From positions 113,313 through 177,312 of IMG/VR virus record IMGVR_UViG_3300042197_004429: a DNA stretch of 64,000 nt; one strand, 5' to 3'. Below, one piece after another: positions 1-64,000 of the stretch. The position numbers and the translations under genes were made by a program. A model generated the notes under the pieces. The model had not been told where the DNA came from. It made no database searches and was given only the letters and a program-made list of their open reading frames with translations. Origin of the DNA: a virus. Positions within the stretch are counted from its first letter, which is position 1, and every line of letters starts with the position of its first letter.

Positions 1-1
1 G

Positions 2-730
2 TTAAATTTTCAAGTTGTAAAAACCAAAACAAGTATTGACACCTCGTCTCCAAGATATTGGAAAGTCTGTTCTAAGGTATCAGATATTTCTAAAAATATT
101 CAATTTTTAAAAGAGGATAATATAATTTTTGTAGACTCCGATATTTTTTTTGTTAAACCTATTTTGCCTTTATCGTATGAAGATCACCTCGTTGATAAAT
201 TTTGTTGCTTACCTTACAACACCGGATTTTTTTATTTTAATCATAAATTAGAAAAAAATCAAAAAGTGCTTGAAATTTGGAACGAGACAATAGTTGAAGC
301 TTTAAAAAATGAAAACTTTTATGAAGAACTTCACAAAGTGATACCATATTATCCTTCTAAGAGTTTACATGATGAAATTTGTATGCATTATTTGTTTAAA
401 CAAAAAAAGATAAATAATATAAAAAAATTAGATTTTGATGAAAGTTTTATATTTTCACAAGAACATATTTTTCTTGCAAACTACGGTAAATTTGATAATT
501 TTGAGTTAATATTTAAAAAAATAAAATTTATACACGCTATTACCGCTTTTAATGGCAATAAAAGAGGAATTTTATGTTTATTGATTAAGGAGATAAATGA
601 TTTGATCAATAAATCTTTAAACAAGCGTTTGATCAAAAAAATATTTAGACACGAAATGCCCTTACCTTCTTATTGTATGTCGTCTATAATGAGAATGACA
701 AACAAGCAATTTAATTGTCTACTTAATTAA
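2..730 (+). CDS. GT-A fold glycosyltransferase / nucleotide-diphospho-sugar transferase-like protein, 5'-truncated by the window
   Basis: The frame of ORF 164..730 is open back to position 2. It adds IIFVDSDIFF (DxD motif) upstream of YNTGFFYFN, HDEICMHY and IHA, a layout typical of GT-A enzymes. Confidence 0.6.
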   Translation, partial: LNFQVVKTKTSIDTSSPRYWKVCSKVSDISKNIQFLKEDNIIFVDSDIFFVKPILPLSYEDHLVDKFCCLPYNTGFFYFNHKLEKNQKVLEIWNETIVEALKNENFYEELHKVIPYYPSKSLHDEICMHYLFKQKKINNIKKLDFDESFIFSQEHIFLANYGKFDNFELIFKKIKFIHAITAFNGNKRGILCLLIKEINDLINKSLNKRLIKKIFRHEMPLPSYCMSSIMRMTNKQFNCLLN

Positions 731-2262
731 TCATCTAAAGGAATTGAAATTAATTCTATTTCCTTATCCTTAAAATCCGACAGGGCATCGTTATAGGTGT
801 TACATATAGGTTTTCCCGGACCATTTAAACTTGTATTTATTAAGCACTCGCTCCCGGTCATTTTTCCATATTCGACAAGTAATTCATGTAACCAAGGATC
901 TTTATTTTTATTCACAACCTGAGGTCTGCTGCTGTTGTCTTTGTGTACTATGGCCGGACACTCGGTTTGTGCTGCAAGGGTGCATTCACACTTGAATTGC
1001 ATGTATTCTCCCTTTGGTCCAATAAAGTATCGATCAAAACTCTCTTCTGTGACCATCGGAGCAAGTGGGCGATAATATTCTCTTCCTTTTAGATCTTGTG
1101 AAACACGTTTCAAATTTTGGTATTTACTAGCGTTTGCCAAAATGGATCTAAATCCTAAAGCCCTAGGCCCGCACTCAGCTTTTCCACGAAGTAAGCCGAC
1201 CACTTTATCTTGCGCAATTAATTTTGCTATTTCTTTTGGCTCTTGAACCCCAGTTTTCGGCAAAGGCTCTTGAAGATACATAATTGAAGGAGTGTTCAAA
1301 GCTGGTGGCCATCTTCCTTTATCTAGAAAATAACCATAGCACGCTGCACCTAAAGCCAATCCGCTATCATTCACAGGCGGTCCAAAAACAAAGTCTTTTG
1401 TAAGATTTGATATATTTGTATTTAATTCAAGTGCCAAACATGTTCCGCCACCAACTACTATGCCTAATTCTTTGTTGGGTGTAAAATTTTGTAAGTTTAT
1501 TAGAATTTTTTCCCAAGTAAAATCCATCCATAATTTATATAATTTAGCCGATAATATCATGTCATTTTTACTAATATTTTTATTTTTATTGAAATTAGGA
1601 ACATCTAAGGGCCAAACTTTTTCAAAAATTGAGTAAATCAAACTTGAAACCTCACTGTTTTTAAATGAACCTAAATCTTCATTTAAAAACCCAACGAGAC
1701 CCATTGTTTTTCCAGCAGTGTCTCCTCCCAACAAATTTCCAACAATCCCGCTTGTTGGTATCTTTGGTTCTAGAACTTTTAAAGAAAAACCATCTTCACC
1801 AATAAATCCCCCCAAACAAGAAGATGTCTCCCCATTTGCTGTTGATCCAGACCCATCATAGGCCATACAAAATCTTGTGTCATCATTTTCTCTAAATGAC
1901 CAAGAACTCAAAATATGACATAAATGATGGTTTATGCAAAAATTTGGAAAATAATCACTCGGCAGATGGGAGCCTATACTCGTATCCGACCACTTTGTTG
2001 CTATTATTGGATTAATCCAATAATTTATTGGGTTTGGGTTATTAAAAAAAGAAGGAAGACAAATGATGTCTTTTTTTTGAGGTTTTGGTAAAAATTTTAA
2101 AATGGGATTAATGTTATTGTAATACTTTTGTTTACTAAACCGAGATACTTCGGCATAGAACTCTAGTTCGCCATTTTCATTCAAAACAACTGCCCCGAGG
2201 TCGTGGTTATAGGGATTTATACCAAAATATTTTTTTGTCATAATTAAAATCTCAATAAACAA
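727..2262 (-). CDS. Carbamoyltransferase, NodU/CmcH/TobZ family (copy 1)
   Basis: Motifs NHD, HHLCH, DGSG, GKTMGL, PPVNDSGLALGAA, ECGPRALGFRSILA, KGREYYRPLAP, PAIVHKDNSSRPQ and LINTSLNGPGKPIC. Confidence 0.92.
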   Translation of the reverse strand: MFIEILIMTKKYFGINPYNHDLGAVVLNENGELEFYAEVSRFSKQKYYNNINPILKFLPKPQKKDIICLPSFFNNPNPINYWINPIIATKWSDTSIGSHLPSDYFPNFCINHHLCHILSSWSFRENDDTRFCMAYDGSGSTANGETSSCLGGFIGEDGFSLKVLEPKIPTSGIVGNLLGGDTAGKTMGLVGFLNEDLGSFKNSEVSSLIYSIFEKVWPLDVPNFNKNKNISKNDMILSAKLYKLWMDFTWEKILINLQNFTPNKELGIVVGGGTCLALELNTNISNLTKDFVFGPPVNDSGLALGAACYGYFLDKGRWPPALNTPSIMYLQEPLPKTGVQEPKEIAKLIAQDKVVGLLRGKAECGPRALGFRSILANASKYQNLKRVSQDLKGREYYRPLAPMVTEESFDRYFIGPKGEYMQFKCECTLAAQTECPAIVHKDNSSRPQVVNKNKDPWLHELLVEYGKMTGSECLINTSLNGPGKPICNTYNDALSDFKDKEIELISIPLDD

Positions 2263-2285
2263 ATTTATAAATTATATATAATCTT

Positions 2286-3350
2286 ATGGCTATAATTAAA
2301 TCTTTTTGTAATCTTCCTTGGACCAGAATGAAGATTCACTACAATGGTGATGTTTCTATGTGTTGTCATCAATCTTATTTTAGATTGGGAAATATATTAG
2401 AAGAAGATTGGGATAAAATATGGTTTGGTTCAAAAGCAAAAGAAATTAGAGAAACAACTTTGAAAAATCAACTACATGATAATTGTAAAAAACCTGAGTG
2501 TCCTTTCTTCAACGCAGACTTAAACAAAACACGGTTATTCGACATAAACGATAACGAATACCCATCAGAAATAGAATTTGATCTTCATGCTTCTCATTGT
2601 AATTTTGGAGGTAAAAAAGCTGATCCTGAAAATACATGTATTATGTGTCCCAGATCCTATCCGGAGGTCGCTCAATCTCTAGGCTTAATAAAAGATAATG
2701 CAAATATTATAGTTGAAAAAATTAAACCCATTTTACCGCATATCAATAGTTTGGCTGTCATGGGATTGGCAGAAATTTTTTGGCAAAACAAAATATTTGA
2801 AATTTTTGATTTGTTGTCTTTTAAAGATTATAATAATAAAATTTCTTTTTGGGCCAATACGAATGGATCAGTATTTGACCAAAAATCCGCAGAAAAATTT
2901 TCTGATTATGTTCGAAAAAGTGTTATTTGTTTTTCAATTGACGCCTCTAACAAAGAAACTTATCTTAAGATAAGAAAAAATAATGTTTTTGATAAAGTAA
3001 TAAGTAATCTTAAAAACTGGAATAAAATTAGAAAAAATTTAAACAAACTAGGAGACGACCATCAACTTTCTATTTACAATAATATAAATCTACTAAATGT
3101 AAATGAAGTCTCTGACATGGTGGTAATGGCCAAGGAACTTGAAGTCGATGCAATTTATTTAACTCTTACCCATAATGTTGGTAATTTGCAAAATTTGAAT
3201 ACTCTTGTAATCAATAGTAAGAATTGGCGAATTTTCAGTGAAGCCGAGGAACGGGCAAGAAAAATTGGCGAACAGTTGAATTTCAAAGTTCACATTTGCA
3301 GACCTTTCGATGCAGGTTTTTCACAAAAACTTTATAATATAAGTTTTTAA
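2286..3350 (+). CDS. Radical SAM protein with N-terminal SPASM/twitch-like domain (copy 1)
   Basis: N-terminal FCNLPW..GDVSMCC..LGNI..IWFG..C..C (SPASM-like). Then CNFGGKKADPENTCIMC, GLAEIF, NTNGS and FSIDASNKETYLKIR, typical of the radical SAM core. Confidence 0.8.
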   Translation: MAIIKSFCNLPWTRMKIHYNGDVSMCCHQSYFRLGNILEEDWDKIWFGSKAKEIRETTLKNQLHDNCKKPECPFFNADLNKTRLFDINDNEYPSEIEFDLHASHCNFGGKKADPENTCIMCPRSYPEVAQSLGLIKDNANIIVEKIKPILPHINSLAVMGLAEIFWQNKIFEIFDLLSFKDYNNKISFWANTNGSVFDQKSAEKFSDYVRKSVICFSIDASNKETYLKIRKNNVFDKVISNLKNWNKIRKNLNKLGDDHQLSIYNNINLLNVNEVSDMVVMAKELEVDAIYLTLTHNVGNLQNLNTLVINSKNWRIFSEAEERARKIGEQLNFKVHICRPFDAGFSQKLYNISF

Positions 3351-4885
3351 TAGACTCTACTATTGAAATTTTTACAGAATTTACTGGCTTGTTCAGGTAT
3401 TGAGATTAAATCTAATTCTTTTCCATCCATATCGCTCACAGCATGCTCATAAGTATTACAAATAGGTTTTCCTGCTCTATTTAATGATGTGTTTATGAAA
3501 CATTGATGACCTGTAATTTTCCCATACTCTGTGAGAATTTCATGTAACCAAGGATCTTTTTCTTTGTAAACAACTTGCGGCCTTGAAGATAGATCACGAT
3601 GCACAATTGCAGGCAAATGTTCTTGACATTCTTTTGTACATTCACACCGATACTGCATGTATTCTCCCTTCGGTCCAATAAAGTATTTGTTAAACTCTTC
3701 ATTTGTTACTATGGGTGCAACGGGCCTATAGAACTCTCGTCCTTTTATCGTCTCAGAAACTATTTTTAAATTTTCGTATTTTGTTGCCGATGCAAAAATT
3801 GAACGAAAACCCAAAGCACGAGGCCCAGCCTCGCTTTTTCCACGAAGTAATCCCACCACTTTATCTTGCGCAATTAATTTTGCTATTTCTTTTGGCTCTT
3901 GTGGGCCTTTTTGAGGCAAAGATTTATGAATATCATTAATTGCTGGCGTGCTTATCTTATTGGGCCAACTTTTATTCGCATGAAAATAACCAAAGACAGC
4001 CGCCCCCAAACACAACCCGGTATCATTTATTGGTGGGCAAAAAACCACATCATCTGTGTATTTGGTAACCCTGGTGTTTAATTCTAAAGCGAGTGCTGTT
4101 CCTCCGCTTAATACAATTCCACGATTTTGTTTGTATTTTTCAATATTTTGTTTTAATTTTTCCCAAATTTCTTCAATAATAAATTTATAAAAACCTGATA
4201 TGAATTCCAAATCTGATTGGGATGGGTTATTAAAATGAGGAAAACATGGATCAAAATTATAATAATTCATTGTAGAATTTATTAACTTTAAAAAGTTTTC
4301 TTTGTTAAATTCTAATTTGTTTGGAATAAAACCCGACAGTCCCATTGCTTTTCCAGGTGTGTTGACTCCAAGCAAGTGAGACACGGGTATACTTGTTGGA
4401 ATTGCTATTGATTCGTCAAATTTTTTGAATTCATTTTGATTTATTAATCCTACCAAAGAAGATTTTAAAGGTTTTGAAAAATCTGCCGTTGGCCCACAGC
4501 CGTCAAAAGATATAAATAGTCTTTCGTTATCATTGGGTCTATAAAGCCAAGATGCAAAAGTATGTGCTAAATGATGATCTAAAACAAAATGCAAGCTATT
4601 TCTACCATGTCCACCAAAAGGATTAGATTTTAATTGTCTAACCAACGTTTCATCGTATCCATCCACAGTAAAAGATTCTTCAAGTGCATAAGTCGATGTA
4701 AAAATATATTCTTCGTTAATATCCAGAAGATGCGGGAAAGAGGCTAAAATTGGTCCAATGTTATTTGCCATGCATTTAAATCTTGGTTCATATCTTTCAC
4801 TTTGTGCATAAAATTCTAAATCTCCATTTTCATCAATTATTGCAATTGATGAATCGTGACCCATATGATAGCCTACATATTTCAT
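3347..4885 (-). CDS. Carbamoyltransferase, NodU/CmcH/TobZ family (copy 2)
   Basis: Motifs GHDSS, HHLAH, DGCG, GKAMGL, PPINDTGLCLGAA, EAGPRALGFRSI, KGREFYRPVAP and INTSLNRAGKPIC. Clear paralog of 727..2262. Confidence 0.92.
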   Translation of the reverse strand: MKYVGYHMGHDSSIAIIDENGDLEFYAQSERYEPRFKCMANNIGPILASFPHLLDINEEYIFTSTYALEESFTVDGYDETLVRQLKSNPFGGHGRNSLHFVLDHHLAHTFASWLYRPNDNERLFISFDGCGPTADFSKPLKSSLVGLINQNEFKKFDESIAIPTSIPVSHLLGVNTPGKAMGLSGFIPNKLEFNKENFLKLINSTMNYYNFDPCFPHFNNPSQSDLEFISGFYKFIIEEIWEKLKQNIEKYKQNRGIVLSGGTALALELNTRVTKYTDDVVFCPPINDTGLCLGAAVFGYFHANKSWPNKISTPAINDIHKSLPQKGPQEPKEIAKLIAQDKVVGLLRGKSEAGPRALGFRSIFASATKYENLKIVSETIKGREFYRPVAPIVTNEEFNKYFIGPKGEYMQYRCECTKECQEHLPAIVHRDLSSRPQVVYKEKDPWLHEILTEYGKITGHQCFINTSLNRAGKPICNTYEHAVSDMDGKELDLISIPEQASKFCKNFNSRVY

Positions 4886-4960
4886 TTTTGCCTCACAAAT
4901 CTTATATTTTATAAATGATTTTGAGTTTATTTTTTAATTGCACGTTATAATAAATAAAAT

Positions 4961-6082
4961 ATGTTAAAAACGTCCCACACAATCGAGTCTTTTTGTTCTT
5001 ATCCTTTCACCAGACTAAAGTTTACTCCAGAGGGCGATGTTACCATGTGTTGTTTTCAAACTAGAAAGTGTTTGGGCAATATATTAGAAAAATCTCTTGA
5101 GCAAATTTGGTTTAGCGATTTGGCTAAAAAAATCAGATCAGAGACCGAGAAAGGCCGTCTTCATCGATTATGTGCCAACAATGTTTGTCCATTTTTTTAC
5201 GACACAGACAAAAAAAACTTTGAATTTAATGCTTGTTCGTATCCCATCGAGTTTGAAATTGATCTTCCTACACAACATTGCAATATTGGCGGTGAAAATC
5301 CTAGCGCTAAAAATCCTGCTTGTATAATGTGCGAAAGAAATATGCCTTCATTCAAGCATCAAAAAGATTATTTAAATGAAATATGTAAAAAATTAAAGCC
5401 ATATACAAGATATTTAAAAGCATTACATATACAAGGAATTGCTGAGTCTTTTTGGAAAGATAGAATTTTTGAAATTATAAATATTCTCGGTGTTGAAACT
5501 TATAAAAGAAAAATTCGTATTTCAACAACAACAAATGGAACTCTTATGAGCGAAAAAAGATCAAAAAGGTTTTTAGACTTTCCTCTTTCAACTATAGTGT
5601 GGTCTTTAGATGCATCTACTCCAGAAACTTATAAAAAAATAAGACAAGTAGACATGTATAATAAAATAATTGAAAATCTCAAATTCTACGCAAAAGAAAG
5701 AGATCCTTGCAATCAATTTTTGCATATTCACAATACTATAAACACCATTAATTTAGATGAAGTTGTTGGCATGGTAGAGATTGCTGCTGAAGTCGGAGTT
5801 AATTGCTTAGAATTTAATGCTACTTATGGTGGTCTTGATATTTGTGTAAACAAAAATAATTTTCTTTTATTTAAAGATGCTCAAAATAAAATTATAGAAA
5901 TTTCTCAAAAACTTGGAGTTTATACAATTTTTATGCGTGATTTATACTTGGATTTTGATTCTAATATTGAAAATAATCTTATTCAACTACAGGTTACAAA
6001 AAAAGATGATAATCAAAGCCTTCCAGATTATTTAAAACCAATAGATATTAATTTGTCACCAGACGGACAACTATTTGATTAA
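4961..6082 (+). CDS. Radical SAM protein with N-terminal SPASM/twitch-like domain (copy 2)
   Basis: FCSYPF..GDVTMCC..LGNI..IWFS..C..CPF, then CNIGGENPSAKNPACIMC, TTNGT and SLDASTPETYKKIR. Paralog of 2286..3350. Confidence 0.8.
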   Translation: MLKTSHTIESFCSYPFTRLKFTPEGDVTMCCFQTRKCLGNILEKSLEQIWFSDLAKKIRSETEKGRLHRLCANNVCPFFYDTDKKNFEFNACSYPIEFEIDLPTQHCNIGGENPSAKNPACIMCERNMPSFKHQKDYLNEICKKLKPYTRYLKALHIQGIAESFWKDRIFEIINILGVETYKRKIRISTTTNGTLMSEKRSKRFLDFPLSTIVWSLDASTPETYKKIRQVDMYNKIIENLKFYAKERDPCNQFLHIHNTINTINLDEVVGMVEIAAEVGVNCLEFNATYGGLDICVNKNNFLLFKDAQNKIIEISQKLGVYTIFMRDLYLDFDSNIENNLIQLQVTKKDDNQSLPDYLKPIDINLSPDGQLFD

Positions 6083-6122
6083 CAATAGTAAATATAAGCA
6101 GGACATAATTAAAGGAGGATTT

Positions 6123-6371
6123 ATGTTTTATATACTTGGTTGGTTATTTTATGGTCTTTTAGTAGGCTTAATCGCAAAAGCATTTCATCCCGGAGATGAA
6201 GCAAAAGGTTTTCTTCCAACAATTGGAATAGGTATAGCTGGCAGCTATGTTGGTGGATTAATCAATTATTTAATAGGCGCAGGTGGTAGCCCAATTTCGC
6301 CATCAGGTTTTTTGATGGGAATAGTTGGCGGCGTTTTGTTTTGTTGGATCTATAAAAAATATTTAGCCTAA
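6123..6371 (+). CDS. GlsB/YeaQ/YmgE family (transglycosylase-associated) stress-response membrane protein
   Basis: GWLFYGLLVGLIAKA..PG....G...TIGIGIAGSYVGG pattern. AGGAGG ribosome-binding site precedes ATG 6123, so the track start at 6075 is probably too early. Confidence 0.85.
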   Translation: MFYILGWLFYGLLVGLIAKAFHPGDEAKGFLPTIGIGIAGSYVGGLINYLIGAGGSPISPSGFLMGIVGGVLFCWIYKKYLA

Positions 6372-6402
6372 ATTGTTTGGGGGCTTTTTGCCCCCAAACA
6401 AT
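6372..6402. terminator. Rho-independent terminator hairpin
   Basis: Perfect 13-bp stem ATTGTTTGGGGGC / GCCCCCAAACAAT with a T5 loop, directly after the stop codon. Confidence 0.75.
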
Positions 6403-6419
6403 CTTTTGCAACGGAGGGA

Positions 6420-6750
6420 ACCGTGCAAAAATTTTGCTTTTCAATCAAGCCATACACTCAAGGAAGTTTGTGGTTTTTTGACGATTTAAAAAATGGACTT
6501 GTCAAAGAACCCCTGACCGATGGTGTGCCACAGGTCATAACTAGGGCTTGCCAAAAAAAAATCATTAAATCAAAATATCCAAATACATTTTTCAAATTTT
6601 GAATTTAGTGAATTTGTTCTTGATTTTCGAAAGCCACTTAGAAACGGAAATGTTTACCACTGGAAAAAAGAAGGTTTAACGTGTTGGTTTTGCCCAGCAT
6701 TATTTAAATATTTTGTTGTTGCTCCTAAAAAATCTGGTTTTTTCTAAACC
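6420..6750 (+). pseudogene. Frameshifted DUF6717-like gene (pseudogene or homopolymer sequencing error)
   Basis: One frame reads SIKPYTQGSLWFFDDLKNGLVKEP and another reads GNVYHWKKEGLTCWFCPALFKYFVVAPK. Both resemble, from memory, halves of one small conserved family. The frame change falls downstream of an A9 run at ~6553. Confidence 0.5.
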
Positions 6751-6810
6751 AAACAAAAAACTAAAATCAAAATCAGATTTGCTGATTATATTATATTTTG
6801 GTATATTCCG

Positions 6811-6868
6811 GCCCGGTGGTGTGTACGATCTGGTTCAACTCCAGCCTCACATCATCGGGCTTTTTTTT
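6811..6868 (+). ncRNA. Structured element: 13-bp stem enclosing a tRNA-like T-arm, followed by U8
   Basis: GCCCGGTGGTGTG pairs with CACATCATCGGGC (2 G-U pairs). The stem encloses CTGG-TTCAACT-CCAG, and T8 follows 10 nt before ATG 6878. Confidence 0.45.
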
Positions 6869-6877
6869 GGAGATTTT

Positions 6878-8629
6878 ATGGAAAACCAACAAGATGTACA
6901 GGCACACATTGAAAGAGAAGTTCAAAGAAAAACAAGTAGGCTTCTCATACAACACAATGAAGAAATTTCTGAACTAAAAAAAATTATTGAACAGTGCAAA
7001 TCGGATTTGGTTCGTCAACATAACATAATATCCAAATTATCGTCCGAGCCTCTTGTTTATGGCTATTTACTTAAAGTCCACAAGTTAGTGGACCCTGCTT
7101 GTTTTAAAAATAATGATGAAATTATTGTCGTTGATGAAAATAGTCCTCATTTTCAAAAAGGTGGCAAAGTTATTCTTTCTTCAAGTTGGGATAGCGTTGT
7201 TGATCCGGACGGTAGTGTTTTAGTTAGATTATTGGACAACACAGAGGAAAGATTTTTTATAGGTTCAAAACAAGGCCAACCTGCACAAATTCGTTTAACA
7301 CAAAAAGCCGATGGAACATATGCCGTTGTGCAAATTGATGGCAAGCCGTGGGAGATACAAGGCTTGCCTTTTTTAGATCTTTGCGTAGGCGACTCAGTAA
7401 AAGTAAAACCTGACAACAAAGCCATAGTTGATAAAGCAGAGGATTTGCCCGCTGGTCCAATTTGCGTTGTGTCAACCGTTTTAGATCAAAATATAGAAGT
7501 TTTATACAAGGGCGATAAATTTTTAGTTTTCAATCCTAAAAACTTTACTTTAGAAGAGGGCGATAGAGTCCTAACCGACTATAATCTCTTTTCTGTTACA
7601 AAAAAACTCGAAAAAGAAAATCATTCTAAATATAAAATTTCAGAAGATTTGAATGTGAGTTGGGACGATGTTGGTGGGTTAGAAGTTGCAAAACAAGAAT
7701 TAAAGAGTGCTTTAGAGTTTCCTTTTCTTTATCCTGATCTCTTTAAGCATTACAACATGGAAGGTTTGCGAGGAGTATTATTATACGGTCCTCCAGGTTG
7801 TGGTAAGACTCTTCTCGCAAGAGTTTGTGCTCATTCGATTGCAAAAACTCACGGAAAACAAGCAATAGACTCAGCGTACATTTATGTGAAATCACCAGAA
7901 ATTTTAGATAAATGGGTCGGCAATACCGAAAGAGAAATTCGTGAATTGTTTGAACGTGGCAGAAGGCATTATCGTGAACATGGCTATAAGGCTATTCTTG
8001 CAATTGATGAAGCGGATGCAATTATGCCTCAGCGTGGCACACGCAGAAGTAGCGACATAGCCGATACTATAGTGCCAATGTTTTTAGGAGAAATGGACGG
8101 CATTGATAGCGTTCAAACAAAAGAGAATCCAATTGTCGTTTTGATGACTAATCGTGCCGATGTGTTGGACCCCGCTATTACTCGTCCGGGAAGAATTAGC
8201 CGTCATATCAAAATTGATAGACCAAACGAGATTACATCAATTGATATATTAAAAATTCACTCCGTTGAAGTTCCTTTTTCCAAAGAAGAAGAGAAAGAAG
8301 CGATCCTGACCATAACAACAGCCGACGTTTTTTCTAAAAATCATATCTTGTATAGAGTTAACAATGAACATGATTTTACACTTGGAAATTGTGTTAACGG
8401 AGCCATGTTGTCGAATATTTTAGAAATCGCTAAAATGAATGCGTTGCATAGAGATATTGAAAACAACACAACTACCGGCGTGGATTTAGAAGACTTTCGC
8501 TTGGCGGTTAAAAAAGTTTATCGTCAACAAAGAGGATTAAATCACTCCTATGACTTACAAGACTTTGCTGAAAGTTTAGGAATTCAACATCAAAACATGC
8601 AAATTGAACGTTGCTTTGGATCTTTTTAA
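6878..8629 (+). CDS. ARC/Mpa-like proteasome-associated AAA+ ATPase
   Basis: N-terminal coiled coil plus OB-like interdomain. Core motifs SWDDVGGL, GVLLYGPPGCGKTLLAR, KSPEILDKWVGNTEREIR, IDEADA, FLGEMDG and MTNRADVLDPAITRPGR. GGAG precedes ATG 6878. Confidence 0.75.
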   Translation: MENQQDVQAHIEREVQRKTSRLLIQHNEEISELKKIIEQCKSDLVRQHNIISKLSSEPLVYGYLLKVHKLVDPACFKNNDEIIVVDENSPHFQKGGKVILSSSWDSVVDPDGSVLVRLLDNTEERFFIGSKQGQPAQIRLTQKADGTYAVVQIDGKPWEIQGLPFLDLCVGDSVKVKPDNKAIVDKAEDLPAGPICVVSTVLDQNIEVLYKGDKFLVFNPKNFTLEEGDRVLTDYNLFSVTKKLEKENHSKYKISEDLNVSWDDVGGLEVAKQELKSALEFPFLYPDLFKHYNMEGLRGVLLYGPPGCGKTLLARVCAHSIAKTHGKQAIDSAYIYVKSPEILDKWVGNTEREIRELFERGRRHYREHGYKAILAIDEADAIMPQRGTRRSSDIADTIVPMFLGEMDGIDSVQTKENPIVVLMTNRADVLDPAITRPGRISRHIKIDRPNEITSIDILKIHSVEVPFSKEEEKEAILTITTADVFSKNHILYRVNNEHDFTLGNCVNGAMLSNILEIAKMNALHRDIENNTTTGVDLEDFRLAVKKVYRQQRGLNHSYDLQDFAESLGIQHQNMQIERCFGSF

Positions 8630-8647
8630 CAAGGAAAAATAAAAATT

Positions 8648-9148
8648 ATGGACGCTTTAACATCTAAATTTAACATTTACGATATTGAAACTTTGATAGA
8701 GGCTATGGGCGACTGGGAAATGATGGGCAACCATGATTTTCATGTGTTACAAATGATAAAAAATGCACCCATGCCACCAGAAGACTCAGAGGCTTTTGAT
8801 GTTATGAATCAAATAAAAGAAGTTTTTCGTTCAAGAGAAAAAGATATTTTAGCTGGAAGAGCTATGAGGCAAGAAAAGGCAATATTTCTTAAAGCCAAAC
8901 TGCTAATGGTTCGCAGCAAACTTACGAGCGGTCAACTTTTTGACATGGGCGAAAATAGTGATGTTGCGAATCAAATAAACACGAAAGAATCAGCAAAGGC
9001 AATTGTCAAAAAGAATTTAGAAAAATCAAACTTAGAAAAGAAACTTGAACTAGCCGAATATTTCATAAAAGATCTTGGGGTTTGGGATCATTTTCAAAAG
9101 TTTCTATCGGATAGTGCGGGGGCTTTAGATAAAAACAAGACTAAATGA
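8648..9148 (+). CDS. Hypothetical protein
   Basis: 166-aa ORF with AAGGA upstream, co-oriented and tightly packed. Confidence 0.7.
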   Translation: MDALTSKFNIYDIETLIEAMGDWEMMGNHDFHVLQMIKNAPMPPEDSEAFDVMNQIKEVFRSREKDILAGRAMRQEKAIFLKAKLLMVRSKLTSGQLFDMGENSDVANQINTKESAKAIVKKNLEKSNLEKKLELAEYFIKDLGVWDHFQKFLSDSAGALDKNKTK

Positions 9149-10107
9149 AAAATGTAAATATATTTCAAGGCGATTGTATTGATATTGACAAGAGAATCGC
9201 AAGCGAATCCGTTGATTTGGGAATTTTTGATCCCCCCTTTGGTTTGGGTGAGTCTACGTTTGATAAGCATTATAAACGAGACGAAAATAATGTAATCGAC
9301 GGATATAGAGAGGCACCCGAAGATTATGAAAAATGGACCTTTGATTGGCTATCAGAGGCGTGTCGTGTTTTGAAATCAAATGGTTCCATGTACGTTTTCA
9401 TGGGACACACCAATCTTCGACATCTTCTAAACGCTGCTCATAAGTTGAATCTTTTTGAGATTAACCATTTAATATGGAAATATAATTTTGGGGTTTACAC
9501 AAATAAAAAATTTGTGACATCTCATTATCATGTTCTTTATTATAAGAAGTCTAAAAAATCTCAAGTTAAATTTAACACCTTCTGTAGATTTGGCTCTCAA
9601 GAGAAAGACGATAAGAACGGATCTTTATTATATCAAGATTTAGAGGATGTGTTTTTTGTAAATCGTGAATATGCTTTTGGAGAGAAAAAAAATCAAAATA
9701 AGTTACCTGAAGAGGTGATTAGAAAATTAATATTGTATTCTTCAAATGAAAATGATCTTGTTTGTGATTTCTTTATGGGCAACTTCACCACGGCTTTTGT
9801 GGCAAAAAAACTTGGCAGAAAGGTGACTGGATATGAGATTAATAAAAACTCTTATGAACTCAATATGCCCAAGTTAGAAACGGTTGAATACGGTTGTGAT
9901 TTGAAGAAATTAAAAAAGGTTGAAAATTTAAAACCTTTAAATCAAGGGAAAAAAATATCAAAAGAAGAAATTGATTCTATAAAAAAAGATTATCTTTCGA
10001 TGTTAGAAGAAGGATATAAAAAAGGTAATATTCATTTAGAATTACAAAAAAAATATGGGCGAGGTCGTTTTTCAATAAAAAATATTATTGATAAATGTTT
10101 GTTTTAA
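9145..10107 (+). CDS. N6-adenine/N4-cytosine DNA methyltransferase (beta class) with C-terminal extension
   Basis: Catalytic DPPF near the N-terminus. SAM-binding region NDLVCDFFMGNFTTAFVAKKLGRKVTGYEIN. Confidence 0.88.
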   Translation: MKNVNIFQGDCIDIDKRIASESVDLGIFDPPFGLGESTFDKHYKRDENNVIDGYREAPEDYEKWTFDWLSEACRVLKSNGSMYVFMGHTNLRHLLNAAHKLNLFEINHLIWKYNFGVYTNKKFVTSHYHVLYYKKSKKSQVKFNTFCRFGSQEKDDKNGSLLYQDLEDVFFVNREYAFGEKKNQNKLPEEVIRKLILYSSNENDLVCDFFMGNFTTAFVAKKLGRKVTGYEINKNSYELNMPKLETVEYGCDLKKLKKVENLKPLNQGKKISKEEIDSIKKDYLSMLEEGYKKGNIHLELQKKYGRGRFSIKNIIDKCLF

Positions 10108-10145
10108 CCACCAAATACTAAATATATTGTTTAGTATTTGGTGGT
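10107..10145. terminator. Inverted repeat / possible terminator
   Basis: Perfect 16-bp stem ACCACCAAATACTAAA / TTTAGTATTTGGTGGT with a 7-nt loop, between two genes. Confidence 0.5.
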
Positions 10146-10150
10146 AATAG

Positions 10151-10813
10151 ATGCCTTGTTGGAAGCCAGTTATAACAATCTCATGGAAATTTGATTCTCT
10201 TGAATCTTATCAAAATTGTTTAAAAAAAGTTAAATCTCAAATAGATGAGATCATAGACACTGACCCTCATGGTCAAGATTTTGAAGATTTTTCTATACAA
10301 GTAGATCTTGTCAAAATGAAAGATCGCAAAAAGTTAATTCACGTACAAAAATATGACCCGGATGAAATTTTTTCTTTAGTCACACAAGAAGATGAGAAAA
10401 AAGAATTTATTGTTGGAGAAAAAAGTTATTTTGTTCGAATGAATTCAAGTCGTTATCACGTTTTCAAATCTAACAAAAGTTGTGTGTCTTGTGGTTTACA
10501 AGGCAAATATATGATATTAGACATTAATCCAGGCGATATGTGTCCTCACTTTAATTTTTACGCTGAAGAAAATGGGAGACTTGTCTTGATGACAAAAGAT
10601 CACATAATTGCCAAATCCAAAGGCGGAACCAACGACCTGTCTAACTTTCAAACTTGCTGTGCTATTTGTAATAATTTAAAGGCTGATTACGATTTAAGTT
10701 ATGAAAAAGTCAAGGAATTAAGAAAAATTTATAAAAATGACGATAAACTTTCCAAAAAAGAACTTCGTGATTTATTAAATAAAACAAGAGAAAATATGGT
10801 TCCAAAAAATTAA
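10151..10813 (+). CDS. HNH endonuclease-domain protein
   Basis: CVSC ... MTKDHIIAKSKGGTNDLSNFQTCCAICNNLK. Confidence 0.85.
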   Translation: MPCWKPVITISWKFDSLESYQNCLKKVKSQIDEIIDTDPHGQDFEDFSIQVDLVKMKDRKKLIHVQKYDPDEIFSLVTQEDEKKEFIVGEKSYFVRMNSSRYHVFKSNKSCVSCGLQGKYMILDINPGDMCPHFNFYAEENGRLVLMTKDHIIAKSKGGTNDLSNFQTCCAICNNLKADYDLSYEKVKELRKIYKNDDKLSKKELRDLLNKTRENMVPKN

Positions 10814-10816
10814 TTT

Positions 10817-11521
10817 TTACAAAAACTTAAATCTTGATTTTTGATCATCATAGTGGTTGTATTTTAAGTAATTTGATATCACAAAAGCCAGCACAGTACC
10901 CATGTTTGATGCTTCTTCCTTATTTTTTCTAAATTTATAAGGTATTTCTAGTTGCATTGATTGAACCATGGCATCATTGCTATGTTTTCTAAAATATTGA
11001 TTTAAGTTGTTTGTATCTCTACCGGCATATTTGCCACCACCCTTTCCTTCAAATACACTTTTTTTAACAACATTTTCAAAACAATCACAAAATAAATTTT
11101 TCCTCCATAATTGACAAGTGAGACTATCTTTTTTTATCCCCAATCCATAACCTACCACCATAGCAACTTCTTCACCGGCTCTTTTGTGAACTATGTCACC
11201 ACACCCATGAATATAAAAAATATTTAATTCACTTATTTTGTGCCATTTATGAACAATTTTATTTTTTAATTTAATTATTGGCCTAAGAAACTCTTCGTAA
11301 ACTACGTCTTGTTTGCAGTGATCAATTCTATTGCAGTTCGCTTTATCGTTGTTGACATCAACCAACTCTGATCTTTCAAAGCCCCTATTTATAACGGCAT
11401 AACAATTTAGTTCTTTTGCGGCTTGTTCAGCAATAATGTCTGTGTTGGTGTCATCTGCACCATGGGGTGCAACCAACATTACATTTTTTTTACCCAAGAT
11501 TATAGACACACGTTCTTTCAT
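10817..11521 (-). CDS. Hypothetical protein, possible N-formylglutamate amidohydrolase / Zn-peptidase-like fold
   Basis: VMLVAPHG near the N-terminus, FYIHG and SMQLEI. The resemblance is weak. Confidence 0.4.
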   Translation of the reverse strand: MKERVSIILGKKNVMLVAPHGADDTNTDIIAEQAAKELNCYAVINRGFERSELVDVNNDKANCNRIDHCKQDVVYEEFLRPIIKLKNKIVHKWHKISELNIFYIHGCGDIVHKRAGEEVAMVVGYGLGIKKDSLTCQLWRKNLFCDCFENVVKKSVFEGKGGGKYAGRDTNNLNQYFRKHSNDAMVQSMQLEIPYKFRKNKEEASNMGTVLAFVISNYLKYNHYDDQKSRFKFL

Positions 11522-12231
11522 AAATGAATTTTTCTCTTTTTGTTTTTAAAAATGTTAAAAGCTTCATGATTCTTTGTTCTGTTTAAGCCTATGAAATGAT
11601 AACCTTTTCCTTCGCACAATGTATATTCGCAATTTGTTATTGATTCTTTAGGTATTATAATATAATTCTTATTATCCAAAAGTGCAAGAGCGACTAATCC
11701 TTGTTCGTCAAAAGTTTCATTTTTGTCATGCTCATATAGCGCATTTTTTTCCCATTTTTCCCCAACGTAAAATTTTATGTATTTTTCGAAATCGAAATTT
11801 GGAGGCATACCATAAACCCCACTGTTTATACAAAATTTTGGAGGAACATGATTTTCAAATCTCCCGTAAGTTCTCCCTAAATCTTCTAACAACAAAGTGA
11901 AATTATCTTTTTCAAGAAAATCATCTATTTGCTCTATCCTGTCAGTCAGAATTATGTCATTGTCTATTGATATTTCGTGTCTTTTTGAATCTAATCTTGG
12001 TGGGTATAGTTTCCAAGCAACACCCGTTGCTTCTGGCATTCCATTGATTTTTTTTTGTTGTTCTACTAAATTAAATTTTTTCACTTGTTGTGGAAGTTGA
12101 TCTAATTCACAATTATAGCAAATAAACACATCGGCTTGGTAATACTTTAAAAATGAATTGATTGATTCTATCAAACATTCATATCCGTCTTTGCTTGTTT
12201 TTCCAATTGTCCACTTTGCTAAAGGTCTCAT
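11518..12231 (-). CDS. Putative glycosyltransferase (GT-A-like)
   Basis: WKLYP, ISIDNDIIL (DxD), INSGVYG and DEQG motifs. Confidence 0.55.
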   Translation of the reverse strand: MRPLAKWTIGKTSKDGYECLIESINSFLKYYQADVFICYNCELDQLPQQVKKFNLVEQQKKINGMPEATGVAWKLYPPRLDSKRHEISIDNDIILTDRIEQIDDFLEKDNFTLLLEDLGRTYGRFENHVPPKFCINSGVYGMPPNFDFEKYIKFYVGEKWEKNALYEHDKNETFDEQGLVALALLDNKNYIIIPKESITNCEYTLCEGKGYHFIGLNRTKNHEAFNIFKNKKRKIHL

Positions 12232-12558
12232 AAAAAAATTATTAATTATAGATAAATAATTCTAACAAAAAAGGTATTTTTGAAAAACAAATCAAATATT
12301 ATTGATTTAAGCGACTGCAATAAGATAGTTGTTTCCAAAATTATTCTATCTGTTGTGGGTTATTTTGAGTCTCAAGGAAAGAAAGTAAGTCTCAAAAAGA
12401 AACCACAAAAAACCCATAAAATCCTAACTGTACAAAAAACCACTTGACATAGTGCGTATAATGTATTGGTGGCCCAAAAATACACAGCCCCATAGCCCGC
12501 CCATAATTTTTTTGATACCAACTAGAGCGGCGTACCCCACCAACCGGAGAAACCGAAG

Positions 12559-14064
12559 ATGTCTGAGTGGTTTAGTGCCCATAAGGATGGATTGCGTCAA
12601 ATTGCGGAACGTTTAGTTGAACGCCGTGGATTCGGCATTGTAGGAGGAGAACTCTATCAGAACGTGATGGACACTAACGCAACCTCTTGCGTTATCACTC
12701 TGAATAAACTCGCTGGTCGTCCACTGGCTGAGTTGAGCGTTGAAGATAATGATCCTAATGGCTTTCCTGATTTGGCCCACGCCTGGACTGTTTTTGCTCC
12801 TTCCTTGAAAAAGAGTGATCCTACTAAGGCTGGAAGATTTAATGTTGGCGAGAAAATGGTTCTTGCTTTTTGCAAAGAAGCCAAAATTCACACAACCAAA
12901 GGTCTTGTAGAGTTTAATCAAGAAGGTAGAAAAGAATATACTCGCAGGAAGAGAGAAGTCGGAACTGAATTTTGGGCTTTGATTGAGTGTAATCAAGAGC
13001 GTTATGATCAATTTATTGATTACATGAGAAAAATTATTGTTAGGCCAGGATTGACTTTGACGGTTAATGGAGAAATAATTCAATCTCGTGTCCCGCTCAC
13101 TAAATTTGTTGAAAAACTACCCACAGAAATCGCTGGCGAGGATGGCATTCTTAGAAAATCAATACGCCAGACAGAACTTCAAATTTATGAAGCATTGCCG
13201 GGAGAAGAGCCGTACTTGTATGAAATGGGAATTCCGGTGGTGGAAACCGGAGACAAGTGGCACTATAATGTTTTGCAAAAAGTTCCTTTGAATGTTGATA
13301 GGGATAACGTCACTCCTTCTTACCTAAGAAACTTGCGTGTTGTTGTTTTCAACAATATGCATGAAAAAATTGAAGAAAATGACGTTACTTCTTCTTGGGT
13401 CAACGAAGCAGCAGATGATAAAAATTGCCTACCGGATGCTGTAGAAACTTTTCGTGTAAAGAGATACGGCGAGAAATCAGTTGCTTTTGATCCAACCAAC
13501 CAAGAAGCAAATGCCGAGGCTGTGGCTCATGGCTATACTTTAATACCACCTAGGGGATTAAGTTCCGGTCAAAGAAAAAATCTTTACTCAGCAGGAACCC
13601 TGGTTTCTAGTAGTGATGCTTTTCCCTTGGCTGGCAAGGGTGCGTATAGCGATGATCCAAATGCAACGCCTGTTGAGGTCATCGAAAAAGATAAATGGAC
13701 AGACGGAATGTGTTTGATCCACGAATATACAACAGAAGTTGCAAAAAGATTGCTGGGCAAGAAAGTAGATGTGAGATTCGTTAATTGTTCACGATACGCT
13801 TACAAGCCCTGGAGTGCGTGTTTTGCCAGAGGGCATTTGTTGTCAACTAGTTATTTTGATTACAACATTCACGCTCTAGGCAAAAAATGGTTTTCAACAG
13901 GAGTTAATGAAAGCGTTGATGATTTAATTTTACACGAACTTGCTCATGAGTTTGAGTCTAATCACTTATCGGAAGATTATTATAAGGCTTGTACAAAACT
14001 AGGTGCCAGACTAAAGGCAGAGGTTTTGAGAGATTTTGATTGGTTTTTGAAGTTTGTTAAATAA
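12559..14064 (+). CDS. GHKL (HATPase_c) ATPase fused to a C-terminal HExxH metallopeptidase-like domain
   Basis: GHKL boxes ELYQNVMD, VEDNDPNGF and KKSDPTKAGRFNVGEK. C-terminal LILHELAHEFESNH. Confidence 0.75.
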   Translation: MSEWFSAHKDGLRQIAERLVERRGFGIVGGELYQNVMDTNATSCVITLNKLAGRPLAELSVEDNDPNGFPDLAHAWTVFAPSLKKSDPTKAGRFNVGEKMVLAFCKEAKIHTTKGLVEFNQEGRKEYTRRKREVGTEFWALIECNQERYDQFIDYMRKIIVRPGLTLTVNGEIIQSRVPLTKFVEKLPTEIAGEDGILRKSIRQTELQIYEALPGEEPYLYEMGIPVVETGDKWHYNVLQKVPLNVDRDNVTPSYLRNLRVVVFNNMHEKIEENDVTSSWVNEAADDKNCLPDAVETFRVKRYGEKSVAFDPTNQEANAEAVAHGYTLIPPRGLSSGQRKNLYSAGTLVSSSDAFPLAGKGAYSDDPNATPVEVIEKDKWTDGMCLIHEYTTEVAKRLLGKKVDVRFVNCSRYAYKPWSACFARGHLLSTSYFDYNIHALGKKWFSTGVNESVDDLILHELAHEFESNHLSEDYYKACTKLGARLKAEVLRDFDWFLKFVK

Positions 14065-14093
14065 TTCTTTTTCATTTTTCAAAGAAAGAAAAC

Positions 14094-14951
14094 ATGAATA
14101 CTTTTGAGCATTATGCGCCCACAAAGTTATCTAAAGAAGAAAAAACTGAAATTGAAAACAAAATGAAAGAGGCTTTCTTTTGCTTCGAATCTGTAGCGAA
14201 AGAAAAGTATGGGTTTCCGAATGTTAAAAAACTTAGAAATGATTACAAAAAAGGTTTGATCGATCTTTGTGGCGAAGCGAAAGAACTTATGGAGTGGATG
14301 ATTGCCAACGAACAAAGAATCATTGCTGGCTATATCAAAATGGTCAAGAAAATGGGTTTAACTCCAAGTTATCGAAGCAAAAGAAGAGGAGTTTCTTATA
14401 GCGACTATCTCCAAGAAGCCTGTTGTGCAATTTATGATGCGATGTATTTGTATAACGGAAAAAGTAAGTTCTCCACATATTGCTTTTGGTTAATCAAGAA
14501 CAATATCATTAATTACAACAGATCCCAAGAAAGACAGGATGTTGTAGAGTATCATATTGATGAGATCAAACAACAGGTGTTCGATCTTCAAAGTCAAGGA
14601 ATTACTGTTGAGAAGGCTGTTTCAAAATTATCCTCAACAGACGAATCTGTGTTTGGAACAATTCAGAAAGTTCAGTCCTCGCTTTTGGGCGAGTCAAGGT
14701 CTTTTCAAGATGGCGATGAAAGACTCTTGATGTGGAAGGCCATAGAAGAAACTCAACTTAGCGATCTTGAAAGAAATTTGGTGGACAATTGCATCAATGG
14801 TAATCGTGGTCACATAGCCAGAATGGCGGAAACTGTTATAAATCCAAACACGGGAAAGTTATACACAAAACAAAGGCTCTCCCAAATTTTTATTCGTGCT
14901 TGTGAAAAAATTCGCAAAACCTATCGTAACAAGCAACGAGCCGCTGCCTAG
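14094..14951 (+). CDS. Sigma70-family RNA polymerase sigma factor (divergent)
   Basis: Region 2-like RRGVSYSDYLQEACCAIYDAMYLYNGKSKFSTYCFWLIKNNI. Region 4-like LSDLERNLV...YTKQRLSQIFIRACEKIRK. Confidence 0.75.
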   Translation: MNTFEHYAPTKLSKEEKTEIENKMKEAFFCFESVAKEKYGFPNVKKLRNDYKKGLIDLCGEAKELMEWMIANEQRIIAGYIKMVKKMGLTPSYRSKRRGVSYSDYLQEACCAIYDAMYLYNGKSKFSTYCFWLIKNNIINYNRSQERQDVVEYHIDEIKQQVFDLQSQGITVEKAVSKLSSTDESVFGTIQKVQSSLLGESRSFQDGDERLLMWKAIEETQLSDLERNLVDNCINGNRGHIARMAETVINPNTGKLYTKQRLSQIFIRACEKIRKTYRNKQRAAA

Positions 14952-14985
14952 TTTGATACCAACTAAAGAGACACAAGGAGTAAAA

Positions 14986-16188
14986 ATGAAGACGCAACAA
15001 CAAAAAGCTTTTTTTGATTGGACGGAAGACCAGAGTTTGGCACAAAAAGGCATTCAGCCTCCCAAGCCAAATGCTGACCAGATTCGCACAATGCTTGCTC
15101 AAAATAACTCTAAGTGTCCGTTAAACGACATAGTTGTAAGCCCAGCCAATGAAGGCAATATGAGGATTTTACGCAGATTTGCTTTCTCCTCATATTGTTA
15201 TCACAACCACACCTGTAGGGGTTGTAATTTTGGAATCTATAGCCCCCCAGGTCAGGGTAAAACTTTTGTTGTGAAAAAGTTTGCTGAAACAATTGGCATT
15301 CCTTTTGTTTTTGTGCAAAGCAGTTCGCTGGATAACAACTTTATGTTGTTTCAGCAAATCTCTGAAACTTTGGAAAAGTTCGGAACTCCTTTGGTTCAAG
15401 AACACCATAAGGATCGGGACTTTTATTTGCCACCATGCATTGTGTTTTTTGATGAAGCGCATGAACTAAAAGATTCTATGACAAAGGGATCTTTATTGAA
15501 TGCGATGGAGCCAAATGATGCGATGATGGTTGTGAGAACTCCTGGCAAAAATGGTTCAACTTTTCGTGTTGATTGCTGGGAGGTTTGTTGGATCGCAGCC
15601 ACCACGGAGCGTGGCGATCTTTTTGATGCTTTTGAAAGCCGTCTCAGCACTGCTATCGAATGGCATCCTGCCGAGGGTGACGAATTGGTTCAAATTGTAA
15701 AGCACGGTTTGACCAACAAAGTTAAAACCGGAGAATTACCTTACGCTCCACCCGACGATATTTGTGCATTGATTGCAAAATATCAAAAGGTTCCTCGTTT
15801 GGCAATTCATGGCTTTGGTACAAAGGTTGTTCAACACAAGATGTATATGCCAAGTTGTTCTTGGCGTGAGTGTTGCGATGTTGTGGCGAACGATATTGGC
15901 ATGAACAACTTTGGTTTGACCAAAAAGCAAATGGTTATTCTGTCTGCTCTTGGGCAGCGACCAATTGCCGAAAATCGTCTTGCTGACATTGCTCGTTGCA
16001 GGTTGGCTCAAATTAAAAAGTACGAACTGCCAGCATTGATGCAATACTCGGCAGGCGGTCCTTTTGTAATCAGTGTTTCTGGTAAGGGTCTTTGTATCAC
16101 CAATGCCGGAATATCGTTACTCGATAAAATGAATATAGAACACAAGGGTTCAAAAGTTACCGCAGAGTTTTTTGAATCTCGGCGTTGA
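14986..16188 (+). CDS. RuvB-like Holliday junction branch-migration AAA+ ATPase
   Basis: SPPGQGKT, VFFDEAH, IAATTERGDL, FESRL and a RuvB-like C-terminal winged helix. AAGGAG precedes ATG 14986. Confidence 0.7.
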   Translation: MKTQQQKAFFDWTEDQSLAQKGIQPPKPNADQIRTMLAQNNSKCPLNDIVVSPANEGNMRILRRFAFSSYCYHNHTCRGCNFGIYSPPGQGKTFVVKKFAETIGIPFVFVQSSSLDNNFMLFQQISETLEKFGTPLVQEHHKDRDFYLPPCIVFFDEAHELKDSMTKGSLLNAMEPNDAMMVVRTPGKNGSTFRVDCWEVCWIAATTERGDLFDAFESRLSTAIEWHPAEGDELVQIVKHGLTNKVKTGELPYAPPDDICALIAKYQKVPRLAIHGFGTKVVQHKMYMPSCSWRECCDVVANDIGMNNFGLTKKQMVILSALGQRPIAENRLADIARCRLAQIKKYELPALMQYSAGGPFVISVSGKGLCITNAGISLLDKMNIEHKGSKVTAEFFESRR

Positions 16189-16263
16189 AAACAATGTTGT
16201 TAAAGATTTTCAATTCGATTAGAATGATGACTTCACTCAAACCCCAACAAGTGGAGTTATCAC

Positions 16264-16890
16264 ATGGAATCTTTAAAAAGCGAAGTTAAGACGTATTACG
16301 AAGGTGGAAGAGGCAAAAAACAATGTTCAAAGTGCTACAAATATGTTGCCGCAGTAACAAAAATTTGTGCTTGCGGATCTGAATTTGCAGCAAAGACAAA
16401 TTTTAAGGCCGAAATTTCCACCTTCTCAACCGGGGGAAGAGGCAAAAAAGAGTGTCCCGATTGTAGAAAGTTTGTTGGTGCAATAGTTCCAAAATGTGTT
16501 TGTGGTTTTGATTTTAAGCAAGCAAAAATTTCTAAAAAGGATGCGTTATCTCAATCAATTAGATCAGCACTACAAGCAGCAAACTTACAATCTCAAGAAA
16601 AACTTACATTTAGCCCTGAGTTTGCTTCTTTAATGGTCGGCTGTAAATCAACAATAATTGCACCAGCAGGAAGTTGTCCTCATAAACTCGATAGCACAGA
16701 ACCTGAGAAGATAGACGAATGGATTAGCAAGGTGCGATTGTCGTTTAAAAACAAGCAACAATTTCTAACAATCTCCGGAGTAATTTATTTCATTCATCAA
16801 TTTTTTAATATGTTTAGTCCAGAATACAAGACTGTCAGAGAGTACGTGGAAAAAAGTTTGGGTTCAGAAAGAAGTTTAGGTCTTAGTTAA
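16264..16890 (+). CDS. Double zinc-ribbon protein
   Basis: Two internal repeats GGRGKK-CxxC-x10-CxCG. Confidence 0.7.
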   Translation: MESLKSEVKTYYEGGRGKKQCSKCYKYVAAVTKICACGSEFAAKTNFKAEISTFSTGGRGKKECPDCRKFVGAIVPKCVCGFDFKQAKISKKDALSQSIRSALQAANLQSQEKLTFSPEFASLMVGCKSTIIAPAGSCPHKLDSTEPEKIDEWISKVRLSFKNKQQFLTISGVIYFIHQFFNMFSPEYKTVREYVEKSLGSERSLGLS

Positions 16891-16917
16891 TACCAACTAG
16901 TGCGTCGGAGAATAAAA

Positions 16918-17325
16918 ATGAACACACCAGAAAAACAGCCGATTGTTTTGTCGATGATTTCACAGGGGACACCGGAGTATCCTCGTTTCTACATAGCCGA
17001 TCAATATCTTCGTTATTGGACGGGGGATGGTTGGACCGAGCAAAAAGATGATAAAAACGCATTGATGTATGCCGATTCAAACAAAGCACTCGTTGATATG
17101 AATCGGTTGCTGGTGCTTCAACATGAAAACAAAGTTGTTAAAAGATATAAAGCGCCTATTTACATAGAAGTTTTTTCTGATCAGGAAATTCCTTTGCGTG
17201 ATTTAAAGATGTGGCTTTTTAAAGCAACAAAACTACTGATTGACTCACCAAAAAATGGGAATGGTCCAGTTGCCGGTTCTCTTGGTACTTGTAGAATTGA
17301 ATACTCCGAAATGGAAAGTTACTAA
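16918..17325 (+). CDS. Hypothetical protein
   Basis: ORF starts 17 nt after motif copy 16889, with GGAG upstream. Confidence 0.65.
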   Translation: MNTPEKQPIVLSMISQGTPEYPRFYIADQYLRYWTGDGWTEQKDDKNALMYADSNKALVDMNRLLVLQHENKVVKRYKAPIYIEVFSDQEIPLRDLKMWLFKATKLLIDSPKNGNGPVAGSLGTCRIEYSEMESY

Positions 17326-17327
17326 AA

Positions 17328-18017
17328 ATGTTTCTTGAATTAGTTACCAAAATCTGCATCGTTGTCTCTGCGGTTTCGATGGTCAAGGTTAAAGTATCAA
17401 GCCCTGAGTTTGCTACTAATTTTGCCATCGTTATGTTGGTTTTGAGTTTTTTAAGAGATTGGTACATTCGACGCAACGAAATTTTTCGTATGTTGCCTAC
17501 TTTTGGTTTTTGGTGGGTTACTACATATTTGATATTGTTGCCTTTGATGCCAATTTCAAAAACTCTTACGGGGCAATATTTTTTTAACGCTTGGGAAACA
17601 GTGTTTGCAACGTCGGTGTATGCTTTTGCATTTAGAGCATTTTTGATTGCTAACGAAGGTGCCTCCCGTGCAATTATGACGCTGCTTGGTTTTGATAACA
17701 AAAGATTAGACAGGGCTCAAAGAATCATGGAACAGAGGTTTTATGGCAATGCCATGAATAGGGGCAATAGTTGTGTAGTTAACGGTTCTTGTAGTGTTGA
17801 TAATTTTACCCAACCAGAACAAGGCTATTACAAATATGAATCGTCTCAAAATCAAGGCGATTGTCCTAGGTGCGGTGCGGTGGAGGTAAATTCTTTTGAG
17901 CCATGTTGGAATTGCGGTCTTGCAAAGCAACAAGTTGCCACAAGAAGATTCAAGTGCAAATCTTGTAAGCCAAAGAATATAGATTTTAATTACACAAATG
18001 TTCAACCAAAAAGATGA
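17328..18017 (+). CDS. Membrane protein with C-terminal zinc ribbon
   Basis: Several hydrophobic segments, then CPRCG..CWNCG..CKSC. Confidence 0.6.
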   Translation: MFLELVTKICIVVSAVSMVKVKVSSPEFATNFAIVMLVLSFLRDWYIRRNEIFRMLPTFGFWWVTTYLILLPLMPISKTLTGQYFFNAWETVFATSVYAFAFRAFLIANEGASRAIMTLLGFDNKRLDRAQRIMEQRFYGNAMNRGNSCVVNGSCSVDNFTQPEQGYYKYESSQNQGDCPRCGAVEVNSFEPCWNCGLAKQQVATRRFKCKSCKPKNIDFNYTNVQPKR

Positions 18018-19149
18018 CGCCCTGTGTGTTCAAAAGTATTTGCTGTCAGGCAAAACTTGCGATGATTTGAGTAATGAATTTTATATAAAAACTAATTTTC
18101 ACTCAGATCTTCCGTTGGTTATTTTGAATTATGATCAAATTAATTCACCTAAAAAAAATCCTATTGTCCGAGAGTGTAGAGGTCTTGTTTTAAATTGTAG
18201 TGATTGGTCTTTGGTTGCTCGTTCTTTTCCCAGATTTTTTAATTGGGGAGAAGTTCCTGAAGAGATGGATTTCTTCGACTTTAATGATTTTGTTGTTCAA
18301 TCAAAAGAAGATGGATCTTTAGTAATCATTTATTTTTTTAACAATGAGTGGCACGTAAACACCAAAGGTTCTTTTGCGACAGATTTGATGCAAAATCAAT
18401 CTTTCACTTGGAGACAGGCTGTTTGCAAGGGCTTGGGAATAAATGATTTAAAAGATCTAAATTCTATATTAGATCCTAAATTAACCTACATCTGTGAATT
18501 TGTTAGTCCTTGGAATAAAGTTGTAAGATATTACAAAAAACCACAAGTCTATCTTCTGACTGTTTTTGAAAAACATGAAGAACTAACATTAGAAAATGTA
18601 GATGTTTCTAATGTTAAAATTTTTCAAAACCTTGATCTTTATCAATTTAAAAGCATTCAACAAATTCAAAAATTTTTAGAAGAAAAATCTGTAGAAGACA
18701 AAACTTTTGAAGGTTTTGTGATTTGTGACAAAAACAAAAACAGATGGAAGATTAAAAATCCAAGTTATCTTTCTTTGCACAAAATCAAAGGTGAAGGAGA
18801 TAATTTATTTCATCCCAAACATTTACTTCCATTTGTTCTTAAAAACGAAGCAGATGAATTGTTTACTTATTTCGAAGAAGTAAAAGATCAATATTTTTCA
18901 ATTAAAAATCAAGTAGACAATTTCTATGCCAAAACTTTAAAAGTTTGGCAAGAAAATAAGGATACAGAATCTCAAAAAGAATTTGCATTATCAATTCAAC
19001 AAGAAGATTTTAAATCAGTTCTATTTGATGTTCGAAAGAAACACGGACAGAATCAGACGGAAAAGAATTTAAGAGAAGAATTTTTAGCCAACCCGGATCT
19101 GATTCTAAAAAAATTGAAGCAAAAGCAGCCTGTTTTTCAAGATTCTTAA
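17998..19149 (+). CDS. RNA ligase, T4 Rnl1 (RnlA)-like
   Basis: RECRGLVL, RSFPRFFNWGE, motif I KEDGS, EGFVI and RWKIKNPSYL. Confidence 0.85.
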   Translation: MFNQKDDALCVQKYLLSGKTCDDLSNEFYIKTNFHSDLPLVILNYDQINSPKKNPIVRECRGLVLNCSDWSLVARSFPRFFNWGEVPEEMDFFDFNDFVVQSKEDGSLVIIYFFNNEWHVNTKGSFATDLMQNQSFTWRQAVCKGLGINDLKDLNSILDPKLTYICEFVSPWNKVVRYYKKPQVYLLTVFEKHEELTLENVDVSNVKIFQNLDLYQFKSIQQIQKFLEEKSVEDKTFEGFVICDKNKNRWKIKNPSYLSLHKIKGEGDNLFHPKHLLPFVLKNEADELFTYFEEVKDQYFSIKNQVDNFYAKTLKVWQENKDTESQKEFALSIQQEDFKSVLFDVRKKHGQNQTEKNLREEFLANPDLILKKLKQKQPVFQDS

Positions 19150-19364
19150 AATTTTTTGGTTTAAAAATTTTAGATTTTTTTGCTTAAACCATTGATTTCA
19201 AGCCATTTAAAGCGTTTTGTTAACGATAAAAAAAAATTTCGGTATTGCTATTGACGGCTTCTTTAAAAATTTTCTTGACTTTTAGTTTTTCTCTGCAAAG
19301 ATTGATTTGAGGGCGAGGTTGCCCCGAGTTTTTACTTTTTAAGAATGGAATCGAGGAATAACCG

Positions 19365-19574
19365 ATGCTTGTTTTAACCAGAAAAGAAGGCGAACAGATA
19401 CGGATTGGCAACAGTGTCACCATCACTTTAGTGTGCATTAATGGCGACAGAGCAAGGATTGGAATCGACGCTCCAGAAAACATTCCAATTGACAGGGCGG
19501 AAATTGCGATAGCAAAGATTAATGGCGTGGCTCCGAAAAAGTTTAAGAAACTTAATCAAAACCAAAGATGGTAA
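19365..19574 (+). CDS. csrA: Carbon storage regulator CsrA/RsmA
   Basis: MLVLTRKEGEQIRIG..VTIT.V.I.GDRARIGIDAPENIPIDRAEI. Confidence 0.93.
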   Translation: MLVLTRKEGEQIRIGNSVTITLVCINGDRARIGIDAPENIPIDRAEIAIAKINGVAPKKFKKLNQNQRW

Positions 19575-19595
19575 TTCTGAACAGGAGAAGCAGCA

Positions 19596-20159
19596 ATGTC
19601 TCGTAAGGCAAGTGAATTCACTCAAGCAATTCGAAAGATTTGTGAAGAACATAACTTCAACATCACCTACGCTGATGCTCGTCCCATTTTATCTAAAATG
19701 GGATTCAAATTAGCAAAAGAACCAGAAGACAAGTCTGATAACTACAAATTGTTTGAAGATAAGAGAAAAGGTTCTTTTCCAAAAAAGGAAGAAGAAGTTG
19801 TTGAATACTACAAGAAGTTTGCAAAAACATTAGGATTATCAAACTTGGAGTTGGATTCATTGATGAAAGAAGATGCAGTTCATCGTGCCTTTTGTAATGA
19901 AAGAAATATCTTTGATGTTACAAAGCACAATTGGTATCGAACTGTGAACAAGACGAGCATTTCGAGTGTTGTTGTGAAAAAGAAACATCAAACTTTAAAG
20001 AGCAAAGAAGCTTTAGAAATAATGAAACTTCTCTTAGAGTCTGGTGGGTCTGATGCGATCAAAGCCAAGATCAAGTCTTTGAATGTGGAAATAGATCGTT
20101 TATCAGCCATTTTGAAAAAAGCCGTAAAGGTTCGCAAGTTATTCCCTGACGCTGCTTGA
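19596..20159 (+). CDS. Hypothetical protein
   Basis: 187-aa co-oriented ORF with GGAG upstream. Confidence 0.65.
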   Translation: MSRKASEFTQAIRKICEEHNFNITYADARPILSKMGFKLAKEPEDKSDNYKLFEDKRKGSFPKKEEEVVEYYKKFAKTLGLSNLELDSLMKEDAVHRAFCNERNIFDVTKHNWYRTVNKTSISSVVVKKKHQTLKSKEALEIMKLLLESGGSDAIKAKIKSLNVEIDRLSAILKKAVKVRKLFPDAA

Positions 20160-20186
20160 TTTTCAAAATCTTCTTTGTAGAATAAC

Positions 20187-20225
20187 ATCTTGGGTGCGTG
20201 ATCTTTATGGTCACGCACCCAAGAT
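20187..20225. terminator. Strong hairpin upstream of a variant motif copy
   Basis: 15-bp perfect stem ATCTTGGGTGCGTGA / TCACGCACCCAAGAT. Confidence 0.5.
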
Positions 20226-20274
20226 TATAATTGATACTATCTAGCAGGACGCACCCCCATCTAAAAGGAAGTTT

Positions 20275-21465
20275 ATGAAATACCCAGTTAGTTTGTCACG
20301 CACAATTTCTAAGCGCATTCGACCAGAAAAGATTCAAGCCCAAGTGGATTTTTTGATCCAAAGAGCCATGAACGGCAGTCGTGGTAGGTGTTGGACTTTT
20401 GAGTGCGAAAATGTTAACGGCCCAGAGTCCACTCCCGCTGGTTGGAGATATTCTTGTGATGTGATTTTTGAAAAAACCAGCGGTAAAGGAATTGGTGGAG
20501 AAATCGAATTTAAGCAGTGGCAAGACATTAAAGCCATGTTGGCCCAAACAGGTAAAAATTCAAAATTCCAAGATAGCCCTTGGACGATCACCGACAACAA
20601 CGAAACAGATGCAGAACCAGACGTTGAAGAAAACAATGGTTCGGTTGAAGGTGTGAGTACTGTTGCTGCCTGTGTTTCGGACAAAGTTTTAGATTGGCAA
20701 GATCTGAAATTTCCCGAAGAGTTGCTGGAAGGAGACGAAGCACTGGCTGGTCATCCGGCTTTTTGTGACTTGTATGATCTTGGTCCTCAAATCAGAACTG
20801 TGCTTTCTGCTATCAAGCGTGCGGTTGATACAAATGGTGCCAGCAGATACCACTCTGTTTTGTATGGTGAGCCTGGGTGTGGAAAGACTAGCACTCTTCG
20901 TGCCGTGGAAAAACTTTTTGGTCCCGGCTCGGTGTTGCATTTGGATGCAACAACTACAACCAAGGCTGGCATTGAAAAATTGTTTTTTAATGAGTTGAAG
21001 CAATACCCGAGACTTGTTTTTCTTGAAGAGGCAGAAAAGGCGCCTGAAGATGGTCTTAAAATTTGGTTGGGTGCTTTGGATGATCGTGGAGAACTTCGCA
21101 AGGTAAACTTTCGTCAAACACAGGTGCGTGAAATACAAATATTGTTTTTCTGCACCGCCAACAACAAGCGTGCTTTTGACAATATGATGGGAACCGGTAG
21201 CGGCGAACCCGGCGCATTGTCTAGTCGCTGTGTAAATGAAATTCAATTTCCCCGACCTGCCGAAAGTACGCTTCGAAAGATTTTAGAAAAAGAAATTGAT
21301 CTTAAAGGTGGAAATAAAAAGTGGGTAACTCCTTGTTTGGATATTGCTCGTGAATTGAAAGTTGCAGATCCAAGAAAAGTTAAAGCGTTCCTTACTGGTG
21401 GCGATAGACTTTTAGATGGATCTTTTCAAGAAGATCAAAGGTCGATTCGCAAAGTCAATGGTTGA
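20275..21465 (+). CDS. AAA+ ATPase (RuvB-like core) with unknown N-terminal domain
   Basis: LYGEPGCGKT, VFLEEAEK (Walker B with EE), FCTANN and ALSSRC arginine finger. Confidence 0.75.
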   Translation: MKYPVSLSRTISKRIRPEKIQAQVDFLIQRAMNGSRGRCWTFECENVNGPESTPAGWRYSCDVIFEKTSGKGIGGEIEFKQWQDIKAMLAQTGKNSKFQDSPWTITDNNETDAEPDVEENNGSVEGVSTVAACVSDKVLDWQDLKFPEELLEGDEALAGHPAFCDLYDLGPQIRTVLSAIKRAVDTNGASRYHSVLYGEPGCGKTSTLRAVEKLFGPGSVLHLDATTTTKAGIEKLFFNELKQYPRLVFLEEAEKAPEDGLKIWLGALDDRGELRKVNFRQTQVREIQILFFCTANNKRAFDNMMGTGSGEPGALSSRCVNEIQFPRPAESTLRKILEKEIDLKGGNKKWVTPCLDIARELKVADPRKVKAFLTGGDRLLDGSFQEDQRSIRKVNG

Positions 21466-21961
21466 TATTAAAAAAATAATTTATTTGAAAAAAAATCTTG
21501 ATCTAAAAGATTTGGACTCAAATAATATTGTTTTTATTCCAAATTTTTTGAGCGATAGTGGAATATTTGTTCCTACGTTTCAATCAGAAGAAGCAAAAAA
21601 ACATTATTTAGATTGGTATAAAAAAGGTTTTTGGAAACAAGATAATGTTTGGTTTTGCAAAAATTTTGTTCTTGGTCAAACTCAATTTTTAAAATGTAAT
21701 CATAATGGATTTGATTTTTTTGTTGCTAACATGCTTTGCAAGAAAGGATTGGGCGGAGTTAGATCTCTTAGGTATAATTCTTTTTCTCGCTGCATGGATT
21801 TGTTGGTTTCTTTTTGTGTTAAAAATAATTTCAATTTGTTAAAAGTAGAAGTTAAAATTAATAGTGGTAGTTTTGAACAAGAAGTTAATTGGCAGTTTAT
21901 CGAAAATCTATTGTTTGATTGTTTAATTGAAAAAGGTTTACAAGTAAAAGTTTATTTTTGA
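21458..21961 (+). CDS. Degenerate macrodomain-like protein
   Basis: LGQTQF..FVANML..LRYNSF..C..KINSG..NWQFIENLL..VKVY follows the layout of phage macro (ADP-ribose-binding) proteins, but the Gly-rich loops are altered. Confidence 0.4.
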   Translation: MVDIKKIIYLKKNLDLKDLDSNNIVFIPNFLSDSGIFVPTFQSEEAKKHYLDWYKKGFWKQDNVWFCKNFVLGQTQFLKCNHNGFDFFVANMLCKKGLGGVRSLRYNSFSRCMDLLVSFCVKNNFNLLKVEVKINSGSFEQEVNWQFIENLLFDCLIEKGLQVKVYF

Positions 21962-21968
21962 GGACAAA

Positions 21969-23126
21969 ATGGAATACTATCAATGGCAAACGATGATTGA
22001 TGAACATCGTCGGATTCATCGGCAAGATAGAAAAAGAGTTCGCAATCTAACGGATGCTCAAATTAAAAATATTGAGATGGAGAACATTCTATCTACTCCA
22101 TTCAACAAAGAGTCAAATCGCTGGCGGAGAATGATTCGCTTGATGGGGGAAAATGTTTGGATCAATGCTGGTAAGCCTTACTACAACATTCACCCACAAA
22201 TGGTTAGATCTCTTTGCAACACTAACTTGGATAAGATACCAGCAAACTTAATAGAAGTTCCAGCGGGCTTAGAAGCGGTGGTTTTCAGATTTGCTGAGAA
22301 CGTCCCTGATCGTTTTATAACAAACAATGGATTTCATGTGGTTTCAGCAGAAGAGGTTCGTCATTCGCCAATTTATTGTAGATCAGTTTTGTTTGGTAAA
22401 ATAAAGAATGATAGATCAAAACACGTTGCTGAAAACATAAAGAAAACTACTACAGAGTTTCTTCGATCAATTAATATGCCATCCCTAAATGATAATGTAA
22501 AAGCCATTATAGACTTGGCTTCCGATGGATATTATAAAGACGTTGATGATTTCATGATAATGTGTGTTGATGAAGGCTTTAGAGTTAAAGATCGTGGTGT
22601 TGATAGAAGTTTGTGTAACTTAATTTGCATAAATTGTAAACATGGTCAGAGTGTTTCAGAGGCAATACAATCTACTGTGGAGCAAGCCTCTGCTGGTGAA
22701 CAGGCTGTTATGGTCACTATGGGTGATCGTTTGTCGAACTTGATTCGTGTGATTGTTTCTGCTGGTTTTTTGGCGAACTGTCCTGAAGATGATTTGGTTG
22801 TTCCCGATATTTTGAGTGCTGATAAACAAAGTTTCAAAGATGCCTCGCAACGTGGAGATGCGGCGGCAATTCAAACTATTGTTGAGCGTGCAAAAAGACG
22901 AGGTAAAAATGGTTACAATATTGGAACATCAGAGATGTTCGTATCAGAGAATGAATCTGAACAGCACAAACAATACGACAGCAGCGGAAAACAATTAAGT
23001 TTTAGTCACTTACGTGGTGGTCATCCTCATGCTGTTCGTTATGGTGAAGGAAAAAACAAGGTAAAAATCAAATGGTTTAGACCAACTAGAGTCAGGCCAG
23101 ATTTGCCTTTTAAAACATCCGAATAG
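21969..23126 (+). CDS. Hypothetical protein
   Basis: 385-aa ORF with a C-terminal HLRGGHPH..RYGEG..KIKWFRP motif. Confidence 0.65.
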   Translation: MEYYQWQTMIDEHRRIHRQDRKRVRNLTDAQIKNIEMENILSTPFNKESNRWRRMIRLMGENVWINAGKPYYNIHPQMVRSLCNTNLDKIPANLIEVPAGLEAVVFRFAENVPDRFITNNGFHVVSAEEVRHSPIYCRSVLFGKIKNDRSKHVAENIKKTTTEFLRSINMPSLNDNVKAIIDLASDGYYKDVDDFMIMCVDEGFRVKDRGVDRSLCNLICINCKHGQSVSEAIQSTVEQASAGEQAVMVTMGDRLSNLIRVIVSAGFLANCPEDDLVVPDILSADKQSFKDASQRGDAAAIQTIVERAKRRGKNGYNIGTSEMFVSENESEQHKQYDSSGKQLSFSHLRGGHPHAVRYGEGKNKVKIKWFRPTRVRPDLPFKTSE

Positions 23127-23131
23127 TTGCT

Positions 23132-23557
23132 ATGGAAAAAAATCTTTTACCAAAAGAAGAACTAAATCGTTATAAGCAATTTGCTTTTAAAGACGATATG
23201 TTCAAATTGGCTATAGGTTTCATTCTAGGTAACTCTTTTAATAATGTTGTTGGTGGAATCAGCAGTTTTCTGATCATGCCGGTAGTTAATTTTTTAACCA
23301 TTCAAACAGGAGAAAATTGGAGAACAATTGTTTTTTCTCCTGTCAGTGGTTTAAATTTTGAATTAGGAAAACTTTTAGGAACCTTTGTAGATTTTTTATT
23401 AACATCTATTGTTCTTTATGTCATTTATGTAAAAATTTTGGGATCTATAAAAAAACAAGATGAAGGTTGTGATTTAAAACAATGCAATCGGTGTTTGAGT
23501 CTGATACACATAAATGCCACAAGGTGCAAATTTTGTACTAGCCCAATTAAAAAATAA
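23132..23557 (+). CDS. mscL: Large-conductance mechanosensitive channel MscL-like protein with C-terminal zinc ribbon
   Basis: YKQFAFKDDMFKLAIGFILGNSFNNVV..LIMP, G..LG.FVDFL, then CNRCLS.I...ATRCKFCTS. Confidence 0.82.
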   Translation: MEKNLLPKEELNRYKQFAFKDDMFKLAIGFILGNSFNNVVGGISSFLIMPVVNFLTIQTGENWRTIVFSPVSGLNFELGKLLGTFVDFLLTSIVLYVIYVKILGSIKKQDEGCDLKQCNRCLSLIHINATRCKFCTSPIKK

Positions 23558-23641
23558 CGCCCGGCATAACCGAGTCCGAGCGGCTGATTTTCCATTTCAA
23601 AAACAATTTATCGAGGACTTCGGTTAATGCCGTTGTTCTCT
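23552..23641 (+). mobile_element. Integron attC-like recombination site
   Basis: Begins with ..TAAC overlapping the mscL stop and ends with GTT.. at 23635. Inner imperfect palindrome GGCATAACCGAGTCC / GGACTTCGGTTAATGCC has two unpaired extra bases. Confidence 0.65.
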
Positions 23642-23659
23642 GACTCGTGAGGGAAAGCC

Positions 23660-23854
23660 ATGTGTGATGACAGCGTAATTGACGATGATGGAGATCGGCA
23701 AGAGTGGGATTCCGGTCCGTTCTGCCGTCACTGGAGTGATCCGTCAGACTGCGAGGAACTGTGCAAGTGCGGGCACAAGTGCTGTAAGCACGCTTATGGC
23801 GAGGATTGCACTGTAGATGACTGCAAATGCGACGGATTTGAGGACGCAGAGTAG
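23660..23854 (+). CDS. Cys-rich small protein in an integron-type gene cassette
   Basis: GC-richer than its flanks. Bracketed by the perfect 12-bp inverted repeat GTTCTCTGACTC (23635) / GAGTCAGAGAAC (23854). Confidence 0.6.
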   Translation: MCDDSVIDDDGDRQEWDSGPFCRHWSDPSDCEELCKCGHKCCKHAYGEDCTVDDCKCDGFEDAE

Positions 23855-23865
23855 AGTCAGAGAAC

Positions 23866-24879
23866 ATGAGAAAATTAGCATCAATACAAACTATTAAATT
23901 TGTTAGACCCATACCAAACGCAGATGCAATTGAGTGTGTCGGTGTTCTTGGTTGGGAATGCGTGTGTAAAAAAGGTGAATTTCAAAATGATGATAAATGT
24001 GTTTATTTTGAAATTGATAGTTTGTTGCCAGAGATGGAAGTATTTGAATTTTTAAGAAAAAGTTGCTATAGAAAAGATCTGAATAAATTCAGGCTAAAAA
24101 GTATTAAGTTGCGTCAGCAATTAAGCCAAGGTCTTGCTTTACCTTTGAGTTTATTTCCTGAGTTATACCATCTAGAAGTCGGCACAGACGTAACTGATTT
24201 GCTGAATGTTGAAAAGTACGAGCCACCAATCCCTGCTCAAATTCAAGGTGATGCCAAAAAGTTTGTTTGGCCTATTGCAAAAACAGATGAGGTTAGAGTT
24301 CAAACTGACGAGGGGCTTGCTTTAATTTCTAATCTTGTTGGCCATCCTTATTATGTTAGTCTTAAATTAGATGGAACAAGTTGTTCTTTTGTTATTGATC
24401 CATCCGACAATGAATTTCATGTTTGTGGAAGAAACTATAGTTACAAGCACAAGCCAAATCATAGTTTTTGGATTATAAACGAACGATACCAACTAGAAGA
24501 ACGCTTGAGATCAATCGGTGGCAACTTGGCACTTCAAGGAGAGTGTGTGGGTCCAGGAATTCAACAAAATAAACTTGGATTACCCATTATTGATTATTAC
24601 GTTTTTAACGTGGTTGACACATCAAATCGAAAAAGATTATCGCTTGAAGATTCTTTAAATGTTACAAAAGAACTTAAATTAAATTTTGTTCCAATACTGG
24701 AAAAGGGCGATTCATTTAATTACAACATGGAACAGTTGCTTGAAAAAGCAAAAGGAAAGTATCGTGAACATTTTGAGAATGCGAAGCAGCATCAAGAACG
24801 TGAAGGAATAGTGATTCGAAGTTTGTGTGGATCAGTTAGTTTCAAAGCCATAAATAACGAATTTCTCCTACAGGAATAA
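23866..24879 (+). CDS. RNA ligase, Rnl2/DRB0094-like
   Basis: MRKLASIQ..IPNADAIE N-terminus, KLDGTS, QGECVGPGIQ.N, REGIV and FKAINNEFLL. Confidence 0.88.
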   Translation: MRKLASIQTIKFVRPIPNADAIECVGVLGWECVCKKGEFQNDDKCVYFEIDSLLPEMEVFEFLRKSCYRKDLNKFRLKSIKLRQQLSQGLALPLSLFPELYHLEVGTDVTDLLNVEKYEPPIPAQIQGDAKKFVWPIAKTDEVRVQTDEGLALISNLVGHPYYVSLKLDGTSCSFVIDPSDNEFHVCGRNYSYKHKPNHSFWIINERYQLEERLRSIGGNLALQGECVGPGIQQNKLGLPIIDYYVFNVVDTSNRKRLSLEDSLNVTKELKLNFVPILEKGDSFNYNMEQLLEKAKGKYREHFENAKQHQEREGIVIRSLCGSVSFKAINNEFLLQE

Positions 24880-24880
24880 T

Positions 24881-25489
24881 ATGTCTATCACAGTCATCGG
24901 TGACGTTCACGGTAATTACGCACCATATCACAAAATTGTGCGTCAAAAAGATCGTCACCCATACACCGTTCAAATTGGTGATTTTGGTTTTGAGTATGAA
25001 ACATTAAAAAATGTTGATGCCAATAATCATAAAGTTATTGGTGGAAATCACGACAATTATAATAAAATTATTGATACTCCTCATTATTTGGGTGATTTTG
25101 GAAATGTTTCTTTAAACGGTGTGAACTTTTTCTTTTTGCGTGGCGCATATTCTATTGATCAACAATATAGAGTGATTGGTAGAAGTTGGTGGCCCGAAGA
25201 AGAGTTAAACAACGATAGTTTTAATGAAGCTATGAATTTGTATGTTGAAACAAAACCAAAAATCGTTTTAACACACACTTGTCCTTTGTCAATTGTTCCT
25301 CAACTTTTGCCAGCAGGCAGTCATTTGTTAAAAAGCAAAACAGAGATGATGCTTGAAAGTATGTTGAACTTGCATCAACCCGAACTATGGATATTCGGAC
25401 ATTTTCATGTTTCCAAAACAATAACTCAAACTTTAAACGGAACACAGTTCGTTTGTTTGAATGAATTAGAAACTTACAAGTTAGGTTAA
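24881..25489 (+). CDS. Calcineurin-like metallophosphoesterase
   Basis: GDVHG, GDFG, GNHD, THTCP and GHFH. Confidence 0.88.
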   Translation: MSITVIGDVHGNYAPYHKIVRQKDRHPYTVQIGDFGFEYETLKNVDANNHKVIGGNHDNYNKIIDTPHYLGDFGNVSLNGVNFFFLRGAYSIDQQYRVIGRSWWPEEELNNDSFNEAMNLYVETKPKIVLTHTCPLSIVPQLLPAGSHLLKSKTEMMLESMLNLHQPELWIFGHFHVSKTITQTLNGTQFVCLNELETYKLG

Positions 25490-25491
25490 AA

Positions 25492-26001
25492 ATGTCACTT
25501 ATAGTTGTTGATGTTGAAAGCGACGGGCCAGTTCCTTGCGACTATAGCATGATATGCTTTGGAGCAGTTATTTTTGACGAAAGTTTAAATAAAACTTTTT
25601 ACGGAAAAACAAAACCTATATCGAATAATTACCAGGAAGACACATTAAAAATTAGTGGTTTTACAAGAGAGCAGCACGAAACTTTTGATGATCCATATAA
25701 TGTGATGGTCCAATTTAGTTATTGGATAAAAACAAACAGTGTTGGAAAACCGGTTTTTATTAGTGATAACCCTTGCTATGATTGGCAGTGGGTAAACTAT
25801 TACTTTCACCATTTTGTTGGAGAAAATCCTTTCGGATATTCTGGTCGCAGAATTGGCGATTTGTTTTGCGGAATGAAGGGTGACGCAAGAGCGTCTTGGA
25901 AACATTTGCGAAAAACTCTTCACGACCACAATCCTGTAAACGATGCGATAGGCAATGCCGAAGCATTGCTTGAAATGAAGAAAATGGGTCTAAAAATTTG
26001 A
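25492..26001 (+). CDS. DEDDh 3'-5' exonuclease (Rv2179c-like)
   Basis: VDVESDGP, DNPCYDWQW and HNPVNDAIGNA. Confidence 0.85.
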   Translation: MSLIVVDVESDGPVPCDYSMICFGAVIFDESLNKTFYGKTKPISNNYQEDTLKISGFTREQHETFDDPYNVMVQFSYWIKTNSVGKPVFISDNPCYDWQWVNYYFHHFVGENPFGYSGRRIGDLFCGMKGDARASWKHLRKTLHDHNPVNDAIGNAEALLEMKKMGLKI

Positions 26002-26012
26002 CTAGGAAAACC

Positions 26013-26192
26013 ATGAAACGTAGAATTTTTTTAACTTCGATAATTTTTGTCTCTCTGTGTGGTTCTCTTGCTGTTGCCGCCAATAAGACTTACCGCTATC
26101 GCTGCCCTAAGTGCAAATTGATTCAAGAATACGGCTCCATTGGCACAAAGAAGTGTCCGAATGATGGCAAAACTATGGTTCGCATAGACTAA
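26013..26192 (+). CDS. Small exported zinc-ribbon protein
   Basis: Signal-like MKRRIFL.., then CPKC..CPND. Confidence 0.55.
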   Translation: MKRRIFLTSIIFVSLCGSLAVAANKTYRYRCPKCKLIQEYGSIGTKKCPNDGKTMVRID

Positions 26193-26353
26193 AACCTCAA
26201 ATTTTGCAAATTTTCACATAGACTTTCTTGATTTTCAGCGTATACTAAAATTAGGATGATTTAGTTTTAATTTCATTTTGATTGTTCAAACGGATTCGAA
26301 TATATCAAATTTTAAACAAGGGTTTAATAGTGATCTCTGGTTCTTCACAAAAA

Positions 26354-26989
26354 ATGGGCGTTTCTGGTAGATCTGTAAAGGCAAATAGTTTTTCAACAAC
26401 TTTAAAGAATGGCTTGTATTCAAAGGTGGAAAAATTGAATAATAAAGAGTTTTATTCCGAACCAAACAATGTTGGCGATCAAGAAAATGATTCAAAAAGA
26501 AATAGAGTTGCAGTTTTTCTTGATGGATCAAACTTTTTTTACATGCAAAAAGATACATTGCATTGGTTTATTGATCCTAAAAAGTTACTTAATTGGATAG
26601 GTCAATACGGGGAAGTCACCGACGCCAATTATTACACTACGGTAGACAACCAAAATGAAGGTCAGTTAAATTATATTAGAGCCCTTAATCACATGGGATT
26701 CAGGGTTGATGCAAAGCCCATTGATTCCTACGATGAAGAAGATGGTTTCGACGGCAGTGTTGATTTGGATATGTTGATTGACATTTTGGTTCAAATGGAA
26801 AATTATGACATGGCCGTTATAATTAGCGGCGATGCTGACTTTGCCAGAATTGTTGAAGTTCTACGCCAGCGTGGAAAAAAGTACCTTGTTCTTAGCACCA
26901 AAGGCATGGTTGCAGGATCTGTGAAGAGTGCTGCTGGTCTGCATTACAAGGATATCGCTGAACTTCGAAGCAAGATTGAAAAGAATTAA
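26354..26989 (+). CDS. NYN domain protein (LabA/DUF88, PIN-like)
   Basis: VAVFLDGSNFFY, VDLDMLID and IISGDADF. The start codon is uncertain. Confidence 0.85.
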   Translation: MGVSGRSVKANSFSTTLKNGLYSKVEKLNNKEFYSEPNNVGDQENDSKRNRVAVFLDGSNFFYMQKDTLHWFIDPKKLLNWIGQYGEVTDANYYTTVDNQNEGQLNYIRALNHMGFRVDAKPIDSYDEEDGFDGSVDLDMLIDILVQMENYDMAVIISGDADFARIVEVLRQRGKKYLVLSTKGMVAGSVKSAAGLHYKDIAELRSKIEKN

Positions 26990-26999
26990 GGACACACAA

Positions 27000-27275
27000 A
27001 TGAATAAACACAAAATTGTGTCTTGTGACGCTGAAATTGTCTCCATCAGTATGGGGAGACTAAACGGTAAGCCTCGTTTGTTTTTAACTTATAGAATTGA
27101 GGGCGATTTCACAGCTCATACTATAAGTCTAAAATCTAAACAAGCGGTGCGTTTGAAAAACGATATTAATGATTTGTCAAACAAAAGCCCGTTGTTCCAG
27201 AAAATTTTGGCTAAATCAAAGAGTTACTATAGGTCTTTTGAAAGAATATTTTTTGACCATCATCCTTCCGCATAA
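27000..27275 (+). CDS. Hypothetical protein
   Basis: Co-oriented ORF with AAGGA upstream. Confidence 0.55.
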   Translation: MNKHKIVSCDAEIVSISMGRLNGKPRLFLTYRIEGDFTAHTISLKSKQAVRLKNDINDLSNKSPLFQKILAKSKSYYRSFERIFFDHHPSA

Positions 27276-27289
27276 GGAAGAATTTTATC

Positions 27290-28258
27290 ATGGAAGAAAA
27301 TCCAATTGATTCGCATAAGCAAATTATTCAGGATAGCAATTTAGACATTGAAACTAAAACGTTTCTTCTAAGTTGTGAAGATGATAAATTTGTTTCAGAT
27401 TTTATTAAACAAGAGTTGTCTCCTCAAGAAATAAGGACAGAAGCGATGAAGGAAGAATCCTTGACGAAAAGCCAAACGGCGGTTAAAAATCTACCCACAG
27501 CAGAGTTGTGTAGATTACGAGACCAAGGAATGAGTGTTAAGAAAATTGCCGAGAGATATCATTGTGCCGAACAATCTGTTAGATATCACTTAAAGAAAGC
27601 CGAATTTATAAAGGAAATTACTATGGATAGTAGAAAAGACACGGAAATTGTTTACCTAAGTCAGACTTCTGAGCAGAAGCAGCGCATGTTCAATGATAAG
27701 ATTTCACTTGAACAAAATGTGCAAGGGAAATATATTCGATTAAAGAATTCTTTAGATTCTCATTTTAGAAATAATTCGGAGTTGTATATCAACAACCCTG
27801 TTTTTAGAGTTGAGTTTGTTATTGGAAACTGGAGAACACTGTACGGCTTAGATTTAACGGCTGCAAGACATCGCATTTTACACGCTTTGCAATATAGTAA
27901 TTGCGTACAAAAGCAGATATCGGGACGCAGAATGAAGAACGGTGTGGAAACTAAGCAAAAATCTAAATGGTTTTACGAGTTGAAGGAAAACTTCACAAAC
28001 AAATATTCCAAAGAAACATCGACCTCAATTAAAACAGAGTCAACCACCGAATCAGTTGCTGATGCTGCTGCGCAACTATCTGGTATTTTGCTTACAAGAA
28101 ATATTGCTGAACAAATTGGCAACGAAGTAAGGGCAACAAGTAGAGTATCCACAACGCCCGACTCAAATAAAGTTTTAAATGAAATTACTCAAATCATGTC
28201 AACCAGTATGGACTCTGATTTGAAAGAAAAACTTATCAAACAATTAATGAGGGATTAA
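27290..28258 (+). CDS. Hypothetical protein with helix-turn-helix
   Basis: GMSVKKIAERYHCAEQSVRYHLKK is HTH-like. Confidence 0.6.
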   Translation: MEENPIDSHKQIIQDSNLDIETKTFLLSCEDDKFVSDFIKQELSPQEIRTEAMKEESLTKSQTAVKNLPTAELCRLRDQGMSVKKIAERYHCAEQSVRYHLKKAEFIKEITMDSRKDTEIVYLSQTSEQKQRMFNDKISLEQNVQGKYIRLKNSLDSHFRNNSELYINNPVFRVEFVIGNWRTLYGLDLTAARHRILHALQYSNCVQKQISGRRMKNGVETKQKSKWFYELKENFTNKYSKETSTSIKTESTTESVADAAAQLSGILLTRNIAEQIGNEVRATSRVSTTPDSNKVLNEITQIMSTSMDSDLKEKLIKQLMRD

Positions 28259-28262
28259 TTAA

Positions 28263-28493
28263 ATGAGAAAAACAGTATCTAAACTAACCAGCAAAGAGAT
28301 TTCTTTCCTAATGAGATTGTACAATGAGCAATCTTTAGGTATTGATAAACTTCCTTACACCCCAGAGTTTGATAATATTGTTTTTCAATTCCATCAAGTT
28401 TTTGGAGTTGAAAACGGACATCGAGAATTGTGGCACACACTCATCAACCTCAGAAAGCAAAAGAAACTTTTGAGGAAAACCCGCAGTCGATGA
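28263..28493 (+). CDS. Hypothetical protein
   Basis: Tightly packed ORF (DKLPYTPEFD..ELWHTLINLRK). Confidence 0.6.
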   Translation: MRKTVSKLTSKEISFLMRLYNEQSLGIDKLPYTPEFDNIVFQFHQVFGVENGHRELWHTLINLRKQKKLLRKTRSR

Positions 28494-28516
28494 CTTTTAA
28501 TACTAACTAGACTTTC

Positions 28517-28548
28517 GCAAAAAGGCGTGGTTTTCCTCGCCTTTTTGC
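28517..28548. terminator. Rho-independent terminator-like hairpin
   Basis: 11-bp stem GCAAAAAGGCG / CGCCTTTTTGC followed by T-rich sequence. Confidence 0.65.
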
Positions 28549-28568
28549 TTTTCTTGAAAGGATTTCAT

Positions 28569-29003
28569 ATGATTTTTGCTACGATAACGATGCAGTATGA
28601 TGTTGTCAAAAAAGACATACAAGATTTGCTCACAGGTTTGTTTGAAAACAATTATTCGCCTTGGTTAAGGGAAATCAAATCCAAACAGTTTGCGAATGAA
28701 TTAAATCTCACGGATTTTAGGCAAGGTGGGAAAATGCAAGATGTGAAAGATTATTACCATTGGTCGCAACTAATACCTGTGACGGAAGGTTGTTCGTTAA
28801 CTCTTTGTGTGGATGATCCAAATAGCGACAAAGGGGAAGAAAAAGATGTTGTTTTAGATTGTGAATCCATCCGTCGTGGCTTACAAGTTATGGCTACGAA
28901 ATACCGAGAACATTGGGAAGATTTCATTTACAAAAATGACGATGCAACCACCGCTGATGTTTTTGGGCAATGTTGTGTTTATGGAGAAGTTTTTTACTCT
29001 TAG
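28569..29003 (+). CDS. Hypothetical phage protein
   Basis: C-terminal DATTADVFGQCCVYGEVFY. AAGGA precedes ATG 28569. Confidence 0.6.
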   Translation: MIFATITMQYDVVKKDIQDLLTGLFENNYSPWLREIKSKQFANELNLTDFRQGGKMQDVKDYYHWSQLIPVTEGCSLTLCVDDPNSDKGEEKDVVLDCESIRRGLQVMATKYREHWEDFIYKNDDATTADVFGQCCVYGEVFYS

Positions 29004-29036
29004 AATACCAACTAAGGATGGTGGAAAGGAACCAAA

Positions 29037-31145
29037 ATGACCACCACTATAATCGACAATCCTGTTTTTCGAACAATCCGAAATCGTTTCACTAAAAAGT
29101 GTGCTGTTTGTGATGTTGCGGTAGAAGCCAATCAAGGCTATGCCTGTGAACACAAAACGGGTTGGGCAACTTATTGCGAGGCCCATGTTCCTGTTAAAAT
29201 TAAGCCGGAACGTGCTGAGATTACTAAGGAAGGTCACATTTATTTTCCTTATCATCCGGACGCTGTATCGCTCGTTAAAAGTCTTTATTATTCTTCATGG
29301 CAGAGTGAAGGTAAGTTTTGGCGAGTCTCTATTGAACCCGAACACGTTAATCGTGTGATTCAAGTTGGTCGCCAGTTAGGGCTTAAAATTGCTGATGAAC
29401 TTCTTGAAATTGCCAGTGATGTTCAAGAAGAAGCCGAAGAAAAAGTAGAAATTAATTTTGATACTGCTGGCTTGTTTCCGTTTCAAGTTACTGGAGCAGC
29501 GTTTTTGGCAAACAAATCTCGCTGTCTGCTTGGCGATGAAATGGGTACGGGTAAAACCGTGCAGACTTTGGCTTCGCTACCCAAAGATGTTGGCACCCTT
29601 GTTGTTTGTCCTGCTAGTTTAAAGTTTAATTGGCGTGATGAAACTAATAAGTGGCGACCGGATCTAAATCCCGTTGTTTTAAATGGTCGCAAGAGTTTCC
29701 GCCTGCCTGAGTCTGGTGAGGTTGTGATTGTAAATTATGATATTCTTCCTCAAGATTTGAATGATATTCAAAAGAAAGATTTTGTTCTTGTTTGTGATGA
29801 GGTTCACCTTTGCAAGAACTATAAGGCCAAGCGTTCACGGGCCGTAAAGATTCTGTCTAATATTGCCAAAAAGACAATTGGACTCACCGGTACGCCGCTA
29901 ATGAATCGTCCTTTTGATCTTTATGGTGTTCTATCATCGCTTCATCTTGAAAATGAAGTGTTTGGCAGTTGGGTAGGGTTTCTCAGGGCTTTTAATGGTT
30001 ACAAAAACGAATGGGGAGGCTACACATTCGGAACTGTTTCTCCAATAGTTCCTGAGTTGCTCCGCAGAGTCATGTTGCGCCGCCGCCGTGAAGAAGTTCT
30101 GCCAGATCTTCCTAAAAAGTCATACACAACCATTACTGTAGACAGTGTATCTAAAAGTCTTCAGAAGAAGTTGGATGAAGTTTACGATGAGGTTGAGTTA
30201 CTTCTTGATATGAAGGAATTGCCTCCTTTTGAAATGTTTGCCGAAATCCGTGCTTCACTTGCTGAAAGCCGAATTGAAGCGATGTTAGAAATTGTTGAAA
30301 ACCACGAAGAAGAAGAAATTCCACTTGTTGTTTTTTCTGCACACAGGTTGCCTATTGACACTCTTGCCGAGCGTGAAGGTTGGGCGACCATTACAGGTTC
30401 TACCAAACCTGAAGATCGTCAAAATATTGTTAGAAGGTTTCAGTCTGGTGAATTGAAGGGCGTGGGTCTTACCATTGCAGCCGGTGGCGTTGGATTGACG
30501 TTGACCCGAGCGTGGAAGGCATTGTTCGTAGATTTAGATTGGACACCGGCACTTAACGCTCAAGCCGAAGATCGTATTTGCAGAATTGGTCAAACCAAAC
30601 CGTGTGAAATTGTTCGCATGGTTTCTGATCATGTTTTGGATCGTCATATTCACGAATTGATTGCCGAGAAGATCGAATTGTTTAATAACGCTATTGATGG
30701 AAACATTGGCAATGTTAAACTATCTGTAACCGAAGGCGAAACTGACGAGCAGTATGCTGTTCGTATGACTGCTTTACAAGCAGAGTTTGATGCCAAGCAG
30801 GCTGAATCCGAGGCTTTAAATGCAAAGGCTCGTAAAGATGCCGCCAAGAAAAAAGTCACTATGATTATCGAACGAGAAATGAACAAGGTAACTAACGGTG
30901 GAAAAAAGAAATTTAAATTTCCTGAGTTTACTCCGACACTTGTTCAATCAATCAAAGATAACCTGTCGAAGATGCTGGGTGTTTGTGATGGTGCCAGAGA
31001 GCGAGATAACGTGGGATTTAACAAGCCCGATGCTATGCTGTCTCGGTGGCTTTACGCTGCTGGTCTTGACGAGCCTGAGACGCTTCAGGCAGCATACCTG
31101 ATGCTGCTGCGGTATCCCCGTCAGGTGCGGCTCAAGTTGAAGTGA
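29037..31145 (+). CDS. SNF2/SMARCAL1(HARP)-like DEAH helicase
   Basis: LGDEMGTGKT, DEVH, LTGTP, IAAGGVGLTLT and DWTPALNAQAEDRICRIGQ. Confidence 0.9.
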   Translation: MTTTIIDNPVFRTIRNRFTKKCAVCDVAVEANQGYACEHKTGWATYCEAHVPVKIKPERAEITKEGHIYFPYHPDAVSLVKSLYYSSWQSEGKFWRVSIEPEHVNRVIQVGRQLGLKIADELLEIASDVQEEAEEKVEINFDTAGLFPFQVTGAAFLANKSRCLLGDEMGTGKTVQTLASLPKDVGTLVVCPASLKFNWRDETNKWRPDLNPVVLNGRKSFRLPESGEVVIVNYDILPQDLNDIQKKDFVLVCDEVHLCKNYKAKRSRAVKILSNIAKKTIGLTGTPLMNRPFDLYGVLSSLHLENEVFGSWVGFLRAFNGYKNEWGGYTFGTVSPIVPELLRRVMLRRRREEVLPDLPKKSYTTITVDSVSKSLQKKLDEVYDEVELLLDMKELPPFEMFAEIRASLAESRIEAMLEIVENHEEEEIPLVVFSAHRLPIDTLAEREGWATITGSTKPEDRQNIVRRFQSGELKGVGLTIAAGGVGLTLTRAWKALFVDLDWTPALNAQAEDRICRIGQTKPCEIVRMVSDHVLDRHIHELIAEKIELFNNAIDGNIGNVKLSVTEGETDEQYAVRMTALQAEFDAKQAESEALNAKARKDAAKKKVTMIIEREMNKVTNGGKKKFKFPEFTPTLVQSIKDNLSKMLGVCDGARERDNVGFNKPDAMLSRWLYAAGLDEPETLQAAYLMLLRYPRQVRLKLK

Positions 31146-31208
31146 GCGATACCAACTAGTAACGAGAAACCGAGAACAGATTGATTTTCACAAAAAGGAT
31201 AAACAAAA

Positions 31209-31397
31209 ATGAAAATTGCTGATGAAGATGTTAGAGACAACGCTGATGAATTCGATTGGTTTTGTTCAATAAACGGCTATAGTCCAAGGTGGTTGAAGCT
31301 GATGATTCCTGTCTTGATAGAAGCATGGAAAAACAATGATAACAACACAGTTGATAAAATTAAAAAAGAACTATTTATTGATGGCAGAATGAAGTAA
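31209..31397 (+). CDS. Hypothetical protein
   Basis: Follows motif copy 31148, with AAGGA upstream. Confidence 0.5.
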   Translation: MKIADEDVRDNADEFDWFCSINGYSPRWLKLMIPVLIEAWKNNDNNTVDKIKKELFIDGRMK

Positions 31398-31442
31398 TAT
31401 TTAAATTTATTTACGGCGAAAACAGACATAAACGGAGTAGTT

Positions 31443-32387
31443 GTGGGCAAACTAGGGCTTTGCTGCATTAGTCTGAATCTCCAAGAGCGTGATCCGCCTT
31501 TGAAGTTTCAAAAAATGACCAAGACACGTTTTCTTGCTTTGCCAAAAGATGAAGCAAGGACAATTCTTGGCGAACGAATTCTAAACAATATTGTGGTCAC
31601 TGACGAGGCCATTAAATATTGTGCTGAGAACGACTATTGCTATAGAGTTAGCAGCGATTTGTTTCCGCTAATTACTTGTGATGAAGTTTCAACATCACTA
31701 TCAGATTTGCCAAATTACGAACAGATTGAGCAATCGTTTGATCGGCTAAAAAATACAGTGTTGACAAGCGGAGTAAGAATATCTGCGCATCCCAGCGAGT
31801 ATAATGTATTGGCTTCAACCAACACTGCTGCCGTAGACAAGACGATTCAAGAACTTAATTTTTATAGTCGTTTCTTTGATCGCATTGGTTGTGAAGCAAG
31901 TCACGTTAACCCCATGAACCTTCATATCAACAACAGAGCCGGTTCAAATGATGAAGTGATTGATCGTTTTTTGTCTAACTTCGAAAAACTTGATGACAAT
32001 TGCAAGTCTCGTTTAGTAGTCGAAAATGATGACAAACTTAATTGTTGGAGCGTTCGACTATTGATGGAGTTTCATGAAAAAACTCGTTTGCCGATCACTT
32101 TCGATTATCTTCACCATGCTTGTCATCCCGAAAATATGACTGAAGAAGAAGCGATCAAGGCGTGTTTCGATACATGGGACACCAAGCCATTGTTCCATTA
32201 CAGCGAAAGCAAAGAGGGCAATAACCCTCGTGCTCACGCTGATTATGCGATTAACAAATTTGACACTTATGGCTTGGACTTCGATTGTGATTTTGAGTTA
32301 AAAGCAAAAGATAAAGCGATTCAAAAATACACAGAACAATTCGTTGAATCTTTGTTGCTTGAGGAAAAAACCTATGTATGTTCTTGA
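31443..32387 (+). CDS. uvsE: UV DNA damage repair endonuclease UvdE/UvsE
   Basis: LGLCCI, YRVSSDLFP, RISAHP, LVVENDD, ITFDYLHH, PLFHYSE, RAHAD and ELKAKDKA. Confidence 0.92.
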   Translation: MGKLGLCCISLNLQERDPPLKFQKMTKTRFLALPKDEARTILGERILNNIVVTDEAIKYCAENDYCYRVSSDLFPLITCDEVSTSLSDLPNYEQIEQSFDRLKNTVLTSGVRISAHPSEYNVLASTNTAAVDKTIQELNFYSRFFDRIGCEASHVNPMNLHINNRAGSNDEVIDRFLSNFEKLDDNCKSRLVVENDDKLNCWSVRLLMEFHEKTRLPITFDYLHHACHPENMTEEEAIKACFDTWDTKPLFHYSESKEGNNPRAHADYAINKFDTYGLDFDCDFELKAKDKAIQKYTEQFVESLLLEEKTYVCS

Positions 32388-35262
32388 TGGTGTTTACATT
32401 TTAATTCAAAATAGCAAACCAGTTTTTTGGAAACAAAAAGGACCAGACGGCAACGAAGTGACTGGTTTAGTAATTGCTCTAAATCACAAAGATGCCAAAC
32501 TTTGGAGTGATTGGTTTTACGGGAGATTTAAAACAAAAATTAGCCCTTATCTCGTAGGATCACAACACGAATCTGATAATTTAAATTTGGCCGTGTGGAA
32601 TGCTCATGACTTGGGTTCTCAGTTTGATGTTGTTTTTGTTTTTGTTTTAGATTTTAAATCTGGAAAGCCTAAGTTTTGGTTTGTTCCTCCGGAGCAACTT
32701 CAAGATATTTTGCAAAACAATTAAATTAGAGATTGAAAACAAACACATGAACACAAAGCCTAAATTTGTTTTAATTTGTGAACACGATAATGCTAAAGTT
32801 AGATACTTTGGTCCATATGAATCCACAAATGATGCCGAAGTGGTTGCTAATCATTTTTCTTACGAAAACACTCCATACCACTTATGCATAGTTGAACTAA
32901 GTTTGCCAACACAACAGACGATTGTTGACATTAAAAAACAAGATAACAATATTTAAATTTAACAAAGGAGAAACAACATGGGAATGTTTTCTTGGTGCTG
33001 CAAGGGTTGCGGTCACGAAATTAAGACAGATGAGTTTGTTCGAATGAATGGTTGCGTCGGAGTTTATGATGGTTACGGAAGAGTTCCAGGCTCAGGTTTT
33101 GACGGATCGTTGTGTTCAAAAGACCCATCATGTTGGCACGAAGTTTGTTATCAAAAAGCAACAGTAGAACAAAAACTTGATGAAGCCCCTAGCGACCAAG
33201 CTACCAACCAAGGCTTTGGATACTCTGCTCTTGAATTCATGGAAGGATATGATCCTAGAGTAGAAACAACATTTGAGGCAGTTATTTTTGTAGATCATTA
33301 TGATCAAGAAACAAAAAATATTTCCAAGTGGGAATATTACATCAACAAGATTGATGACAACTTTGTCTTACGTGATGTTTGCGATTATCGTAATAAACGT
33401 GATGAATTTGATAGCGATGTATTAGATGCTATTCCCGAGTTTTGTTTACACAACAAGACCGGAGAAGAAATGTACCTTATCAGCCAGCAGCGGATTGATT
33501 TCATTGAAAAGTCAGTTGGCCCCAATCCCAAAAAACTGTCGGTGGTTTTTGATGGACTTGAAAAAGCAAAGTTGATTGTTGATAATTGTTTGGAACAATT
33601 ACCACACCCAGAATATGGATTTCATTTGATTATTTTGGGAAAACAAGGTAAAATATGCGGTCAATGTTACGAAAGAAATCGCACCCCTGAATTTAAAAAA
33701 GTTTTCCATCAGGACGGGGATGATTTTGATTTTGTAAACACGGGCAAATTCACAGATGAAGTTGTGTATGTTCAAGGCATCAAGCGTGCAAGACATTAAT
33801 CAACCTAAAGAATTAAGAAAAATGTTAGATGTTGCTCCAATTGAAGATTGGGCAAACACAGATATCCTTGGCGTAGTAGGTTCTGCTTTTGAAAACGTGA
33901 ATGGAAAAACAACAAACCAGACAAGAAGTTGTGATTTGTTTGGTTGTGGTGGCACAAGAATAATGGTCACTTGGCCCGATGGAAGTGTTACTTGGCCTTG
34001 TTGTAATGGAATTGTTGTCGAAAAAAATCATTTGCGAATAATTTAACTATATTTTTGTCAAAAATTACTCTTTTATTTTTGACAAAAATAGCAGGTTTTT
34101 ATGCGAATTACATATCGAACACTATCTCAATTAATTGATAAACTATCTGAGGAACAAAAAGATAAAGAAGTCACTGTAGACGTTTGGGATGGAGTGACTT
34201 TAGAAACTTATGGTGCTGAATTTAGAATAGTTAATGAAAAACATGAGTCACTCGATTCCGACCACCCAGTTATTTGTGTGAACCAAGTTGATGATTTAGG
34301 AAAAGTAGTAAATGACGTTGATTGGATTTCTAAATCAATAGGAATCATAAAGGACTAAATATGAACATTAGCGATTTAGATATTGAAAATTTATATTATC
34401 ATTTAGCACATAATTTTAATTATCGTTGTGATCATAAGTTGGTTCAAGAGTTTGATTGGATTGTTTCCAATCTGGAACCTCATGGCACGCCAATTTATTT
34501 TGATACGTTACTAAATAAAGTACAATTGACTCAGGGCGTTGACAATTTAGATTTTGAAAAACCTTCAAAAAAACATTTAATTGCTGGTTTGAAAAAATTG
34601 TTAAAGCATGATCTTGTTGAAATTAATGGTGAAATTAAACACATACAACACGTTCCAAAAAAATTACCCAAAAGAACTGCTCAAAAAATTAATGAGATTA
34701 GTTTAATTGCCAAAAAAACAAAAAGAGTAAAGAAAATAAAAAATGCTAAAAGAGGTGGGGAGAAAAGTGCATGATTGATTTAGAAAAAAATTGTTATTCG
34801 TTACACCCTCAATTCAACCCTGCCCACAGATCGGTTAAGATCTACAACTGGATAGTGAATCAAATCAAAGAAGAATCACACCCGGTTTGTTTTGATGTTA
34901 TATTTTCAAAAATTCAACATGATTTTGAAAATAGCATTAATAAAGAAGAGCCTCCATCAAAGGAACAAACCGTGGAGGGTATTAAAAATTTGCTATCCGA
35001 GAATTTGATAATTGTTGATACCAACTAGGGTCCGAAACAGGAAACCTTCATGTCTTTTACTTGGGGCGAAGTGAGCAAGTGGTCTAAAAACCACGGTTAC
35101 AAAATTAGTCGTAAAGAAGAAAAGTTTTATGCGACCAATACGGACACAAGCGAAATTCAAGAATGTTGTTCGTTGGAAGAGTTAGTTAAGTTTGTGTTTA
35201 ACCAAATATCCAAAAATCAGTGGGTTGAGCATCAAAAAAACTATGAGAAGCAAAAAAAGTAG
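32374..35262 (+). other. Run of small co-oriented hypothetical genes: 32374-32724, 32747-32956, 32978-33799, 33756-34046, 34101-34358, 34361-34774, 34771-35028, 35050-35262
   Basis: Contiguous + strand ORFs with short gaps and purine-rich RBS. 34361 and 34771 are tandem paralogs, and 32978 starts with a CCxGC motif. Confidence 0.65.
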
Positions 35263-35776
35263 TCTTGGACCAATTTTAAGTTTTGTTGAGGTTGCTCAAA
35301 ATCGAGGTTGGAAATACGTTCCATGTATGATTGTTCAAAACGGTCGCAGAGTTTGTAATCCAGAAGCGATTCGTTTGAACGACGGAATATATGCTACCAT
35401 TGTTAGTCCAGATGGTGTCACTAAGGTTGCCTTGGATCACACTTTGATATATTATCACAATGGTAATGTTTGGCGAGGAGACCCAACCGATGTTAGGCAA
35501 AATTTAATTATATTTGCTGCTTTGGTTGTTGAACAAAGTCACCGCAAAAGCGGTCATGCGACTCACGCAATGAAAAAATTGTTAGAAATTGCCAATGATC
35601 TCAATATGGTTGTTATGTTAGAAGCGTCCCCGATTCAAAAATTTTCTTCAAAAACTAAAAACATCACACAAAAAAAGTTGATACGTTGGTACAAAAAATT
35701 AGGATTCGTAGCAGCGTATCCCAATCAAGGCGAACAAATACTTTGCCACCCCGCTCCTCCAGTGGATACTAACTAG
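35192..35776 (+). CDS. GNAT-family acetyltransferase-like protein (true start probably later)
   Basis: LVVEQSHRKSGHATHAMKKL (motif A), LEASP and LIRWYKKLGF. Confidence 0.6.
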   Translation: MCLTKYPKISGLSIKKTMRSKKSSLGPILSFVEVAQNRGWKYVPCMIVQNGRRVCNPEAIRLNDGIYATIVSPDGVTKVALDHTLIYYHNGNVWRGDPTDVRQNLIIFAALVVEQSHRKSGHATHAMKKLLEIANDLNMVVMLEASPIQKFSSKTKNITQKKLIRWYKKLGFVAAYPNQGEQILCHPAPPVDTN

Positions 35777-35805
35777 ATTTTTGTTCTTACCAAGAAAACA
35801 CAAAC

Positions 35806-37313
35806 ATGAATTATGACATTCTTTACGTTGCTGATGGAGAAATTTTTAAAGTCGGCCCCTTTCTGTCTGAGGTGGAGGCAATAGAATATATTCGCAACAA
35901 CAACGGTGAATCAGGTGAGTTTGATATAAACAATCAACATATTTATATCATTGATTCGCAACTTGGATTAAATGAAATTTATCTAGAAGATTTGGGTGAG
36001 GTCGATGATTAAAAAGACAATTAAAAAATTACATCAAGTTCAGCCAGGGGAGGTTTTTGAATACGTTCATCCTCTTGTTCCGGGTATAGGCGGAAAGTGC
36101 ATTCGTGTTTTTGGCACGAAATACAATGTGTTATGCTTGAACAGTTTTCAAGTTGGCATGAGTGATTTAGGCGAAGAAGTCAGGATCATAGGTAAAATGA
36201 ATTATAGTCTTTTTGAAGAAAGTGTTAATTCAAGATTCGATGAATTATTTGCTGCCGCTGTTGAGGGTTTGGTAGAGTATTATGAAGAACTTGAGGATGC
36301 GAGTCTTGTTTTAGAGATTAAAGAAAGAATCGAAGACATAGACACAGGTAATGATCAGAATGATTATGTGTCTATTAAAAATTTAGTTGAGAACCAAGTT
36401 CAAAATTGGATTGTTGACAAACGATTTATCTAATTATTCAATAGAAAACTAATATGAGAAAGTATCAAGTAACTTTAGTTAGACGAGTTGGAAAAGTAGT
36501 AAGCACTTTTACTATGGATGTCTCTGCAAGTAATCGCAGAAGTGCCGCTATGGGAGCCGAAAGTTCAGCAAATAAATTTGATCCCAATGATGATCAAAAA
36601 AAGTTGACAGGCAGAGGTTGGAAAACTCAGAAGGTGGTTTCTTCAAGCGATACCAACTATGAAGCACAAGGAGAAAAGAATGACGATTAACATGGTAGTA
36701 GCCGCTAACGGATTCGACGGTCCAGATTTTTACTTTTGTAAAGTAGAGTGCAGCCAAGAGCAATATAATGACGGAGAACATTATGATGCCGCAAAGCGTG
36801 CAGCACGTGGTAACGGATACGATGATCCAATGGTTGCTTTTGATGAAAATGATTCACCATCTAAAAGTTTTTTCAAATTGTTTGAGTGGAAAACAGCAAG
36901 CACCCACAAGGTCTGAATGTTTTCCAGACGTTGCACCGTGGTTGGACAACCCATCTGATTTGTATGATGAATTACCCACAGAAGACGTTGCGTATGATGA
37001 ATAGGAGATTATCGTGATACGTGCAGAAGTTCATAGTGATGATTTTGTTTTCAAGACTAACTTTGATGCAACTCGATGGTTTGAAAGTGCGTCAAATGAA
37101 GAGTTGATTAATTTAATAAATTGTGGATTTGGAGGAGATTATCCAGCCGATGATGTTGCTCGTTATTTTGCAGAAACAAACGAAGATGTTGCCGATGTTT
37201 TTGATTATTTGAACATTAAACCTGTTGGTTTTGAGTGTCACGTTAATGTGAACGATGCAGAAGATTGGATTAGGATTAACCGCCCAAATTTGAAAGATCA
37301 TATAGATGACTAA
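35806..37313 (+). other. Small hypothetical genes: 35806-36012, ~36005-36433, 36454-36690, 36680-36916, 37014-37313
   Basis: Overlapping or abutting co-oriented ORFs with RBS. Confidence 0.6.
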
Positions 37314-38613
37314 AACACATCACTTTGATTATGTTGACAAGATGGTACTTGATCTTCGTGCCACAAGTGGCACGATAGAGAAAGAAAATATTATCAACGA
37401 TTATTGCAACCGTAACACAGCAGCGGCTGTTTTTGCTAAGAATATTTTGCTTTATGTTTATCATCCAATGTGGCAATATAACGTCACAAGTGATAATCTC
37501 AAAAAGAAAAATAAACTCAGAGGCAGAGACTTTGGCGATATTTTCTTTTTGTTGAATGCTTTAAAAGATCGACAAGTCACGGGGCATGATGCTATCGGTG
37601 CTGTTAATACTTTTGTAGACAATCATTCCGAGTATGAAGACCTGATTCATTGTATTATTGACAAAGATCTTAAAACTCGTGCTGGTGATAAGATAATCAA
37701 CAAGGCGATCCCTGATTGGATTCCTGAGTTTAGCGTGGCTCTTGCCGAGAAGTACGAGCCTGAAATTGTTGATTGGCAGGATGGTTGGTATGTTAGCAGG
37801 AAACTTGACGGTTGCCGATGTATTGCTGTTGTTGACGATAATAGCAATACTGTTTTTTATTCCCGTGCGGGAAAAACATTTGATACTCTTAATCGTGTTG
37901 CCAATGGCATCAGGACTCTTGGTGTTAAGAATGTAGTTTTTGATGGTGAGTTGTGTCTTATTGACAAGCATGGAAATGAGGATTTTCAAGGAGTTATGAA
38001 GGAACTCCGAAAGAAAAATCATGTTATCGAAAATCCTTCTTATAAGATTTTCGACATGATTAGTCACGATGAATTTTACTCCAAGAAGGGCGATTCACAG
38101 AAACGATATTCACATCGTTATAATAATCTTTTGAATATTGTTCAAAAAATCTCCCACCTGAGTGTTTTGGAGCAGGAAAAAATTAATAATGACGATCACT
38201 TTTTAGAGTGGACAACAAAATCAAGTCAAAATCAATGGGAAGGTTTGATACTTCGTGCTGACACTCCATACAAGGGCAAAAGAAGCAAAGAACTTTTAAA
38301 GTATAAAAGTTTTTGTGATGATGAATATGTTGTTTTGGATGTTGAAAATGGTCCATTCCGTTATGTGAAAAACGGAAAAGAGGTTGAAGAAAAAATGTTA
38401 AGTTGTGTTGTTATTGAACACAAGGGGCATAAAGTTCGGGTTGGAAGTGGCTTTACCATAGAGCAACGTCAAGAATTTTTTAAACACCCCGACAGGTTGA
38501 TAAACAATCAAATCACTGTACAATACTTTTCAGAGAGCGAGAATCAGCAAGGTGGATTGAGTCTTCGCTTTCCGACTTTCAAGTGTTTGCACGGCAAAAA
38601 AAGGGAAATGTGA
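37306..38613 (+). CDS. ATP-dependent DNA ligase
   Basis: Motif I RKLDGCR, FDGEL, YKIFD, WEGLILR, LLKYK and an OB domain ending SLRFPTF. Confidence 0.93.
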   Translation: MTKTHHFDYVDKMVLDLRATSGTIEKENIINDYCNRNTAAAVFAKNILLYVYHPMWQYNVTSDNLKKKNKLRGRDFGDIFFLLNALKDRQVTGHDAIGAVNTFVDNHSEYEDLIHCIIDKDLKTRAGDKIINKAIPDWIPEFSVALAEKYEPEIVDWQDGWYVSRKLDGCRCIAVVDDNSNTVFYSRAGKTFDTLNRVANGIRTLGVKNVVFDGELCLIDKHGNEDFQGVMKELRKKNHVIENPSYKIFDMISHDEFYSKKGDSQKRYSHRYNNLLNIVQKISHLSVLEQEKINNDDHFLEWTTKSSQNQWEGLILRADTPYKGKRSKELLKYKSFCDDEYVVLDVENGPFRYVKNGKEVEEKMLSCVVIEHKGHKVRVGSGFTIEQRQEFFKHPDRLINNQITVQYFSESENQQGGLSLRFPTFKCLHGKKREM

Positions 38614-39228
38614 ATGCAGGATTACTGGACTGATCTTGAATCAAGAGCGGCAATAAATTTGATTTGTGCTTTGGACGCAGAGATAGTAGCCAAACAACAA
38701 ACTATTTTGCTGTGCTGCGATAAAGATTTTCCAGAAATTTTTAGGCAAAAAATTTGGGATTCAATAAACAATCTGTCTCTTGAAACAGGGTCAGGTCGCA
38801 TACAAGATAATGTCGATTTTTACAAACAATCAAAAAGAAGTTTGTTGCTTGGTTCTCTTAAAAACATTTGGCAAGAAATTGAAAGCAAAAACTATCCAAC
38901 ACGCTTTGGTATGCTCCTAGGTGATCCTGCAAGCAATCTTGCTGCTAGAGATTCGTATAACAAAGAAATGGAAGAATTTGACATTAAACAAAGTGGCGAA
39001 ACCAAATAAACAATACCAACTAGTAGCAGACAGTTTATGATTTTCTTGTTTTTATTTTTCTTGGTGATTGTTGCATTTGCAAATCAGATTGCTCAATACT
39101 ATCGGTACAATCTATTTCTTTATAAAAAAGAAATAGAGCAACGAGAATACGCAGAGTTTCAACTACAGATGCAGCGTGAACGTGCTATTCAACAATTGAA
39201 CAGAATTAGAAAATACTACGAAAATTGA
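38614..39228 (+). other. Two hypothetical genes: 38614-39009 and 39037-39228
   Basis: Abutting ORFs separated by motif copy 39012. Confidence 0.55.
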
Positions 39229-39872
39229 CCATGATCAAAGTTATCAAACCACTACTGTGTACTAAACAGCATTATTTTGTTGCTGTTAGCATGGGCGTTG
39301 ATAGTGTTGCTGCTTTGTTTTGGTTAAGATCTAAAGGATATTCTATTACTCCTTTGCATTTTAATCATAATTTACGTGCTCAAAATGGAACAATGCACGA
39401 ACGATTTCTGAGTCTTTGCAAAGACTTGAATCTTAAGTGTGAAAGCGATATTGGCGTTGCACTCAAAACCGAAAATGATTGCCGACAAGCAAGATTAAAT
39501 TTTTATTCAAGAGTTGCTAAGGGTGGAACAGTCATCACAGCCCACCATTTGAATGATTGGGTTGAAAGTTATCTGCTTAATTGTTTGCGTGGTCATCCTC
39601 GTCATAGCCCAATTAAATTTAAAAGTAAGTTTGAAGAATTTGATGTTGTTCATCCTTTTCTTTTAACTAGAAAAAAAGACTTTGAGCAATATCTTGTTCG
39701 AAATAAATGGGATCACTATGTTGTAAAAGATGAATCGAATTTAGTTTCAAAAGGAAGCAGAAGAAACTGGATTAGAAACACTATTCTTCCACAAATGCAA
39801 TCCCAAAAATTATCACTCGAAAAATTTGCCAGAAAAAAGATTCAAACAATGCTGGTAAAGATCGAACATTGA
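39225..39872 (+). CDS. tilS: tRNA(Ile2) lysidine synthetase, minimal catalytic-domain form
   Basis: VAVSMGVDS (PP-loop), HFNHNLR, RQAR..FY, TAHHLND..ESYLLN.LRG, DESN and RNWIRN.ILP. Confidence 0.85.
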   Translation: MTMIKVIKPLLCTKQHYFVAVSMGVDSVAALFWLRSKGYSITPLHFNHNLRAQNGTMHERFLSLCKDLNLKCESDIGVALKTENDCRQARLNFYSRVAKGGTVITAHHLNDWVESYLLNCLRGHPRHSPIKFKSKFEEFDVVHPFLLTRKKDFEQYLVRNKWDHYVVKDESNLVSKGSRRNWIRNTILPQMQSQKLSLEKFARKKIQTMLVKIEH

Positions 39873-39890
39873 TTTTTAAGATTTTTTTTC

Positions 39891-39918
39891 TTGACATCTT
39901 TTTTTTAGCCGGTAAAAT
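39891..39918 (+). promoter_or_regulatory. Host sigma70-type promoter
   Basis: TTGACA-N16-TAAAAT, upstream of the small membrane genes and the CAU tRNA. Confidence 0.6.
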
Positions 39919-40569
39919 GCTCTCAGTGTTCGATTCCTTTTTTGAAAGAAATTAAGATGGACGAAAAAATGGTTGGCAAGGTTTGCTTTTACCTTGGCTT
40001 TGTTTCGATTGCAGCAAGCATTGCAATCTGGTTTTTGAGCAAAGATCCCGACGCTGCTCATGGCGAACGATTTGGTATTTTTGTTGGGCTTTGGGCTCCT
40101 ACATTTTTTGCCTTGGCAAATAGATGGAAGTGAGATAGAATAAGTTTGATAAAATCAATTCACAACACCTTTTTTAGTTTAAATTAGAAAGTACAAAATG
40201 ATGAGTCGATATTTTTTTATTGTTGGAGCGTTCCTAAGTTTTCTTCTTAGTGTGGGAATTTGGTTCCTTTCCGGAAACGAAAGCCAAGCAATTTTTGTAG
40301 GAATATGGGTGCCAAGTATTCTTTGTTTGGGAAGGTATTTCGACAATGCCTAACCCTGTGTTATTTGTTTGTGGCTTGATCGTAACTCTTGTAAGCGGAA
40401 TGGGAGTTTTGATTTACATAACAAGTCTAGGATACAAAGAAAAAAAGAAATATCCGGTTGAACCGGACATTGATTTGGGGGCACACGATATTGATGCTAA
40501 AAAATTGAAATCATCCCTAGACAGTTTCATTGAAATACCATCAGTATCCTAAGAAGAAGTGAGAAAATT

Positions 40570-40833
40570 CCGAAGGTAGCAAAACGGTTAATGCAACAGA
40601 CTCATTTGAAAAAGTGCCATACGAGTGGAAACTTCGTATGGGATGGCATCAAATTCGGTGAAACCTAAATGCGAAAGCACATGGCAATGCCGAGCGAAGC
40701 CCGCAAGGGAACGTGTAGAGACTTGACGGTGCCCACCTAAGTTGAAAAATAAGGTGAAGGCAAAGTCCAAGGAGTGATGAAAATCACACAAACTTGAATC
40801 TGTAGACTGTGGGTTCGAATCCCACCCTTCGGA
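40570..40833 (+). tRNA. tRNA with CAU anticodon (probably Ile2), interrupted by a group I intron; exons 40570-40605 and 40797-40833
   Basis: Acceptor CCGAAGG/CCTTCGG with discriminator A. Spliced anticodon arm ACAGA-CTCATAA-TCTGT. T-arm GTGGG-TTCGAAT-CCCAC. The C1-G72 pair argues against an initiator tRNA. No CCA is encoded. Confidence 0.85.
40606..40796 (+). ncRNA. Group I intron (IC3, Azoarcus tRNA-Ile-like), 191 nt, no ORF
   Basis: Inserted after U36 and ends in G. P1 is CAU|UU-GAAA-AAGUG. Conserved core AAATTCGGTGAAACC, AATGCCGAGCGAAG, TGTAGAGACTTGACGG and AAGGCAAAGTCC. P9 is GTGAT-GAAA-ATCAC. Confidence 0.9.
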
Positions 40834-41124
40834 CTTGTGTTTGATAAAGCATAAAAACTTTTTTAGTTCCTAAATTTTTGACACTAACTAAAGGATTGGT
40901 AAAAAATATTTAGCAAGCACTACTTTATCATCATTTATTCCCCTGGTTTTGTTTTGGGTGTTGGTCTTGTCGCAATTTTTGTGTCCAGCACTCTGTGCTA
41001 AAGGAGGTGCTTTGATGGATAATTTTTTGTTGTTTATATGCGGAACGGTGATATCATTAATTTCAGGGATGGGTGTGTTAGTTTATATGGTTTTTTTGGG
41101 CTATAAAGACAAGGATTAAATTAT

Positions 41125-42576
41125 ATGGCAAAATTTAAGGTTGAAATTTGTCGAATTGGTTATGGATTCAATGAAATAACAGTGGATGCTGCTAATCTTG
41201 AAGAAGCCAAATATAAGGCTTTAGAACAGGCTGGCGATTTGAGTTTTAGCGAAAAAAGTAGTGAATATGAAGTGAACTTTGCTGTTCAGTTAGAAAGAAC
41301 CCCCAGTAAAGGAAGATAAGATGTTCGATCAAAAAATTGGTTTTGAAGGTGAGTACGCAGTTATTCCTCAAAAAATGCAAGATAGTATTCTTGCTTATGT
41401 TTTTGATCATGTTCCAGTCGGTTCGTTTTTAGAAGCAGTAATATGTAATGATTTGCGTGGTGCGGTTGGTCGTGCCGACGCTGAGAATTTGCCTTTGCTT
41501 AAATTGTATGTGCAATGGTTTTTTAATGTTTGCCCACAACTTTGTGTGGGTGCAGAGAACTATAAGATTCACTTGAAAAACAAGAAAGAAACGGTTCTTA
41601 AAGTTGTTTGAATTTGATGAAGATTATAGTTGGGAAGATAGCATAAGACATTTTTTTGTTTGGTATTATCAACAAAATGAGCAATCAAATGGTGTTTGAG
41701 AGCGTAGACAAAGCAATTGAATATAGTTTTACAATACCTTGGAAGATTGATGTTTGCCATGTTGGGGAAGAGTGTTGGTGTCGATTGATCTTGCCAATTG
41801 AGCCGATCAAATACACCCACACCTACTCAACAGGAGAAAAAACTGAAGTTGATTATGAATCTATCATTCCAGACGGTAGTGTAGACAAAGACACAGCAGA
41901 ATATATTGTAAAAATTCACAATGAGAGAATAGAAAAAAATGTTTCAGATAATTAGTGTTGCTTTGACAATCGTGTGCTGCTTCGCAACTGGTTGTTATGT
42001 TGGTGAGTGTATTAAAAATTACTAATGATTAAAGTGTGGTCCATACCACAATAAAAATGTGACCCAAACCGCCAAAAGAACGTATATCCAAAAATTTGGA
42101 GGCGACCTTAGCATATATTATAATATGAAAGTCTCTAACAATTTTCTAACAATTTTCTAACTAAATCTTAATAATTAACATGAATAATCAAGAATGTGTG
42201 GACCCACAAGCCACTATTGAAACTTGTTTTGCCTGCGGAGAAAAAGTACACACTTGCGAAAGAGTAGTTGCTGTTAATGGTGACTATAGATGTCCTGTTC
42301 ACCCAAATGGTTTAGAAAGCAACGATGGTTTGTGGTTTTGCAGCGTGGATTGCTATGATAACCACTTTAACAAAAACATTAAAATGAATGACAAAAATCA
42401 GGACTATTGAACTTGAATACGATTTAATCGAAATTCACCATAACAAAAATTTGAAGAAGAAACCGTACCTCGTTAGGATTTACAATTACAACGACCCTGA
42501 TCCCAATGAACTTCGATTAGAAGAAGAAGATTTAAAAAATCTGTACGTTATTCTTAAAGATCACAACCTTTTGTGA
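41125..42576 (+). other. Small hypothetical genes: 41125-41319, 41321-41611, ~41686-41955, 42180-42410, 42388-42576
   Basis: Co-oriented short ORFs. 42180 is Cys-rich (CxxC, C..H, CSVDC). Confidence 0.55.
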
Positions 42577-42643
42577 GTTATAGGTGTTGGCGATAAACAA
42601 CAATCGTGTTATACTAACTAGGTGGCACAAAGGACTGCCCACC

Positions 42644-43051
42644 ATGAATCTTGATAGAATTATAGAAATTACTTTCGCTTTGTCTGGTAAAAGAGACACA
42701 ACGCAGCGTTGTCGTCATTTTTCTTTTATATGCGACCGAAACAGGATACTATCTATAGGCATGAATAGTCCTAAGACGCATCCTTTTAATCTAAAATATA
42801 ATTACATAAACAAACAAAAACACAACATTAGAAACATTGTTGGAACTCACTCCGAATTAAGTGCGGTTTTAAAACTCGGTTCTGATGAGTGTCGTGGTCT
42901 TACAATAATCAACACAAGAGTAAATCGCAAAAACGAAATAGATTTTAGTCATCCTTGCATCGGCTGCATGGATATGATAAACAAGATAGGCTTTAAGAGA
43001 TTGGGCTATACTACAAGGGATAAAAAGTTTGAATTTGTAAACTTGATTTGA
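42644..43051 (+). CDS. Zinc-dependent cytidine/deoxycytidylate deaminase-like protein
   Basis: RHFS..ILSIGMN..KTHP, HSE and HPCIGC (HxE..PCxxC). ATG lies 22 nt after motif copy 42610. Confidence 0.75.
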   Translation: MNLDRIIEITFALSGKRDTTQRCRHFSFICDRNRILSIGMNSPKTHPFNLKYNYINKQKHNIRNIVGTHSELSAVLKLGSDECRGLTIINTRVNRKNEIDFSHPCIGCMDMINKIGFKRLGYTTRDKKFEFVNLI

Positions 43052-43142
43052 ACGGAGTCTAATGTGAGAAGTTTATATTGTTTTTTGGTGTTCTTTTTTC
43101 AAGGTGGTTCTCATTTTCCTTTCAAGAAAGGTTTAAAAAACA

Positions 43143-46100
43143 ATGAATGATTCAATTCAAAGATTGGTGGATTACGCAGTTGAAAAAAACTTGAGCGTAA
43201 AAAAAATCCGTGAGCGATGCCATAATGCCCTCAACCCTGTGCGAAGTTTTTGCAAAGACATTGAACAACTCAGGTCTGGAAGACCCCCAACAGACATTCC
43301 GTTGCTTGAATTAATATCTTATTCTAATTTGGGAGACGCTGTTTCTTTTGTTGAATTTGATAGTGATGCTGAGTCGGATGCTGGTGTTTTTCGATTTGTT
43401 TCTATTTTTGATCAAAATGATGTTAAAATCCGTCTTGAAAGATACGATGTTGAAGACCAAAAATTCCATCCAGATAACAAATACATTGCACCATCTGATG
43501 CTGTTGTGATGGTTATGGATTGGGCTTTGGCAAATAACGTGGTGTTGCCATAATGAACAATAAAGTTAGAAACCCACAACAATTGATGGTGTTGATGAGA
43601 CAATATTGTGAAAAAAATGATATTATTTCTTTTGTTGATCAATTGAGTTTTGAAGAAATAACTTTATGCACTATGGTTTCTGAGTTGTTGTTGAGCGATC
43701 CTTATCTTTCTCATTTGGAAAGAACTGAACGAGAGTGTCAATTTGATTTTTTCAACAATTTGAGAAAAAGCAGACTGGAAGCAAATTAGATTTTTTAAGG
43801 ATTGTTTATGAGCGACCGTATAACCCGTGACGAAGTTGAATATGTTGAAATGCTGTGTGTTCAAACAAACACACCAGTTCCGCAAGATTTAAAAAGTTAT
43901 ACCGTAAAACAGTTGTTTGATTTCATGAATGAACTGAGAAAACGAACAGCAAACGACAATCGAACCAATGTGGCACTTGATAATCGCTTGCCGAATGCTG
44001 CTAACATTAATTTTGATGGTGCTGGTGAATAATGAGAACTGTGGCAAAAACGCCCTCTGGTTGGTACGAACGCAATTGTGCGAAGTTAACCGAGAATGAG
44101 CAATACCAACTAATGCACGGCACAGAGGAAGAGTGTGCAGAGGTTTGGAGTCGATTCAAAAACGATTCGATCACCAAATTGTGCGAAACGGCTGAATTGG
44201 ATAATATTTTTGAAAATTTCAACCTAAAAGGTGAATTGGTGATTGCCAATTTGATGTTGCACAGCAAACGTGCCACAGTTACAATGAAACACAACGGTAA
44301 CTTCTACAGAACTGAACACACATGGTAAAGTTAAATGAACAAGACGTTACTGATTTGCTAGAGGTTGTAAAAGAACAAGATGCCGTTATTTTAGCATTAT
44401 TGGAATCGTCAAATGAACAAACACGACCAATGGTGGAAGAACTACAAGACATTAACAAAGTGATTGTAGAACTTCTTACACAACCCGTTCACAAGATTGA
44501 GAGGATGTTTTGATGAAACACAAATTTGACTGCGACGTTGATGGCGGCATTTTGGTGATGAGTGCATTACGATATGCGTTAAATAGACACACCTATGTGC
44601 CTGCTAGTGTTCAAGATTGGATACGCAAATATTGGAATGACCTCGACAGAAATACTAAAGCCCACGTTGTGTGGGATACTTTTGAACACCTATACACTGT
44701 GCGAGTTGTTTTTAATCAAACCGAACATCAGTGTGATTACGATAGTTGGAAGCGATTTGGTATCGAAATGTATCATCAACTAGATTACGACAACAGGAAG
44801 TGGGTCGATGACAAATGCCGTGATGATTGGTACAAAGACAACATCGACGTTTGGCAAAAGCAGACGGTTTAGAAATCACCAGACTGAAACGCTGATGCGA
44901 TACCTACTAGCGTGCAAGCGGTCACTCGCTGTGTTTAAATCAGAACGGATTGCTGAAATAGAGTTAGAACTTAAACACGAACTAGAAACAAGACACAATG
45001 CGGCTGTTTGCGATATTCAAGAATGACGAGTTTCTTGGAACCGTGAAGAACTTCAATGGTTCTAGTCTTAAGCGTTGGGCTAGCGAATTTTATAAAGTTA
45101 ATTTGAGTGATGTGCTTGTGTACGAGTTAGTGGAAGTAAAGGACTAATTATGAATTGTGAGAAAGAGTTAAATCTGACTGATCTAAAGCACGAAGATCAA
45201 CACTTAACTAGAACTTTCCGTGCTTGGTTGGATAAAGTTCGTGCAGGTGTTGAGGAAGAGTTAGACGAACACAACAAAATTGTTGTGCGTTGGCACGAAT
45301 GTAACTTTATGGGTCTTTGCAGTATTGATTTTTGCTACGGCAGCGTTGATGCAAAACACAGCGATTTGATTCGTACAATTTTGAATCGTTGGGACAATAT
45401 TGTTGGTGATGCAATACGATACAGTGATAATTTAGCACTTCGTTTAGGTGTTGATAAAACTTTGGTGTGGCGTAGTTTTTTCGACGATGAAACAAACGAT
45501 GAGTGACGAATGGTTAATTGAAAATGGTATCGAACCAGCAGACGTTACCGACAATCTGCGGAATTTATTAAGTTTGTGTGACGATACCAAATACGCTGAT
45601 ATGCTTCGTGTTTTAATAATTATGGAGGAAGAGTGGACACACAAGAATTGATTCGACAAGCCTATGCTTTAGGTTTTGAACGTGGTCGATTTGAAGCGGT
45701 TTGCGAGTATTGTAACACAGAAGGTTTGGGCGAAGAGTTTTTGAGTCTTGTTGGTAAAACTATTGAAAAAGACCACTGTGATTTTGAGATATTGAGTGGT
45801 TGTAAGTTAGGTGAACAATAATGAACACTGTAATTTATGTTGTCAAAATCTTAAATAATCGCACTGAGAGTTTTGATATTATTGGCGGTGTGTTTGATTG
45901 TTTGGAAAAAGTAAATCAGTTTATTGAAAGCAATAATCTTGATAGAGTTTCTGAAGTTAATAAAGTTATTTTAAACCATCATCATGTAGTGACAGTTGGA
46001 AATGCTGAATCTTGATTCTGCTGTTGTTCGTGGATTAAGCGAGTTGCGAAATCGTGACTTTCAAATAATTGAAGTTTCAGAGCAAGAGTTTATTCAATCT

Positions 46101-49100
46101 ATGAAATGTCTAGGAAAGAATGAATCTAAGATTTGCATTCATTTAATTGCTTTAAAAAACAACACTCAAATGATTGTGAACGATGGGTTTCGAATTGTTT
46201 TAAAAAATACCAACTAGGAACATCATGGAAAAGCAAAAGTTTTACGAACTTGGCGAGAAGATTGCTAAACTCATGGAAAGTTACAAACTGAACGTGTACG
46301 ATCTTGAGTTTATTAACGAACTGATTGAAAAGACAATCGAACGCAACGAAAAAGAGTGTAGTTATTAACAATCAAGGAGGTCATTGACATGAAACCTATT
46401 CAAATCTCCAAAGAAGAATTAGTTGCCGCTACGAGATGCGCCGAATACATCTATGATAGTGAATGGTTGCAAGAGGGATACCAAGATTTTATTGAAAATG
46501 GCAACGATCCACGTGATCATATCATTTATCAAGCAGCAGTATTTTTGGGTAAAGAAGAACCGCTTCAAGTTGATATAAACGAATATCTAAAAGAACACGT
46601 TGGCAATTAAATTTAGAGGAAAATAATGACAACAAAACAAATCGCCCAGTTACTTAATGCTATCAAAGAAGAAGATGTGATGGATTTTGGCGAAAACTAT
46701 GAAGGTCAAAATGTTTTCGCTGTGCGTGTTGCTGACGGTGTTGCCTGTGTGACGCTGAACAGTTTTGAAGATGGTGATTTGGAATGGGAGTGAAAAAAAT
46801 TAAAATTAGATTCAATTCCCAACAGCAGCAGCACCAGTATGAGCAATTGATTCAACAAGGTGTTCATTGGAAAACAGCCGAGCAAAAAGTAAAGAAAATT
46901 TGGCAAGAACATGGATATGACAAATGAAAGTTTATCTTCTAGTTCACCGTGAGGCAACTGATGGTGATATTATGCGTGAATGGTTTGTTAATCGCACGCT
47001 TGCGAACGAACGAAAAAACCAGTTGTTGAAGATTTACGACAATATGACAGAGAATGAACGAGAAAGTTTACGATATGGTTTGAGTGAAATTGAAGCAGTA
47101 ACAGTTCCAAACACAAAAAAAGAATTGGTTCGTTGGCTCAATAACAATGCTTCAACTTGTGGTTGGTGATATGATTATACCTTTAAAAGATTGTAAAGAC
47201 AGGCATCTTTACAAGGTTGTTGCTCGTAATTTTAGACTTGGGGTTTTTGATCTCAAGAACAAGGATTTTATAGGCATAAGACACAAGTGTGGTGATATAT
47301 TTTTAGATAGAGAAAATCACTCAGAGAGTTGCGTGAGAGTGTTAGAAGAACTGGAAAAAATTCCAGATCATATTGAGTTGAAAACAGGACATTTTTCTGA
47401 AACTGAAAAAAATGTTTGGAATGACCCTTTGTGGATAGACAACATTGATCTTTTTACTTACTTAGATCAAAAAGTTGCGACCACGGGTTTAAGTTGGCAA
47501 CTACGCAATTTTTAAACATTAATTTAGAAAGTTGTGAATATGACACAAAACTGGTTGGAACTACTAGGCGATATACAAGAAAATGAAACGGTGGATGGTC
47601 CTCATGTTGTGAGAGAAGTTGCACTTCACCAATTCAAAATACTGTGTTCATTTGAAAATGAACAACAAGCCAAAATGTGTTTGAAACAGTGGCGTGAACA
47701 ATACGATGACTATTTTAGTAACCCCGAAAATTATAAAAGCAATACCAACCAGGAGGAAGCCAACATGACGCTCGGACAATTTATAGACAACCTACATCTT
47801 GTTGCTAATGAAGTGCCATCCGATACTCGTATTGTGTCAATTAATAGAATGGGTCGAGAAGGTAAAGATAAACTTGATGATTTCATTGAAATAAAGTTTG
47901 TTGACGGACAAAGTGTAGAAATTGATGATTACGCTGTCATTTTTAAAAAGTGGAAACAACCATGACAAACAAAACAAATATAATTCATAGCAAAATTCAG
48001 ACGGTGTGTAACTATTTGACTACACGATATGCCAGCAAGAAGCATGGTGGATACAACATTTATGAAGATGATAAAATTGTTGCATCGACTGATACTTATG
48101 TGCCAAATGTAAATTTGAGCGTCAAGGTTAACGATGAAACTGAACACGTATTCGGTTGCAGTTATGACGGTTCTTGCGCCACCTACTACACTGGTCTATG
48201 GGAAGATTACCTAGACAAACTTTATCTCAAGGCTACCGAAACACGATACCAACTAGAGCAACACAACCAGCAACAAAGAAACCGCAAACAAGCCGCCAGC
48301 GATCTGGCAAATAGTGTGTTTAGTGGAATTAACTAAAATATATTAACCTCTAATTGAAAGAAAAATATGATCAAGCCTGCAAGTGAAGTGCGAAATGAAA
48401 TGATGCAAACTGATACTTACAAGACTGCCGTTGAAGAACAAGTGAGTTGGGTTGTTAAATCAATTGAAAGTGCAAAGTCTCTTGGACGCACACACACTTG
48501 TTTTAGTGTTAGACCTTCTTATCAACAAGAAATTAAGCGAATGTTCTTGAATCAAGGATATTCGTTCAAGCCGACCGGATATTGCGGCGGCGTTTGGCAA
48601 CTCAGTGAGGATATTTGTTGGTGATACCAACTAGGATACAAGGTGTAACATGAAAAAAAATATTGCACAACGATGGATTAAAGCACTTAAAAGTGGAAAG
48701 TATAAGCAAGGTCGTGATCGTTTAAAAAAGATTCAAAAAGACACCGAGAGACATTGTTGTTTGGGTGTTTTGTGTGAACTTTATAATAAAGATCAAAAAT
48801 CGAAAAACAAAAAGCCCATTAGACAACGTGTTGTTTTAGATTTCTCCAATAGGTTTAGTTATGTTCAATTTGGATCATGCTCTGAAAGTACGCCTCCTAC
48901 GGTTAAAAAATGGTCTGGACTAACATCAGACGATGATATTTATTTTGCGGATTTGAATGATCGAGGTTGTTCATTTAAAACTATAGCGTCTATTATTGAA
49001 GATAAAACATACCTCCTCTGAGCAAGTAAAAGGAACAAAACAATGTCAACTGCTATGCTAGAACAAAAAAAGACGGAACGAACTGCCACAATCGCAGAAG

Positions 49101-51950
49101 AAAAGATTCTGAATATGTTGTGGTGCATTGTTGATGAGCCTAAAAACTATTTGAAGGTAAAAGTTTCAAATGTTTTTGATAACGCTTATCGAATCAATGT
49201 TTGGTCAGAATATCATGATAAGTTACACAACATTACTCGTGTGAAGATTTCTCATAGTTATTTCTGTAAGTTAATCAATCAAGAACTGGTGGTGATTTCA
49301 TGAAGTGGCTTTTACCAATCGTTTTACTGTTTGTTGGTTGCGATAACAGCAACTCAGATGTGGATAAGATTATCAAGGCTAAACAAATTGTTTTGGGAAA
49401 AATTAATTTTCCTGACACAGCAGATTTCCACGAAATGAAAACTCATGTTCAAGGAAACAATGTTTCGTTGACTGTTACTGCAAAAAATGCTTTTGGTGTG
49501 CCTGCTACTCAAACATTCACGGTGCGTGTGGATTGAAATGGGATACTTAACTACATTCACGGTTTATAATGATGGCGTTGATCTTGTAAAGGAACACGCT
49601 CAAGATTTTGCCGATAAAATTTATCGTGCAGCCATTGAGCATCAGACCTGTGATCTTGCTATTGGCAATTTTTGCAATCTTGTAAGAGTGCAAAAGTGCC
49701 GCCATGCAAGCGATAATACTATCTACGTTCACATGGGAAATGGTGTGTTTGAGATGAACCCACACAGTGAAGAAACAAAAAATATGCTGGATCGCAACCC
49801 AGAGTTTTTTGAAAAGGTTGTTAAGTTTCTTGATCGTGATGTAAAAGAACTTAAAACTATGCTCAAACAAAGGAAGTCAAAATGACAACTGAAGCCAAGA
49901 TGGATTGGTTGGCTTTTTTTCTTTGGCTTATTGGTTTAAGTATCATTACTTATACCGTTGGATATTTATCTTCGTTTGCATTGCTTTTGTTGTTTGTTTC
50001 GGACAACATTCATGCTTGCCGTCGATTAGAAAAAATGGGATTCACCGACTGGTGGAAGAATCAATGAGTTTCCTTAGAGGATTCATGAGTCTTTTTAGTT
50101 GGATAGATTGTTTTCACGATCTATCTCCTAAAGAGCGTGTTGATGAAATTTTAGATGATTTTTATTATGATCATCCTCACATTGAAAGGGATGATTGGAA
50201 AGCAATTCAAAAAGATAATGAAGCAATAGCAAGAGATTTTTACGCAGGAGGATCACAAAATGAAAAATAAAACTAAAACTAAGACCAAGACTAAGGTTGC
50301 CACAAAATACTATTACATTTTTGTGTGGCATGATGTTGACCCAGAGATCAATGGTCCGTATAAAACTCCACAAAAGCGTTTCGAAGCCGTTTGCAAAAGC
50401 GTTGAAGAAAATGGCTTGGATGGTAATTCGCACTTTTGGCTTGACAACACGAATGGTAGACTAAGTATTGGAACCTATTCTGGCAGTGATTTTGATACTG
50501 ATGACTGTGATTATTAATAAGGAACAAAAATGACAACTACTGAAAAAGACTTTTCGTTTGCAGTTTCTGGCGCATTTTCGGTTGATAACAATTTGAAGCC
50601 GATTTTTGGAGTGCTTAACACAATTGTTGGTTTCACGCTTCCAGATGGTCGTGAGGCTCGATTGATTGTTGGAGTTGAGGTAGAAAATAAAATCACTGGT
50701 GATTATGATTACGTTACTAGTGAAAAGCAAATGAGCGATTTAGGTTTTGGTTGCCTTGAGTATGACAAGGCTGATTTTGAACCGATGGATGATACCAACT
50801 AGAACGTCAGAATTTCAAACAAAAATTAGGAACAAAAATGAAAACCCACAAGTGCATTGAACTTTTCATTGATGATGCGAGACAAATTCTTGTGAATTGG
50901 ATTGCCAATATGATGATTGACGATCCGGTTCATTTAAAGGAAATGATCTTGACAGAAGGCTTTAACAACTGGTACGGTCCTGTTGAAAAGTTTACAGACG
51001 AGGAACTTGCTGATCGAATTGGTGAATTGGATCTTGCTCGACACGCTGCCGAAGAACACGATGCTGATATGGTTTTTATTCGATTGAACGCTATCACAAA
51101 CTTTGTTGTTTACGAGCGTGAAGAAACAGTAGACCCGTTGAACAATTTGGTCGTTGATACAATCGTTGACATAAAACTTCAAAATCACTAAAACTATCTT
51201 TCCAAGGAGCAAAAAATGAAGCCTTTTGATATTCCCGACAAGTGCATCATCAAGTATCTTCGTGACAAAAAGCGTAATCCTCGTGGTGTGATTGTTGCTT
51301 TGAGGCGACCAGACGGAACTGTGAGTGTTCATTATTCATACTGTAACACCAAGACTGATCGCTTTAATAAGACAACTGCTTTAACAATTGCTTTCGGTCG
51401 TGCGATTGAAGATAAGCCGTATTGTGGTTTTAGTGAACTACCTCGTCAGGTTCGACATGAAATTTCCGAATTTAACGAACGTGCAACGAAATATTTTAAG
51501 GTAGACAAGCAAGAACTTTGTAGTTGGATGTGAATTGAAAAATGAATATTCAAAACTTGCTAAATCAAATTGAGAGTGAGTGGCGAACAGCGAGTGTTAA
51601 CCACCAACGTGCTGTTGATCGCAATAGCGAACTGTTCAAAGTGTTGGCTACTGTGAAGAACGATTTGGAAAAAACACTTAAAAAGCCAGAAACTCTCAAA
51701 GACACTGTGTATAGTTGCATTGATTTGTTGCGGGCTAATACTCCGTATTACAGCACAAATGAAGGTTGTAATAAAATTGATCCTCCACTCACAGATGAGC
51801 AAAAAACACTATGAACAATTATGTCGTTTGCTGGCTTGGTGCGATTGCAAAGCATTGGGAAGTTGTAAGTGGTTATGATGCGATGCAAGAACGTGTGAGT
51901 GATTTGGTTGAAAAAGGTGTAAAAGAAGATGATATTGTTGTTGGAGAAAT
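43143..51950 (+). other. Dense array of ~30 small co-oriented hypothetical genes (about 50-145 aa)
   Basis: Near-continuous abutting ORFs, e.g. 43143, 43553, 43802, 44032, 44322, 44510, 45150, 45633, 45821, 45996, 46389, 46924, 47534, 47950, 48367, 48650, 49043, 49300, 49882, 50260, 50530, 50838, 51216 and 51542. No recognisable enzyme motifs. The layout is typical of a phage early/accessory region. Confidence 0.65.
48367..48624 (+). CDS. Hypothetical protein, duplicated at 60706..60963
   Basis: Both copies start MIKPASEVRNEMMQT and end GGVWQLSEDICW. Confidence 0.8.
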   Translation: MIKPASEVRNEMMQTDTYKTAVEEQVSWVVKSIESAKSLGRTHTCFSVRPSYQQEIKRMFLNQGYSFKPTGYCGGVWQLSEDICW

Positions 51951-51978
51951 TACCAAAGATACAGAGTGATTCATTGTT

Positions 51979-52051
51979 GCGAGTGTAACTCAATTGGTAG
52001 AGTGTCAGGTTTCCATCCTGAATGTTGAGGGTTCGACTCCCTTCGCTCGCT
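51979..52051 (+). tRNA. tRNA-Gly(UCC)
   Basis: GCGAGTG/CGCTCGC acceptor with discriminator U, ACTC/GAGT D-stem, TCAGG-TTTCCAT-CCTGA anticodon arm and TTCGACT T-loop. Confidence 0.92.
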
Positions 52052-52055
52052 TTGC

Positions 52056-52127
52056 GGCCCTGTGGTGAAATAGATATCACAACTCACTTCTAATGAGTTA
52101 TTCCTCGTGCGATTCGAGGCAGGGCTA
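52056..52127 (+). tRNA. tRNA-Arg(UCU)
   Basis: GGCCCTG/CAGGGCT acceptor, GTGA/TCAC D-stem, ACTCA-CTTCTAA-TGAGT anticodon arm and CCTCG-TGCGATT-CGAGG T-arm (atypical G55). Confidence 0.85.
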
Positions 52128-52158
52128 CTTTTTCATGGGATCCGCTGGGACAATCAAA

Positions 52159-52338
52159 ATGACAAAAACAACAGAAGAAGAACTTGCTGATTTAAAAAAT
52201 CTTGTAAGTAAATTTATGGATGCTATTTACAATGTTCCTTTTAGAGCAGTTGACTGTGATCAAGACGCAGTAGAAGATTTGTGGAATCAGTTGTGTGATG
52301 CTTTGCCAAAAGACGATGTTAAAAAGAGATATCAATAA
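52159..52338 (+). CDS. Hypothetical protein
   Basis: ATG 52159 lies after the tRNA. The track start at 52093 overlaps tRNA-Arg. Confidence 0.5.
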   Translation: MTKTTEEELADLKNLVSKFMDAIYNVPFRAVDCDQDAVEDLWNQLCDALPKDDVKKRYQ

Positions 52339-52353
52339 TTAATGTGTTTTGTT

Positions 52354-52758
52354 TCAAGCAAATGCTAAAACTTTATATTTAACATTGTTTGTAACACGAA
52401 TAATCAAGTTTGTATTAGTGTGTTCGCCCTCTATGGTTCTAAATGATGTAATTGGTGTTGATACAACTCCTCCTTGTTGTCCTGGAAGACTTGGACCTGC
52501 TACAACTACAGGTTCAGTTGATGTTATGGTTATAACTACAGCAATTGGAATTTGATCTAATCCGTGGGCAATATTTTGAAAAGTTCCGTTTCCGGTTAAT
52601 TCTGTGCTTTGAAAGATTTTCATTTTTTTGATGGTCACAACACCGCTTGATACTACACGTTCTGGTTTTTCTTTTGATCTAGAAATTCCTATCGGTGTTT
52701 TTACTAAATAACGAGATGCACTTCCTGTTCCTGTGCCTTGTGTTGTTTGTGCTGGCAT
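52354..52758 (-). CDS. Possible virion structural / decoration protein
   Basis: Only convincing minus-strand gene after 12.3 kb, with GAGGA upstream. Rich in Thr, Gly and Val, with TGNGTFQNIAHGL..P..V and EGEHTNTNL.I.VT motifs that I associate with phage structural proteins. Confidence 0.5.
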   Translation of the reverse strand: MPAQTTQGTGTGSASRYLVKTPIGISRSKEKPERVVSSGVVTIKKMKIFQSTELTGNGTFQNIAHGLDQIPIAVVITITSTEPVVVAGPSLPGQQGGVVSTPITSFRTIEGEHTNTNLIIRVTNNVKYKVLAFA

Positions 52759-52861
52759 AGACTTTTCCTCTTTTGTTTATTTTGTAATTTATTTATTAAA
52801 CTCGTACAAATTTTTGAAGACTCCAACTAATATAGGCAAACTACTAAAGACATAATAATTC

Positions 52862-53134
52862 ATGAATATCCCAGCAGAATTAACAAAATTAATTAAAAAT
52901 GAGTGCGACGCTGCTATTCAATATGGAATTTATGGAACTCAAGAATTTCATATCGAAAGCATCGAAAAAATAGAGAATAAAGGTAAGGCTCTAAATTTCA
53001 AAGTTACAACTTGGAATGACATTAGCGAAGATCCAAGAAAAACCCGAGAAATGAGTTTGTTTGAAATCATGGACCTGCTGGGTAGAATTATTGGACACAG
53101 AGCAACTAGTGATGGCGTAGGACTTTTCAAATAA
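52862..53134 (+). CDS. Hypothetical protein
   Basis: 90-aa ORF. Confidence 0.55.
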   Translation: MNIPAELTKLIKNECDAAIQYGIYGTQEFHIESIEKIENKGKALNFKVTTWNDISEDPRKTREMSLFEIMDLLGRIIGHRATSDGVGLFK

Positions 53135-53182
53135 TTTGTGTAAAAGTATTTGGGGAATAAATAATGTTTATCTTATTGGGAA

Positions 53183-53240
53183 TGTCAATTTGATTTTTTC
53201 AACAATTTGAGAAAAAGCAGATTGGAAGCAAATTAGATTT
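53183..53240 (+). repeat. 58-bp copy of 43736-43793 (3' end of gene 43553..43789)
   Basis: 57/58 identical: TGTCAATTTGATTTTTTCAACAATTTGAGAAAAAGCAGA(C/T)TGGAAGCAAATTAGATTT. Confidence 0.9.
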
Positions 53241-53623
53241 GATTTGATACCAACTAGAACCCTGAACTCCAAGAAATAAAAAAAACATGAAACTCAACAA
53301 TAAAGATGAAATTATCGTCGTTGCAAGCGATCATGAAACTTTTGAAAAGTATGGTGATGAAATAGACTTCATTGTGCGATTCGAGGCAGGGCTACTTTTT
53401 CATGGTGAGCAATAACATCTCTACAAAGTTGAATAAATTCATCGGAGGTATCAATAAATTATGTTTCTTTTACTGGGAATAGCGTGTGGATGTTTTTCTT
53501 TCTGGGCTTTTACTTACTTAATATGCAAAAAGTAATTTTTAGTTAGTGCTTATAAATTACGAGTTCGTTAGAAAACTTTAATACCAACTAGAATGAAGCA
53601 TTATCTGCAAATTTGAAAAACAC

Positions 53624-53651
53624 TTGACTAATTTCAATTTTTGTGTAGAAT
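53624..53651 (+). promoter_or_regulatory. Host sigma70-type promoter (extended -10)
   Basis: TTGACT-N16-TAGAAT, with TG upstream of the -10. Confidence 0.5.
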
Positions 53652-53891
53652 AGATAGAAAGGATTCATTCCCTGTGTCAGAAACGACAGAAGACAATACA
53701 ATCAATCTTATTTACTCAATCATGCAAGAACTTCACGAACGTAATCGTGATGTTGAAATGACTCTCTATGGAAATGGATCTGGTAGGTTTAAAGTTGGAT
53801 TGCGTGAAAAAAACTTCAGCAACTTGAAGAATGGCTTGACTAAAATTCAAGAGATGCTAAATCTTGAAAATAAATAATTGATACCGACTAG

Positions 53892-54130
53892 AATTTAGCC
53901 ACTAGGAACTGACAATCCCTTCGGACAGCCCCTAAATGTTTGGGGAATAATGTGGCGACAGCAACAGAAAGCCGTGACGTTGCTTTTTGCGTGAGTCTAG
54001 CAGGCTAGATTGGGGTTAACTATTCGACAGGCCGATGTGTGCTTGGGTAAAACCGGCATTGGTGTTTGAGGTTTTGTGCTTCAAACTAGAATACCAACTA
54101 CTAGGGTGCGATTCCTTGGTCACGCTCTTT
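53892..54130 (+). ncRNA. Putative structured ncRNA with tRNA-like closing stem and T-arm
   Basis: GC-richer ORF-free interval with several hairpins. GCGTGA (53989) pairs with TCACGC (54120), next to CTAGGG-TGCGATT-CCTTGG. Confidence 0.4.
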
Positions 54131-54158
54131 TGTTTTTTAACTCAACAGAGAGATTTTT

Positions 54159-54332
54159 ATGAAAACCCAAAAAGCAAGAAAAGTTTTGGTTCATATTGAG
54201 AATGAAGATCTACAGCGAATAGTTCAAGAAGAAAAAGGTGGAATCACTATAGAAATTGTGGTTACACACGCCAATATCAAAGTTGATGCCAGAACCGGCG
54301 AAGATGAAAAAGTCAACCTGTATCGTTTTTAG
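54159..54332 (+). CDS. Hypothetical protein (57 aa, below the ORF-track cutoff)
   Basis: ATG after GAGAG. The stop lies 1 nt before motif copy 54334. Confidence 0.5.
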   Translation: MKTQKARKVLVHIENEDLQRIVQEEKGGITIEIVVTHANIKVDARTGEDEKVNLYRF

Positions 54333-54381
54333 TAATACCAACTAAGTCATCAGTCCCAATCACTTTTATAGAAAGATTCTT

Positions 54382-56496
54382 ATGAAGATTGCAACCAACA
54401 ACTCGACTGTTCAGACCAATTCGACCAGCATTGAGAGCCACAATTTTTCTATCGGTGACGTTAGCACGATCATTGATATTCTTCGCAATCGTTTGTATAG
54501 CAATCCTATTCAAACGCTTACTCAAGAATATTTGAGCAATGCCCGTGACAGTCATCGTGAATCGAAGCAGACTCGACCGATCACGGTTACGCTTCCTACT
54601 CGACTTGATAGTGTTCTCAAGATTCGTGATTATGGTGTTGGTCTTGATAAGCAGCGTGTTCGTGATGTGTTTGTTAATTACGGCATCAGCACGAAGCGTA
54701 GCGACAATACGCAAACTGGTGGTTTCGGCTTGGGTGCAAAAAGTGCTTGGGCTTACACTGACAGTTTTGTTGTTGTGAGTTACTACAGCGGTGTTCGATA
54801 CACCTATGTTGCCCACACTGGAAAGAACAAGAATGGTACGTTTGAACTGATTGACGAGTCTGCTACTGACGAGCCGAATGGTGTCGAAGTGCAGATTCCT
54901 GTCAAGGAAACGGACATTCAGCGTTTTGTTACGGCTGTTTATCGCACCACTTTCTTTTGGGAAGTTAAGCCCGAGTTGAAGGGCATTACTGGTGTTGAGA
55001 TTCCCAAGGAATATAGCAACAACAACTTTGACTTCAAGAGCAACAACACGATGCTGGTCAAGGAAAGTCAGTTTGTTAACTCTATCTTCAACACGGCTTA
55101 TCAAACCAATAAGATTTTCGCTTTGATCGACGGTATTCCGTATGATTTGAACAAAGTTTCTCAGGGTATTCCTGCTGCACGTGCTATTTCTCAGGTTGTG
55201 AACAACAACTACATCACCTTTATCTCTGTTAATAATGGTGATATTAGTGTTGCTGCAAGTCGAGAAGAAATCAGTGCCGATCAGGATAATGTTGAAACTA
55301 TCACCAAACTTTATAAGAGTACGGTGAATAACATCACTGAGATTGTTCTTGAAGAGTTCAATCGTTCTTTTGGTTCGCTCAAGAATTATGTTGAAGTTTA
55401 CGAGCGAATGAGTGGAGTGGTCAATTATTACTACTTGACGCTCGACCAGTCTCAGAAGGATTTGATTTTCCGATATACCCAGGATGGTTTTGTTTTTAAC
55501 TTCGATCTCGCCAACAACTATTCGTGCAGCAAGATCGAGAACGTGTGTGTGCATCGCTTGAAGAAGAAGCGTGTTCGTGATTATGTTACTCACGAAATGG
55601 GAACCAATGTTGGAATTGGCGACAAGTCGGTTGTGGTCATCAGGGACGAGGAGTTTAGCGAGGCTGTTAAGAATCGCAAACTGCGAAGTGTTCTTGATCA
55701 AGGCAAGAGTCATGTTTATGAAATCATCTGCAAGAGTCATGATGACATCCCTGCTTTGCAGAAGATTTGCGAAGCCAAGTTGTTGAGTGAGTTGTACTAC
55801 GAACGAGGCTCATACAATCCCAAGACTGGTCGTGTGAAGAGCAACGACGAAGTTCAAATTCGTCGCTTGGAAAAGAGTTATGGCTGTATTGCAAGTCGTG
55901 GTATTGAAACCATCAAGTTGCTTGATATTGAAGCGGAAGATGAAACTTATGTTGTCGTTCCTTTTTCTAAGGAAGCACGATTCGATAATGAGAATGAGAA
56001 GTTTATCGAAATGGTTGACTATATTGGAACTCGTAACGGCTACACTGTTATCAAGTGTGGCAAGAGAGATTACAACAAGTTGATCGAGCTTGATAATGTG
56101 GAAGAGTTTGATGATGTTGCCGAGAATATCCAGGAGTTCTTCCCGATTGCAGAAGAGAACATTCGCAAGAGTGTTTTTGCAAGAAGCAACACTGTGTTGC
56201 ACAGTTTGCGTCGGCATCGTGATAAGATTGAGTGTGATCATTTTCAAAAGTTGTTTGATTCTTACCCCGATAAGGTTGCCGCTTATAATCTTCAAGCCTC
56301 TGAGTCGATACTAACTAAGCACTACCCGAGGTACGCAGAGATTGTCAAGGAATTCAAGGCGGTTGAATCTCTTGAGCAGAAGATTTTCAAACTGTATCCT
56401 CTGCTGAGTATGCACAACACTTGGCGAAACGAAATGCTGGTTGAGTACATTTACTATATCAACAACAAGTCGCAGTTTATTAAGTCTAAGGAGTAA
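54382..56496 (+). CDS. rIIA: rIIA-like protein (N-terminal Hsp90-like GHKL ATPase)
   Basis: LYSNPIQTLTQEYLSNARDSH, IRDYGVGL and STKRSDNTQTGGFGLGAKSAWAYTDSF. Paired with a downstream rIIB-like gene. Confidence 0.75.
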   Translation: MKIATNNSTVQTNSTSIESHNFSIGDVSTIIDILRNRLYSNPIQTLTQEYLSNARDSHRESKQTRPITVTLPTRLDSVLKIRDYGVGLDKQRVRDVFVNYGISTKRSDNTQTGGFGLGAKSAWAYTDSFVVVSYYSGVRYTYVAHTGKNKNGTFELIDESATDEPNGVEVQIPVKETDIQRFVTAVYRTTFFWEVKPELKGITGVEIPKEYSNNNFDFKSNNTMLVKESQFVNSIFNTAYQTNKIFALIDGIPYDLNKVSQGIPAARAISQVVNNNYITFISVNNGDISVAASREEISADQDNVETITKLYKSTVNNITEIVLEEFNRSFGSLKNYVEVYERMSGVVNYYYLTLDQSQKDLIFRYTQDGFVFNFDLANNYSCSKIENVCVHRLKKKRVRDYVTHEMGTNVGIGDKSVVVIRDEEFSEAVKNRKLRSVLDQGKSHVYEIICKSHDDIPALQKICEAKLLSELYYERGSYNPKTGRVKSNDEVQIRRLEKSYGCIASRGIETIKLLDIEAEDETYVVVPFSKEARFDNENEKFIEMVDYIGTRNGYTVIKCGKRDYNKLIELDNVEEFDDVAENIQEFFPIAEENIRKSVFARSNTVLHSLRRHRDKIECDHFQKLFDSYPDKVAAYNLQASESILTKHYPRYAEIVKEFKAVESLEQKIFKLYPLLSMHNTWRNEMLVEYIYYINNKSQFIKSKE

Positions 56497-56499
56497 TAT

Positions 56500-57819
56500 A
56501 TGAAATACTATTTGTTGAACAACAGTCTGGTTGTTTTTACAAAAGATAAGGTTTACTCTGTTAGTAACGATGATTATAGATTTGATCAGATAAAGAAGGC
56601 TATCGACATTGGTGATTTTGATTGCGCTGCTTCTTTGGTTGATCCTAACTTTAGTCTCAACAAGGAGGGATTTGTTGTTGACAATGGTGTTGTGTTTTTT
56701 AAGGATGATCCTATCCCTACTGTGCTTGGCAACCGATTCATCGAATTGAATCAAGACAGTTTTGAGTTTCGTAGCATCTTCAACTTCTGGTTCAATATGA
56801 AGACCAGAGTTGATGACAATGTTGCTGCTGAAATTATTGGAGAACTTGTACACAAAGATGCCTACGCAGTTACCGAAGATGGTTTTTATTTGTTGTATCG
56901 CAACAAAGAGGTTGATCAGACTGGTAGTGTTTTGAACAAGAAAAAGCAGCAGGAAGTGTTTCATTTTTATAATTACGCTAACTGTCCTGCAAACTACTAC
57001 TCATTGTTTCAACAAAAGAAGAGCCTCACAACTGTTCTTGAAGAAGTGTTTGGCTTCTGTTCGAAAAAGTTGCGAAACATTGCTGTTCAACAAATGTTTC
57101 GTGATGTTGATAACTTTTTTAACTACAAGTTTTTGTTTTATGGCGAGGCTTTTAAGGACGTTCTTGCCACAGACAATATCTTTTTTGCTATCGAGAACAA
57201 ACTGCTTGATACTAACATTGGAGACATCAATGAGTATCAAGATTTGAGAATCTTTTTGAAAGACTATGCTGTTGAAAAGTCTGGAGTTTACAGTCAGAAG
57301 AAGATCGTTAACTTCTTAGAGAGTGCGACTGACAAGAGCAAACTCATGGAAATTGGTCCGTACTACACTGCTGTTAAACACCAATTTGACATCGATATTC
57401 AGAGCATGAATTTTGTTAACAACTGCGACACTATTCACACCTATCTGGAAAGGGAATATAAGCGAATTCAGAATCCCTTATTCATGCTGAATAACGATCC
57501 TGAGATTGAGGCTTTGGATGAAGTTGAGTTTGATAATTTCCGCATCATGGTTCCTAAAACCAATCATGATCTGATTGATTGGGGAAACCGAATGAAGCAT
57601 TGTGTTGGCAACGGTTCTTATGCTAATGGTGTCAAGAAGAAAGAGATTCAAATTCTTTCAGTGAATGACAAGGTTACTAACGAAATGATGTATACGATTG
57701 ACATTCGTAGAAAGAATCTGCAACAGTTGTTGGGCAGAAGCAATCGTCAAGCACCTGAGATTGATCGCAAGTCTATTGTTCGATTTTTGCGTGAGAAGAA
57801 TTTAATTTATAAGGAGTAA
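56500..57819 (+). CDS. rIIB: rIIB-like protein with C-terminal PcfJ-like domain
   Basis: rIIB-like N-terminus (FVVDNGVVFF, AVTEDGFYLLY). C-terminal VPKT..DLIDWGNRMKHCVG..Y is PcfJ-like. Confidence 0.55.
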   Translation: MKYYLLNNSLVVFTKDKVYSVSNDDYRFDQIKKAIDIGDFDCAASLVDPNFSLNKEGFVVDNGVVFFKDDPIPTVLGNRFIELNQDSFEFRSIFNFWFNMKTRVDDNVAAEIIGELVHKDAYAVTEDGFYLLYRNKEVDQTGSVLNKKKQQEVFHFYNYANCPANYYSLFQQKKSLTTVLEEVFGFCSKKLRNIAVQQMFRDVDNFFNYKFLFYGEAFKDVLATDNIFFAIENKLLDTNIGDINEYQDLRIFLKDYAVEKSGVYSQKKIVNFLESATDKSKLMEIGPYYTAVKHQFDIDIQSMNFVNNCDTIHTYLEREYKRIQNPLFMLNNDPEIEALDEVEFDNFRIMVPKTNHDLIDWGNRMKHCVGNGSYANGVKKKEIQILSVNDKVTNEMMYTIDIRRKNLQQLLGRSNRQAPEIDRKSIVRFLREKNLIYKE

Positions 57820-57827
57820 TACCGACT

Positions 57828-57941
57828 ATGCCAGTTACAACCCCGGTTAGAACACCAGCACCCGTAAAGACTCCTAAAGAGAATAAGCCAACTCCGTTCA
57901 ATCCTCCGAAACCAGAACAACTACCAGCACCAAAGAATTAA
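57828..57941 (+). CDS. Proline-rich 37-aa peptide
   Basis: MPVTTPVRTPAPVKTPKENKPTPFNPPKPEQLPAPKN, with AAGGAG upstream. Confidence 0.5.
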   Translation: MPVTTPVRTPAPVKTPKENKPTPFNPPKPEQLPAPKN

Positions 57942-57942
57942 A

Positions 57943-58962
57943 ATGTACGAAAACAATCTTCATGTTAATCCAAGCATTCGTAATTTTTGGAAGAATCTCA
58001 AAAAGAAAGATGGTGAGTTCCATGTTTTCAAAATGAACAGGAACATGGTTTTCTTTGGCGATGCTCTTTCAAAGAGTTCGTTTGAATATATCACAGAGCG
58101 AATGCAGAAGATTGGTCTTGATTATGATTTGATGAAGATTAACGAATCATTTATGAAGATCAATGTGATCGAACAGGATCATACGGATCGTTTGGTTGAA
58201 TTGGCAACCAAGGCTGTGAGCGAGGCTCTTGGTATTCCCGAAGATTTGCTTGAAGCAAGACTCAATGAGCAGGCTGATATTGAACTTAATGATTCAACTA
58301 AAAATCGTGATTTTGATTACGAATCTCTTGATCAAGACTTGAAGGATCAAATTCACAAGCGTGTTTTGCTCAACACTATTATTCAAGGTTCAAGTGTTCA
58401 TTCGTTTTATACCTTGCATCATTTTGTTAAAGATGAAATTAACGAAATAGATTCTTCATTGATTGAGTTGTACGATACTTTCGCTGCTGGTTCGGCCCGA
58501 TCATACTACAGTATCGACTATAGTGCTGTGGTGGCAAATGCAAGTATGGCCCAGACTGCTTCGCTCGGCAGCGTTAAGGTTGAATATGAAAATGAAAAGC
58601 CCAAGGTTATTGCGAATGCCAAAAGCCTTCCTGTGCTGTGCCAGGAACTTGTAAAAGGTGCAATGGAAACGATTTGTCTTCACGGATTGCAAAACATCAG
58701 CAAGGAAGATCTTGAAAAGATTTATTACTTTGCTGATGCCATTGAAGATGAACCACGTTACATTCAGATTGGCACAAAGGTTTGGCGTAACATTCTTGAA
58801 TTGAACAAGATCGTTCGTAAAGATAACGATATGTCAATTCCAGAATTGGTTATGAAGATCAGCATGATGAGTCCCAAAACCATCGAACTGTTCTTTGAAA
58901 AGTTGAACGAAGGTGAATTTGAGTCCCTTGTTGAAATGCTGGAGTTTAACGATGATGAGTGA
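57943..58962 (+). CDS. Hypothetical protein
   Basis: 339-aa ORF containing KRVLLNTIIQGSS and AKSLPVLCQELVKGAME. Confidence 0.7.
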   Translation: MYENNLHVNPSIRNFWKNLKKKDGEFHVFKMNRNMVFFGDALSKSSFEYITERMQKIGLDYDLMKINESFMKINVIEQDHTDRLVELATKAVSEALGIPEDLLEARLNEQADIELNDSTKNRDFDYESLDQDLKDQIHKRVLLNTIIQGSSVHSFYTLHHFVKDEINEIDSSLIELYDTFAAGSARSYYSIDYSAVVANASMAQTASLGSVKVEYENEKPKVIANAKSLPVLCQELVKGAMETICLHGLQNISKEDLEKIYYFADAIEDEPRYIQIGTKVWRNILELNKIVRKDNDMSIPELVMKISMMSPKTIELFFEKLNEGEFESLVEMLEFNDDE

Positions 58963-61900
58963 TCATATAGTTTCTGTTGGGTGTCGAATGTGCAATAATG
59001 TTTATGACATTAAGTGTAATGAAAGTGATTTTAACAAATGGAAAAATCATGAAGGATACATCCAAGAGTTACTGCATTACCTGAGCAAACAAGAACGTGA
59101 ATTGTTAATTAGTGGCACTTGCGGCACCTGTTTTGATGAACTTTTTTCACCAGAAGAAGATGAAGATGATGACGACGACAATGGTTGAACCAGCGGTTAA
59201 GATTTGGCACGAAGTTCGATTTCACCTGAGCAAAGGCCAACATTACAAATATTGGCAAGTCAAGACTAGAATCAAAGGCGTAAAGCAATATGGAGTTCGT
59301 TATTATAACCCTGCTGATCATGATTTGATTCTTGGTGATTGTGAACTTGTAAACGATCCCAAAACAGCCCAGCAGGTTTTTGAAACCCAAACAAGGGACG
59401 TTTGTGGATGGGTACGATGCCGAGAATTTTCAATTGCGAAGGCAGGCGAACACGATCTGGATAACCTGAAAATGGTTGTGTACGATCCGAAGATTCGAAC
59501 CTATTGGCATTACAAAAACGAAATCGACAATATTGATGGTGCCAAATTTGAAGAATTATTTACCGTAGGAAAGAGAGTATATTGTGGACGCTCTTAACGA
59601 TCTTATTGATGGATTTAAAATGGACCAAGGCTGGAACAATGATACGGTGTTGGATTTGTTAAAACGATTTTTGTGGGATCGTCAAGACAAGTGGTTAAAC
59701 CGCTCAATGCTCTCAGATATTGACAGCACTTTTAAGGAAGTGGCATCGTTAGAGAATCAGGACGAATGATACCAACTAGAGCATCGTTCCCCCAACCACA
59801 AGGAAAACCAAATGACCACTAAAAATCTCAATAAAACGAACAAGACTTTTGTACTAGAAGTTTTGAAGTACGGTCTTCGTGCAAATCAATATGAACTCAT
59901 TAGCACCAAAGATGTTGTTATAAAATACAACGGCGGTGAGAACTGGAACAGTGCTTATGTTGATGATTGGTACGATCTTTATGTGCCTGTAAAACTTCAT
60001 AAGCATAAGGTTGTAAACAAGGGCGACATGATTAAGGGCTCCCCGCCGTGTACGATCACCTTACATCATTTTAACAACTTGTTATCCGATTTGAAGAAAG
60101 CTCTGGATACTCATTTTAAGGTTTATGCTACACAACTATCTATCGGCAACAATATGCTGTATTTAGAATTTTGTGTGGACCCTCGTTGATACCAACTAGA
60201 ACATCGTTCCCCCAACCAAAGGAAAACTGAAATGAGCAATCGTCAATGCTTTGTGACATCTAGCGAAGGAATCGAATTAGCGATTCCTCAATCAATGGTT
60301 GATGATTTGGTTATGAAGGTGGTGGATGAAGCCTATGATAAAAACATGGTTCTGAGTAACGGCACCTACGCTAAACGATTTCAAATATGGACCGTTGATG
60401 GAAAAATCACTATTGGTAGTGAACTTATTGATACGATGCTTCTTTCTCCCGAAAAAGTTGATTATTTATTGCCCATTGTTGCTTTGTGGGAAGAAAACGG
60501 GAATGATCACGCAATTATTATACTCCACTCGGAGATTTTAGAAAATCCTAAATTTATGGACGATCCACAAATTGTTAGGTTGGTAAAACAAGCACCAAAT
60601 GTGACTAAAGATAATTTACTTAAAGTACTTCAACAAAAACTCAAAGGATGACCACTCACTCGATACCAACTAGCACCCTGTCCCCAAACCTTAAAGGAAA
60701 AAGAAATGATTAAGCCTGCAAGTGAAGTGCGAAATGAAATGATGCAAACTGAGACTTATAGGACTAATGTTCAAGAAGCAGTGGGGTATGTCGTGCAATC
60801 TATTGAAAGTGCAAAATCTATGGGACGCACACACACCTGCTTTAGTGTCAGACCTGCTTATCAGCAAGAGATAAAGCGAATGTTCTTGAATCAAGGATAC
60901 TCGTTCAAGCCAACTGGATATTCTGGCGGCGTTTGGCAACTCAGTGAAGATATTTGTTGGTGATACCAACTAGAAATGTCGGAGGAAAATTCAAACTCAT
61001 GAATGCCCAACAAAAAATTAATCTGCAAGTGAAAACTCAAAAGTTTGTTAGCGCACTTTATGTGTTTAGCAACTTTCACTACATCAGACAAGAGATTGGA
61101 AATTGTTTTCCAGATGAAAACTTTGAATCCAATTACGCAAGAAGCGAAGTAATTAAAAAACAGTTCATGGTAACTCCAGAACATTTGATGTATTTGCTTA
61201 ATCAATTTGTTGCTGAAGGCCGTTTTGTGCCTGATACAACTCCTTGGAACGACGCTCAATTTGTTATTGAAAAGTTAAAAAGCATACAAGATTTAGACCC
61301 AAACATTCTTGTTGATTTGGAAAATTAATTGAGGATAAAACAAAATGAACATGGCTACAAAAACTAATTCAAAGTTCCCGACTAAGCAAATCCAGTGTGT
61401 GGCTTTGCATGATTTATTTGACGAAAATACACTTGAGGCCGTTACGCTCAAGTTGATGGAAGAATATCCCGATTCGATGCAGGAAGTAAGGGACGAACGC
61501 ATCTGGTCTGCAAAGGGTTTTCTTCGGTTCATCAATCACTGGATTAACTCTGATTATTACCATCTGCAAGACAGTTCTTTTGTTTATATTGAAACACTTC
61601 GGACATCAGGATGGCGTATTAGTGACGAACGGCTATATAGTCGTGAATTGTTAGAGCGAATGGATGCCAATGAACTTCAGCAAGAAATTGAAGATTATAA
61701 GGCTATCTGCAAGACTAAAGACTTTTTGTTGAATCATCCCGATTGTTTTGTTTATAATGACTTGTTTTCTAGTAGTAAACCCAACCCTGAGTTGCTTTAC
61801 AATATTGATGTTGTTTCGATTGATGACATTTGCAAATTTGAATGGAATGTTGCTTTTGAGGAACATTTAGACGGCCACAATTTGCTCTTGGGAGCAGATC

Positions 61901-63951
61901 GAGTCATTCATTATTTGGAAGATTGGATCAAATGGAATGGCGAAGGTGATCAAGACGAATACGTGATCAACTTCAGAAAAACAATCAAAAAGTTGAAGAA
62001 AAACCCCAAAGTTTTTGTGATTATCAAAGATGATTGGCAAAAACCAAACGATCCGTATTGGGATTGGACTTGATACCAACTAGAACCCTGTCCCCAAACC
62101 TTAGTGGAAAGAAATAACAGGAGAATAATAATGAAAATTGAACACATTTTTGATTTATATGAAAACAACAACTTAAGAAAACTTGTTGTTGATATACTAA
62201 CAAATAAAAAGCAGATTTCGGAATTGAAGAGCCTTATTAGTCCAAACTGCGACTATGAATTTTTGGACGGCATTGAAAACAAAGCAATTGACGCTTCTTA
62301 TCTGAAAAAGGTAAATAAGTCTAATTTAATTAGATTTATTAACGACGCCGCTGATAAAACGGGTCAAGATATGCCACATAAAAATATCCAAAGATTCCTT
62401 AGTAACGAAAACTATGTGTATATGTATATGTTTAGATGGAAAGGCGCATTATCTCCAAAAGAATACAAAAAACACAATAAGATTAAACTCAAGTTTGCAG
62501 ATATAATTGAAATTTATGATGAAAATAATTCTTTTAGTGCTTTTAGTAGTGCATCGGAGGTTTTCATGCTTGATGGCGGAGCCTATAGATTACACGAAGC
62601 CATTAATCTAGCCAAAGAATTGGGAGTTAAATTAACGCCTGCTAATCTACAGATTTTATTGAGTGATATCTCAATCGAAGATTATTTTGATAAATTGAAG
62701 AAAAATAAAGCTTATAAAAGAAAACTTTTGAAAGACCTTCTTGTTGTGTTTCCTAATTGGAATTTGAATGGAATTGAAAAGTTGGCTGTGTGATCTGATT
62801 AGTGATACCAACTAAAGCATCGTTCCCTTAATTAAAAGAAAGAAAGTTAAAATGACCACCAAAACCGATGATCGTCAACGCTCTCAAGAAAGACCTTGTT
62901 CTTCTTAATAAGCAAAAGAAGGCCACCGAAGATTATATTAAGGTCGGTTGCGGTCAGTTTCTCAATGTTGGAAATGACCAATGGTGCGGAAATTATAAAG
63001 AGGTTCTTAGACTTTACAAAGATATGATTAAATTTGCCAATAAGGCAATCGAAAAGTTAAATAACACCAACGATGAATACCTTTTCGACAAGATTTATGA
63101 TGTTTTTGAAAAAATTGCAGACGCTAGTGAGGCGAATGTCTTCCTTGAGGGCGAAAAATGGGCCTACGAGGAAAATCACCAGTTTCATCACAGTTTGTTT
63201 CCCAATTTCGTCAAGTTGGTCTAATTGTTTAATAGTCCCCTCAAACCTAAAAGGAAAAAAGAAATGAGTACTAAAATTGATATTAGTTCGCTTGATGATG
63301 CCACCAAAGCAAAGATTGAGCAATATCATAAAAGATGCGAAGAATTAGATAGTGTGGTTGAAAAGCCAATTACCCTTAATTATAAGGTTGGTGTTGTTTG
63401 GGATAGTCTTGAACCATCTGCTGTTGATGTGGGGTCAGAAAGTGATCTTTATGACCAAATTAATAAAGCACAAAAAGAATATCTTAAAGAAATTAAAAAA
63501 GAAGCAAAAGAAATTGTCAAATTCTCAGACGAAGTTGCTGATAAACTTGGTGTAGACAGAATGGAGTTTTGGGATCAATACTTTTTGGCTTGACCGCTTT
63601 TTAAGGAACGGAAATAATGAATGATCTTAAATTCGCCGTCGATTTCATGTCTTCTATTAAAGAAGCCGCAATCAAAGATTTAAAAAGTATCGAAGAATTT
63701 GAAGATAATTGGTCGCTTTGTTCGAATTGGTTGTATGGTCTGTTGATCTTCCAGATTTGAGTAGTTTAATAAGGGGACTCAAAAGCTCCTTGGAAGAACT
63801 AAAGAATGATCCAATCAACACACTTTTACAAGATTCCCCAAATGCAGACGAGGGTACTTTTAATTTCTATTTTGTAGTTGGAAACTGTCTTGGTGAAGTT
63901 TTTGAGCAAATTATTCAAAAGCAACTTATTAATAGCATGAGGTACAAATGA
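58955..63951 (+). other. Motif-punctuated array of hypothetical genes: 58955-59188 (Zn ribbon), 59181-59597, 59584-59769, 59812-60189, 60232-60651, 60706-60963, 60999-61328, 61345-62073, 62131-62793, 62868-63224, 63264-63593, ~63709-63951
   Basis: Co-oriented ORFs. Six junctions carry the RATACCAACTA motif. Confidence 0.7.
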
Positions 63952-64000
63952 ACTGGACTTTTGTTGTGGTTCGTGATAATAGTGTTGAGCAGACTAAAAG

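What the first reader, a model, noticed from the sequence alone, without database searches (positions are those of the whole stretch)
727..6082. Tandemly duplicated divergent carbamoyltransferase / radical SAM pairs with a non-canonical CX12-13CX2C cluster motif
Seen in sequence: two head-to-head pairs (gaps of 23 and 75 nt). Both radical SAM proteins put the SPASM-like domain first. They replace CX3CX2C with CNFGGKKADPENTCIMC (CX12CX2C) and CNIGGENPSAKNPACIMC (CX13CX2C). Glycosyltransferase-like genes flank the region (2..730, 11518..12231). Established: expanded motifs exist (e.g. CX14CX2C in some QueE), NodU-family enzymes O-carbamoylate sugars, and a phage carbamoyltransferase has been shown to modify 5-hydroxymethylcytosine. 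Inference: an undescribed two-enzyme modification pathway acting on glycans (virion or host surface) or on nucleic-acid bases.
Basis: partly seen in the sequence, partly recalled or inferred. Interest (0 to 1): 0.7.

Follow-up and report, generated by a model that had tools for sequence, protein, structure and literature searches.

The report
Phage radical-SAM/carbamoyltransferase sugar-tailoring cassette
An uncultured large T4-like phage carries a swappable cassette of two carbamoyl-adding enzymes, each set head-to-head with a never-studied iron-sulfur "radical SAM" enzyme whose cluster-binding loop is unusually long; it sits among sugar-transferase genes and most likely edits a sugar coat whose target is unknown.

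Summary
Window 727-6082 encodes two divergent pairs of a TobZ/NovN-type O-carbamoyltransferase (CT) and a radical SAM (rSAM) enzyme. Each rSAM has an N-terminal twitch (half-SPASM) domain and CX12CX2C or CX13CX2C in place of CX3CX2C.

The long motif is a family trait. All 122 close homologues have CX12-14. A few family members keep CX3 or CX5, so it is an insertion between Cys1 and Cys2.

The pairs are not a recent duplication, because each CT and each rSAM has a closer relative in another phage. They are half of a four-rSAM island that runs about 2.4 kb upstream of the window. The island also holds a GT8-like glycosyltransferase and lies behind three GT2 genes.

In a phage 85-89% identical in the flanks, window 1548-6073 is replaced. 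In related loci the rSAM copies sit beside CT, sulfotransferase-like, methyltransferase and GT1-, GT2- and GT25-like genes.

Best reading (0.55): a modular glycan-tailoring cassette. DNA-base carbamoylation is less likely (0.2), because the related phage's thymidylate synthase homologue is the ordinary Asn type. Peptide modification is at 0.12.

I found no paper on this family. Unchecked AI notes from this scan report similar rSAM/CT arrays on other phage DNA.

The parts
2..730 (+). 3' part of a 312-aa GT8-like (GT-A, DxD) glycosyltransferase candidate (P0127). The gene starts 209 nt upstream of the window and ends convergent with CT1, with overlapping stops.
   Evidence: full translation from L036. 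(invariant D115xD117 in six homologues). (AF2 pLDDT 68, pTM 0.72; Foldseek top hits are all GT8: 3tzt, GlyE, glycogenin, LgtC, LARGE1, E about 3e-8). No Pfam or PHROG hit.
727..2241 (-). CT1, a TobZ/NovN/NodU-type O-carbamoyltransferase with an N-terminal Kae1-like and a C-terminal YrdC-like domain. The likely start is the ATG at 2241; the ORF is open to the TTG at 2262.
   Evidence: Carbam_trans_C 1.2e-48, Carbam_trans_N 24.6 bits. (phrog_1601 over the full length, 2e-68).. Sister to the CT of locus L003.
2242..2285 (.). 44-nt AT-rich divergent intergenic region between CT1 and rSAM1. It contains the 12-nt palindrome AATTTATAAATT at 2262-2273.
   Evidence: Promoter scans were no better than chance.
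2286..3350 (+). rSAM1 (P0002): N-terminal twitch domain (Cys 8, 26, 27, 67, 72) followed by a radical SAM core with CX12CX2C at residues 105-121.
   Evidence: Clade with L024_6131 and L031_5260.
3347..4885 (-). CT2 (P0003), a second O-carbamoyltransferase, 48% identical to CT1. HHLAH and DG motifs are kept.
   Evidence: (NovN 4e-30, TobZ 8e-29, GdmN). Sister to the CT of L039.
4886..4960 (.). 75-nt divergent intergenic region between CT2 and rSAM2. It is too short for a precursor or partner peptide gene.
4961..6082 (+). rSAM2 (P0004): N-terminal twitch domain (Cys 12, 30, 31, 71, 76) followed by a radical SAM core with CX13CX2C (C107, C121, C124).
   Evidence: (AF2 pLDDT 86). (radical SAM fold). 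Clade with L010, L011_7992 and L001_7971.
6075..6371 (+). Small Gly-rich hydrophobic, probably membrane, protein (weak Transgly_assoc/GlsB-like hit). It overlaps the end of rSAM2 and is the conserved right-hand neighbour of the island in related phages.

Best explanation
This is the variable half of a modular sugar-tailoring island in a lineage of large (177-458 kb) T4-like aquatic phages.

Shown:
- Each CT has the TobZ/NovN architecture and keeps the metal-site motifs.
- Each rSAM has an N-terminal twitch domain homologous to the auxiliary-cluster domain of BtrN, and a radical SAM core. Its first cluster cysteine sits where the canonical one does. A 9-11-residue insertion separates it from the CxxC.
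- The island contains four such rSAM paralogues and a GT8-like transferase. Three GT2 genes lie just upstream and a fourth further upstream.
- The cassette is replaced between near-identical phages.

Inferred:
- The glycosyltransferases build a glycan on a phage or host acceptor.
- Each rSAM cleaves SAM, abstracts a hydrogen from a sugar carbon and, with the twitch cluster as electron sink, oxidises, epimerises or deoxygenates it. BtrN, DesII and AprD4 are the precedents for this chemistry.
- Each CT makes carbamoyl-AMP from carbamoyl phosphate and ATP and O-carbamoylates a sugar hydroxyl.
- Swapping of rSAM, CT, methyltransferase and sulfotransferase-like modules diversifies the glycan.
For: - The CTs match solved sugar and natural-product O-carbamoyltransferases (NovN 4e-30, TobZ 8e-29), with HHLAH and DG aligned, and match phrog_1601 over their full length.
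- The N-terminal domain matches the BtrN twitch (E 0.003), with the Cys residues aligned.
- The three cluster Cys and the G..E SAM motif are invariant in 30 homologues.
- The AF2 model (pLDDT 86) has a radical SAM fold, Z 14-16.
- Glycosyltransferases sit inside or directly beside the rSAM copies. These are GT8-like here and in L003, a weak GT2-like in L031/L025, and GT1-like in L031 and GT25 in L030. Three GT2 genes lie just upstream here and in most related loci, with a fourth further upstream here.
- Other companions are sugar-type tailoring enzymes: methyltransferases and a weak, sub-threshold sulfotransferase-like protein.
- A bacterial trio of true N_Twi_rSAM genes lies beside a double GT4, an AsnB-like amidotransferase and a UbiA-family gene.
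- The genome encodes two NDP-sugar epimerase/dehydratase-family proteins.
- The cassette is hypervariable. Flanks are 85-89% identical to locus L003, while window 1548-6073 shows only 63-73% patches.
Against: - No substrate is known for any member of the rSAM family.
- The fold search does not favour sugar-acting over peptide- or nucleotide-acting rSAMs. DUF512, SkfB, viperin, SuiB, BlsE, anSME, DesII and MoaA lie within about 3 Z units.
- HD, metallophosphoesterase and PRPP synthetase genes nearby, and an HD gene overlapping (and so probably co-translated with) the closest relative of CT2, would fit a nucleotide substrate.
- No sugar-nucleotidyltransferase was found in this genome or in the related phage G003.
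- Gene order in phages can be conserved without a functional link.
- The GT8 call rests on a medium-quality model.
Confidence: 0.55

Rival explanations
1. Nucleic-acid or nucleotide modification. The CTs carbamoylate a hydroxymethylated base, as in 5-carbamoyloxymethylcytosine, or a nucleotide. The rSAMs remodel the base, the nucleotide or a DNA-linked sugar. The purpose is to protect phage DNA from host nucleases.
For: - A phage CT of this superfamily makes 5cmdC from 5hmC in DNA and RNA (PMC8670742).
- HD phosphohydrolase, metallophosphoesterase and PRPP synthetase genes flank the rSAM island.
- In L039 the closest relative of CT2 overlaps an HD gene and lies near a cpYpsA SLOG protein and two rSAMs.
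- Viperin, MoaA and BlsE are among the top structural matches.
- The hypervariability would suit an anti-restriction role.
Against: - No ThyA- or ThyX-family gene is present in the 177-kb record.
- In the 91%-complete syntenic phage G003 and in G001, the single ThyA homologue has the PPCH and PANI motifs. That is His147/Asn177, the dUMP type, and not the Asp177 type that marks cytosine-modifying contigs.
- The same paper reports that CTs on unmodified contigs are flanked by glycosyltransferases, as here.
- No hydroxymethylase, kinase or other hypermodification gene is adjacent.
Confidence: 0.2
2. Protein or peptide modification. The twitch rSAMs act on a peptide or a virion protein side chain, as sactipeptide or ranthipeptide maturases, anSME and epimerases do. 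The CT decorates a Ser, Thr or Tyr hydroxyl or a glycan on that protein.
For: - SPASM/twitch rSAMs are most often peptide maturases. SkfB, SuiB, CteB and anSME are among the top fold matches.
- C39 and M50 peptidases, a ClpX-like ATPase and a gamma-glutamyl cyclotransferase lie in the conserved neighbourhood.
- GT8 relatives such as GlyE and glycogenin glycosylate proteins.
Against: - There is no room for a precursor gene, since the gaps are 44 and 75 nt and the other junctions overlap.
- No RRE or leader-binding domain was detected.
- The peptidase and ClpX genes are fixed lineage genes several genes away, and they do not vary with the cassette.
- The companions that do vary with the rSAMs are sugar-type tailoring enzymes.
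Confidence: 0.12
3. Decayed or non-catalytic copies. The stretched motif no longer binds a cluster, and the genes are relics carried along in a variable region.
For: - The motif is non-canonical.
- rSAM1 scores below the Pfam Radical_SAM cut-off (20.9 against 29.5 bits).
- One copy in L010 lacks the motif altogether.
Against: - The three Cys, the CN start and the CxMC end are invariant across 122 homologues that are only 40-68% identical.
- The SAM-binding G..E and TNG motifs are kept.
- All four paralogues are intact ORFs.
- CX14CX2C is a working site in QueE (established knowledge; the motif is listed in PMC4389238), and CX4-CX11 variants are catalogued (PMC9477430).
Confidence: 0.03

Closest known systems
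NCBIfam NF033640, N_Twi_rSAM (twitch domain-containing radical SAM protein; I found no paper on the family)
   Same: Same order of domains, with an N-terminal twitch/SPASM-like Cys domain and then the radical SAM core. It is the best or joint-best NCBIfam hit for both proteins. Tandem copies beside glycosyltransferases were checked here in one bacterial MAG. Unchecked notes from this scan report similar arrays in other large phages.
   Different: Scores are 71 and 64 bits against a cut-off of 170. The relatives checked here have canonical spacing: P0128 has CNLRCKYC and the weaker hits of the profile search have CNLxC[IV]MC. This clade has CX12-14.
BtrN (2-deoxy-scyllo-inosamine dehydrogenase, PDB 4m7s/4m7t), the type twitch enzyme
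   Same: The twitch domain is homologous (profile E 0.003) and its cluster cysteines align. The CxxC of the rSAM site aligns to the last two Cys of BtrN's CNRTCWYC. BtrN acts on a sugar-like substrate.
   Different: In BtrN the twitch domain is C-terminal and here it is N-terminal, a permuted order. BtrN has CX3CX2C. The similarity is too weak to transfer the reaction.
TobZ / NovN / GdmN O-carbamoyltransferases (PDB 3ven, 9s2t, 7vyj) and NodU/NolO
   Same: Two-domain Kae1-like plus YrdC-like architecture, with HxxxH and DG motifs. E is 1e-25 to 1e-30 to the solved enzymes. The Pfam C-terminal domain scores 1e-48.
   Different: Identity to cyanophage 'Nol-like' CTs is 24-31%. The proteins are about 60-170 residues shorter than TobZ and NovN. 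The NodU equivalog model scores 127 bits against a cut-off of 1000. The acceptor is unknown.
Phage 5-hydroxymethylcytosine carbamoyltransferase (Yang et al., eLife 2021, PMC8670742)
   Same: It is a phage-encoded CT of the same superfamily that uses carbamoyl phosphate and ATP.
   Different: That enzyme co-occurs with an Asp177 ThyA-like hydroxymethylase. Here none was found, and the relative's ThyA is the Asn type. That system has no rSAM partner.
QueE with CX14CX2C and the other catalogued CXnCX2C radical SAM variants (RadicalSAM.org, PMC9477430)
   Same: There is an insertion between the first and second cluster cysteine while the CX2C end is kept.
   Different: The family is unrelated (QueE Z 10.7 against 14-16 for the top matches). 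Here the loop length varies within one family: 3, 5, 12, 13 and 14.

Membership tests
Radical SAM superfamily (PF04055) | Three cysteines that bind the SAM-cleaving [4Fe-4S] cluster, canonically CX3CX2C, in the loop after strand 1 | tested here: met
   The spacing is non-canonical but the site is there. C107, C121 and C124 are invariant in 30 and in 122 homologues. They lie between strand 97-100 and helix 138-151 of the model. The CxxC aligns to that of BtrN. Family members with CNTTCIMC or CNINPPCIMC show that Cys1 is the canonical one. Cluster binding itself was not tested.
Radical SAM superfamily (PF04055) | Pfam score above the gathering cut-off, and a partial TIM-barrel fold | tested here: met
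   rSAM2 scores 34.7 bits, above the 29.5 cut-off. rSAM1 scores 20.9 bits, below it. The fold matches radical SAM enzymes: Foldseek E 4e-9 and VIA Z 13.7-16.4 over about 200-225 residues.
SPASM/twitch auxiliary-cluster domain (PF13186) | Cys-rich domain that binds auxiliary [4Fe-4S] cluster(s). SPASM has 7-8 Cys and two clusters; twitch has about 4 Cys and one cluster. It is normally C-terminal. | tested here: met
   PF13186 scores 49 and 44.5 bits against a cut-off of 21.5, at residues 8-72 and 12-73. Only C12 (90%), C30, C31, C71 and C76 are conserved, which makes it a twitch. It is homologous to the BtrN twitch. Its position is N-terminal, which is atypical.
NCBIfam NF033640 N_Twi_rSAM | Whole-protein score at or above the curated cut-off of 170 bits | tested here: not met
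   71.2 and 63.8 bits. The copies in G001 and G003 score 23-49 bits, while a Chthonomonas protein reaches 172 bits. These proteins are related to the family but are not members.
NodU/CmcH/TobZ O-carbamoyltransferases (PF02543 + PF16861) | C-terminal YrdC-like carbamoyl-AMP-forming domain | tested here: met
   PF16861 scores 165 and 164 bits against a cut-off of 27. It aligns to NovN, TobZ and GdmN at 1e-25 to 1e-30.
NodU/CmcH/TobZ O-carbamoyltransferases (PF02543 + PF16861) | N-terminal Kae1-like transfer domain with the HxxxH ... D metal site | tested here: met
   PF02543 is marginal (24.6 and 19.4 bits against a cut-off of 24). HHLCH/HHLAH and DGSG/DGCG are present and align to NovN. H104, H105, H108 and D128 are invariant in six CTs. 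phrog_1601 covers the full length.
NodU proper (NF041651 equivalog) | Score at or above 1000 bits | tested here: not met
   127 and 123 bits.
5hmC carbamoylation system (PMC8670742) | CT on the same genome as a ThyA-like pyrimidine hydroxymethylase with Asp at E. coli position 177 | tested here: not met
   PF00303 and PF02511 are absent from the 177-kb record, which is 74% complete. The ThyA homologues of the syntenic phages G003 (91% complete) and G001 have PANI, that is Asn. By synteny offsets (my inference), the missing part of this genome would hold that gene.
RiPP radical SAM maturases (sactipeptide, ranthipeptide and similar) | Adjacent precursor peptide gene, and usually an RRE/leader-binding domain | tested here: not met
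   The gaps are 44 and 75 nt and the other junctions overlap. No RRE-type Pfam or NCBIfam hit was found, and all peptide-maturase models score far below their cut-offs.
GT8 retaining glycosyltransferases (for the gene ending at 730) | GT-A fold with a DxD metal/nucleotide-sugar site | tested here: inconclusive
   The top Foldseek hits are all GT8 (E about 3e-8, target TM 0.57-0.61), but from a pLDDT-68 model. D115xD117 is invariant. There is no Pfam hit even at E 0.5.

The most novel reading that the evidence does not exclude
The N-terminal-twitch rSAM paralogues form a combinatorial radical glycan-editing toolkit. Each clade would perform a different C-H-initiated change on a sugar (epimerisation, oxidation or deoxygenation), which the swappable CT, methyltransferase and sulfotransferase-like partners then cap. 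Large phages would exchange these modules to re-code a virion or host-surface (or DNA-linked) glycan in an arms race. The variable Cys1-Cys2 loop (3, 5 or 12-14 residues) lies next to the SAM cluster and would act as a specificity or partner-docking element. That would be a new enzymology and a new kind of phage diversity locus.
Probability: 0.3. Interest if true: 0.8.

Novelty: new variant of a known kind. Interest (0 to 1): 0.58.

Why it matters
Radical SAM enzymes perform chemistry that other enzymes cannot, and most families have no known reaction. This family is almost confined to uncultured large phages. It comprises about 190 clusters at 50% identity (E 1e-30 or better), it is missing from cultured-phage records and PHROGs, and I found no paper on it.

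Its position among glycosyltransferases, and its replacement between near-identical phages, point to a diversifying sugar decoration. Such a decoration could affect host range, defence evasion or recognition of virions.

The within-family series CX3, CX5 and CX12-14 is a natural experiment on how much the SAM-cluster loop can be stretched. It is directly testable by mutagenesis.

Tried and rejected
Neighbourhoods came from the search for related loci instead, which finds only pattern-matching relatives (32 loci plus 3 for the CT).
- Cultured-phage searches with the region as DNA and with both rSAMs found nothing.
- The neighbourhoods of the Bdellovibrionota and Chthonomonas homologues of this exact clade were uninformative.
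- The fold searches could not single out a functional relative.
- Sigma-70-like and T4-late-like promoter scans were no better than chance. I drew no conclusion on expression timing.
- Recent tandem duplication is rejected. CT1 groups with the CT of L003 (support 100) and CT2 with that of L039 (91). rSAM1 and rSAM2 fall in different old clades.
- A strictly co-evolving two-enzyme pair is rejected, because CT clades and partner rSAM clades are not congruent.
- Other scan notes describe a roughly 34-residue partner micro-protein of the CT. It has no room here.
- The diagnostic CT residues W408, G421 and R423 of PMC8670742 could not be applied. The text does not say which residues mark modified contigs.


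Full report
**What is there**

The window is part of a 177,312-bp record of an uncultured T4-like phage. It carries rIIA, a DNA ligase, a helicase, a sigma-like factor and two tRNAs, and its GC content is 0.30-0.42.

Between 727 and 6082 lie four intact genes on alternating strands:

| Gene | Coordinates | Strand |
|---|---|---|
| CT1 | 727-2241 | - |
| rSAM1 | 2286-3350 | + |
| CT2 | 3347-4885 | - |
| rSAM2 | 4961-6082 | + |

The CT1 ORF is open to a TTG at 2262. The ATG at 2241 fits the homologues, so the first divergent gap is 44 nt rather than 23 nt. The second gap is 75 nt.

- CT1 and CT2 are 48% identical, and rSAM1 and rSAM2 39%.
- Pfam finds Carbam_trans_C (1e-48) plus a weak Carbam_trans_N in both CTs.
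- Pfam finds an N-terminal SPASM hit followed by Radical_SAM in both rSAMs.
- The quoted motifs are exact, CX12CX2C and CX13CX2C.

**The cluster site**

An alignment of 30 homologues that are 38-60% identical shows two sets of fixed residues (rSAM2 numbering):

- In the N-terminal domain, C30, C31, C71 and C76 are invariant and C12 is 90% conserved.
- In the core, C107-N108-x-G110 ... C121-x-M123-C124 is invariant, as is the G159..E162 SAM motif.

All 122 close homologues have CX12 (17), CX13 (96) or CX14 (9). None has CX3CX2C anywhere.

A profile search of 1.84 billion representatives gave 186 clusters at E 1e-30 or better. Among the best 150:

- 83 have the long motif.
- A few high-scoring full-length members have CNTTCIMC-type (CX3) or CNINPPCIMC-type (CX5) sites.
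- The weaker, more distant hits have canonical CNLxC[IV]MC.

So Cys107 is the ordinary first cysteine, and the family trait is an insertion of 9-11 residues in the Cys1-Cys2 loop. That loop is an indel hot spot.

The model (pLDDT 86, pTM 0.82) places the motif between strand 97-100 and helix 138-151, where the canonical site lies. A profile alignment puts the CxxC on the last two Cys of BtrN's CNRTCWYC.

Stretched motifs are a known phenomenon. CX4 to CX11 variants are catalogued in PMC9477430, and CX14CX2C is known in QueE (my knowledge; the motif is listed in PMC4389238). Cluster binding here is inferred, not shown.

**The N-terminal domain**

It passes the SPASM cut-off. It has only four or five conserved Cys and matches the BtrN twitch at E 0.003 with the cysteines aligned. 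That makes it a twitch domain placed before the barrel.

The nearest curated model is NF033640 (N_Twi_rSAM). Scores of 71 and 64 bits fall well short of the 170-bit cut-off.

**The carbamoyltransferases**

Both match NovN, TobZ and GdmN at 1e-25 to 1e-30, and the HHLAH and DG motifs align. Both cover phrog_1601 end to end.

They are only 24-31% identical to cyanophage 'Nol-like' CTs. A third, cyanophage-like CT lies about 25 kb upstream in the genome.

**Context in this genome**

The cluster runs off the window. Reading from upstream, with L033 coordinates for genes outside the window:

- a GT2
- a ParB-like gene
- PRPP synthetase
- an endonuclease-like gene
- three GT2 genes
- a ClpX-like ATPase
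- a gamma-glutamyl cyclotransferase
- rSAM-A (CX14, L033 12934-13995, +)
- rSAM-B (CX13, L033 13988-15142, -)
- a 312-aa protein that ends at window 730
- CT1, rSAM1, CT2, rSAM2
- a small, probably membrane, protein
- an AAA ATPase

The 312-aa protein has no Pfam or PHROG hit. It has an invariant DxD, and its model (pLDDT 68) hits only GT8 enzymes at the top: 3tzt, GlyE, glycogenin and LgtC, E about 3e-8.

**Relatives**

The rSAM has no match in 50,697 cultured-phage records or in PHROGs. It has hundreds of metagenomic homologues on contigs of up to 691 kb. The protein atlas labels its nearest clusters 94-100% viral.

I recovered 32 loci, 57 rSAM copies in all, with one to five per locus. In the phage loci the island sits in a fixed slot:

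- Left of the island: GT2, GT2, GT2, M50 peptidase, ClpX-like ATPase, GGACT and a metallophosphoesterase.
- Right of the island: an HD protein, a C39 peptidase, the small membrane protein, RNA ligase and PARP.

Inside the slot the content varies. The rSAM copies are interleaved with:

- the CT
- a weak, sub-threshold sulfotransferase-like protein
- three kinds of methyltransferase
- GT8-like, weak GT2-like, GT1-like and GT25 genes
- a LAGLIDADG endonuclease

A tree of 53 copies shows at least five old paralogue clades. The four copies of this genome fall in four of them.

**Is the pairing conserved?**

Partly. A CT of this clade occurs in four other distinct loci (L001, L003/L029, L011 and L031). 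In each it is head-to-head with an rSAM across a gap of roughly 23-60 nt. However:

- Most rSAM copies have no CT.
- The CT partners come from three rSAM clades.
- CT1 is sister to the CT of L003 (support 100), and CT2 to the CT of L039 (91). In L039 the neighbours are an HD gene that overlaps the CT start, and a distant N-twitch rSAM with canonical CNLRCKYC.

The two pairs are therefore old, separately related cassettes set side by side. They are not a recent duplication, and they are not a locked two-enzyme unit.

**Hypervariability**

Against the 458-kb phage G003 (locus L003), nucleotide identity varies sharply along the region:

| Region (window coordinates) | Identity to L003 |
|---|---|
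| Up to -1372, and from 6073 onward | 85-89% |
| rSAM-B, the GT8-like gene and the C-terminal half of CT1, up to 1548 | 80% |
| 1548-6073 | only 63-73% patches |

The replaced segment comprises the acceptor-side half of CT1, rSAM1, CT2 and rSAM2. G003 has a single CT with an rSAM of another clade in that place.

**Function**

*Glycan tailoring (0.55).* Glycosyltransferase-like genes of four or five families are embedded among the rSAM copies in different loci. The other companions are sugar-type tailoring enzymes. The CTs resemble sugar O-carbamoyltransferases. The twitch domain's nearest solved relative acts on an aminocyclitol. True N_Twi_rSAM trios in a bacterial MAG lie beside a double GT4, an AsnB-like amidotransferase and a UbiA-family gene. 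The phage also encodes two epimerase/dehydratase-family enzymes.

*DNA or nucleotide modification (0.2).* Its hallmark is missing. The record has no ThyA or ThyX homologue. The ThyA of the 91%-complete syntenic phage is the His147/Asn177 type. The paper that discovered 5hmC carbamoylation ties that activity to Asp177 enzymes, and it notes glycosyltransferase-flanked CTs on unmodified contigs. The HD, phosphoesterase, PRPP synthetase and SLOG neighbours keep this reading alive.

*Peptide modification (0.12).* There is no room for a precursor gene and no leader-binding domain.

*Fold comparison.* It cannot decide between these readings. Z is 13.7-16.4 for DUF512, SkfB, Mmp10, viperin, SuiB, NifB, BlsE, anSME, DesII and MoaA.

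**Novelty**

I found no paper on this family or on the CT/rSAM module. AI notes from this scan report comparable arrays of N-twitch rSAMs with a CT and glycosyltransferases in many other large-phage genomes (unchecked by me, apart from the general pattern seen in my own loci). The module is therefore recurrent, and this locus is one instance of it.

New here are:

- the loop-expanded clade
- the series of loop lengths within one family
- the strictly divergent CT-rSAM arrangement
- the cassette replacement between near-identical phages

I class it as a new variant of known kinds (twitch radical SAM, O-carbamoyltransferase, phage glycan island), with unknown chemistry.

Noticed in passing
L033:12934-15142 (G000:C1:110933-113141, just upstream of the window): Two further rSAM paralogues (CX14 and CX13) lie tail to tail with overlapping stops. 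They are 96% and 94% identical in protein to those of the 458-kb phage G003. In G003 a LAGLIDADG homing endonuclease (L003:9048-9821) sits between them.
   Followed up: partly
L010:7093-7998: An rSAM copy of the otherwise most conserved clade lacks the whole Cys motif and sits on a long branch. It may be a decayed or non-catalytic copy.
   Followed up: no
P0224, P0229, P0241, P0242: Proteins of 1,100-1,900 residues carry three to four canonical CNxxCxxC sites and up to six matched stretches. They look like fused tandem radical SAM enzymes related to this family.
   Followed up: no
L039:3744-7482: The closest relative of CT2 starts inside the stop of an HD phosphohydrolase gene (ATGA overlap). 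It lies beside a cpYpsA SLOG protein and two radical SAM genes. This is a nucleotide-flavoured context, unlike that of the window.
   Followed up: partly
L037:2870-4417 (G000:C1:86869-88416, minus strand): A third carbamoyltransferase in the same genome. It is only about 27% identical to CT1 and CT2, on a very long branch, and has no adjacent rSAM.
   Followed up: partly
G000:C1:1-100 and about 700-1000: The record starts inside a PETKK pentapeptide tandem repeat (15-nt unit), cut by the contig end. A dCMP-deaminase-like zinc motif (HAE ... PCxxC) follows within 1 kb.
   Followed up: no
window 2262-2273: A perfect 12-nt palindrome, AATTTATAAATT, lies in the middle of the 44-nt divergent CT1/rSAM1 spacer. 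It reads TATAAAT on both strands. In DNA this AT-rich it may be chance.
   Followed up: partly
window 6713-10813: Downstream of the island lie an AAA ATPase (638 aa), a 166-aa orphan, an N6/N4 DNA methylase and an HNH endonuclease. The ATPase is conserved in G003, and 85% nucleotide identity resumes at window 6073.
   Followed up: partly
L016:15362-17008, L015:7606-8295, L003:5926-7242: The conserved backbone of this phage lineage encodes a PARP catalytic domain with WGR, an RNA ligase and a ClpX-like ATPase with a zinc finger.
   Followed up: no
L051:726-12065 (Chthonomonas MAG contig): Three tandem genuine N_Twi_rSAM genes (149-172 bits), each about 520 aa, lie beside a double GT4, an asparagine-synthase-like amidotransferase and a UbiA-family prenyltransferase.
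   Followed up: partly

What the first reader, a model, noticed from the sequence alone, without database searches (positions are those of the whole stretch)
12514..62815. A 12-bp motif (RATACCAACTAG) punctuates the whole + strand gene array over 30 times: candidate phage-specific promoter or gene-shuffling site
Seen in sequence: 17 exact 12-mers, 24 copies of the exact core ATACCAACTA and about 9 near-variants. Every copy I found is on the + strand and none precedes 12.5 kb. A hand estimate at ~35% GC expects only ~0.1-0.2 core copies in 64 kb. Most copies sit at gene junctions, about 10-50 nt before the next ATG (33, 19, 17, 21, 21, 29, 15, 35, 36, 32, 32 and 32 nt in examples). I see no conserved -35 block upstream and no hairpin shared among copies. 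Established: large phages use their own short promoters, and in T4-type phages repeated promoter elements (PeSLs) mediate modular shuffling. Inference: this is either a single-block promoter read by a phage factor, or a short recombination/insertion site that builds a cassette-like array, or both. I do not recognise the consensus.
Basis: partly seen in the sequence, partly recalled or inferred. Interest (0 to 1): 0.9.

Follow-up and report, generated by a model that had tools for sequence, protein, structure and literature searches.

The report
Private promoter of a jumbo phage
A 13-base signal repeated in front of the accessory genes of an uncultured jumbo phage is most likely a promoter read by the phage's own sigma factor, and because it sits at gene borders it also serves as a point where related phages have swapped genes.

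Summary
Observation confirmed: 17 exact 12-mers, 24 cores and 36 matrix hits, all on the + strand in the last 52 kb of a 177-kb T4-like jumbo-phage fragment; none elsewhere on that strand. A 459-kb relative holds 98 copies and none on the reverse strand. The motif behaves as a single-block promoter (about -19 to -7, no -35). A pyrimidine-purine start dinucleotide sits at one fixed distance behind it in this phage and in distant lineages, and the motif turns round with gene orientation. The array opens with a phage sigma70-family gene (14094-14951). Its orthologues in five other lineages have their own version of the motif directly upstream, in the same register. In about 90%-identical strains some gene units were swapped exactly at the motif, but many rearrangements fall elsewhere, and no dedicated recombinase was found. 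In relatives the motif's 3' end starts a terminator-like hairpin that only read-through RNA could form fully. It works like phage-sigma promoters plus PeSL cassettes, with a new sequence and layout. The scan reported similar private promoters in other huge phages before (e1-5706334, e1-5379438).

The parts
12444..12462 (+). Host-type -10 box (TATAAT, 12457-12462) with a TTGACA only 7 nt upstream; possible host-RNAP start that primes the GHKL-sigma-AAA unit
   Evidence: Seen in sequence, same layout in G001 and L035; not a canonical 17-nt-spacer promoter and not called by the scan. Role inferred.
12513..12525 (+). First motif copy (consensus), head of the array; predicted +1 at 12532
   Evidence: kept in G001, L033 and L035
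12559..14064 (+). 501-aa protein, probable GHKL (HATPase_c_3-like) ATPase; first gene of the array
   Evidence: Atlas feature hits 0.99, family on 16-33% of cluster members; no Pfam hit; conserved in relatives
13541..13553 (+). Variant copy inside the GHKL gene, 534 nt before the sigma start; possible autoregulatory promoter
   Evidence: same variant in G001 and L033
14094..14951 (+). 285-aa phage sigma70-family factor; best candidate reader of the motif
   Evidence: Pfam Sigma70_r2 3e-8, PHROG 351, model pLDDT 84 matches sigmaA chains; 97 clusters at E<1e-30
14954..14966 (+). Motif copy between sigma and AAA ATPase genes
   Evidence: motif at the same junction in G001, L035, L036, L090, L091, G004, LR756511
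14986..16188 (+). 400-aa AAA ATPase, conserved neighbour of the sigma gene
16888..16900 (+). Motif copy; supplies the stop of the upstream gene
20232..20244 (+). Variant copy, intergenic
23077..23089 (+). Variant copy in the 3' end of an ORF
24163..24175 (+). Variant copy inside RNA ligase gene
24484..24496 (+). Exact copy inside RNA ligase gene
28498..28510 (+). Variant copy, intergenic
29003..29015 (+). Copy before SNF2 helicase gene
31147..31159 (+). Exact copy, intergenic; homology to G001 ends at its last base
35016..35028 (+). Exact copy; TAG ends the upstream gene
35764..35776 (+). Variant copy; TAG ends the upstream gene
36648..36660 (+). Core copy at a gene junction (overlapping ORF calls)
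39011..39023 (+). Exact copy, intergenic
42609..42621 (+). Variant copy, intergenic
44101..44113 (+). Core copy inside an ORF
44898..44910 (+). Variant copy
46205..46217 (+). Exact copy; TAG ends the upstream gene; next ATG about at +1 (leaderless-like); absent at this junction in L073/L074
47740..47752 (+). Variant copy inside an ORF call
48244..48256 (+). Exact copy
48367..48634 (+). 85-aa gene copy a plus the motif (48622-48634) that supplies its stop
   Evidence: 87% identical to copy b up to the last base of the motif, unrelated after it
50790..50802 (+). Exact copy; TAG ends the upstream gene
53245..53591 (+). Motif-to-motif unit (copies at 53245-53257 and 53579-53591) with a 42-aa ORF and a tRNA-Arg 3' remnant; absent from L073/L074, with the join inside the motif
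53879..53891 (+). Variant copy
54089..54101 (+). Core copy
54333..54345 (+). Core copy before the rIIA-like gene
56306..56318 (+). Variant copy near the end of the rIIA-like gene
57817..57829 (+). Variant copy; supplies the upstream stop
59767..60199 (+). Motif-to-motif unit (copies at 59767-59779 and 60187-60199) with a 125-aa gene; replaced by the 85-aa gene unit in L073/L074/L075
60661..60973 (+). Motif-to-motif unit (copies at 60661-60673 and 60961-60973) with 85-aa gene copy b
62071..62083 (+). Exact copy; supplies the upstream stop
62803..62815 (+). Last core copy before the contig end; the array very likely continues

Best explanation
The motif (consensus TRATACYRHCTAR) is a phage-specific promoter: one block from about -19 to -7, no -35 element, with transcription starting 7 nt after the final G. 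The phage has no RNA polymerase of its own, so host core polymerase is redirected by a phage sigma factor, most likely the one at 14094-14951, which heads the array and lies behind its own promoter (positive feedback after a first start from a host-type -10 box at 12457). The promoter drives a co-oriented arm of accessory genes and tRNAs (early/middle class; a T4-like late box is found elsewhere). Because the same 12-13 bp, often with a similar leader, recur at gene borders and often supply the upstream stop codon, recombination inside the motif swaps, deletes or duplicates whole promoter-to-promoter units without breaking genes. In relatives the promoter's own -10 to -1 bases form the left arm of a terminator-like hairpin, which stops read-through from the unit upstream but cannot fully form in RNA that starts at +1. 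Shown: counts, strand and region bias, register, conservation, swaps at the motif, the sigma fold.
For: (1) Pyrimidine-purine pair at one fixed position: window 14/24 (p=2e-4), G001 72/98 (p=2e-25; 44/63 after removing similar leaders), G004 73/113 (p=2e-20), background 0.23; 14/16 in four further lineages (p=2e-7); LR756511 second arm 26/33. (2) Three different sequences (this one, GACACCC in G004, AGCTGTAC in LR756511) line up in the same register, with the fixed block starting at about -18 and nothing conserved at -35. (3) 93 of 96 next gene starts lie at or after the predicted +1; two tRNA genes begin 9 and 15 nt after it. (4) Orientation follows the genes: in LR756511 the motif flips in a second, converging arm. 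(5) Kept before conserved, non-shuffled genes in phages whose sigma is only 39-46% identical. (6) A lineage-specific version stands directly before the sigma orthologue in L036, L090, L091, G004 and LR756511, a variant does so in L035, and the LR756511 case was a prediction made before looking. (7) No RNA polymerase beta subunit in G000 or G001; gp23 capsid in G001; of three sigma genes in G001, one has a canonical region 4 and one is gp55-sized, while the array-head one has an altered region 4 helix. (8) Base-precise switches of homology at the motif; breaks enriched at motif junctions in L073 (7/11 vs 10/44, p=0.014). (9) 61 of 98 G001 copies hold the upstream stop codon. (10) 22 of 98 G001 copies start a stem of 10 bp or more at the motif's 3' end against 1.5% of random positions, with 4.6 T in the next 8 nt against 1.9; the stem loses most of its energy when folded from +1; the same layout occurs in L091.
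Against: No RNA, footprint or in vitro data. In the window itself only 18 of 36 sites have the pair at the main position (9 have it one base earlier). The motif lacks the usual T at -7. The sigma keeps a conserved region-4-like helix although no -35 is seen. Breaks are not enriched at the motif against G001 (7/19 vs 35/77, p=0.82); three indels between the closest pair L073/L074 all fall elsewhere; junction counts are small and not independent. The window's own copies have no hairpin.
Confidence: 0.8

Rival explanations
1. It is a promoter, but read by another factor: the 297-aa sigma of the core region, a sigma plus activator pair (for example with the neighbouring GHKL or AAA ATPase), a virion-delivered protein, or a host alternative sigma.
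For: Three sigma genes in G001; the array-head sigma lies behind the motif and lacks a canonical host promoter, which leaves a start-up problem; GHKL and AAA genes travel with it.
Against: The 297-aa sigma has a canonical region 4 that should demand a -35 box; the motif changes between phage lineages and stands directly before the array-head sigma in five of them; G004's orthologue lacks the region 2.3 Trp and its motif is loose at -11 to -7.
Confidence: 0.2
2. It is mainly a site-specific recombination site of an integron-like cassette array, with genes entering at one end; promoter activity is secondary or absent.
For: Base-precise swaps at the motif; stop codons supplied by the motif, as in integron cassettes; polarity in G001, where density, GC (0.36 to 0.53) and hairpins rise toward the distal end.
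Against: No tyrosine integrase in G000 or G001; the only serine recombinase is an IS607-type TnpA beside TnpB and is absent from G001; the motif is not palindromic; it is conserved inside ORFs and before fixed core genes; the fixed-register start dinucleotide has no role in an att site; many rearrangements miss the motif.
Confidence: 0.07
3. It is an RNA signal (processing, stabilising or protein-binding site on the mRNA) that cuts one long transcript into gene-sized pieces.
For: Strictly on the coding strand, between genes and before tRNAs; hairpins follow it in relatives.
Against: The fixed pyrimidine-purine pair 7 nt downstream and the shared -18 register across three unrelated sequences fit initiation; window copies have no structure; no nuclease candidate tracks the motif.
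Confidence: 0.05
4. It is a polar DNA-handling word (Chi- or KOPS-like, or an injection/packaging signal) or a generic over-represented word.
For: Complete strand bias and a density gradient.
Against: Confined to one arm; concentrated at gene junctions; follows gene direction; more than 200-fold over a Markov expectation.
Confidence: 0.02

Closest known systems
Single-block promoters of phage-encoded sigma factors: T4 gp55 late promoter TATAAATA at -13 to -6 (PMC1524935); phiEco32 and 7-11 sigma promoters (PMC4331800)
   Same: No -35 box, one short highly conserved block, host core polymerase redirected by a phage sigma70-family protein, T4-like phage without its own polymerase (group 2 jumbo phages of PMC7824862).
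   Different: Different sequence; longer block reaching about -19; serves an accessory-gene arm, not structural genes (a T4-like late box is separately enriched elsewhere); about 100 copies instead of a handful; the sigma is a 285-aa member of an undescribed family with about 97 clusters.
PeSL / PmSL promoter-terminator cassettes of T4-type phages (PMC2839356, PMC4122927)
   Same: Repeated promoter elements between small genes in a hyperplastic region; G-run/C-run stem-loops; gene gains, losses and exchanges at the element; no dedicated recombinase, T4-type RecA/UvsX present in G001.
   Different: PeSLs use host sigma70 -35/-10 (or Mot box) promoters, span about 100 bp and put the stem-loop upstream of the promoter. 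Here the shared part is 12-13 bp, is read without a -35, and the hairpin (where present) starts inside the -10 region and straddles +1. Circles were not shown here.
SPO1-type sigma cascades (gp28, gp33/34) (own knowledge; background in PMC13401047 abstract)
   Same: A phage sigma made early switches polymerase to a private promoter class.
   Different: SPO1 promoters are bipartite -35/-10; here one block, and the sigma gene appears to be autoregulated.
Integron cassette arrays (attC)
   Same: One gene per unit, stop codon often inside the site, apparent polarity.
   Different: No integrase, no attC-like imperfect hairpin with inverse core, each unit has its own promoter.

Membership tests
Phage-sigma-dependent promoter (gp55/phiEco32 type) | Short conserved block upstream of genes, co-directional with them, no -35 box | tested here: met
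Phage-sigma-dependent promoter (gp55/phiEco32 type) | Transcription starts at a fixed short distance downstream | tested here: inconclusive
Phage-sigma-dependent promoter (gp55/phiEco32 type) | Phage encodes a sigma70-family factor and no RNA polymerase | tested here: met
   (G001 91% complete, G000 74%)
Phage-sigma-dependent promoter (gp55/phiEco32 type) | That sigma directs initiation at the motif | not testable with these tools
   Indirect only:
T4 gp55 late promoter | TATAAATA consensus before structural genes | tested here: not met
   Different sequence, absent from the structural region of G001
PeSL/PmSL cassette | Host sigma70 -35/-10 or Mot-box promoter | tested here: not met
   No -35 or Mot box
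PeSL/PmSL cassette | Terminator stem-loop just upstream of the promoter | tested here: not met
   None shared in the window; in G001 and L091 the hairpin overlaps the -10/+1 region instead; upstream stem-loops do occur in the LR756511 second arm
PeSL/PmSL cassette | Clustered in a variable region of small genes in a T4-like genome | tested here: met
PeSL/PmSL cassette | Indels and exchanges between relatives break at the element | tested here: inconclusive
   Met for several events and against L073/L074, not enriched against G001, not met for three L073/L074 indels
PeSL/PmSL cassette | Element-to-element mini-circles | not testable with these tools
   No reads; the loop contig L056 is joined through a gene paralogue, not at the motif
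Integron cassette array | Linked tyrosine integrase and attC sites | tested here: not met

The most novel reading that the evidence does not exclude
A whole clade of huge T4-like phages runs an arm of 100 or more accessory genes from a fast-diverging, self-activating sigma family that reads a -19 to -7 block by a non-standard route (possibly the conserved basic helix between regions 1.2 and 2.1). The promoter doubles as gene stop, as the left arm of a read-through-only terminator and as the crossover point of a polar gene-capture array that takes up foreign GC-rich genes at its distal end by a dedicated, unrecognised mechanism.
Probability: 0.15. Interest if true: 0.8.

Novelty: new variant of a known kind. 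Interest (0 to 1): 0.55.

Why it matters
It gives a concrete, testable transcription programme for a clade of uncultured huge phages whose regulation is undescribed in the papers I could search: a promoter sequence, a predicted start base and a candidate sigma. Matched sigma-motif pairs from several lineages (four sequence variants found here, about 100 sigma clusters) are a natural series for learning how sigma factors read DNA without a -35 box, and a possible source of orthogonal expression parts. The overlap of promoter, stop codon, terminator arm and crossover point shows how a phage can keep many short genes independently expressed and exchangeable with a 13-base signal.

Tried and rejected
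Literature search for the motif string gave only unrelated primer matches; searches for similar motifs in mega/jumbo phages found no description. tblastn of the sigma against cultured phages: no match; none in bacterial genomes, so the host is unknown. L056, an 11.65-kb contig that looks circular, was considered as an excised circle and rejected as evidence: its joint runs through a diverged second copy of the 90-aa gene (differences at 52844-52968), not through the motif, and may be an assembly loop. Its first five bases look like a 60663/62073 hybrid, too little to use. Tyrosine integrase absent; the resolvase hit is IS607 TnpA. A canonical host promoter before the first copy was not found. 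G005 shares only the GHKL gene and has a different, two-strand motif, so it was not used. L060/L061 share rIIA and neighbours but not the motif. Self-comparison of the G001 array found repeated promoter-hairpin elements but almost no duplicated genes. The clade name of LR756511.1 could not be read from the supplement of PMC7162821. The two-copy pattern scan of IMG/VR returned only G001 and two unrelated records. No complex prediction was run, as it cannot include DNA.
Full report
Observation. The 12-mer RATACCAACTAG occurs 17 times in the window, all on +, against a shuffle mean of 0.02. The 10-base core occurs 24 times on + and never on -. The window is the last 64 kb of a 177,312-base virus record; the other 113 kb hold no exact core. 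A matrix trained only on a relative finds 36 sites on + between 12.5 and 62.8 kb, none on + elsewhere and one on - in the whole record.

What the genome is. The sigma gene at 14094 led to a 458.8-kb IMG/VR record (G001) of about 85% nucleotide identity. G001 has a gp23-type capsid gene, no RNA polymerase beta subunit, a RecA/UvsX and three sigma70-like genes: 178 aa, 297 aa with a canonical region 4, and the 285-aa one that opens the array. Its capsid protein is 83% identical to that of the 595-kb phage LR756511.1 of PMC7162821 and about 31% to cultured T4-like phages. This fits the jumbo phages that redirect host polymerase with their own sigma factors (PMC7824862). G001 carries 98 exact cores, all on +, between 265 and 359 kb, rising to about one per gene at the distal end, where GC climbs from 0.36 to 0.53 and then drops. 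The window therefore shows the first half of a roughly 95-kb arm. Outside the arm, T4-late-like TAAATA words are enriched before genes.

Why a promoter. Behind the motif there is one further signal: a pyrimidine then a purine, 6 and 7 bases after the final G. It is present in 14/24 window copies, 72/98 G001 copies and 73/113 copies of the related G004 motif, background 0.23, and survives removal of similar leaders and of hairpin copies. A pyrimidine at -1 and purine at +1 is the usual bacterial start rule (own knowledge). Taking that purine as +1 puts the motif at -19 to -7. Next genes start at or after this point in 93 of 96 cases, and two tRNA genes begin 9 and 15 nt after it, so the signal is not translational. 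The motif is kept at the same junctions before the fixed GHKL, sigma and AAA genes in phages whose sigma is 39-46% identical, and as close variants in L090 and L091, with the pair at the same place in 14 of 16 sites in four lineages. G004 (sigma 27% identical) has GACACCC 118 times on one strand and never on the other, nearly all in the same arm. As a blind test I looked downstream of the sigma orthologue of LR756511.1 and found AGCTGTAC directly before that gene and along the arm, then reversed in a second, converging arm with one copy per gene and the same dinucleotide (26/33; in the first arm it is split over two adjacent positions, 50/57). Aligned on +1, the three sequences begin their fixed block at about -18 and show nothing at -35.

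Which factor. The 285-aa protein has a Sigma70 region 2, folds with mean pLDDT 84 and matches sigmaA chains, and belongs to a family of 97 clusters at E<1e-30 with no cultured or cellular member found. It heads the array in every relative examined, and its gene has the lineage's own motif directly upstream in L036, L090, L091, G004 and LR756511 (a variant in L035); in the window the copies at 12513 and 13541 would serve. Its region 4 helix departs from the residues that read a -35 box, and in G004 both that helix and the region 2.3 Trp are lost while the -11 to -7 part of the motif is loose. A TATAAT about 50 nt before the first copy, conserved in G001 and L035, could give the first transcripts, though it is not a canonical promoter. 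This pairing is inference, about 0.7; an earlier first-stage note names the same candidate (e1-5859206), which is not independent evidence.

Shuffling. The 85-aa gene is present twice in the window; homology runs to the last base of the following motif and stops. In strains about 90% identical (L073, L074, L075) the same gene end plus motif is followed by yet another leader, and in G001 by a fourth. L073 joins the sequence upstream of copy 53247 to the sequence downstream of copy 53581, with the switch in the motif, and carries the 85-aa unit in place of the 125-aa unit between motifs. Adjacency breaks are enriched at motif junctions against L073 (7/11 vs 10/44, p=0.014; L074 p=0.03, not independent) but not against G001 (7/19 vs 35/77, p=0.82), and three indels between L073 and L074 miss the motif. 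In G001, 61 of 98 copies contain the upstream stop codon; the T at -19 is still preferred where it is not a stop (37/51), so it is part of the consensus. There is no tyrosine integrase, and the one serine recombinase is an IS607 TnpA absent from G001. The simplest reading is short-homology recombination at repeated promoters, as proposed for PeSLs (PMC2839356, PMC4122927), as one route among several.

Hairpins. Window copies have none, but 22 of 98 G001 copies start a stem of 10-19 bp at the motif's last four bases, against 1.5% of random positions, followed by T-rich tails; L091 shows the same. About ten bases of the left arm lie upstream of +1, so read-through RNA can form the full stem (about -20 to -36 kcal/mol) while RNA started at +1 forms a much weaker one in most cases. 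I infer a terminator that insulates units; untested. The LR756511 second arm instead has stem-loops upstream of the motif, as in PeSLs.

Comparison and verdict. It works like the single-block promoters of phage sigma factors (T4 gp55, PMC1524935; phiEco32 and 7-11, PMC4331800) and like PeSL cassettes, but it fails membership of both T4 late promoters and PeSLs on sequence and layout. I found no description of this motif or sigma family in the searchable literature. The scan has noted comparable private promoters in other huge phages (e1-5706334, e1-5379438, e1-5708676), which I did not test. I rate it a new variant of a known kind: real, well supported by comparative evidence, without transcript data. 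Interest 0.55.

Noticed in passing
window 23552-23865: An attC-type integron gene cassette on the - strand is inserted here; G001 has the empty site, with the join at a TAAC just before the RNA ligase start codon, as expected for integration at a secondary site by a host integrase. The phage itself has no tyrosine integrase.
   Followed up: partly
window 43733-43793 and 53180-53240: A 61-bp direct repeat (3' end of the 78-aa gene) brackets a 9.4-kb block that lies elsewhere in G001 and L073/L074; the block moved into a position 7 bp upstream of motif 53247.
   Followed up: partly
window 53368-53405: A 38-bp copy of the 3' half of tRNA-Arg (52101-52138), like an attachment-site remnant; in L073 an HNH gene sits beside this tRNA.
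   Followed up: partly
window 12444-12462; L035 about 8235-8255: TTGACA/TTGACG and TATAAT separated by only 7 nt, conserved in three lineages at the head of the array; unexplained spacing.
   Followed up: partly
G001 265-359 kb; LR756511.1 about 10-20 kb; G004 reversed 95-105 kb: GC and GC3 rise toward the motif-dense end of the array (G001 GC3 0.33 to 0.67) and drop abruptly past it, which suggests recent gene intake or a distinct mutation regime at that end.
   Followed up: partly
L056 (JGI 3300047481, 11.65 kb): Contig that loops from window 64000 plus 359 new bases back into 52840 through a diverged second copy of the 90-aa gene: assembly loop, tandem duplication or circle.
   Followed up: partly
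L041 (G005 about 351.6-352.9 kb): CRISPR-like array of about 18 repeats of about 36 bp in a 372-kb phage; that phage also has a CGGTGTATG motif about 10 nt before start codons on both strands, like a leaderless promoter.
   Followed up: no
G000 71097-72916 (L092): Intact-looking IS607-type element: TnpA (MerR helix plus resolvase) and TnpB.
   Followed up: yes
window 19365-19574: Phage CsrA-like regulator, conserved in position in several relatives.
   Followed up: no
G001 about 279.1-279.8 kb (L003): Tandem repeat of about 71-73 bp units inside an insertion absent from the window; not examined.
   Followed up: no
window 727-6082: Two carbamoyltransferase genes on - alternating with SPASM/radical-SAM-like genes on +.
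   Followed up: no

Follow-up and report, generated by a model that had tools for sequence, protein, structure and literature searches.

Insertion of integron cassettes outside integrons by attC × attG recombination has been demonstrated experimentally for bacterial chromosomes, where the genomic insertion sites follow a GWT consensus, act as double-stranded DNA and are cleaved after the G (Loot et al., bioRxiv 10.1101/2022.09.11.507474). The resulting solitary cassettes, or SALINs, consist of one ORF and one attC site with no integrase or attI site nearby. attC sites are also found in phages, virulent ones included, mostly without an integrase, and phage attC sites and clusters have been recombined by IntI1 (Qi et al., 2023, PMC9892861). 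The phage clusters (CALINs) in that study were detected with IntegronFinder and contained at least two attC sites each, and their route of entry was left open, illegitimate recombination being suggested. According to the cited literature attC sites share little sequence and are recognized by their structure: the crossover cleavage falls in an AAC triplet; in the recombined bottom strand this triplet is on one arm and the extrahelical bases are on the other, the first being at position 16, where G is usual, and a conserved T coming last, at position 23 or 24, with a 6 bp stem between the two, spacers of about 5–6 nt and an overall length of 57–141 bp (PMC5027507). Both attC sites or clusters in phages and solitary cassettes at GWT sites are, then, already known. 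No natural case of a single cassette inserted into a phage, its empty site still preserved, was reported in the literature that we searched, and the locus described here is an unusually clean case, with a single cassette, a large phage and an empty site kept in relatives. In our view an integron integrase very probably loaded this cassette straight into the phage genome by attC × attG recombination.

The window, that is, the whole stretch of DNA analysed, is the last 64 kb of a 177 kb IMG/VR virus contig of approximately 36% GC with an estimated completeness of 74%. Within it, 308 nt lie between the stop codon of an MscL-like gene and the ATG of an RNA ligase gene, the latter abutting the insert as the right half of the target site (Table 1). 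The GC content of the insert is 51.8% (0.518) compared with 0.342 and 0.345 in the flanks and, when taken per 100 nt, 45–57% across the intergenic 308 nt compared with about 30–40% around it, a composition that marks the insert as foreign. A reading made previously from the sequence alone (the sequence-only reading) had described here an attC-like imperfect palindrome of about 90 bp, a GC-richer, Cys-rich ORF and a perfect inverted repeat followed immediately by the ligase ATG, and had interpreted them as a stranded integron cassette. The palindrome, the ORF (64 aa, 54–57% GC per 100 nt) and the position of the ATG at 23866 are as it described; the repeat is perfect over 13 bp rather than 12 (TGTTCTCTGACTC at 23634–46 and GAGTCAGAGAACA at 23854–66).

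Table 1. Features of the insert and its flanking genes. Coordinates are those of the window; for the extrahelical bases, position numbers start at the 3' end of GTTCTCT (23641), read on the + strand, and the bar marks the crossover.
Feature	Coordinates	Strand	Basis or remark
MscL-like gene	23132..23557	+	Pfam MscL, 9e-16; 141 aa
MscL stop TAA and C23558	23555-57, 23558	+	Left half of target site
attC site, complete, 90 nt	23552..23641	- (top strand); + is the recombinogenic bottom strand	Geometry scan, arm alignment
R' box AAATAAC	23552-58	Read on +	Hybrid: phage AA and cassette C
Unpaired spacer GCCC	23559-62	Read on +	
Hairpin 5' arm (stem) GGCATAACCGAGTCC	23563-77	Read on +	
Variable loop, 37 nt	23578-23614	Read on +	
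Hairpin 3' arm (stem) GGAC[T]TCGGTTA[A]TGCC	23615-31	Read on +	Carries both extra bases
Extrahelical T	23619/20		Position 23
Extrahelical A	23626/27		Position 16
Spacer GTT	23632-34	Read on +	
R'' box GTTCTCT	23635-41	Read on +	
Extended R'' box GTTCTCTGACTC	23635..23646	+ (bottom strand)	Left arm of inverted repeat; 12 bp complementary to 23854-65
Cassette ORF, 64 aa, acidic, Cys/His-rich	23660..23854	+ (attC bottom strand)	Motif GPFCRHW..C..LC.CGH.C..H..C.C
Cassette-borne part of original R' box GAGTCAGAGAAC	23854..23865	+ (bottom strand)	Ends at AA|C crossover
Inserted cassette, 307 bp	23559..23865	+	Alignment with seven empty relatives; GC shift
RNA ligase gene	23866..24879	+	Pfam RNA_ligase and PHA02142 OB domain; ATG at 23866

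The sequence-only reading had also proposed a search for an empty site in related phages, and such a site was found in all seven syntenic contigs. A gene order common to the window and these contigs (an AAA protein of 396 aa, a 385 aa protein, MscL of 141 aa, the ligase, a phosphoesterase, an exonuclease and NYN) frames the locus, and the ligase homologues show 96%, 95% and 87% identity. In each relative (L191–L197) the 141 aa MscL-like gene lies directly upstream of the ligase gene, and its stop codon directly adjoins the ligase ATG (TAA-C/T-ATG), the junction being AAAAAATAA(T/C)ATGAGAAA with nothing between the two genes. The window thus carries a clean 307 bp insertion, with no flanking sequence lost, by comparison with these relatives. 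A scan of IMG/VR with ligase peptides returned no relatives, and blastn with the locus matched nothing in phage GenBank.

The empty site shows both insert junctions to lie inside an AAC: the left flank ends in AAC, the insert likewise ends in AAC, and within this repeated triplet the cassette edge is ambiguous. The boundaries of the insert read AAC|...AAC| on the + strand and G|TT...G|TT on the - strand, where the sequence across it runs CATG|TTCTCT...GGGCG|TTATTTT. The corresponding empty junction reads AAAAAATAATATG in L191–L194 and AAAAAATAACATG in L195/L196; in the latter pair, TAACATG on the + strand gives a GTT on the - strand (CATG|TTATTTT), which agrees with the 5'-GWT-3' form of attG and its cleavage after G. 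The closest relatives (95–96%) have TAAT, not TAAC, and read ATT on the - strand, so the GTT target is deduced from the 87% relatives together with the right junction. Since a C is retained before the ligase ATG, the ancestor would have had TAAC, as in L195/L196, and the phage target at the junction would be AAAAAATAAC|ATGAGAAA. The ends of the insert fit an integron crossover and are consistent with a GWT 'attG' target and, as both boundaries lie at AA|C, the insert corresponds to exactly one cassette unit, from 23558/9 to 23864/5.

In these respects the locus resembles the SALINs: one ORF and one attC without an integrase or attI nearby, a target consisting only of the G|WT word (here G|TT), a cassette bounded G|TT...G|TT, and an intergenic position beside resident transcription. 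The hotspot motif CRGM, at positions 6–9, is absent and the sequence there is TTTT. SALINs differ in that their target is the bacterial chromosome and that they are products of an assay, whereas here a large phage genome has received a cassette in a natural event and the empty site persists in relatives. In contrast to the phage CALINs, we see a single cassette, and where the route of entry of the CALINs was left open, the junctions and the empty site here point to an integrase.

The hairpin has the geometry of an attC site. Its arms are GGCATAACC.../...GGTTAATGCC, exactly 6 bp separate the extrahelical A at position 16 from the extrahelical T at position 23, and the expected triplets stand at the hairpin feet (AAC at 23556–58 and 23863–65 and GTT at 23635–37, all on the + strand), with the AAC at 23863–65 closing the circular form. 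The length of 90 nt, with a variable terminal structure, falls within the 57–141 bp range. Departures from the usual form are the A, rather than G, at position 16, and a short spacer, GCCC on one arm (4 nt) and GTT on the other (3 nt), with pairing of 2 bp that would normally belong to the 5–6 nt spacer; the true estX attC shares this short-spacer geometry. The main sequence-level departure is in the R boxes, AGAGAAC/GTTCTCT, which match the RYYYAAC/GTTRRRY consensus at one of the four degenerate positions per side, only R, AAC, GTT and Y agreeing; this consensus is a tendency and we did not treat it as defining. The sequence-only reading had assigned the R boxes to GCATAAC/GTTAATG, which in fact form the L-box stem. 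Canonical attC sites of class 1 integrons (aadA1/aadA7 and estX) share with the window the AAC/GTT triplets, a complementary R box, extrahelical bases at 16 and 23 with T at 23 and a 6 bp stem, a variable loop and a length within 57–141 nt, and the estX site (L199:1056-1126) in addition has the short spacer and a first extrahelical base other than G. Relative to these canonical sites the window differs in having R boxes (AGAGAAC/GTTCTCT) outside RYYY/RRRY, an A as first extrahelical base, a 4/3 nt spacer and an ORF on the bottom strand.

Because the extrahelical bases lie opposite the AAC of the + strand, the + strand is the attC bottom strand; it follows that the hairpin is the cassette's own complete attC and that the ORF is inverted relative to it. 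The sequence-only reading had instead assigned the hairpin to a previous cassette and had seen a truncated second attC next to the ligase gene. Neither assignment survives: the crossover left the right arm, GAGTCAGAGAAC, as the end of the cassette, and nothing is truncated. Its identification of an integron cassette holds as to kind, given the empty site and the homologous ORFs in arrays described below, while the anatomy has to be redrawn as one complete cassette. The same evidence bears on the possibility that a fragment of a cassette array, comprising the 3' part of a preceding attC and an ORF cassette whose own attC was cut after R'', entered by illegitimate or homologous recombination. 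attC sites within one chromosomal integron are alike, so that a neighbour's attC would look the same, and in the phage contig with the closest ORF homologue (L002, see below) the ORF precedes GAGTCAGAGAAC and a same-family hairpin and could accordingly have its attC downstream. A random fragment, however, would not have an R-box AA|C at both ends and contain exactly one repeat unit, and the position of the extrahelical bases identifies the cassette's own attC (PMC5027507), by a strand call that was right for 11/11 class 1 attC sites. Moreover, two real arrays (L136 and L144) share the layout in which the ORF, read along its own strand, is preceded by the attC, and we consider entry as an array fragment very unlikely.

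How far this resemblance exceeds chance was assessed with a scan for attC geometry coded from the structural rules of PMC5027507, which replaced an earlier heuristic (consensus and minimum free energy) whose 66 hits in 223 kb showed it to be too permissive. The scan found the window site with 0 mismatches and with the + strand as bottom strand. Among controls, it recovered 11 class 1 attC sites from plasmids, the strand being right for every one and no other match occurring in 3 × 10 kb, as well as seven attC sites in the environmental arrays L005, L132, L136 and L144. In 60 dinucleotide shuffles of the whole 177 kb genome it returned 0 sites at a stem of at least 13 bp (mean 0.00), and a mean of 0.17 sites at its loosest setting. 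Single features are less telling. A 12–13 bp inverted repeat within 300 nt is expected by chance, by our own estimate, about 0.3–1 times per 64 kb, and the inverted repeat alone is not significant; the hairpin in its present state is weak by itself (z -1.6 to -1.9), and fold stability does not distinguish the bottom strand (-13.6 kcal/mol) from the top strand (-13.2 kcal/mol). The circularized site, by comparison, has a perfect 12 bp R box (GAGTCAGAGAAC/GTTCTCTGACTC) and a folding energy of -25.1 kcal/mol (z -6.3), a stability reached by none of 300 shuffles. That the inverted repeat represents the R'/R'' complementarity of a cassette, as had been suggested from the sequence, agrees with its extent (12/12 bp, against 8–12 bp in true cassettes of L005, L136 and L144). 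The composite of attC features lies far beyond chance.

Two covariance models of our own, R1 built from 11 true attC sites (class 1, L144 and L136) and R2 from 5 (L005 and L132), are biased towards their training sequences and too narrow to decide the matter. With filters off, R1 gave a full-length alignment to exactly 23552–23641 on the - strand. The register is the one that we had worked out manually, and the crossover that R1 predicts falls at the indel junction, for which the empty sites are independent evidence; the score of 10.9 bits is not significant (E 0.2 for a search of 8 kb; E 1.6 and third rank over the whole window). R1 assigned only 14.4 bits, also with filters off, to the true but atypical estX attC and missed most L005 and L132 sites, and the search with R2 found neither the window site nor the estX attC, both models thus missing or barely scoring known attC sites. 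Another R1 match, at 45195–45266, was rejected as an attC for want of a hairpin. Searches of Rfam over the region, at E values up to 10, returned nothing relevant and no matching family.

The ORF provides a further connection to integrons. Its homologues comprise 5 close ones, 13 IMG/VR viral contigs and 63 metagenome loci, which together define a family of proteins of about 55–75 aa with acidic ends and the pattern GPFCRHW..C..C.CGH.C..H..C.C; the window ORF keeps 12/12 residues that are invariant in an alignment of 47 sequences. Homologues occur in four genuine multi-cassette arrays: L005 and L132 have the ORF on the attC top strand, and L144 and L136, as in the window, have it on the bottom strand. 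The strand calls of the covariance model agree with this assignment. Like the window, the arrays combine the same Cys/His protein family with R'/R'' pairing over 8–12 bp, and L136 and L144 also share its ORF-on-bottom-strand layout. They differ in being multi-cassette, in R boxes that fit the consensus (GCCTAAC/GTTAGGC and similar), in attC sequences unrelated to that of the window and in an ORF protein identity of only 52–58%. A tree of the 47 ORFs is poorly resolved (4/44 inner branches well supported) and therefore lends little support to the idea of several recruitments. The ORF had no match in Pfam, PHROG or PDB; its Atlas matches scored below 0.9 and were to unnamed viral clusters, and an AlphaFold model (pLDDT 62) was too poor for a fold search.

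Most members of the family are tightly packed genes at local GC in phage-like contigs, and the closest homologue of the window ORF (L002; 81% amino acid identity, 83% nucleotide identity over 225 nt) is itself in a phage contig with portal and capsid genes. Homology with L002 ends exactly at the GAGAAC that closes 23854–65. Beyond it, L002 continues GAGTCAGAGAAC-GACCAA-GCATAACC, colinear with the junction GAGTCAGAGAAC-GCCCG-GCATAACC that the window cassette would have as a circle. The circle junction of the excised cassette would be GAGTCAGAGAAC-GCCCGGCATAACC, and in that circle 23854–65 would rejoin 23559 and pair with 23635–46. Downstream of its ORF, L002 carries a hairpin of the same family with G and T extrahelical bases and no R'' box. 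The relative orientation of the two hairpins was left undecided by global alignment because, being near-palindromic, the sequence aligns both ways. The window is, then, circularly permuted relative to L002, and a circular or tandem intermediate is needed to relate them.

These observations allow an ordinary phage 'moron' to be considered, in which the ORF and a terminator-like hairpin were acquired from an L002-like phage by microhomology-mediated recombination and the likeness to attC is coincidental. The prevalence of native family members in phages, the phage context of L002 and the unexceptional stability of the present-state hairpin would all be explained in this way; the circular permutation relative to L002, the exact attC geometry that appeared in none of the 60 shuffled genomes, the AA|C boundaries of the insert and a hairpin without a terminator T-run on the + strand would not, and we regard a moron as very improbable. 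A donor integron was also sought through the attC sequence. Neither the 185,579 species genomes searched nor IMG/VR yielded another attC of this type. In IMG/VR the pattern GAGTCAGAGAAC..GCATAAC gave one chance match, inside a coding region, and a looser attC pattern gave 101 hits, none with a stem extension beyond 2 bp. The two hairpin arms gave 6 hits in the 185,579 species genomes, against approximately 8 expected by chance (an estimate), with 0 in planctomycetes, so that the resemblance to Rhodopirellula or other Planctomycetota repeats proposed by the sequence-only reading is not borne out.

Elements of the IS200/IS605 group carry a subterminal imperfect hairpin at each end. A non-autonomous element of this type ('PATE'), or of another system guided by single-strand hairpins, would integrate on the 3' side of a short target word, TAAC in this case, and have a similar word, GAAC, at its own end. 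The insert has no inverted repeats at its extreme ends and no duplication of the target beyond AAC, its hairpin is subterminal, 4 nt from the left end, and a TnpB-like gene (Cas12f1-like_TNB) is located about 1 kb upstream of MscL in relatives L195–L197. The insert nevertheless has a single hairpin, with none near its right end, and no other copy in the 177 kb genome. The 12 bp R'/R'' complementarity and the 16/23 extrahelical geometry are features of attC and not of IS605, and homologous ORFs reside in canonical attC arrays. An origin of this kind seems to us highly improbable.

Our working model for attC × attG recombination by an integron integrase is as follows. The bottom strand of a circular cassette, in its folded form, would have recombined with that of a G|TT site in the phage genome, and replication would have resolved the exchange. 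The target would have lain on the - strand exactly between the MscL stop and the ligase start (5'-CATG|TTATTTT-3'), and the expected product is a solitary complete cassette, attC followed by the 64 aa ORF. The agent was presumably an IntI enzyme and the donor a circular cassette. A tyrosine recombinase was found neither in the window, where the sequence-only reading had seen no integrase, nor in the whole 177 kb contig (74% complete), so the integrase would have been supplied by the host or by a co-resident element. The suggestion that captured cassette DNA is a clue to the host can be kept in part: the empty site shows that the phage acquired a cassette, and the clue reduces to a host, that of a large AT-rich phage, which would have held an active integron integrase.

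On this reading the locus is base-pair evidence for integrase-mediated attC × attG recombination acting on phage genomes, and it offers a defined test substrate, a 100 nt attC and an 18–20 bp target. A cassette gene from an otherwise common phage family also bears on the origin of cassette genes, and it is interesting to speculate on the traffic involved. One tentative scenario, which we rate as possible but rather doubtful, is that the same small genes pass from phages to integrons and from integrons to phages. A phage-type zinc-protein family would have been packaged several times, in both orientations, into at least four unrelated arrays, and one such cassette would have returned to a jumbo phage when, in the course of an infection, an integron integrase acted on phage DNA that was replicating. 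Even non-integrating phages would then have, in integron integrases, a direct means of gaining genes, and cassette pools would hold phage genes, possibly with anti-defence roles, beside the defence genes already reported.

In its present position the cassette ORF is co-directional with the phage genes and is preceded by a GAGG ribosome-binding site 9–12 nt upstream, and no promoter-like or terminator-like site lies between it and its neighbours on the + strand. The ORF is presumably expressed and is probably co-transcribed with the flanking phage genes, and the invariant Cys/His pattern suggests that its product is a small zinc-binding protein.

The gene junction region near MscL is a hotspot for small insertions. 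Besides the cassette, the window carries a second insertion of ~450 bp relative to the related phage contigs L191 and L193, located between the gene for a 396-aa AAA protein and that for a 385-aa protein (Table). This insertion is AT-rich and phage-like in base composition and contains no attC-like hairpin; for the 181-aa ORF at this place no match was found in Pfam. A different insertion, of ~530 bp and containing a 67-aa ORF, lies between the 385-aa gene and MscL in L191, and at the same place in L192; in the window and in L193 just 5 nt separate these two genes. The 385-aa protein of the relatives has PF26125 (AcrVA2-like) among its precomputed Pfam matches, and our own scan of the window's copy gave no Pfam match at E ≤0.01. 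In the relatives with 87 % ligase identity (L195, a contig of 458 813 bp, L196 and L197), a TnpB-like gene (Cas12f1-like_TNB) is found ~1 kb upstream of MscL.

Covariance model R1 identified attC sites that were absent from its training set. In the environmental contig L136, the match upstream of the homologue of the Cys/His-rich ORF scored 27.4 bits; another match, scoring 54.3 bits, belongs to a class 1 array. L136 is thereby confirmed as a true array.

Locations of features described in the text
Feature	Location	Detail
Second insertion	window 21482-21931	~450 bp
ORF at second insertion	window 21416-21961	181 aa
385-aa protein gene	window 21969-23126	upstream of MscL
Different insertion	L191:2083-2618	~530 bp
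TnpB-like gene	L195, L196, L197: 11-1636	541 aa
attC sites, model R1	L136:352-419; L136:644-700; L200:5261-5320	absent from training set
Tight hairpin	L021:1959-2018; L023:152-211	60 nt; GCATAACCGATAGAGAGGTT...AACCTCTCTATCGGTTAATGC
AT-rich intergenic hairpin	window 34041-34101	attC geometry scan, loosest setting; TTTTTGTCAAAAAT.../...ATTTTTGACAAAAA
First Cys/His paralogue	L164:884-1054	next ORF from ~1076
ORF homologue and integrase gene	L004:1982-3035	8-nt overlap

A tight hairpin in two Lachnospiraceae/Clostridia genomes shares with the attC stem of the window identical outer arms and an identical extra A. Flanking AAC/GTT boxes are absent around it and it has no match in Rfam; the likeness is possibly due to chance. 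The intergenic hairpin of the window, with R boxes ATTTAAC/GTTTTTA, is probably a plain terminator-like hairpin, because 0.17 matches per shuffled genome are expected at the setting that detected it.

Elsewhere, the Cys/His ORF family is represented in metagenome contig L164 by a tandem pair of paralogues, the second of which carries ...YFCRHYNDCEECQELCRCGHLCCEHS..., and in L004 by a homologue whose start overlaps a gene for a tyrosine integrase (Pfam: Phage_integrase) at the 3' end of the latter. This overlap could hint at a tie to recombination or could reflect mere adjacency.

Follow-up and report, generated by a model that had tools for sequence, protein, structure and literature searches.

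A phage tRNA(CAU) gene split by a 191-nt Azoarcus-type group I intron and associated with a one-domain TilS gene

The locus and its phage context

The DNA analysed here, hereafter the window, is a 64-kb stretch of an IMG/VR virus record of 177,312 bp with a GC content of 34%; all coordinates are those of the window. Our analysis confirmed that the region 40570-40833 is a tRNA(CAU) gene interrupted by an Azoarcus-type group I intron and carried by a phage. The main features of the locus are the following.

39013-39022, + strand: copy of the over-represented motif ATACCAACTA, upstream of a small ORF, the mini-TilS gene and the tRNA
39225-39872, + strand: mini-TilS, 215 aa, one-domain homologue of tRNA(Ile)-lysidine synthetase (PF01171, TIGR02432, PDB and fold matches)
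40570-40605, + strand: tRNA exon 1 (tRNA positions 1-36), comprising the acceptor 5' strand CCGAAGG, the D arm, the anticodon-stem 5' strand ACAGA, C32 and U33, and the anticodon C34 A35 U36 (ARAGORN with introns allowed, alignment with relatives L020 and L012, intron-less orthologues)
40606-40796, + strand: group I intron of 191 nt, subgroup IC3, Azoarcus or "Ile2.5Ug" class, without ORF (RF00028, nhmmer, covariation)
40797-40833, + strand: tRNA exon 2 (positions 37-73), comprising A37 and A38, the anticodon-stem 3' strand UCUGU, the variable loop, the T arm GUGGG-UUCGAAU-CCCAC, the acceptor 3' strand CCUUCGG and the discriminator A (same evidence as for exon 1)

The window contains genes for rIIA, an ATP-dependent DNA ligase, a helicase and a clamp-loader, in agreement with the probable phage carrier proposed in an earlier sequence-only reading of this DNA, and the contig is that of a large T4-like phage. 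Seven tRNAs are found in the record, the split gene included. A megablast search of 22 kb against deposited phages returned no match, and a tblastn search with the helicase retrieved only distant matches in Thermus, Rhodothermus and Bacillus phages, indicating that this phage has no close cultured relative.

The closest non-viral introns come from Burkholderiales, prophages often integrate at tRNA genes and host flanks are present in some IMG/VR contigs, all of which could suggest that the split tRNA is bacterial DNA, either a host flank or the product of a chimeric assembly. We regard this origin as extremely unlikely. The gene lies 40 kb inside the window among phage genes of the same strand, between those for DNA ligase and rIIA, in a contig of low GC content; its exons are common only to three other large viral contigs, and its synteny with the phage mini-TilS gene is kept.

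Motif ATACCAACTA occurs 40 times in the window with at most one mismatch (3.7 copies expected), nearly always on the + strand, and may be a putative promoter-like signal of the phage. The first copy downstream of the one at 39013 is located at 42611. Sigma-70 promoter-like sites were not enriched around the gene.

Splice junctions and organization of the split tRNA gene

Exon 1 ends in CUCAU and the intron starts with UUGAAAAAGUG and ends in G (40796). Joining the exons restores a 7-nt anticodon loop (CUCAU, intron, AA) which is that of the intron-less orthologues, CUCAUAA. U36 (40605) precedes the 5' splice site and is paired to G 40614 as a wobble, and the 3' end of the intron is the omega-G at 40796; a G is the final intron base in all clean relatives. 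The sequence-only reading had described a complete tRNA cut between U36 and A37 by an insert of 191 nt. The exon coordinates, the rules of group I splicing and the intron-less orthologues establish the split site, and the length is exact.

Software tools handle this gene poorly. ARAGORN run on the window with its intron option off did not detect a tRNA here and reported two other tRNAs. With the intron option on, it found the gene and a 191-nt intron, placed the junction 3 nt too far in the 5' direction and labelled the product tRNA-Gln(UUG), because TTG is present at both intron ends. The tRNA-Gln(UUG) assignment was rejected: the last base of the intron would then be a C, and the GUG guide, the omega-G, the rule of a U at position -1 and the intron-less orthologues all favour CAU. 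Only under the CAU reading is the 5' splice site preceded by a U and the last intron base a G; CAU can then pair with the GUG of the intron through a U-G wobble, which reproduces the pairing of the Azoarcus class. Applying the same U-1/omega-G rule to the relatives converted several ARAGORN "Gln", "Leu" and "Pro" labels into CAU tRNAs split at the same site.

A minus-strand ORF of 67 aa (40588-40791) overlaps the intron. We treated it as spurious since the substitutions in this region are compensatory pairs of the RNA type.

Secondary structure and conservation of the intron

The Rfam group I covariance model, named as a check in the sequence-only reading, returned a match above cut-off: RF00028 (Intron_gpI) aligned to 40594-40789 with 56.1 bits (gathering score 50, E 1.2e-13, model positions 1-253) when relaxed filters were applied to a 501-nt sub-region. 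An Rfam scan of the whole window at the gathering threshold with default filters missed the intron. The match at the tRNA is the sole RF00028 match across the 177-kb record. The nhmmer score for the intron was 172 bits. The following elements were delineated.

40603-40616, + strand: P1, exon CAU and intron UU against AAGUG, with a GAAA closing loop (invariant U-G wobble; guide tracks the anticodon)
40617-40641, + strand: P2 hairpin, GAAA tetraloop at 40628-40631 (both-side changes in 6 of 8 tested pairs)
40645-40650, + strand: P3 5' strand GGCAUC, paired with 40728-40733 (GGUGCC), in a pseudoknot with P7 (100% paired; compensatory in 4 of 6 pairs)
40654-40694, + strand: P4-P5 domain, P4 being 40654-40659 with 40689-40694 and P5 40664-40684 (pairing in the alignment)
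40664-40684, + strand: P5, with the receptor-like CCUAAA...CAUGG and a GAAA cap, 2 nt below the length of its bacterial relatives
40695-40713, + strand: P6/P6a, 19 nt, GCAA cap (length comparison; P6 base pair 127-143 covaries)
40720-40724, + strand: P7 5' strand GACUU, paired with 40763-40767 (AAGUC), the helix of the guanosine-binding site (100% paired)
40734-40756, + strand: P8 hairpin, with CCUAAG...UAAGG resembling the 11-nt receptor and a GAAA cap (basal helix 100% paired; 23 nt as in the bacterial relatives)
40770-40796, + strand: P9.0 (40770-40771 with 40793-40794), P9 (40774-40787, GAAA loop 40779-40782) and omega-G 40796 (100% paired, compensatory)

All the elements listed in the sequence-only reading, namely a GAAA-closed P1, P2, P3 (GGCATC/GGTGCC), P4-P6, P7 with its G-site, P8, P9 and a terminal G, are thus accounted for.

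To collect relatives, we used two core motifs as search patterns, which retrieved 67 IMG/VR loci and more than 120 bacterial loci. Sixteen viral pre-tRNAs were aligned and tested for covariation against a hand-drawn P1-P9 structure in which P7 is treated as a pseudoknot. In this alignment 95.6% of the cells were paired, compared with 26-39% when partners were slid; 26 of the 48 pairs exhibited changes on both sides, and none of 500 shuffles matched any of the observed covariation measures. P3, P7, the basal P8 helix, P9.0 and P9 were 100% paired, P4 97.9% and P5 94-100%. Four pairs of P7 are invariant and the fifth alternates between A-U and U-A. The splice-site U-G wobble is present in all 16 sequences, and in the GUU and UCU relatives the guide sequence shifts along with the anticodon. 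The minimum free energy fold (z = -3.5) recovered P2, P4-P5, P6a, P8 and P9.

When compared with 42 other CAU-type introns over 105 near-invariant columns, the window intron deviates at only 6 positions, which correspond to three compensatory swaps from G-C to A-U in P3, P8 and P9.0. No conserved core position is broken. This looks like the pattern left by purifying selection on structure in an AT-rich genome.

By analogy with the Azoarcus intron, whose tetraloop-receptor contacts are named in 10.1101/037895, L2 would dock on the P8 receptor (TL2-TR8) and L9 on the P5 receptor. No P10 pairing was identified; as with other introns of tRNA genes, it is probably the anticodon stem that sets the position of the 3' exon.

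Length and relatedness to bacterial Azoarcus-class introns

The four classical types of bacterial tRNA introns are Leu.3Ug, Arg.5Ug, fMet.2Ug and Ile2.5Ug; Williams 2020, which covers bacterial and archaeal genomes only, raised their number to 21. The window intron shares with the Azoarcus or Ile2.5Ug class its insertion after U36 of a CAU anticodon, the GUG guide and the lack of an ORF, together with a P1-P9 architecture devoid of P5abc, in which P2 and P9 end in GAAA loops and P8 and P5 contain receptor motifs. It exhibits 74-79% nucleotide identity to betaproteobacterial tRNA-Ile2 (CAU) introns, including Rhodocyclaceae and Oxalobacteraceae copies. This identity, the common insertion site and the placement of the intron in the tree uphold the Azoarcus-type assignment made from the sequence alone.

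The phage intron nevertheless differs from this class in several respects. It is carried by a T4-like phage and is 191 nt long instead of 204-205 nt. Element by element, its lengths equal those of the Rhodocyclaceae (204 nt) and Massilia (205 nt) copies except for P6/P6a and P5: P6/P6a, the main source of compactness, is 19 nt instead of 31 nt (-12), and P5 is 21 nt instead of 23 nt (-2, at the tip). Three G-C pairs in the core of the bacterial class are A-U in the phage intron, and its receptor sequences, CCUAAA/CAUGG in P5 and UAAGG in P8, are slightly non-canonical. Furthermore, the tRNA that it interrupts is divergent and does not encode CCA.

The Azoarcus intron is often called one of the smallest group I introns; no paper stating outright which group I intron is the smallest came up in our literature search. 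Its length is 205 nt (PMC13168695). The bacterial CAU introns sampled range from 201 to 249 nt, and all shorter copies are viral. After junction correction, the clean short viral introns are L048 (189 nt), L032 (190 nt), and the window, L020 and L028 introns (191 nt each). Viral CAU introns are shorter than bacterial ones (Mann-Whitney p 0.005), although the pattern-selected and non-independent nature of the sample makes this a hint only. The intron had been described as very compact. It is indeed 13-14 nt shorter than its bacterial relatives of 204-205 nt, but this saving is modest and viral copies of 189 and 190 nt exist; the window intron is therefore among the shortest of its class, not uniquely short.

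The truncation of P6a and the AT enrichment of the intron raise the possibility of a decayed relic, in which self-splicing would be lost and the gene would be either a pseudogene or dependent on host or phage proteins. Among the short viral relatives, L043 (188 nt) has A in place of the final G and is itself doubtful. For the window intron we find such decay very unlikely, for the core is unbroken, all six deviations are compensated, and omega-G, the U-G wobble, P7, J8/7 and both tetraloop-receptor motifs are intact. Moreover, the pre-tRNA is far better conserved than the flanking genes: it is 90% identical to those of L020 and L028, phages that have diverged to the point where the neighbouring TilS gene retains about 60% amino acid and 66% nucleotide identity.

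The mini-TilS gene

The gene located upstream of the split tRNA encodes only the N-terminal PP-loop catalytic domain of TilS; the C-terminal tRNA-binding domains of type I and type II TilS are absent. The protein matches PF01171 with 87.9 bits (cut-off 27) and TIGR02432 (lysidine_TilS_N, NCBIfam) over its positions 2-189 of 189 with 92.7 bits, 0.9 under the equivalog cut-off of 93.6. Its sequence matches in the PDB are all TilS (1ni5, 1wy5 and 3a2k), and it aligns only to residues ~8-230 of these solved enzymes of 317-464 aa. The AF2 model (pLDDT 91) has TilS proteins as its six best fold matches, with a TM of ~0.8. The PP-loop reads SMGVDS instead of the canonical SGGxDS. Since SMGxDS is invariant in 25 family members, it is a conserved variant and not a sign of decay.

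The mini-TilS family comprises at least 344 clusters of proteins of ~213 aa. Homologues in deposited phages are only ~30% identical, most notably those of the PA5oct/MIJ3 group of Pseudomonas jumbo phages, the source of the first TilS described from a phage (Imam et al. 2019, PMC6892783). Like the window protein, the TilS of these phages is phage-encoded, short (203 aa) and restricted to the catalytic domain. In PA5oct, however, no tRNA gene is annotated within 2.5 kb on either side of the TilS gene, in contrast to the tight linkage to tRNA(CAU) that characterizes the window family, as does its invariant SMGxDS loop. The mini-TilS gene next to the split tRNA had been missed by the sequence-only reading; it points to a probable tRNA-Ile2 and to a conserved phage cassette for AUA decoding.

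Distribution of the intron in the TilS-tRNA cassette

We sampled 20 IMG/VR mini-TilS loci. One of them ends just after the gene, leaving 20 evaluable loci with the window included. A tRNA(CAU) gene is found downstream of mini-TilS in 16 of the 20, usually within tens of bases; in the window phage the two genes are ~700 nt apart and not directly adjoining. Eleven of these 16 tRNA(CAU) genes are uninterrupted, three (window, L020 and L028) contain the 191-nt intron after U36, and two (L199 and L210) are split between U33 and C34 by a different intron, ~210 nt long. The intron-less orthologues share the CCGA.../...UCGGA acceptor of the window tRNA, and their anticodon loop reads CUCAUAA. The intron was also found with a 31-nt insertion in the P1 loop in L012, whose TilS gene is ~11.5 kb away. 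An exact-pattern search of IMG/VR over the joined exons yielded no intron-less copy with near-identical exons; the intron-less comparators were thus taken from the mini-TilS neighbourhood search.

Judging from these arrangements, the intron is most likely a sporadic invader of a conserved cassette for AUA decoding, carried as a mobile or inherited passenger rather than built in as a regulator, because the same cassette is intron-less in 11 loci and bears a different intron after U33 in two others. One could instead envision that the intron gates the cassette, splicing setting the timing or level of lysidine formation, charging and AUA decoding, for example in response to GTP or Mg2+ during infection. 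C34 is paired in P1, which would exclude TilS from the precursor, and the intron has been kept in three diverged phages. Yet the prevalence of intron-less members (11 of 16), along with the presence in two others of an unrelated intron elsewhere in the gene, is the pattern expected of sporadic invasion, and a gating role seems unlikely to us.

Identity of the tRNA

The tRNA is of the elongator type and not an initiator, as its anticodon stem lacks three consecutive G-C pairs and positions 1 and 72 are paired. It has some unusual features: a C1-G72 pair, a 3-bp D stem with an A13/A22 mismatch, and a 3' CCA that is not encoded. A CCA-adding enzyme is encoded elsewhere in the phage genome (PF01743, 110.6 bits). 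AUA accounts for 35% of the isoleucine codons of the phage and has a frequency of 25 per 1000 among all codons. Every tRNA-bearing T4-like phage covered by PMC1524935 has a lysidine-type tRNA-Ile(CAU).

The spliced product is most likely a tRNA-Ile2 reading AUA, a conclusion drawn from the linkage to mini-TilS in most of the loci, the AUA usage, the habit of T4-like phages and the intron-less orthologues. It could also be an elongator tRNA-Met(CAU), in which case the adjoining PP-loop protein would act on something else. ARAGORN labels CAU tRNAs as Met, the TilS match falls just under the equivalog cut-off with a non-canonical PP-loop, and the acceptor stem contains A4-U69 and A5-U68, presumably unlike that of E. 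coli tRNA-Ile2. The probability of this alternative appears low: it would leave a tRNA(CAU) recurring after mini-TilS in the great majority of phage loci, and the closest bacterial introns belong to a class named Ile2.5Ug. The heavy use of AUA and the typical presence of tRNA-Ile(CAU) in T4-like phages also argue for tRNA-Ile2.

Proposed course of splicing and modification

From the gene structure, family membership, structural conservation, phage context and TilS linkage observed here, we infer splicing, lysidine modification and isoleucine identity as follows. In the precursor, the anticodon CAU would pair with the intron guide GUG to form P1 with its U36-G wobble. Free guanosine bound in P7 would then attack after U36, the terminal G (40796) would occupy the P7 site in turn, and the exons would be joined into a 73-nt tRNA. 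The fold is predicted to be held by the P3/P7 pseudoknot and, if the Azoarcus analogy applies, by the L2-P8 and L9-P5 contacts, in each of which a GAAA tetraloop docks on its receptor. Once the tRNA is spliced and has received its CCA end, C34 would become lysidine, the one-domain TilS encoded upstream being the probable enzyme, and the modified tRNA could read AUA, a codon heavily used by this AT-rich phage. The intron would be tolerated as a passenger, and not as a regulator, through clean splicing. Taken as a whole, we hold with good confidence that the locus is a phage tRNA(CAU) gene with a 191-nt IC3 intron at U36/A37, whose product is most likely tRNA-Ile2 and whose intron is most likely a passenger.

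Phylogeny and group I introns of phage tRNA genes

Group I introns known in phages, such as those of T4 td, nrdB and sunY and of Twort, are self-splicing elements of phage genomes like the window intron. They reside in protein-coding genes, belong mostly to subgroup IA2 and often contain homing endonuclease genes, in contrast to the window intron, an ORF-less IC3 intron of a tRNA anticodon loop. A 2014 review stated that all known phage group I introns were in protein-coding genes despite the many tRNA genes of phages (Hausner, Hafez and Edgell, PMC3984707). The window locus and dozens of IMG/VR relatives overturn this statement. In passages of the report on Lak megaphages (Devoto et al., bioRxiv 10.1101/356790), "enigmatic" tRNA introns are described and stated as not earlier reported in phages. 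The genes concerned are, like the split gene of the window, phage tRNA genes whose anticodon region is interrupted and which bacterial tRNA finders overlook. The Lak introns were tested against Rfam and those passages assign them no class, unlike the window intron, which is a clear group I ribozyme. Our full-text literature search found no paper on group I introns in phage tRNA genes, an absence that is not proof. The window intron is thus a slightly trimmed new case of a known ribozyme class, in a type of host gene, the phage tRNA gene, that is undescribed in the literature searched. Its association with the mini-TilS cassette is a new element, as is the evidence that introns invaded the same phage tRNA repeatedly and independently. 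It leaves the understanding of how group I introns work unchanged.

A maximum-likelihood tree of 65 distinct introns placed those of the window, L012 and L020 together in a clade (support 100/99) that contains only viral sequences and is nested in a CAU group of poor resolution, made up mainly of Burkholderiales and Rhodocyclales sequences. The branches with good support require at least 3 switches between viral and bacterial labels, and on this tree an exchange of introns between phages and bacteria, in either direction, is likely to have occurred. The suggestion that phages act as vectors of tRNA introns is consistent with the mixing of viral and bacterial copies in this tree, which does not fix the direction of transfer. 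ORF-less tRNA introns are patchily distributed across bacterial phyla; phages offer a concrete candidate route for their spread.

We give even chances to a broader proposition, that phage tRNA genes are an overlooked habitat and a possible shuttle for IC3 introns, where the tRNA-Ile2 of the mini-TilS cassette would have been invaded independently at U36 and at U33 (L199 and L210), and where the phage copies, which tend to be trimmed below the ~205 nt usual in bacteria, would be the smallest natural Azoarcus-type ribozymes. A natural ribozyme of this type with a shorter P6a also constitutes a ready-made test of how much of the model ribozyme is dispensable and, as the sequence-only reading suggested, may be a candidate biotechnology tool. 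Split tRNAs are missed by default tRNA finders and by filtered Rfam searches; therefore, phage tRNA repertoires are under-counted, the AUA reader described here included.

Other viral IC3 introns were found in tRNA genes for Leu(UAA), Arg(UCU), Lys(CUU), Ser(UGA) and Asn(GUU). Two loci labelled "Asp" by ARAGORN (L017 and L026) proved to be tRNA-Asn(GUU) genes split between U35 and U36 by introns of 200 and 193 nt, respectively.

Gene neighbourhood of the split tRNA

Immediately upstream of the split tRNA(CAU) gene, the phage encodes a one-domain homologue of tRNA(Ile)-lysidine synthetase (mini-TilS). It belongs to a large family of phage proteins, about 213 aa long, in which the SMGxDS PP-loop is invariant; a tRNA(CAU) gene usually lies directly downstream of the mini-TilS gene. 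The region of the window is organised as follows:

39013-39022, + strand: copy of the repeated motif ATACCAACTA
39225-39872, + strand: mini-TilS, 215 aa
39942-40552, + strand: three small ORFs (63, 51 and 68 aa) between mini-TilS and the tRNA

While the mini-TilS and tRNA genes of L020 and L028, two loci carrying the same 191-nt intron, are separated by only about 44 nt, those of the window phage are separated by the three small ORFs. Since a homologue of positions 40194-40450 sits at another place in L020, the three-ORF stretch looks like a local insertion upstream of the split tRNA. Allowing at most one mismatch, ATACCAACTA occurs 40 times in the window against 3.7 copies expected, nearly all on the + strand. 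The copy listed is located just upstream of a small ORF, mini-TilS and the tRNA, and these may consequently constitute one transcription unit.

The split tRNA gene does not encode its CCA end, which makes a CCA-adding-enzyme domain encoded elsewhere by this phage relevant. It lies within a 741-aa open frame:

G000:C1:68348-68761 (phage record coordinates, outside the window), - strand: CCA-adding-enzyme domain (PF01743, 110.6 bits)

Intron variants and a second insertion site

The closest relative of the window intron, that of L012, has 31 nt inserted into its P1 loop (L012:5640-5672), giving a length of 222 nt versus 191 nt, and the remainder is about 89% identical. Another viral relative (L043:193-456) contains a 188-nt intron that ends in A in place of the usual omega-G and whose branch in the tree is long; this copy may be atypical or lack activity.

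Two mini-TilS modules contain split tRNA(CAU) genes orthologous to that of the window, yet interrupted at a different site, between U33 and C34, by a group I intron that differs from the window's and is about 210 nt long:

L199:4127-4409: tRNA(CAU) split U33|C34
L210:3171-3456: tRNA(CAU) split U33|C34

These introns show that the same phage tRNA was invaded a second time, independently of the first.

Introns in other viral tRNA genes

Among IMG/VR loci L002-L068, IC3-type introns also interrupt Leu(UAA), Arg(UCU), Lys(CUU), Ser(UGA) and Asn(GUU) tRNA genes, the latter at two different sites. A second, weaker intron-model match was found in each of L011, L026, L058 and L068, and the matches of L010, L047 and L061 are broken by several hundred bases, possibly as a result of ORF insertions. 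An identical 214-nt intron resides in the tRNA-Arg(UCU) genes of L173, from a Bacteroidales MAG, and L027, from IMG/VR. Their contigs are nearly equal in size (204,271 and 204,214 bp, respectively) and probably represent a single jumbo phage that ended up in a bacterial MAG through binning.
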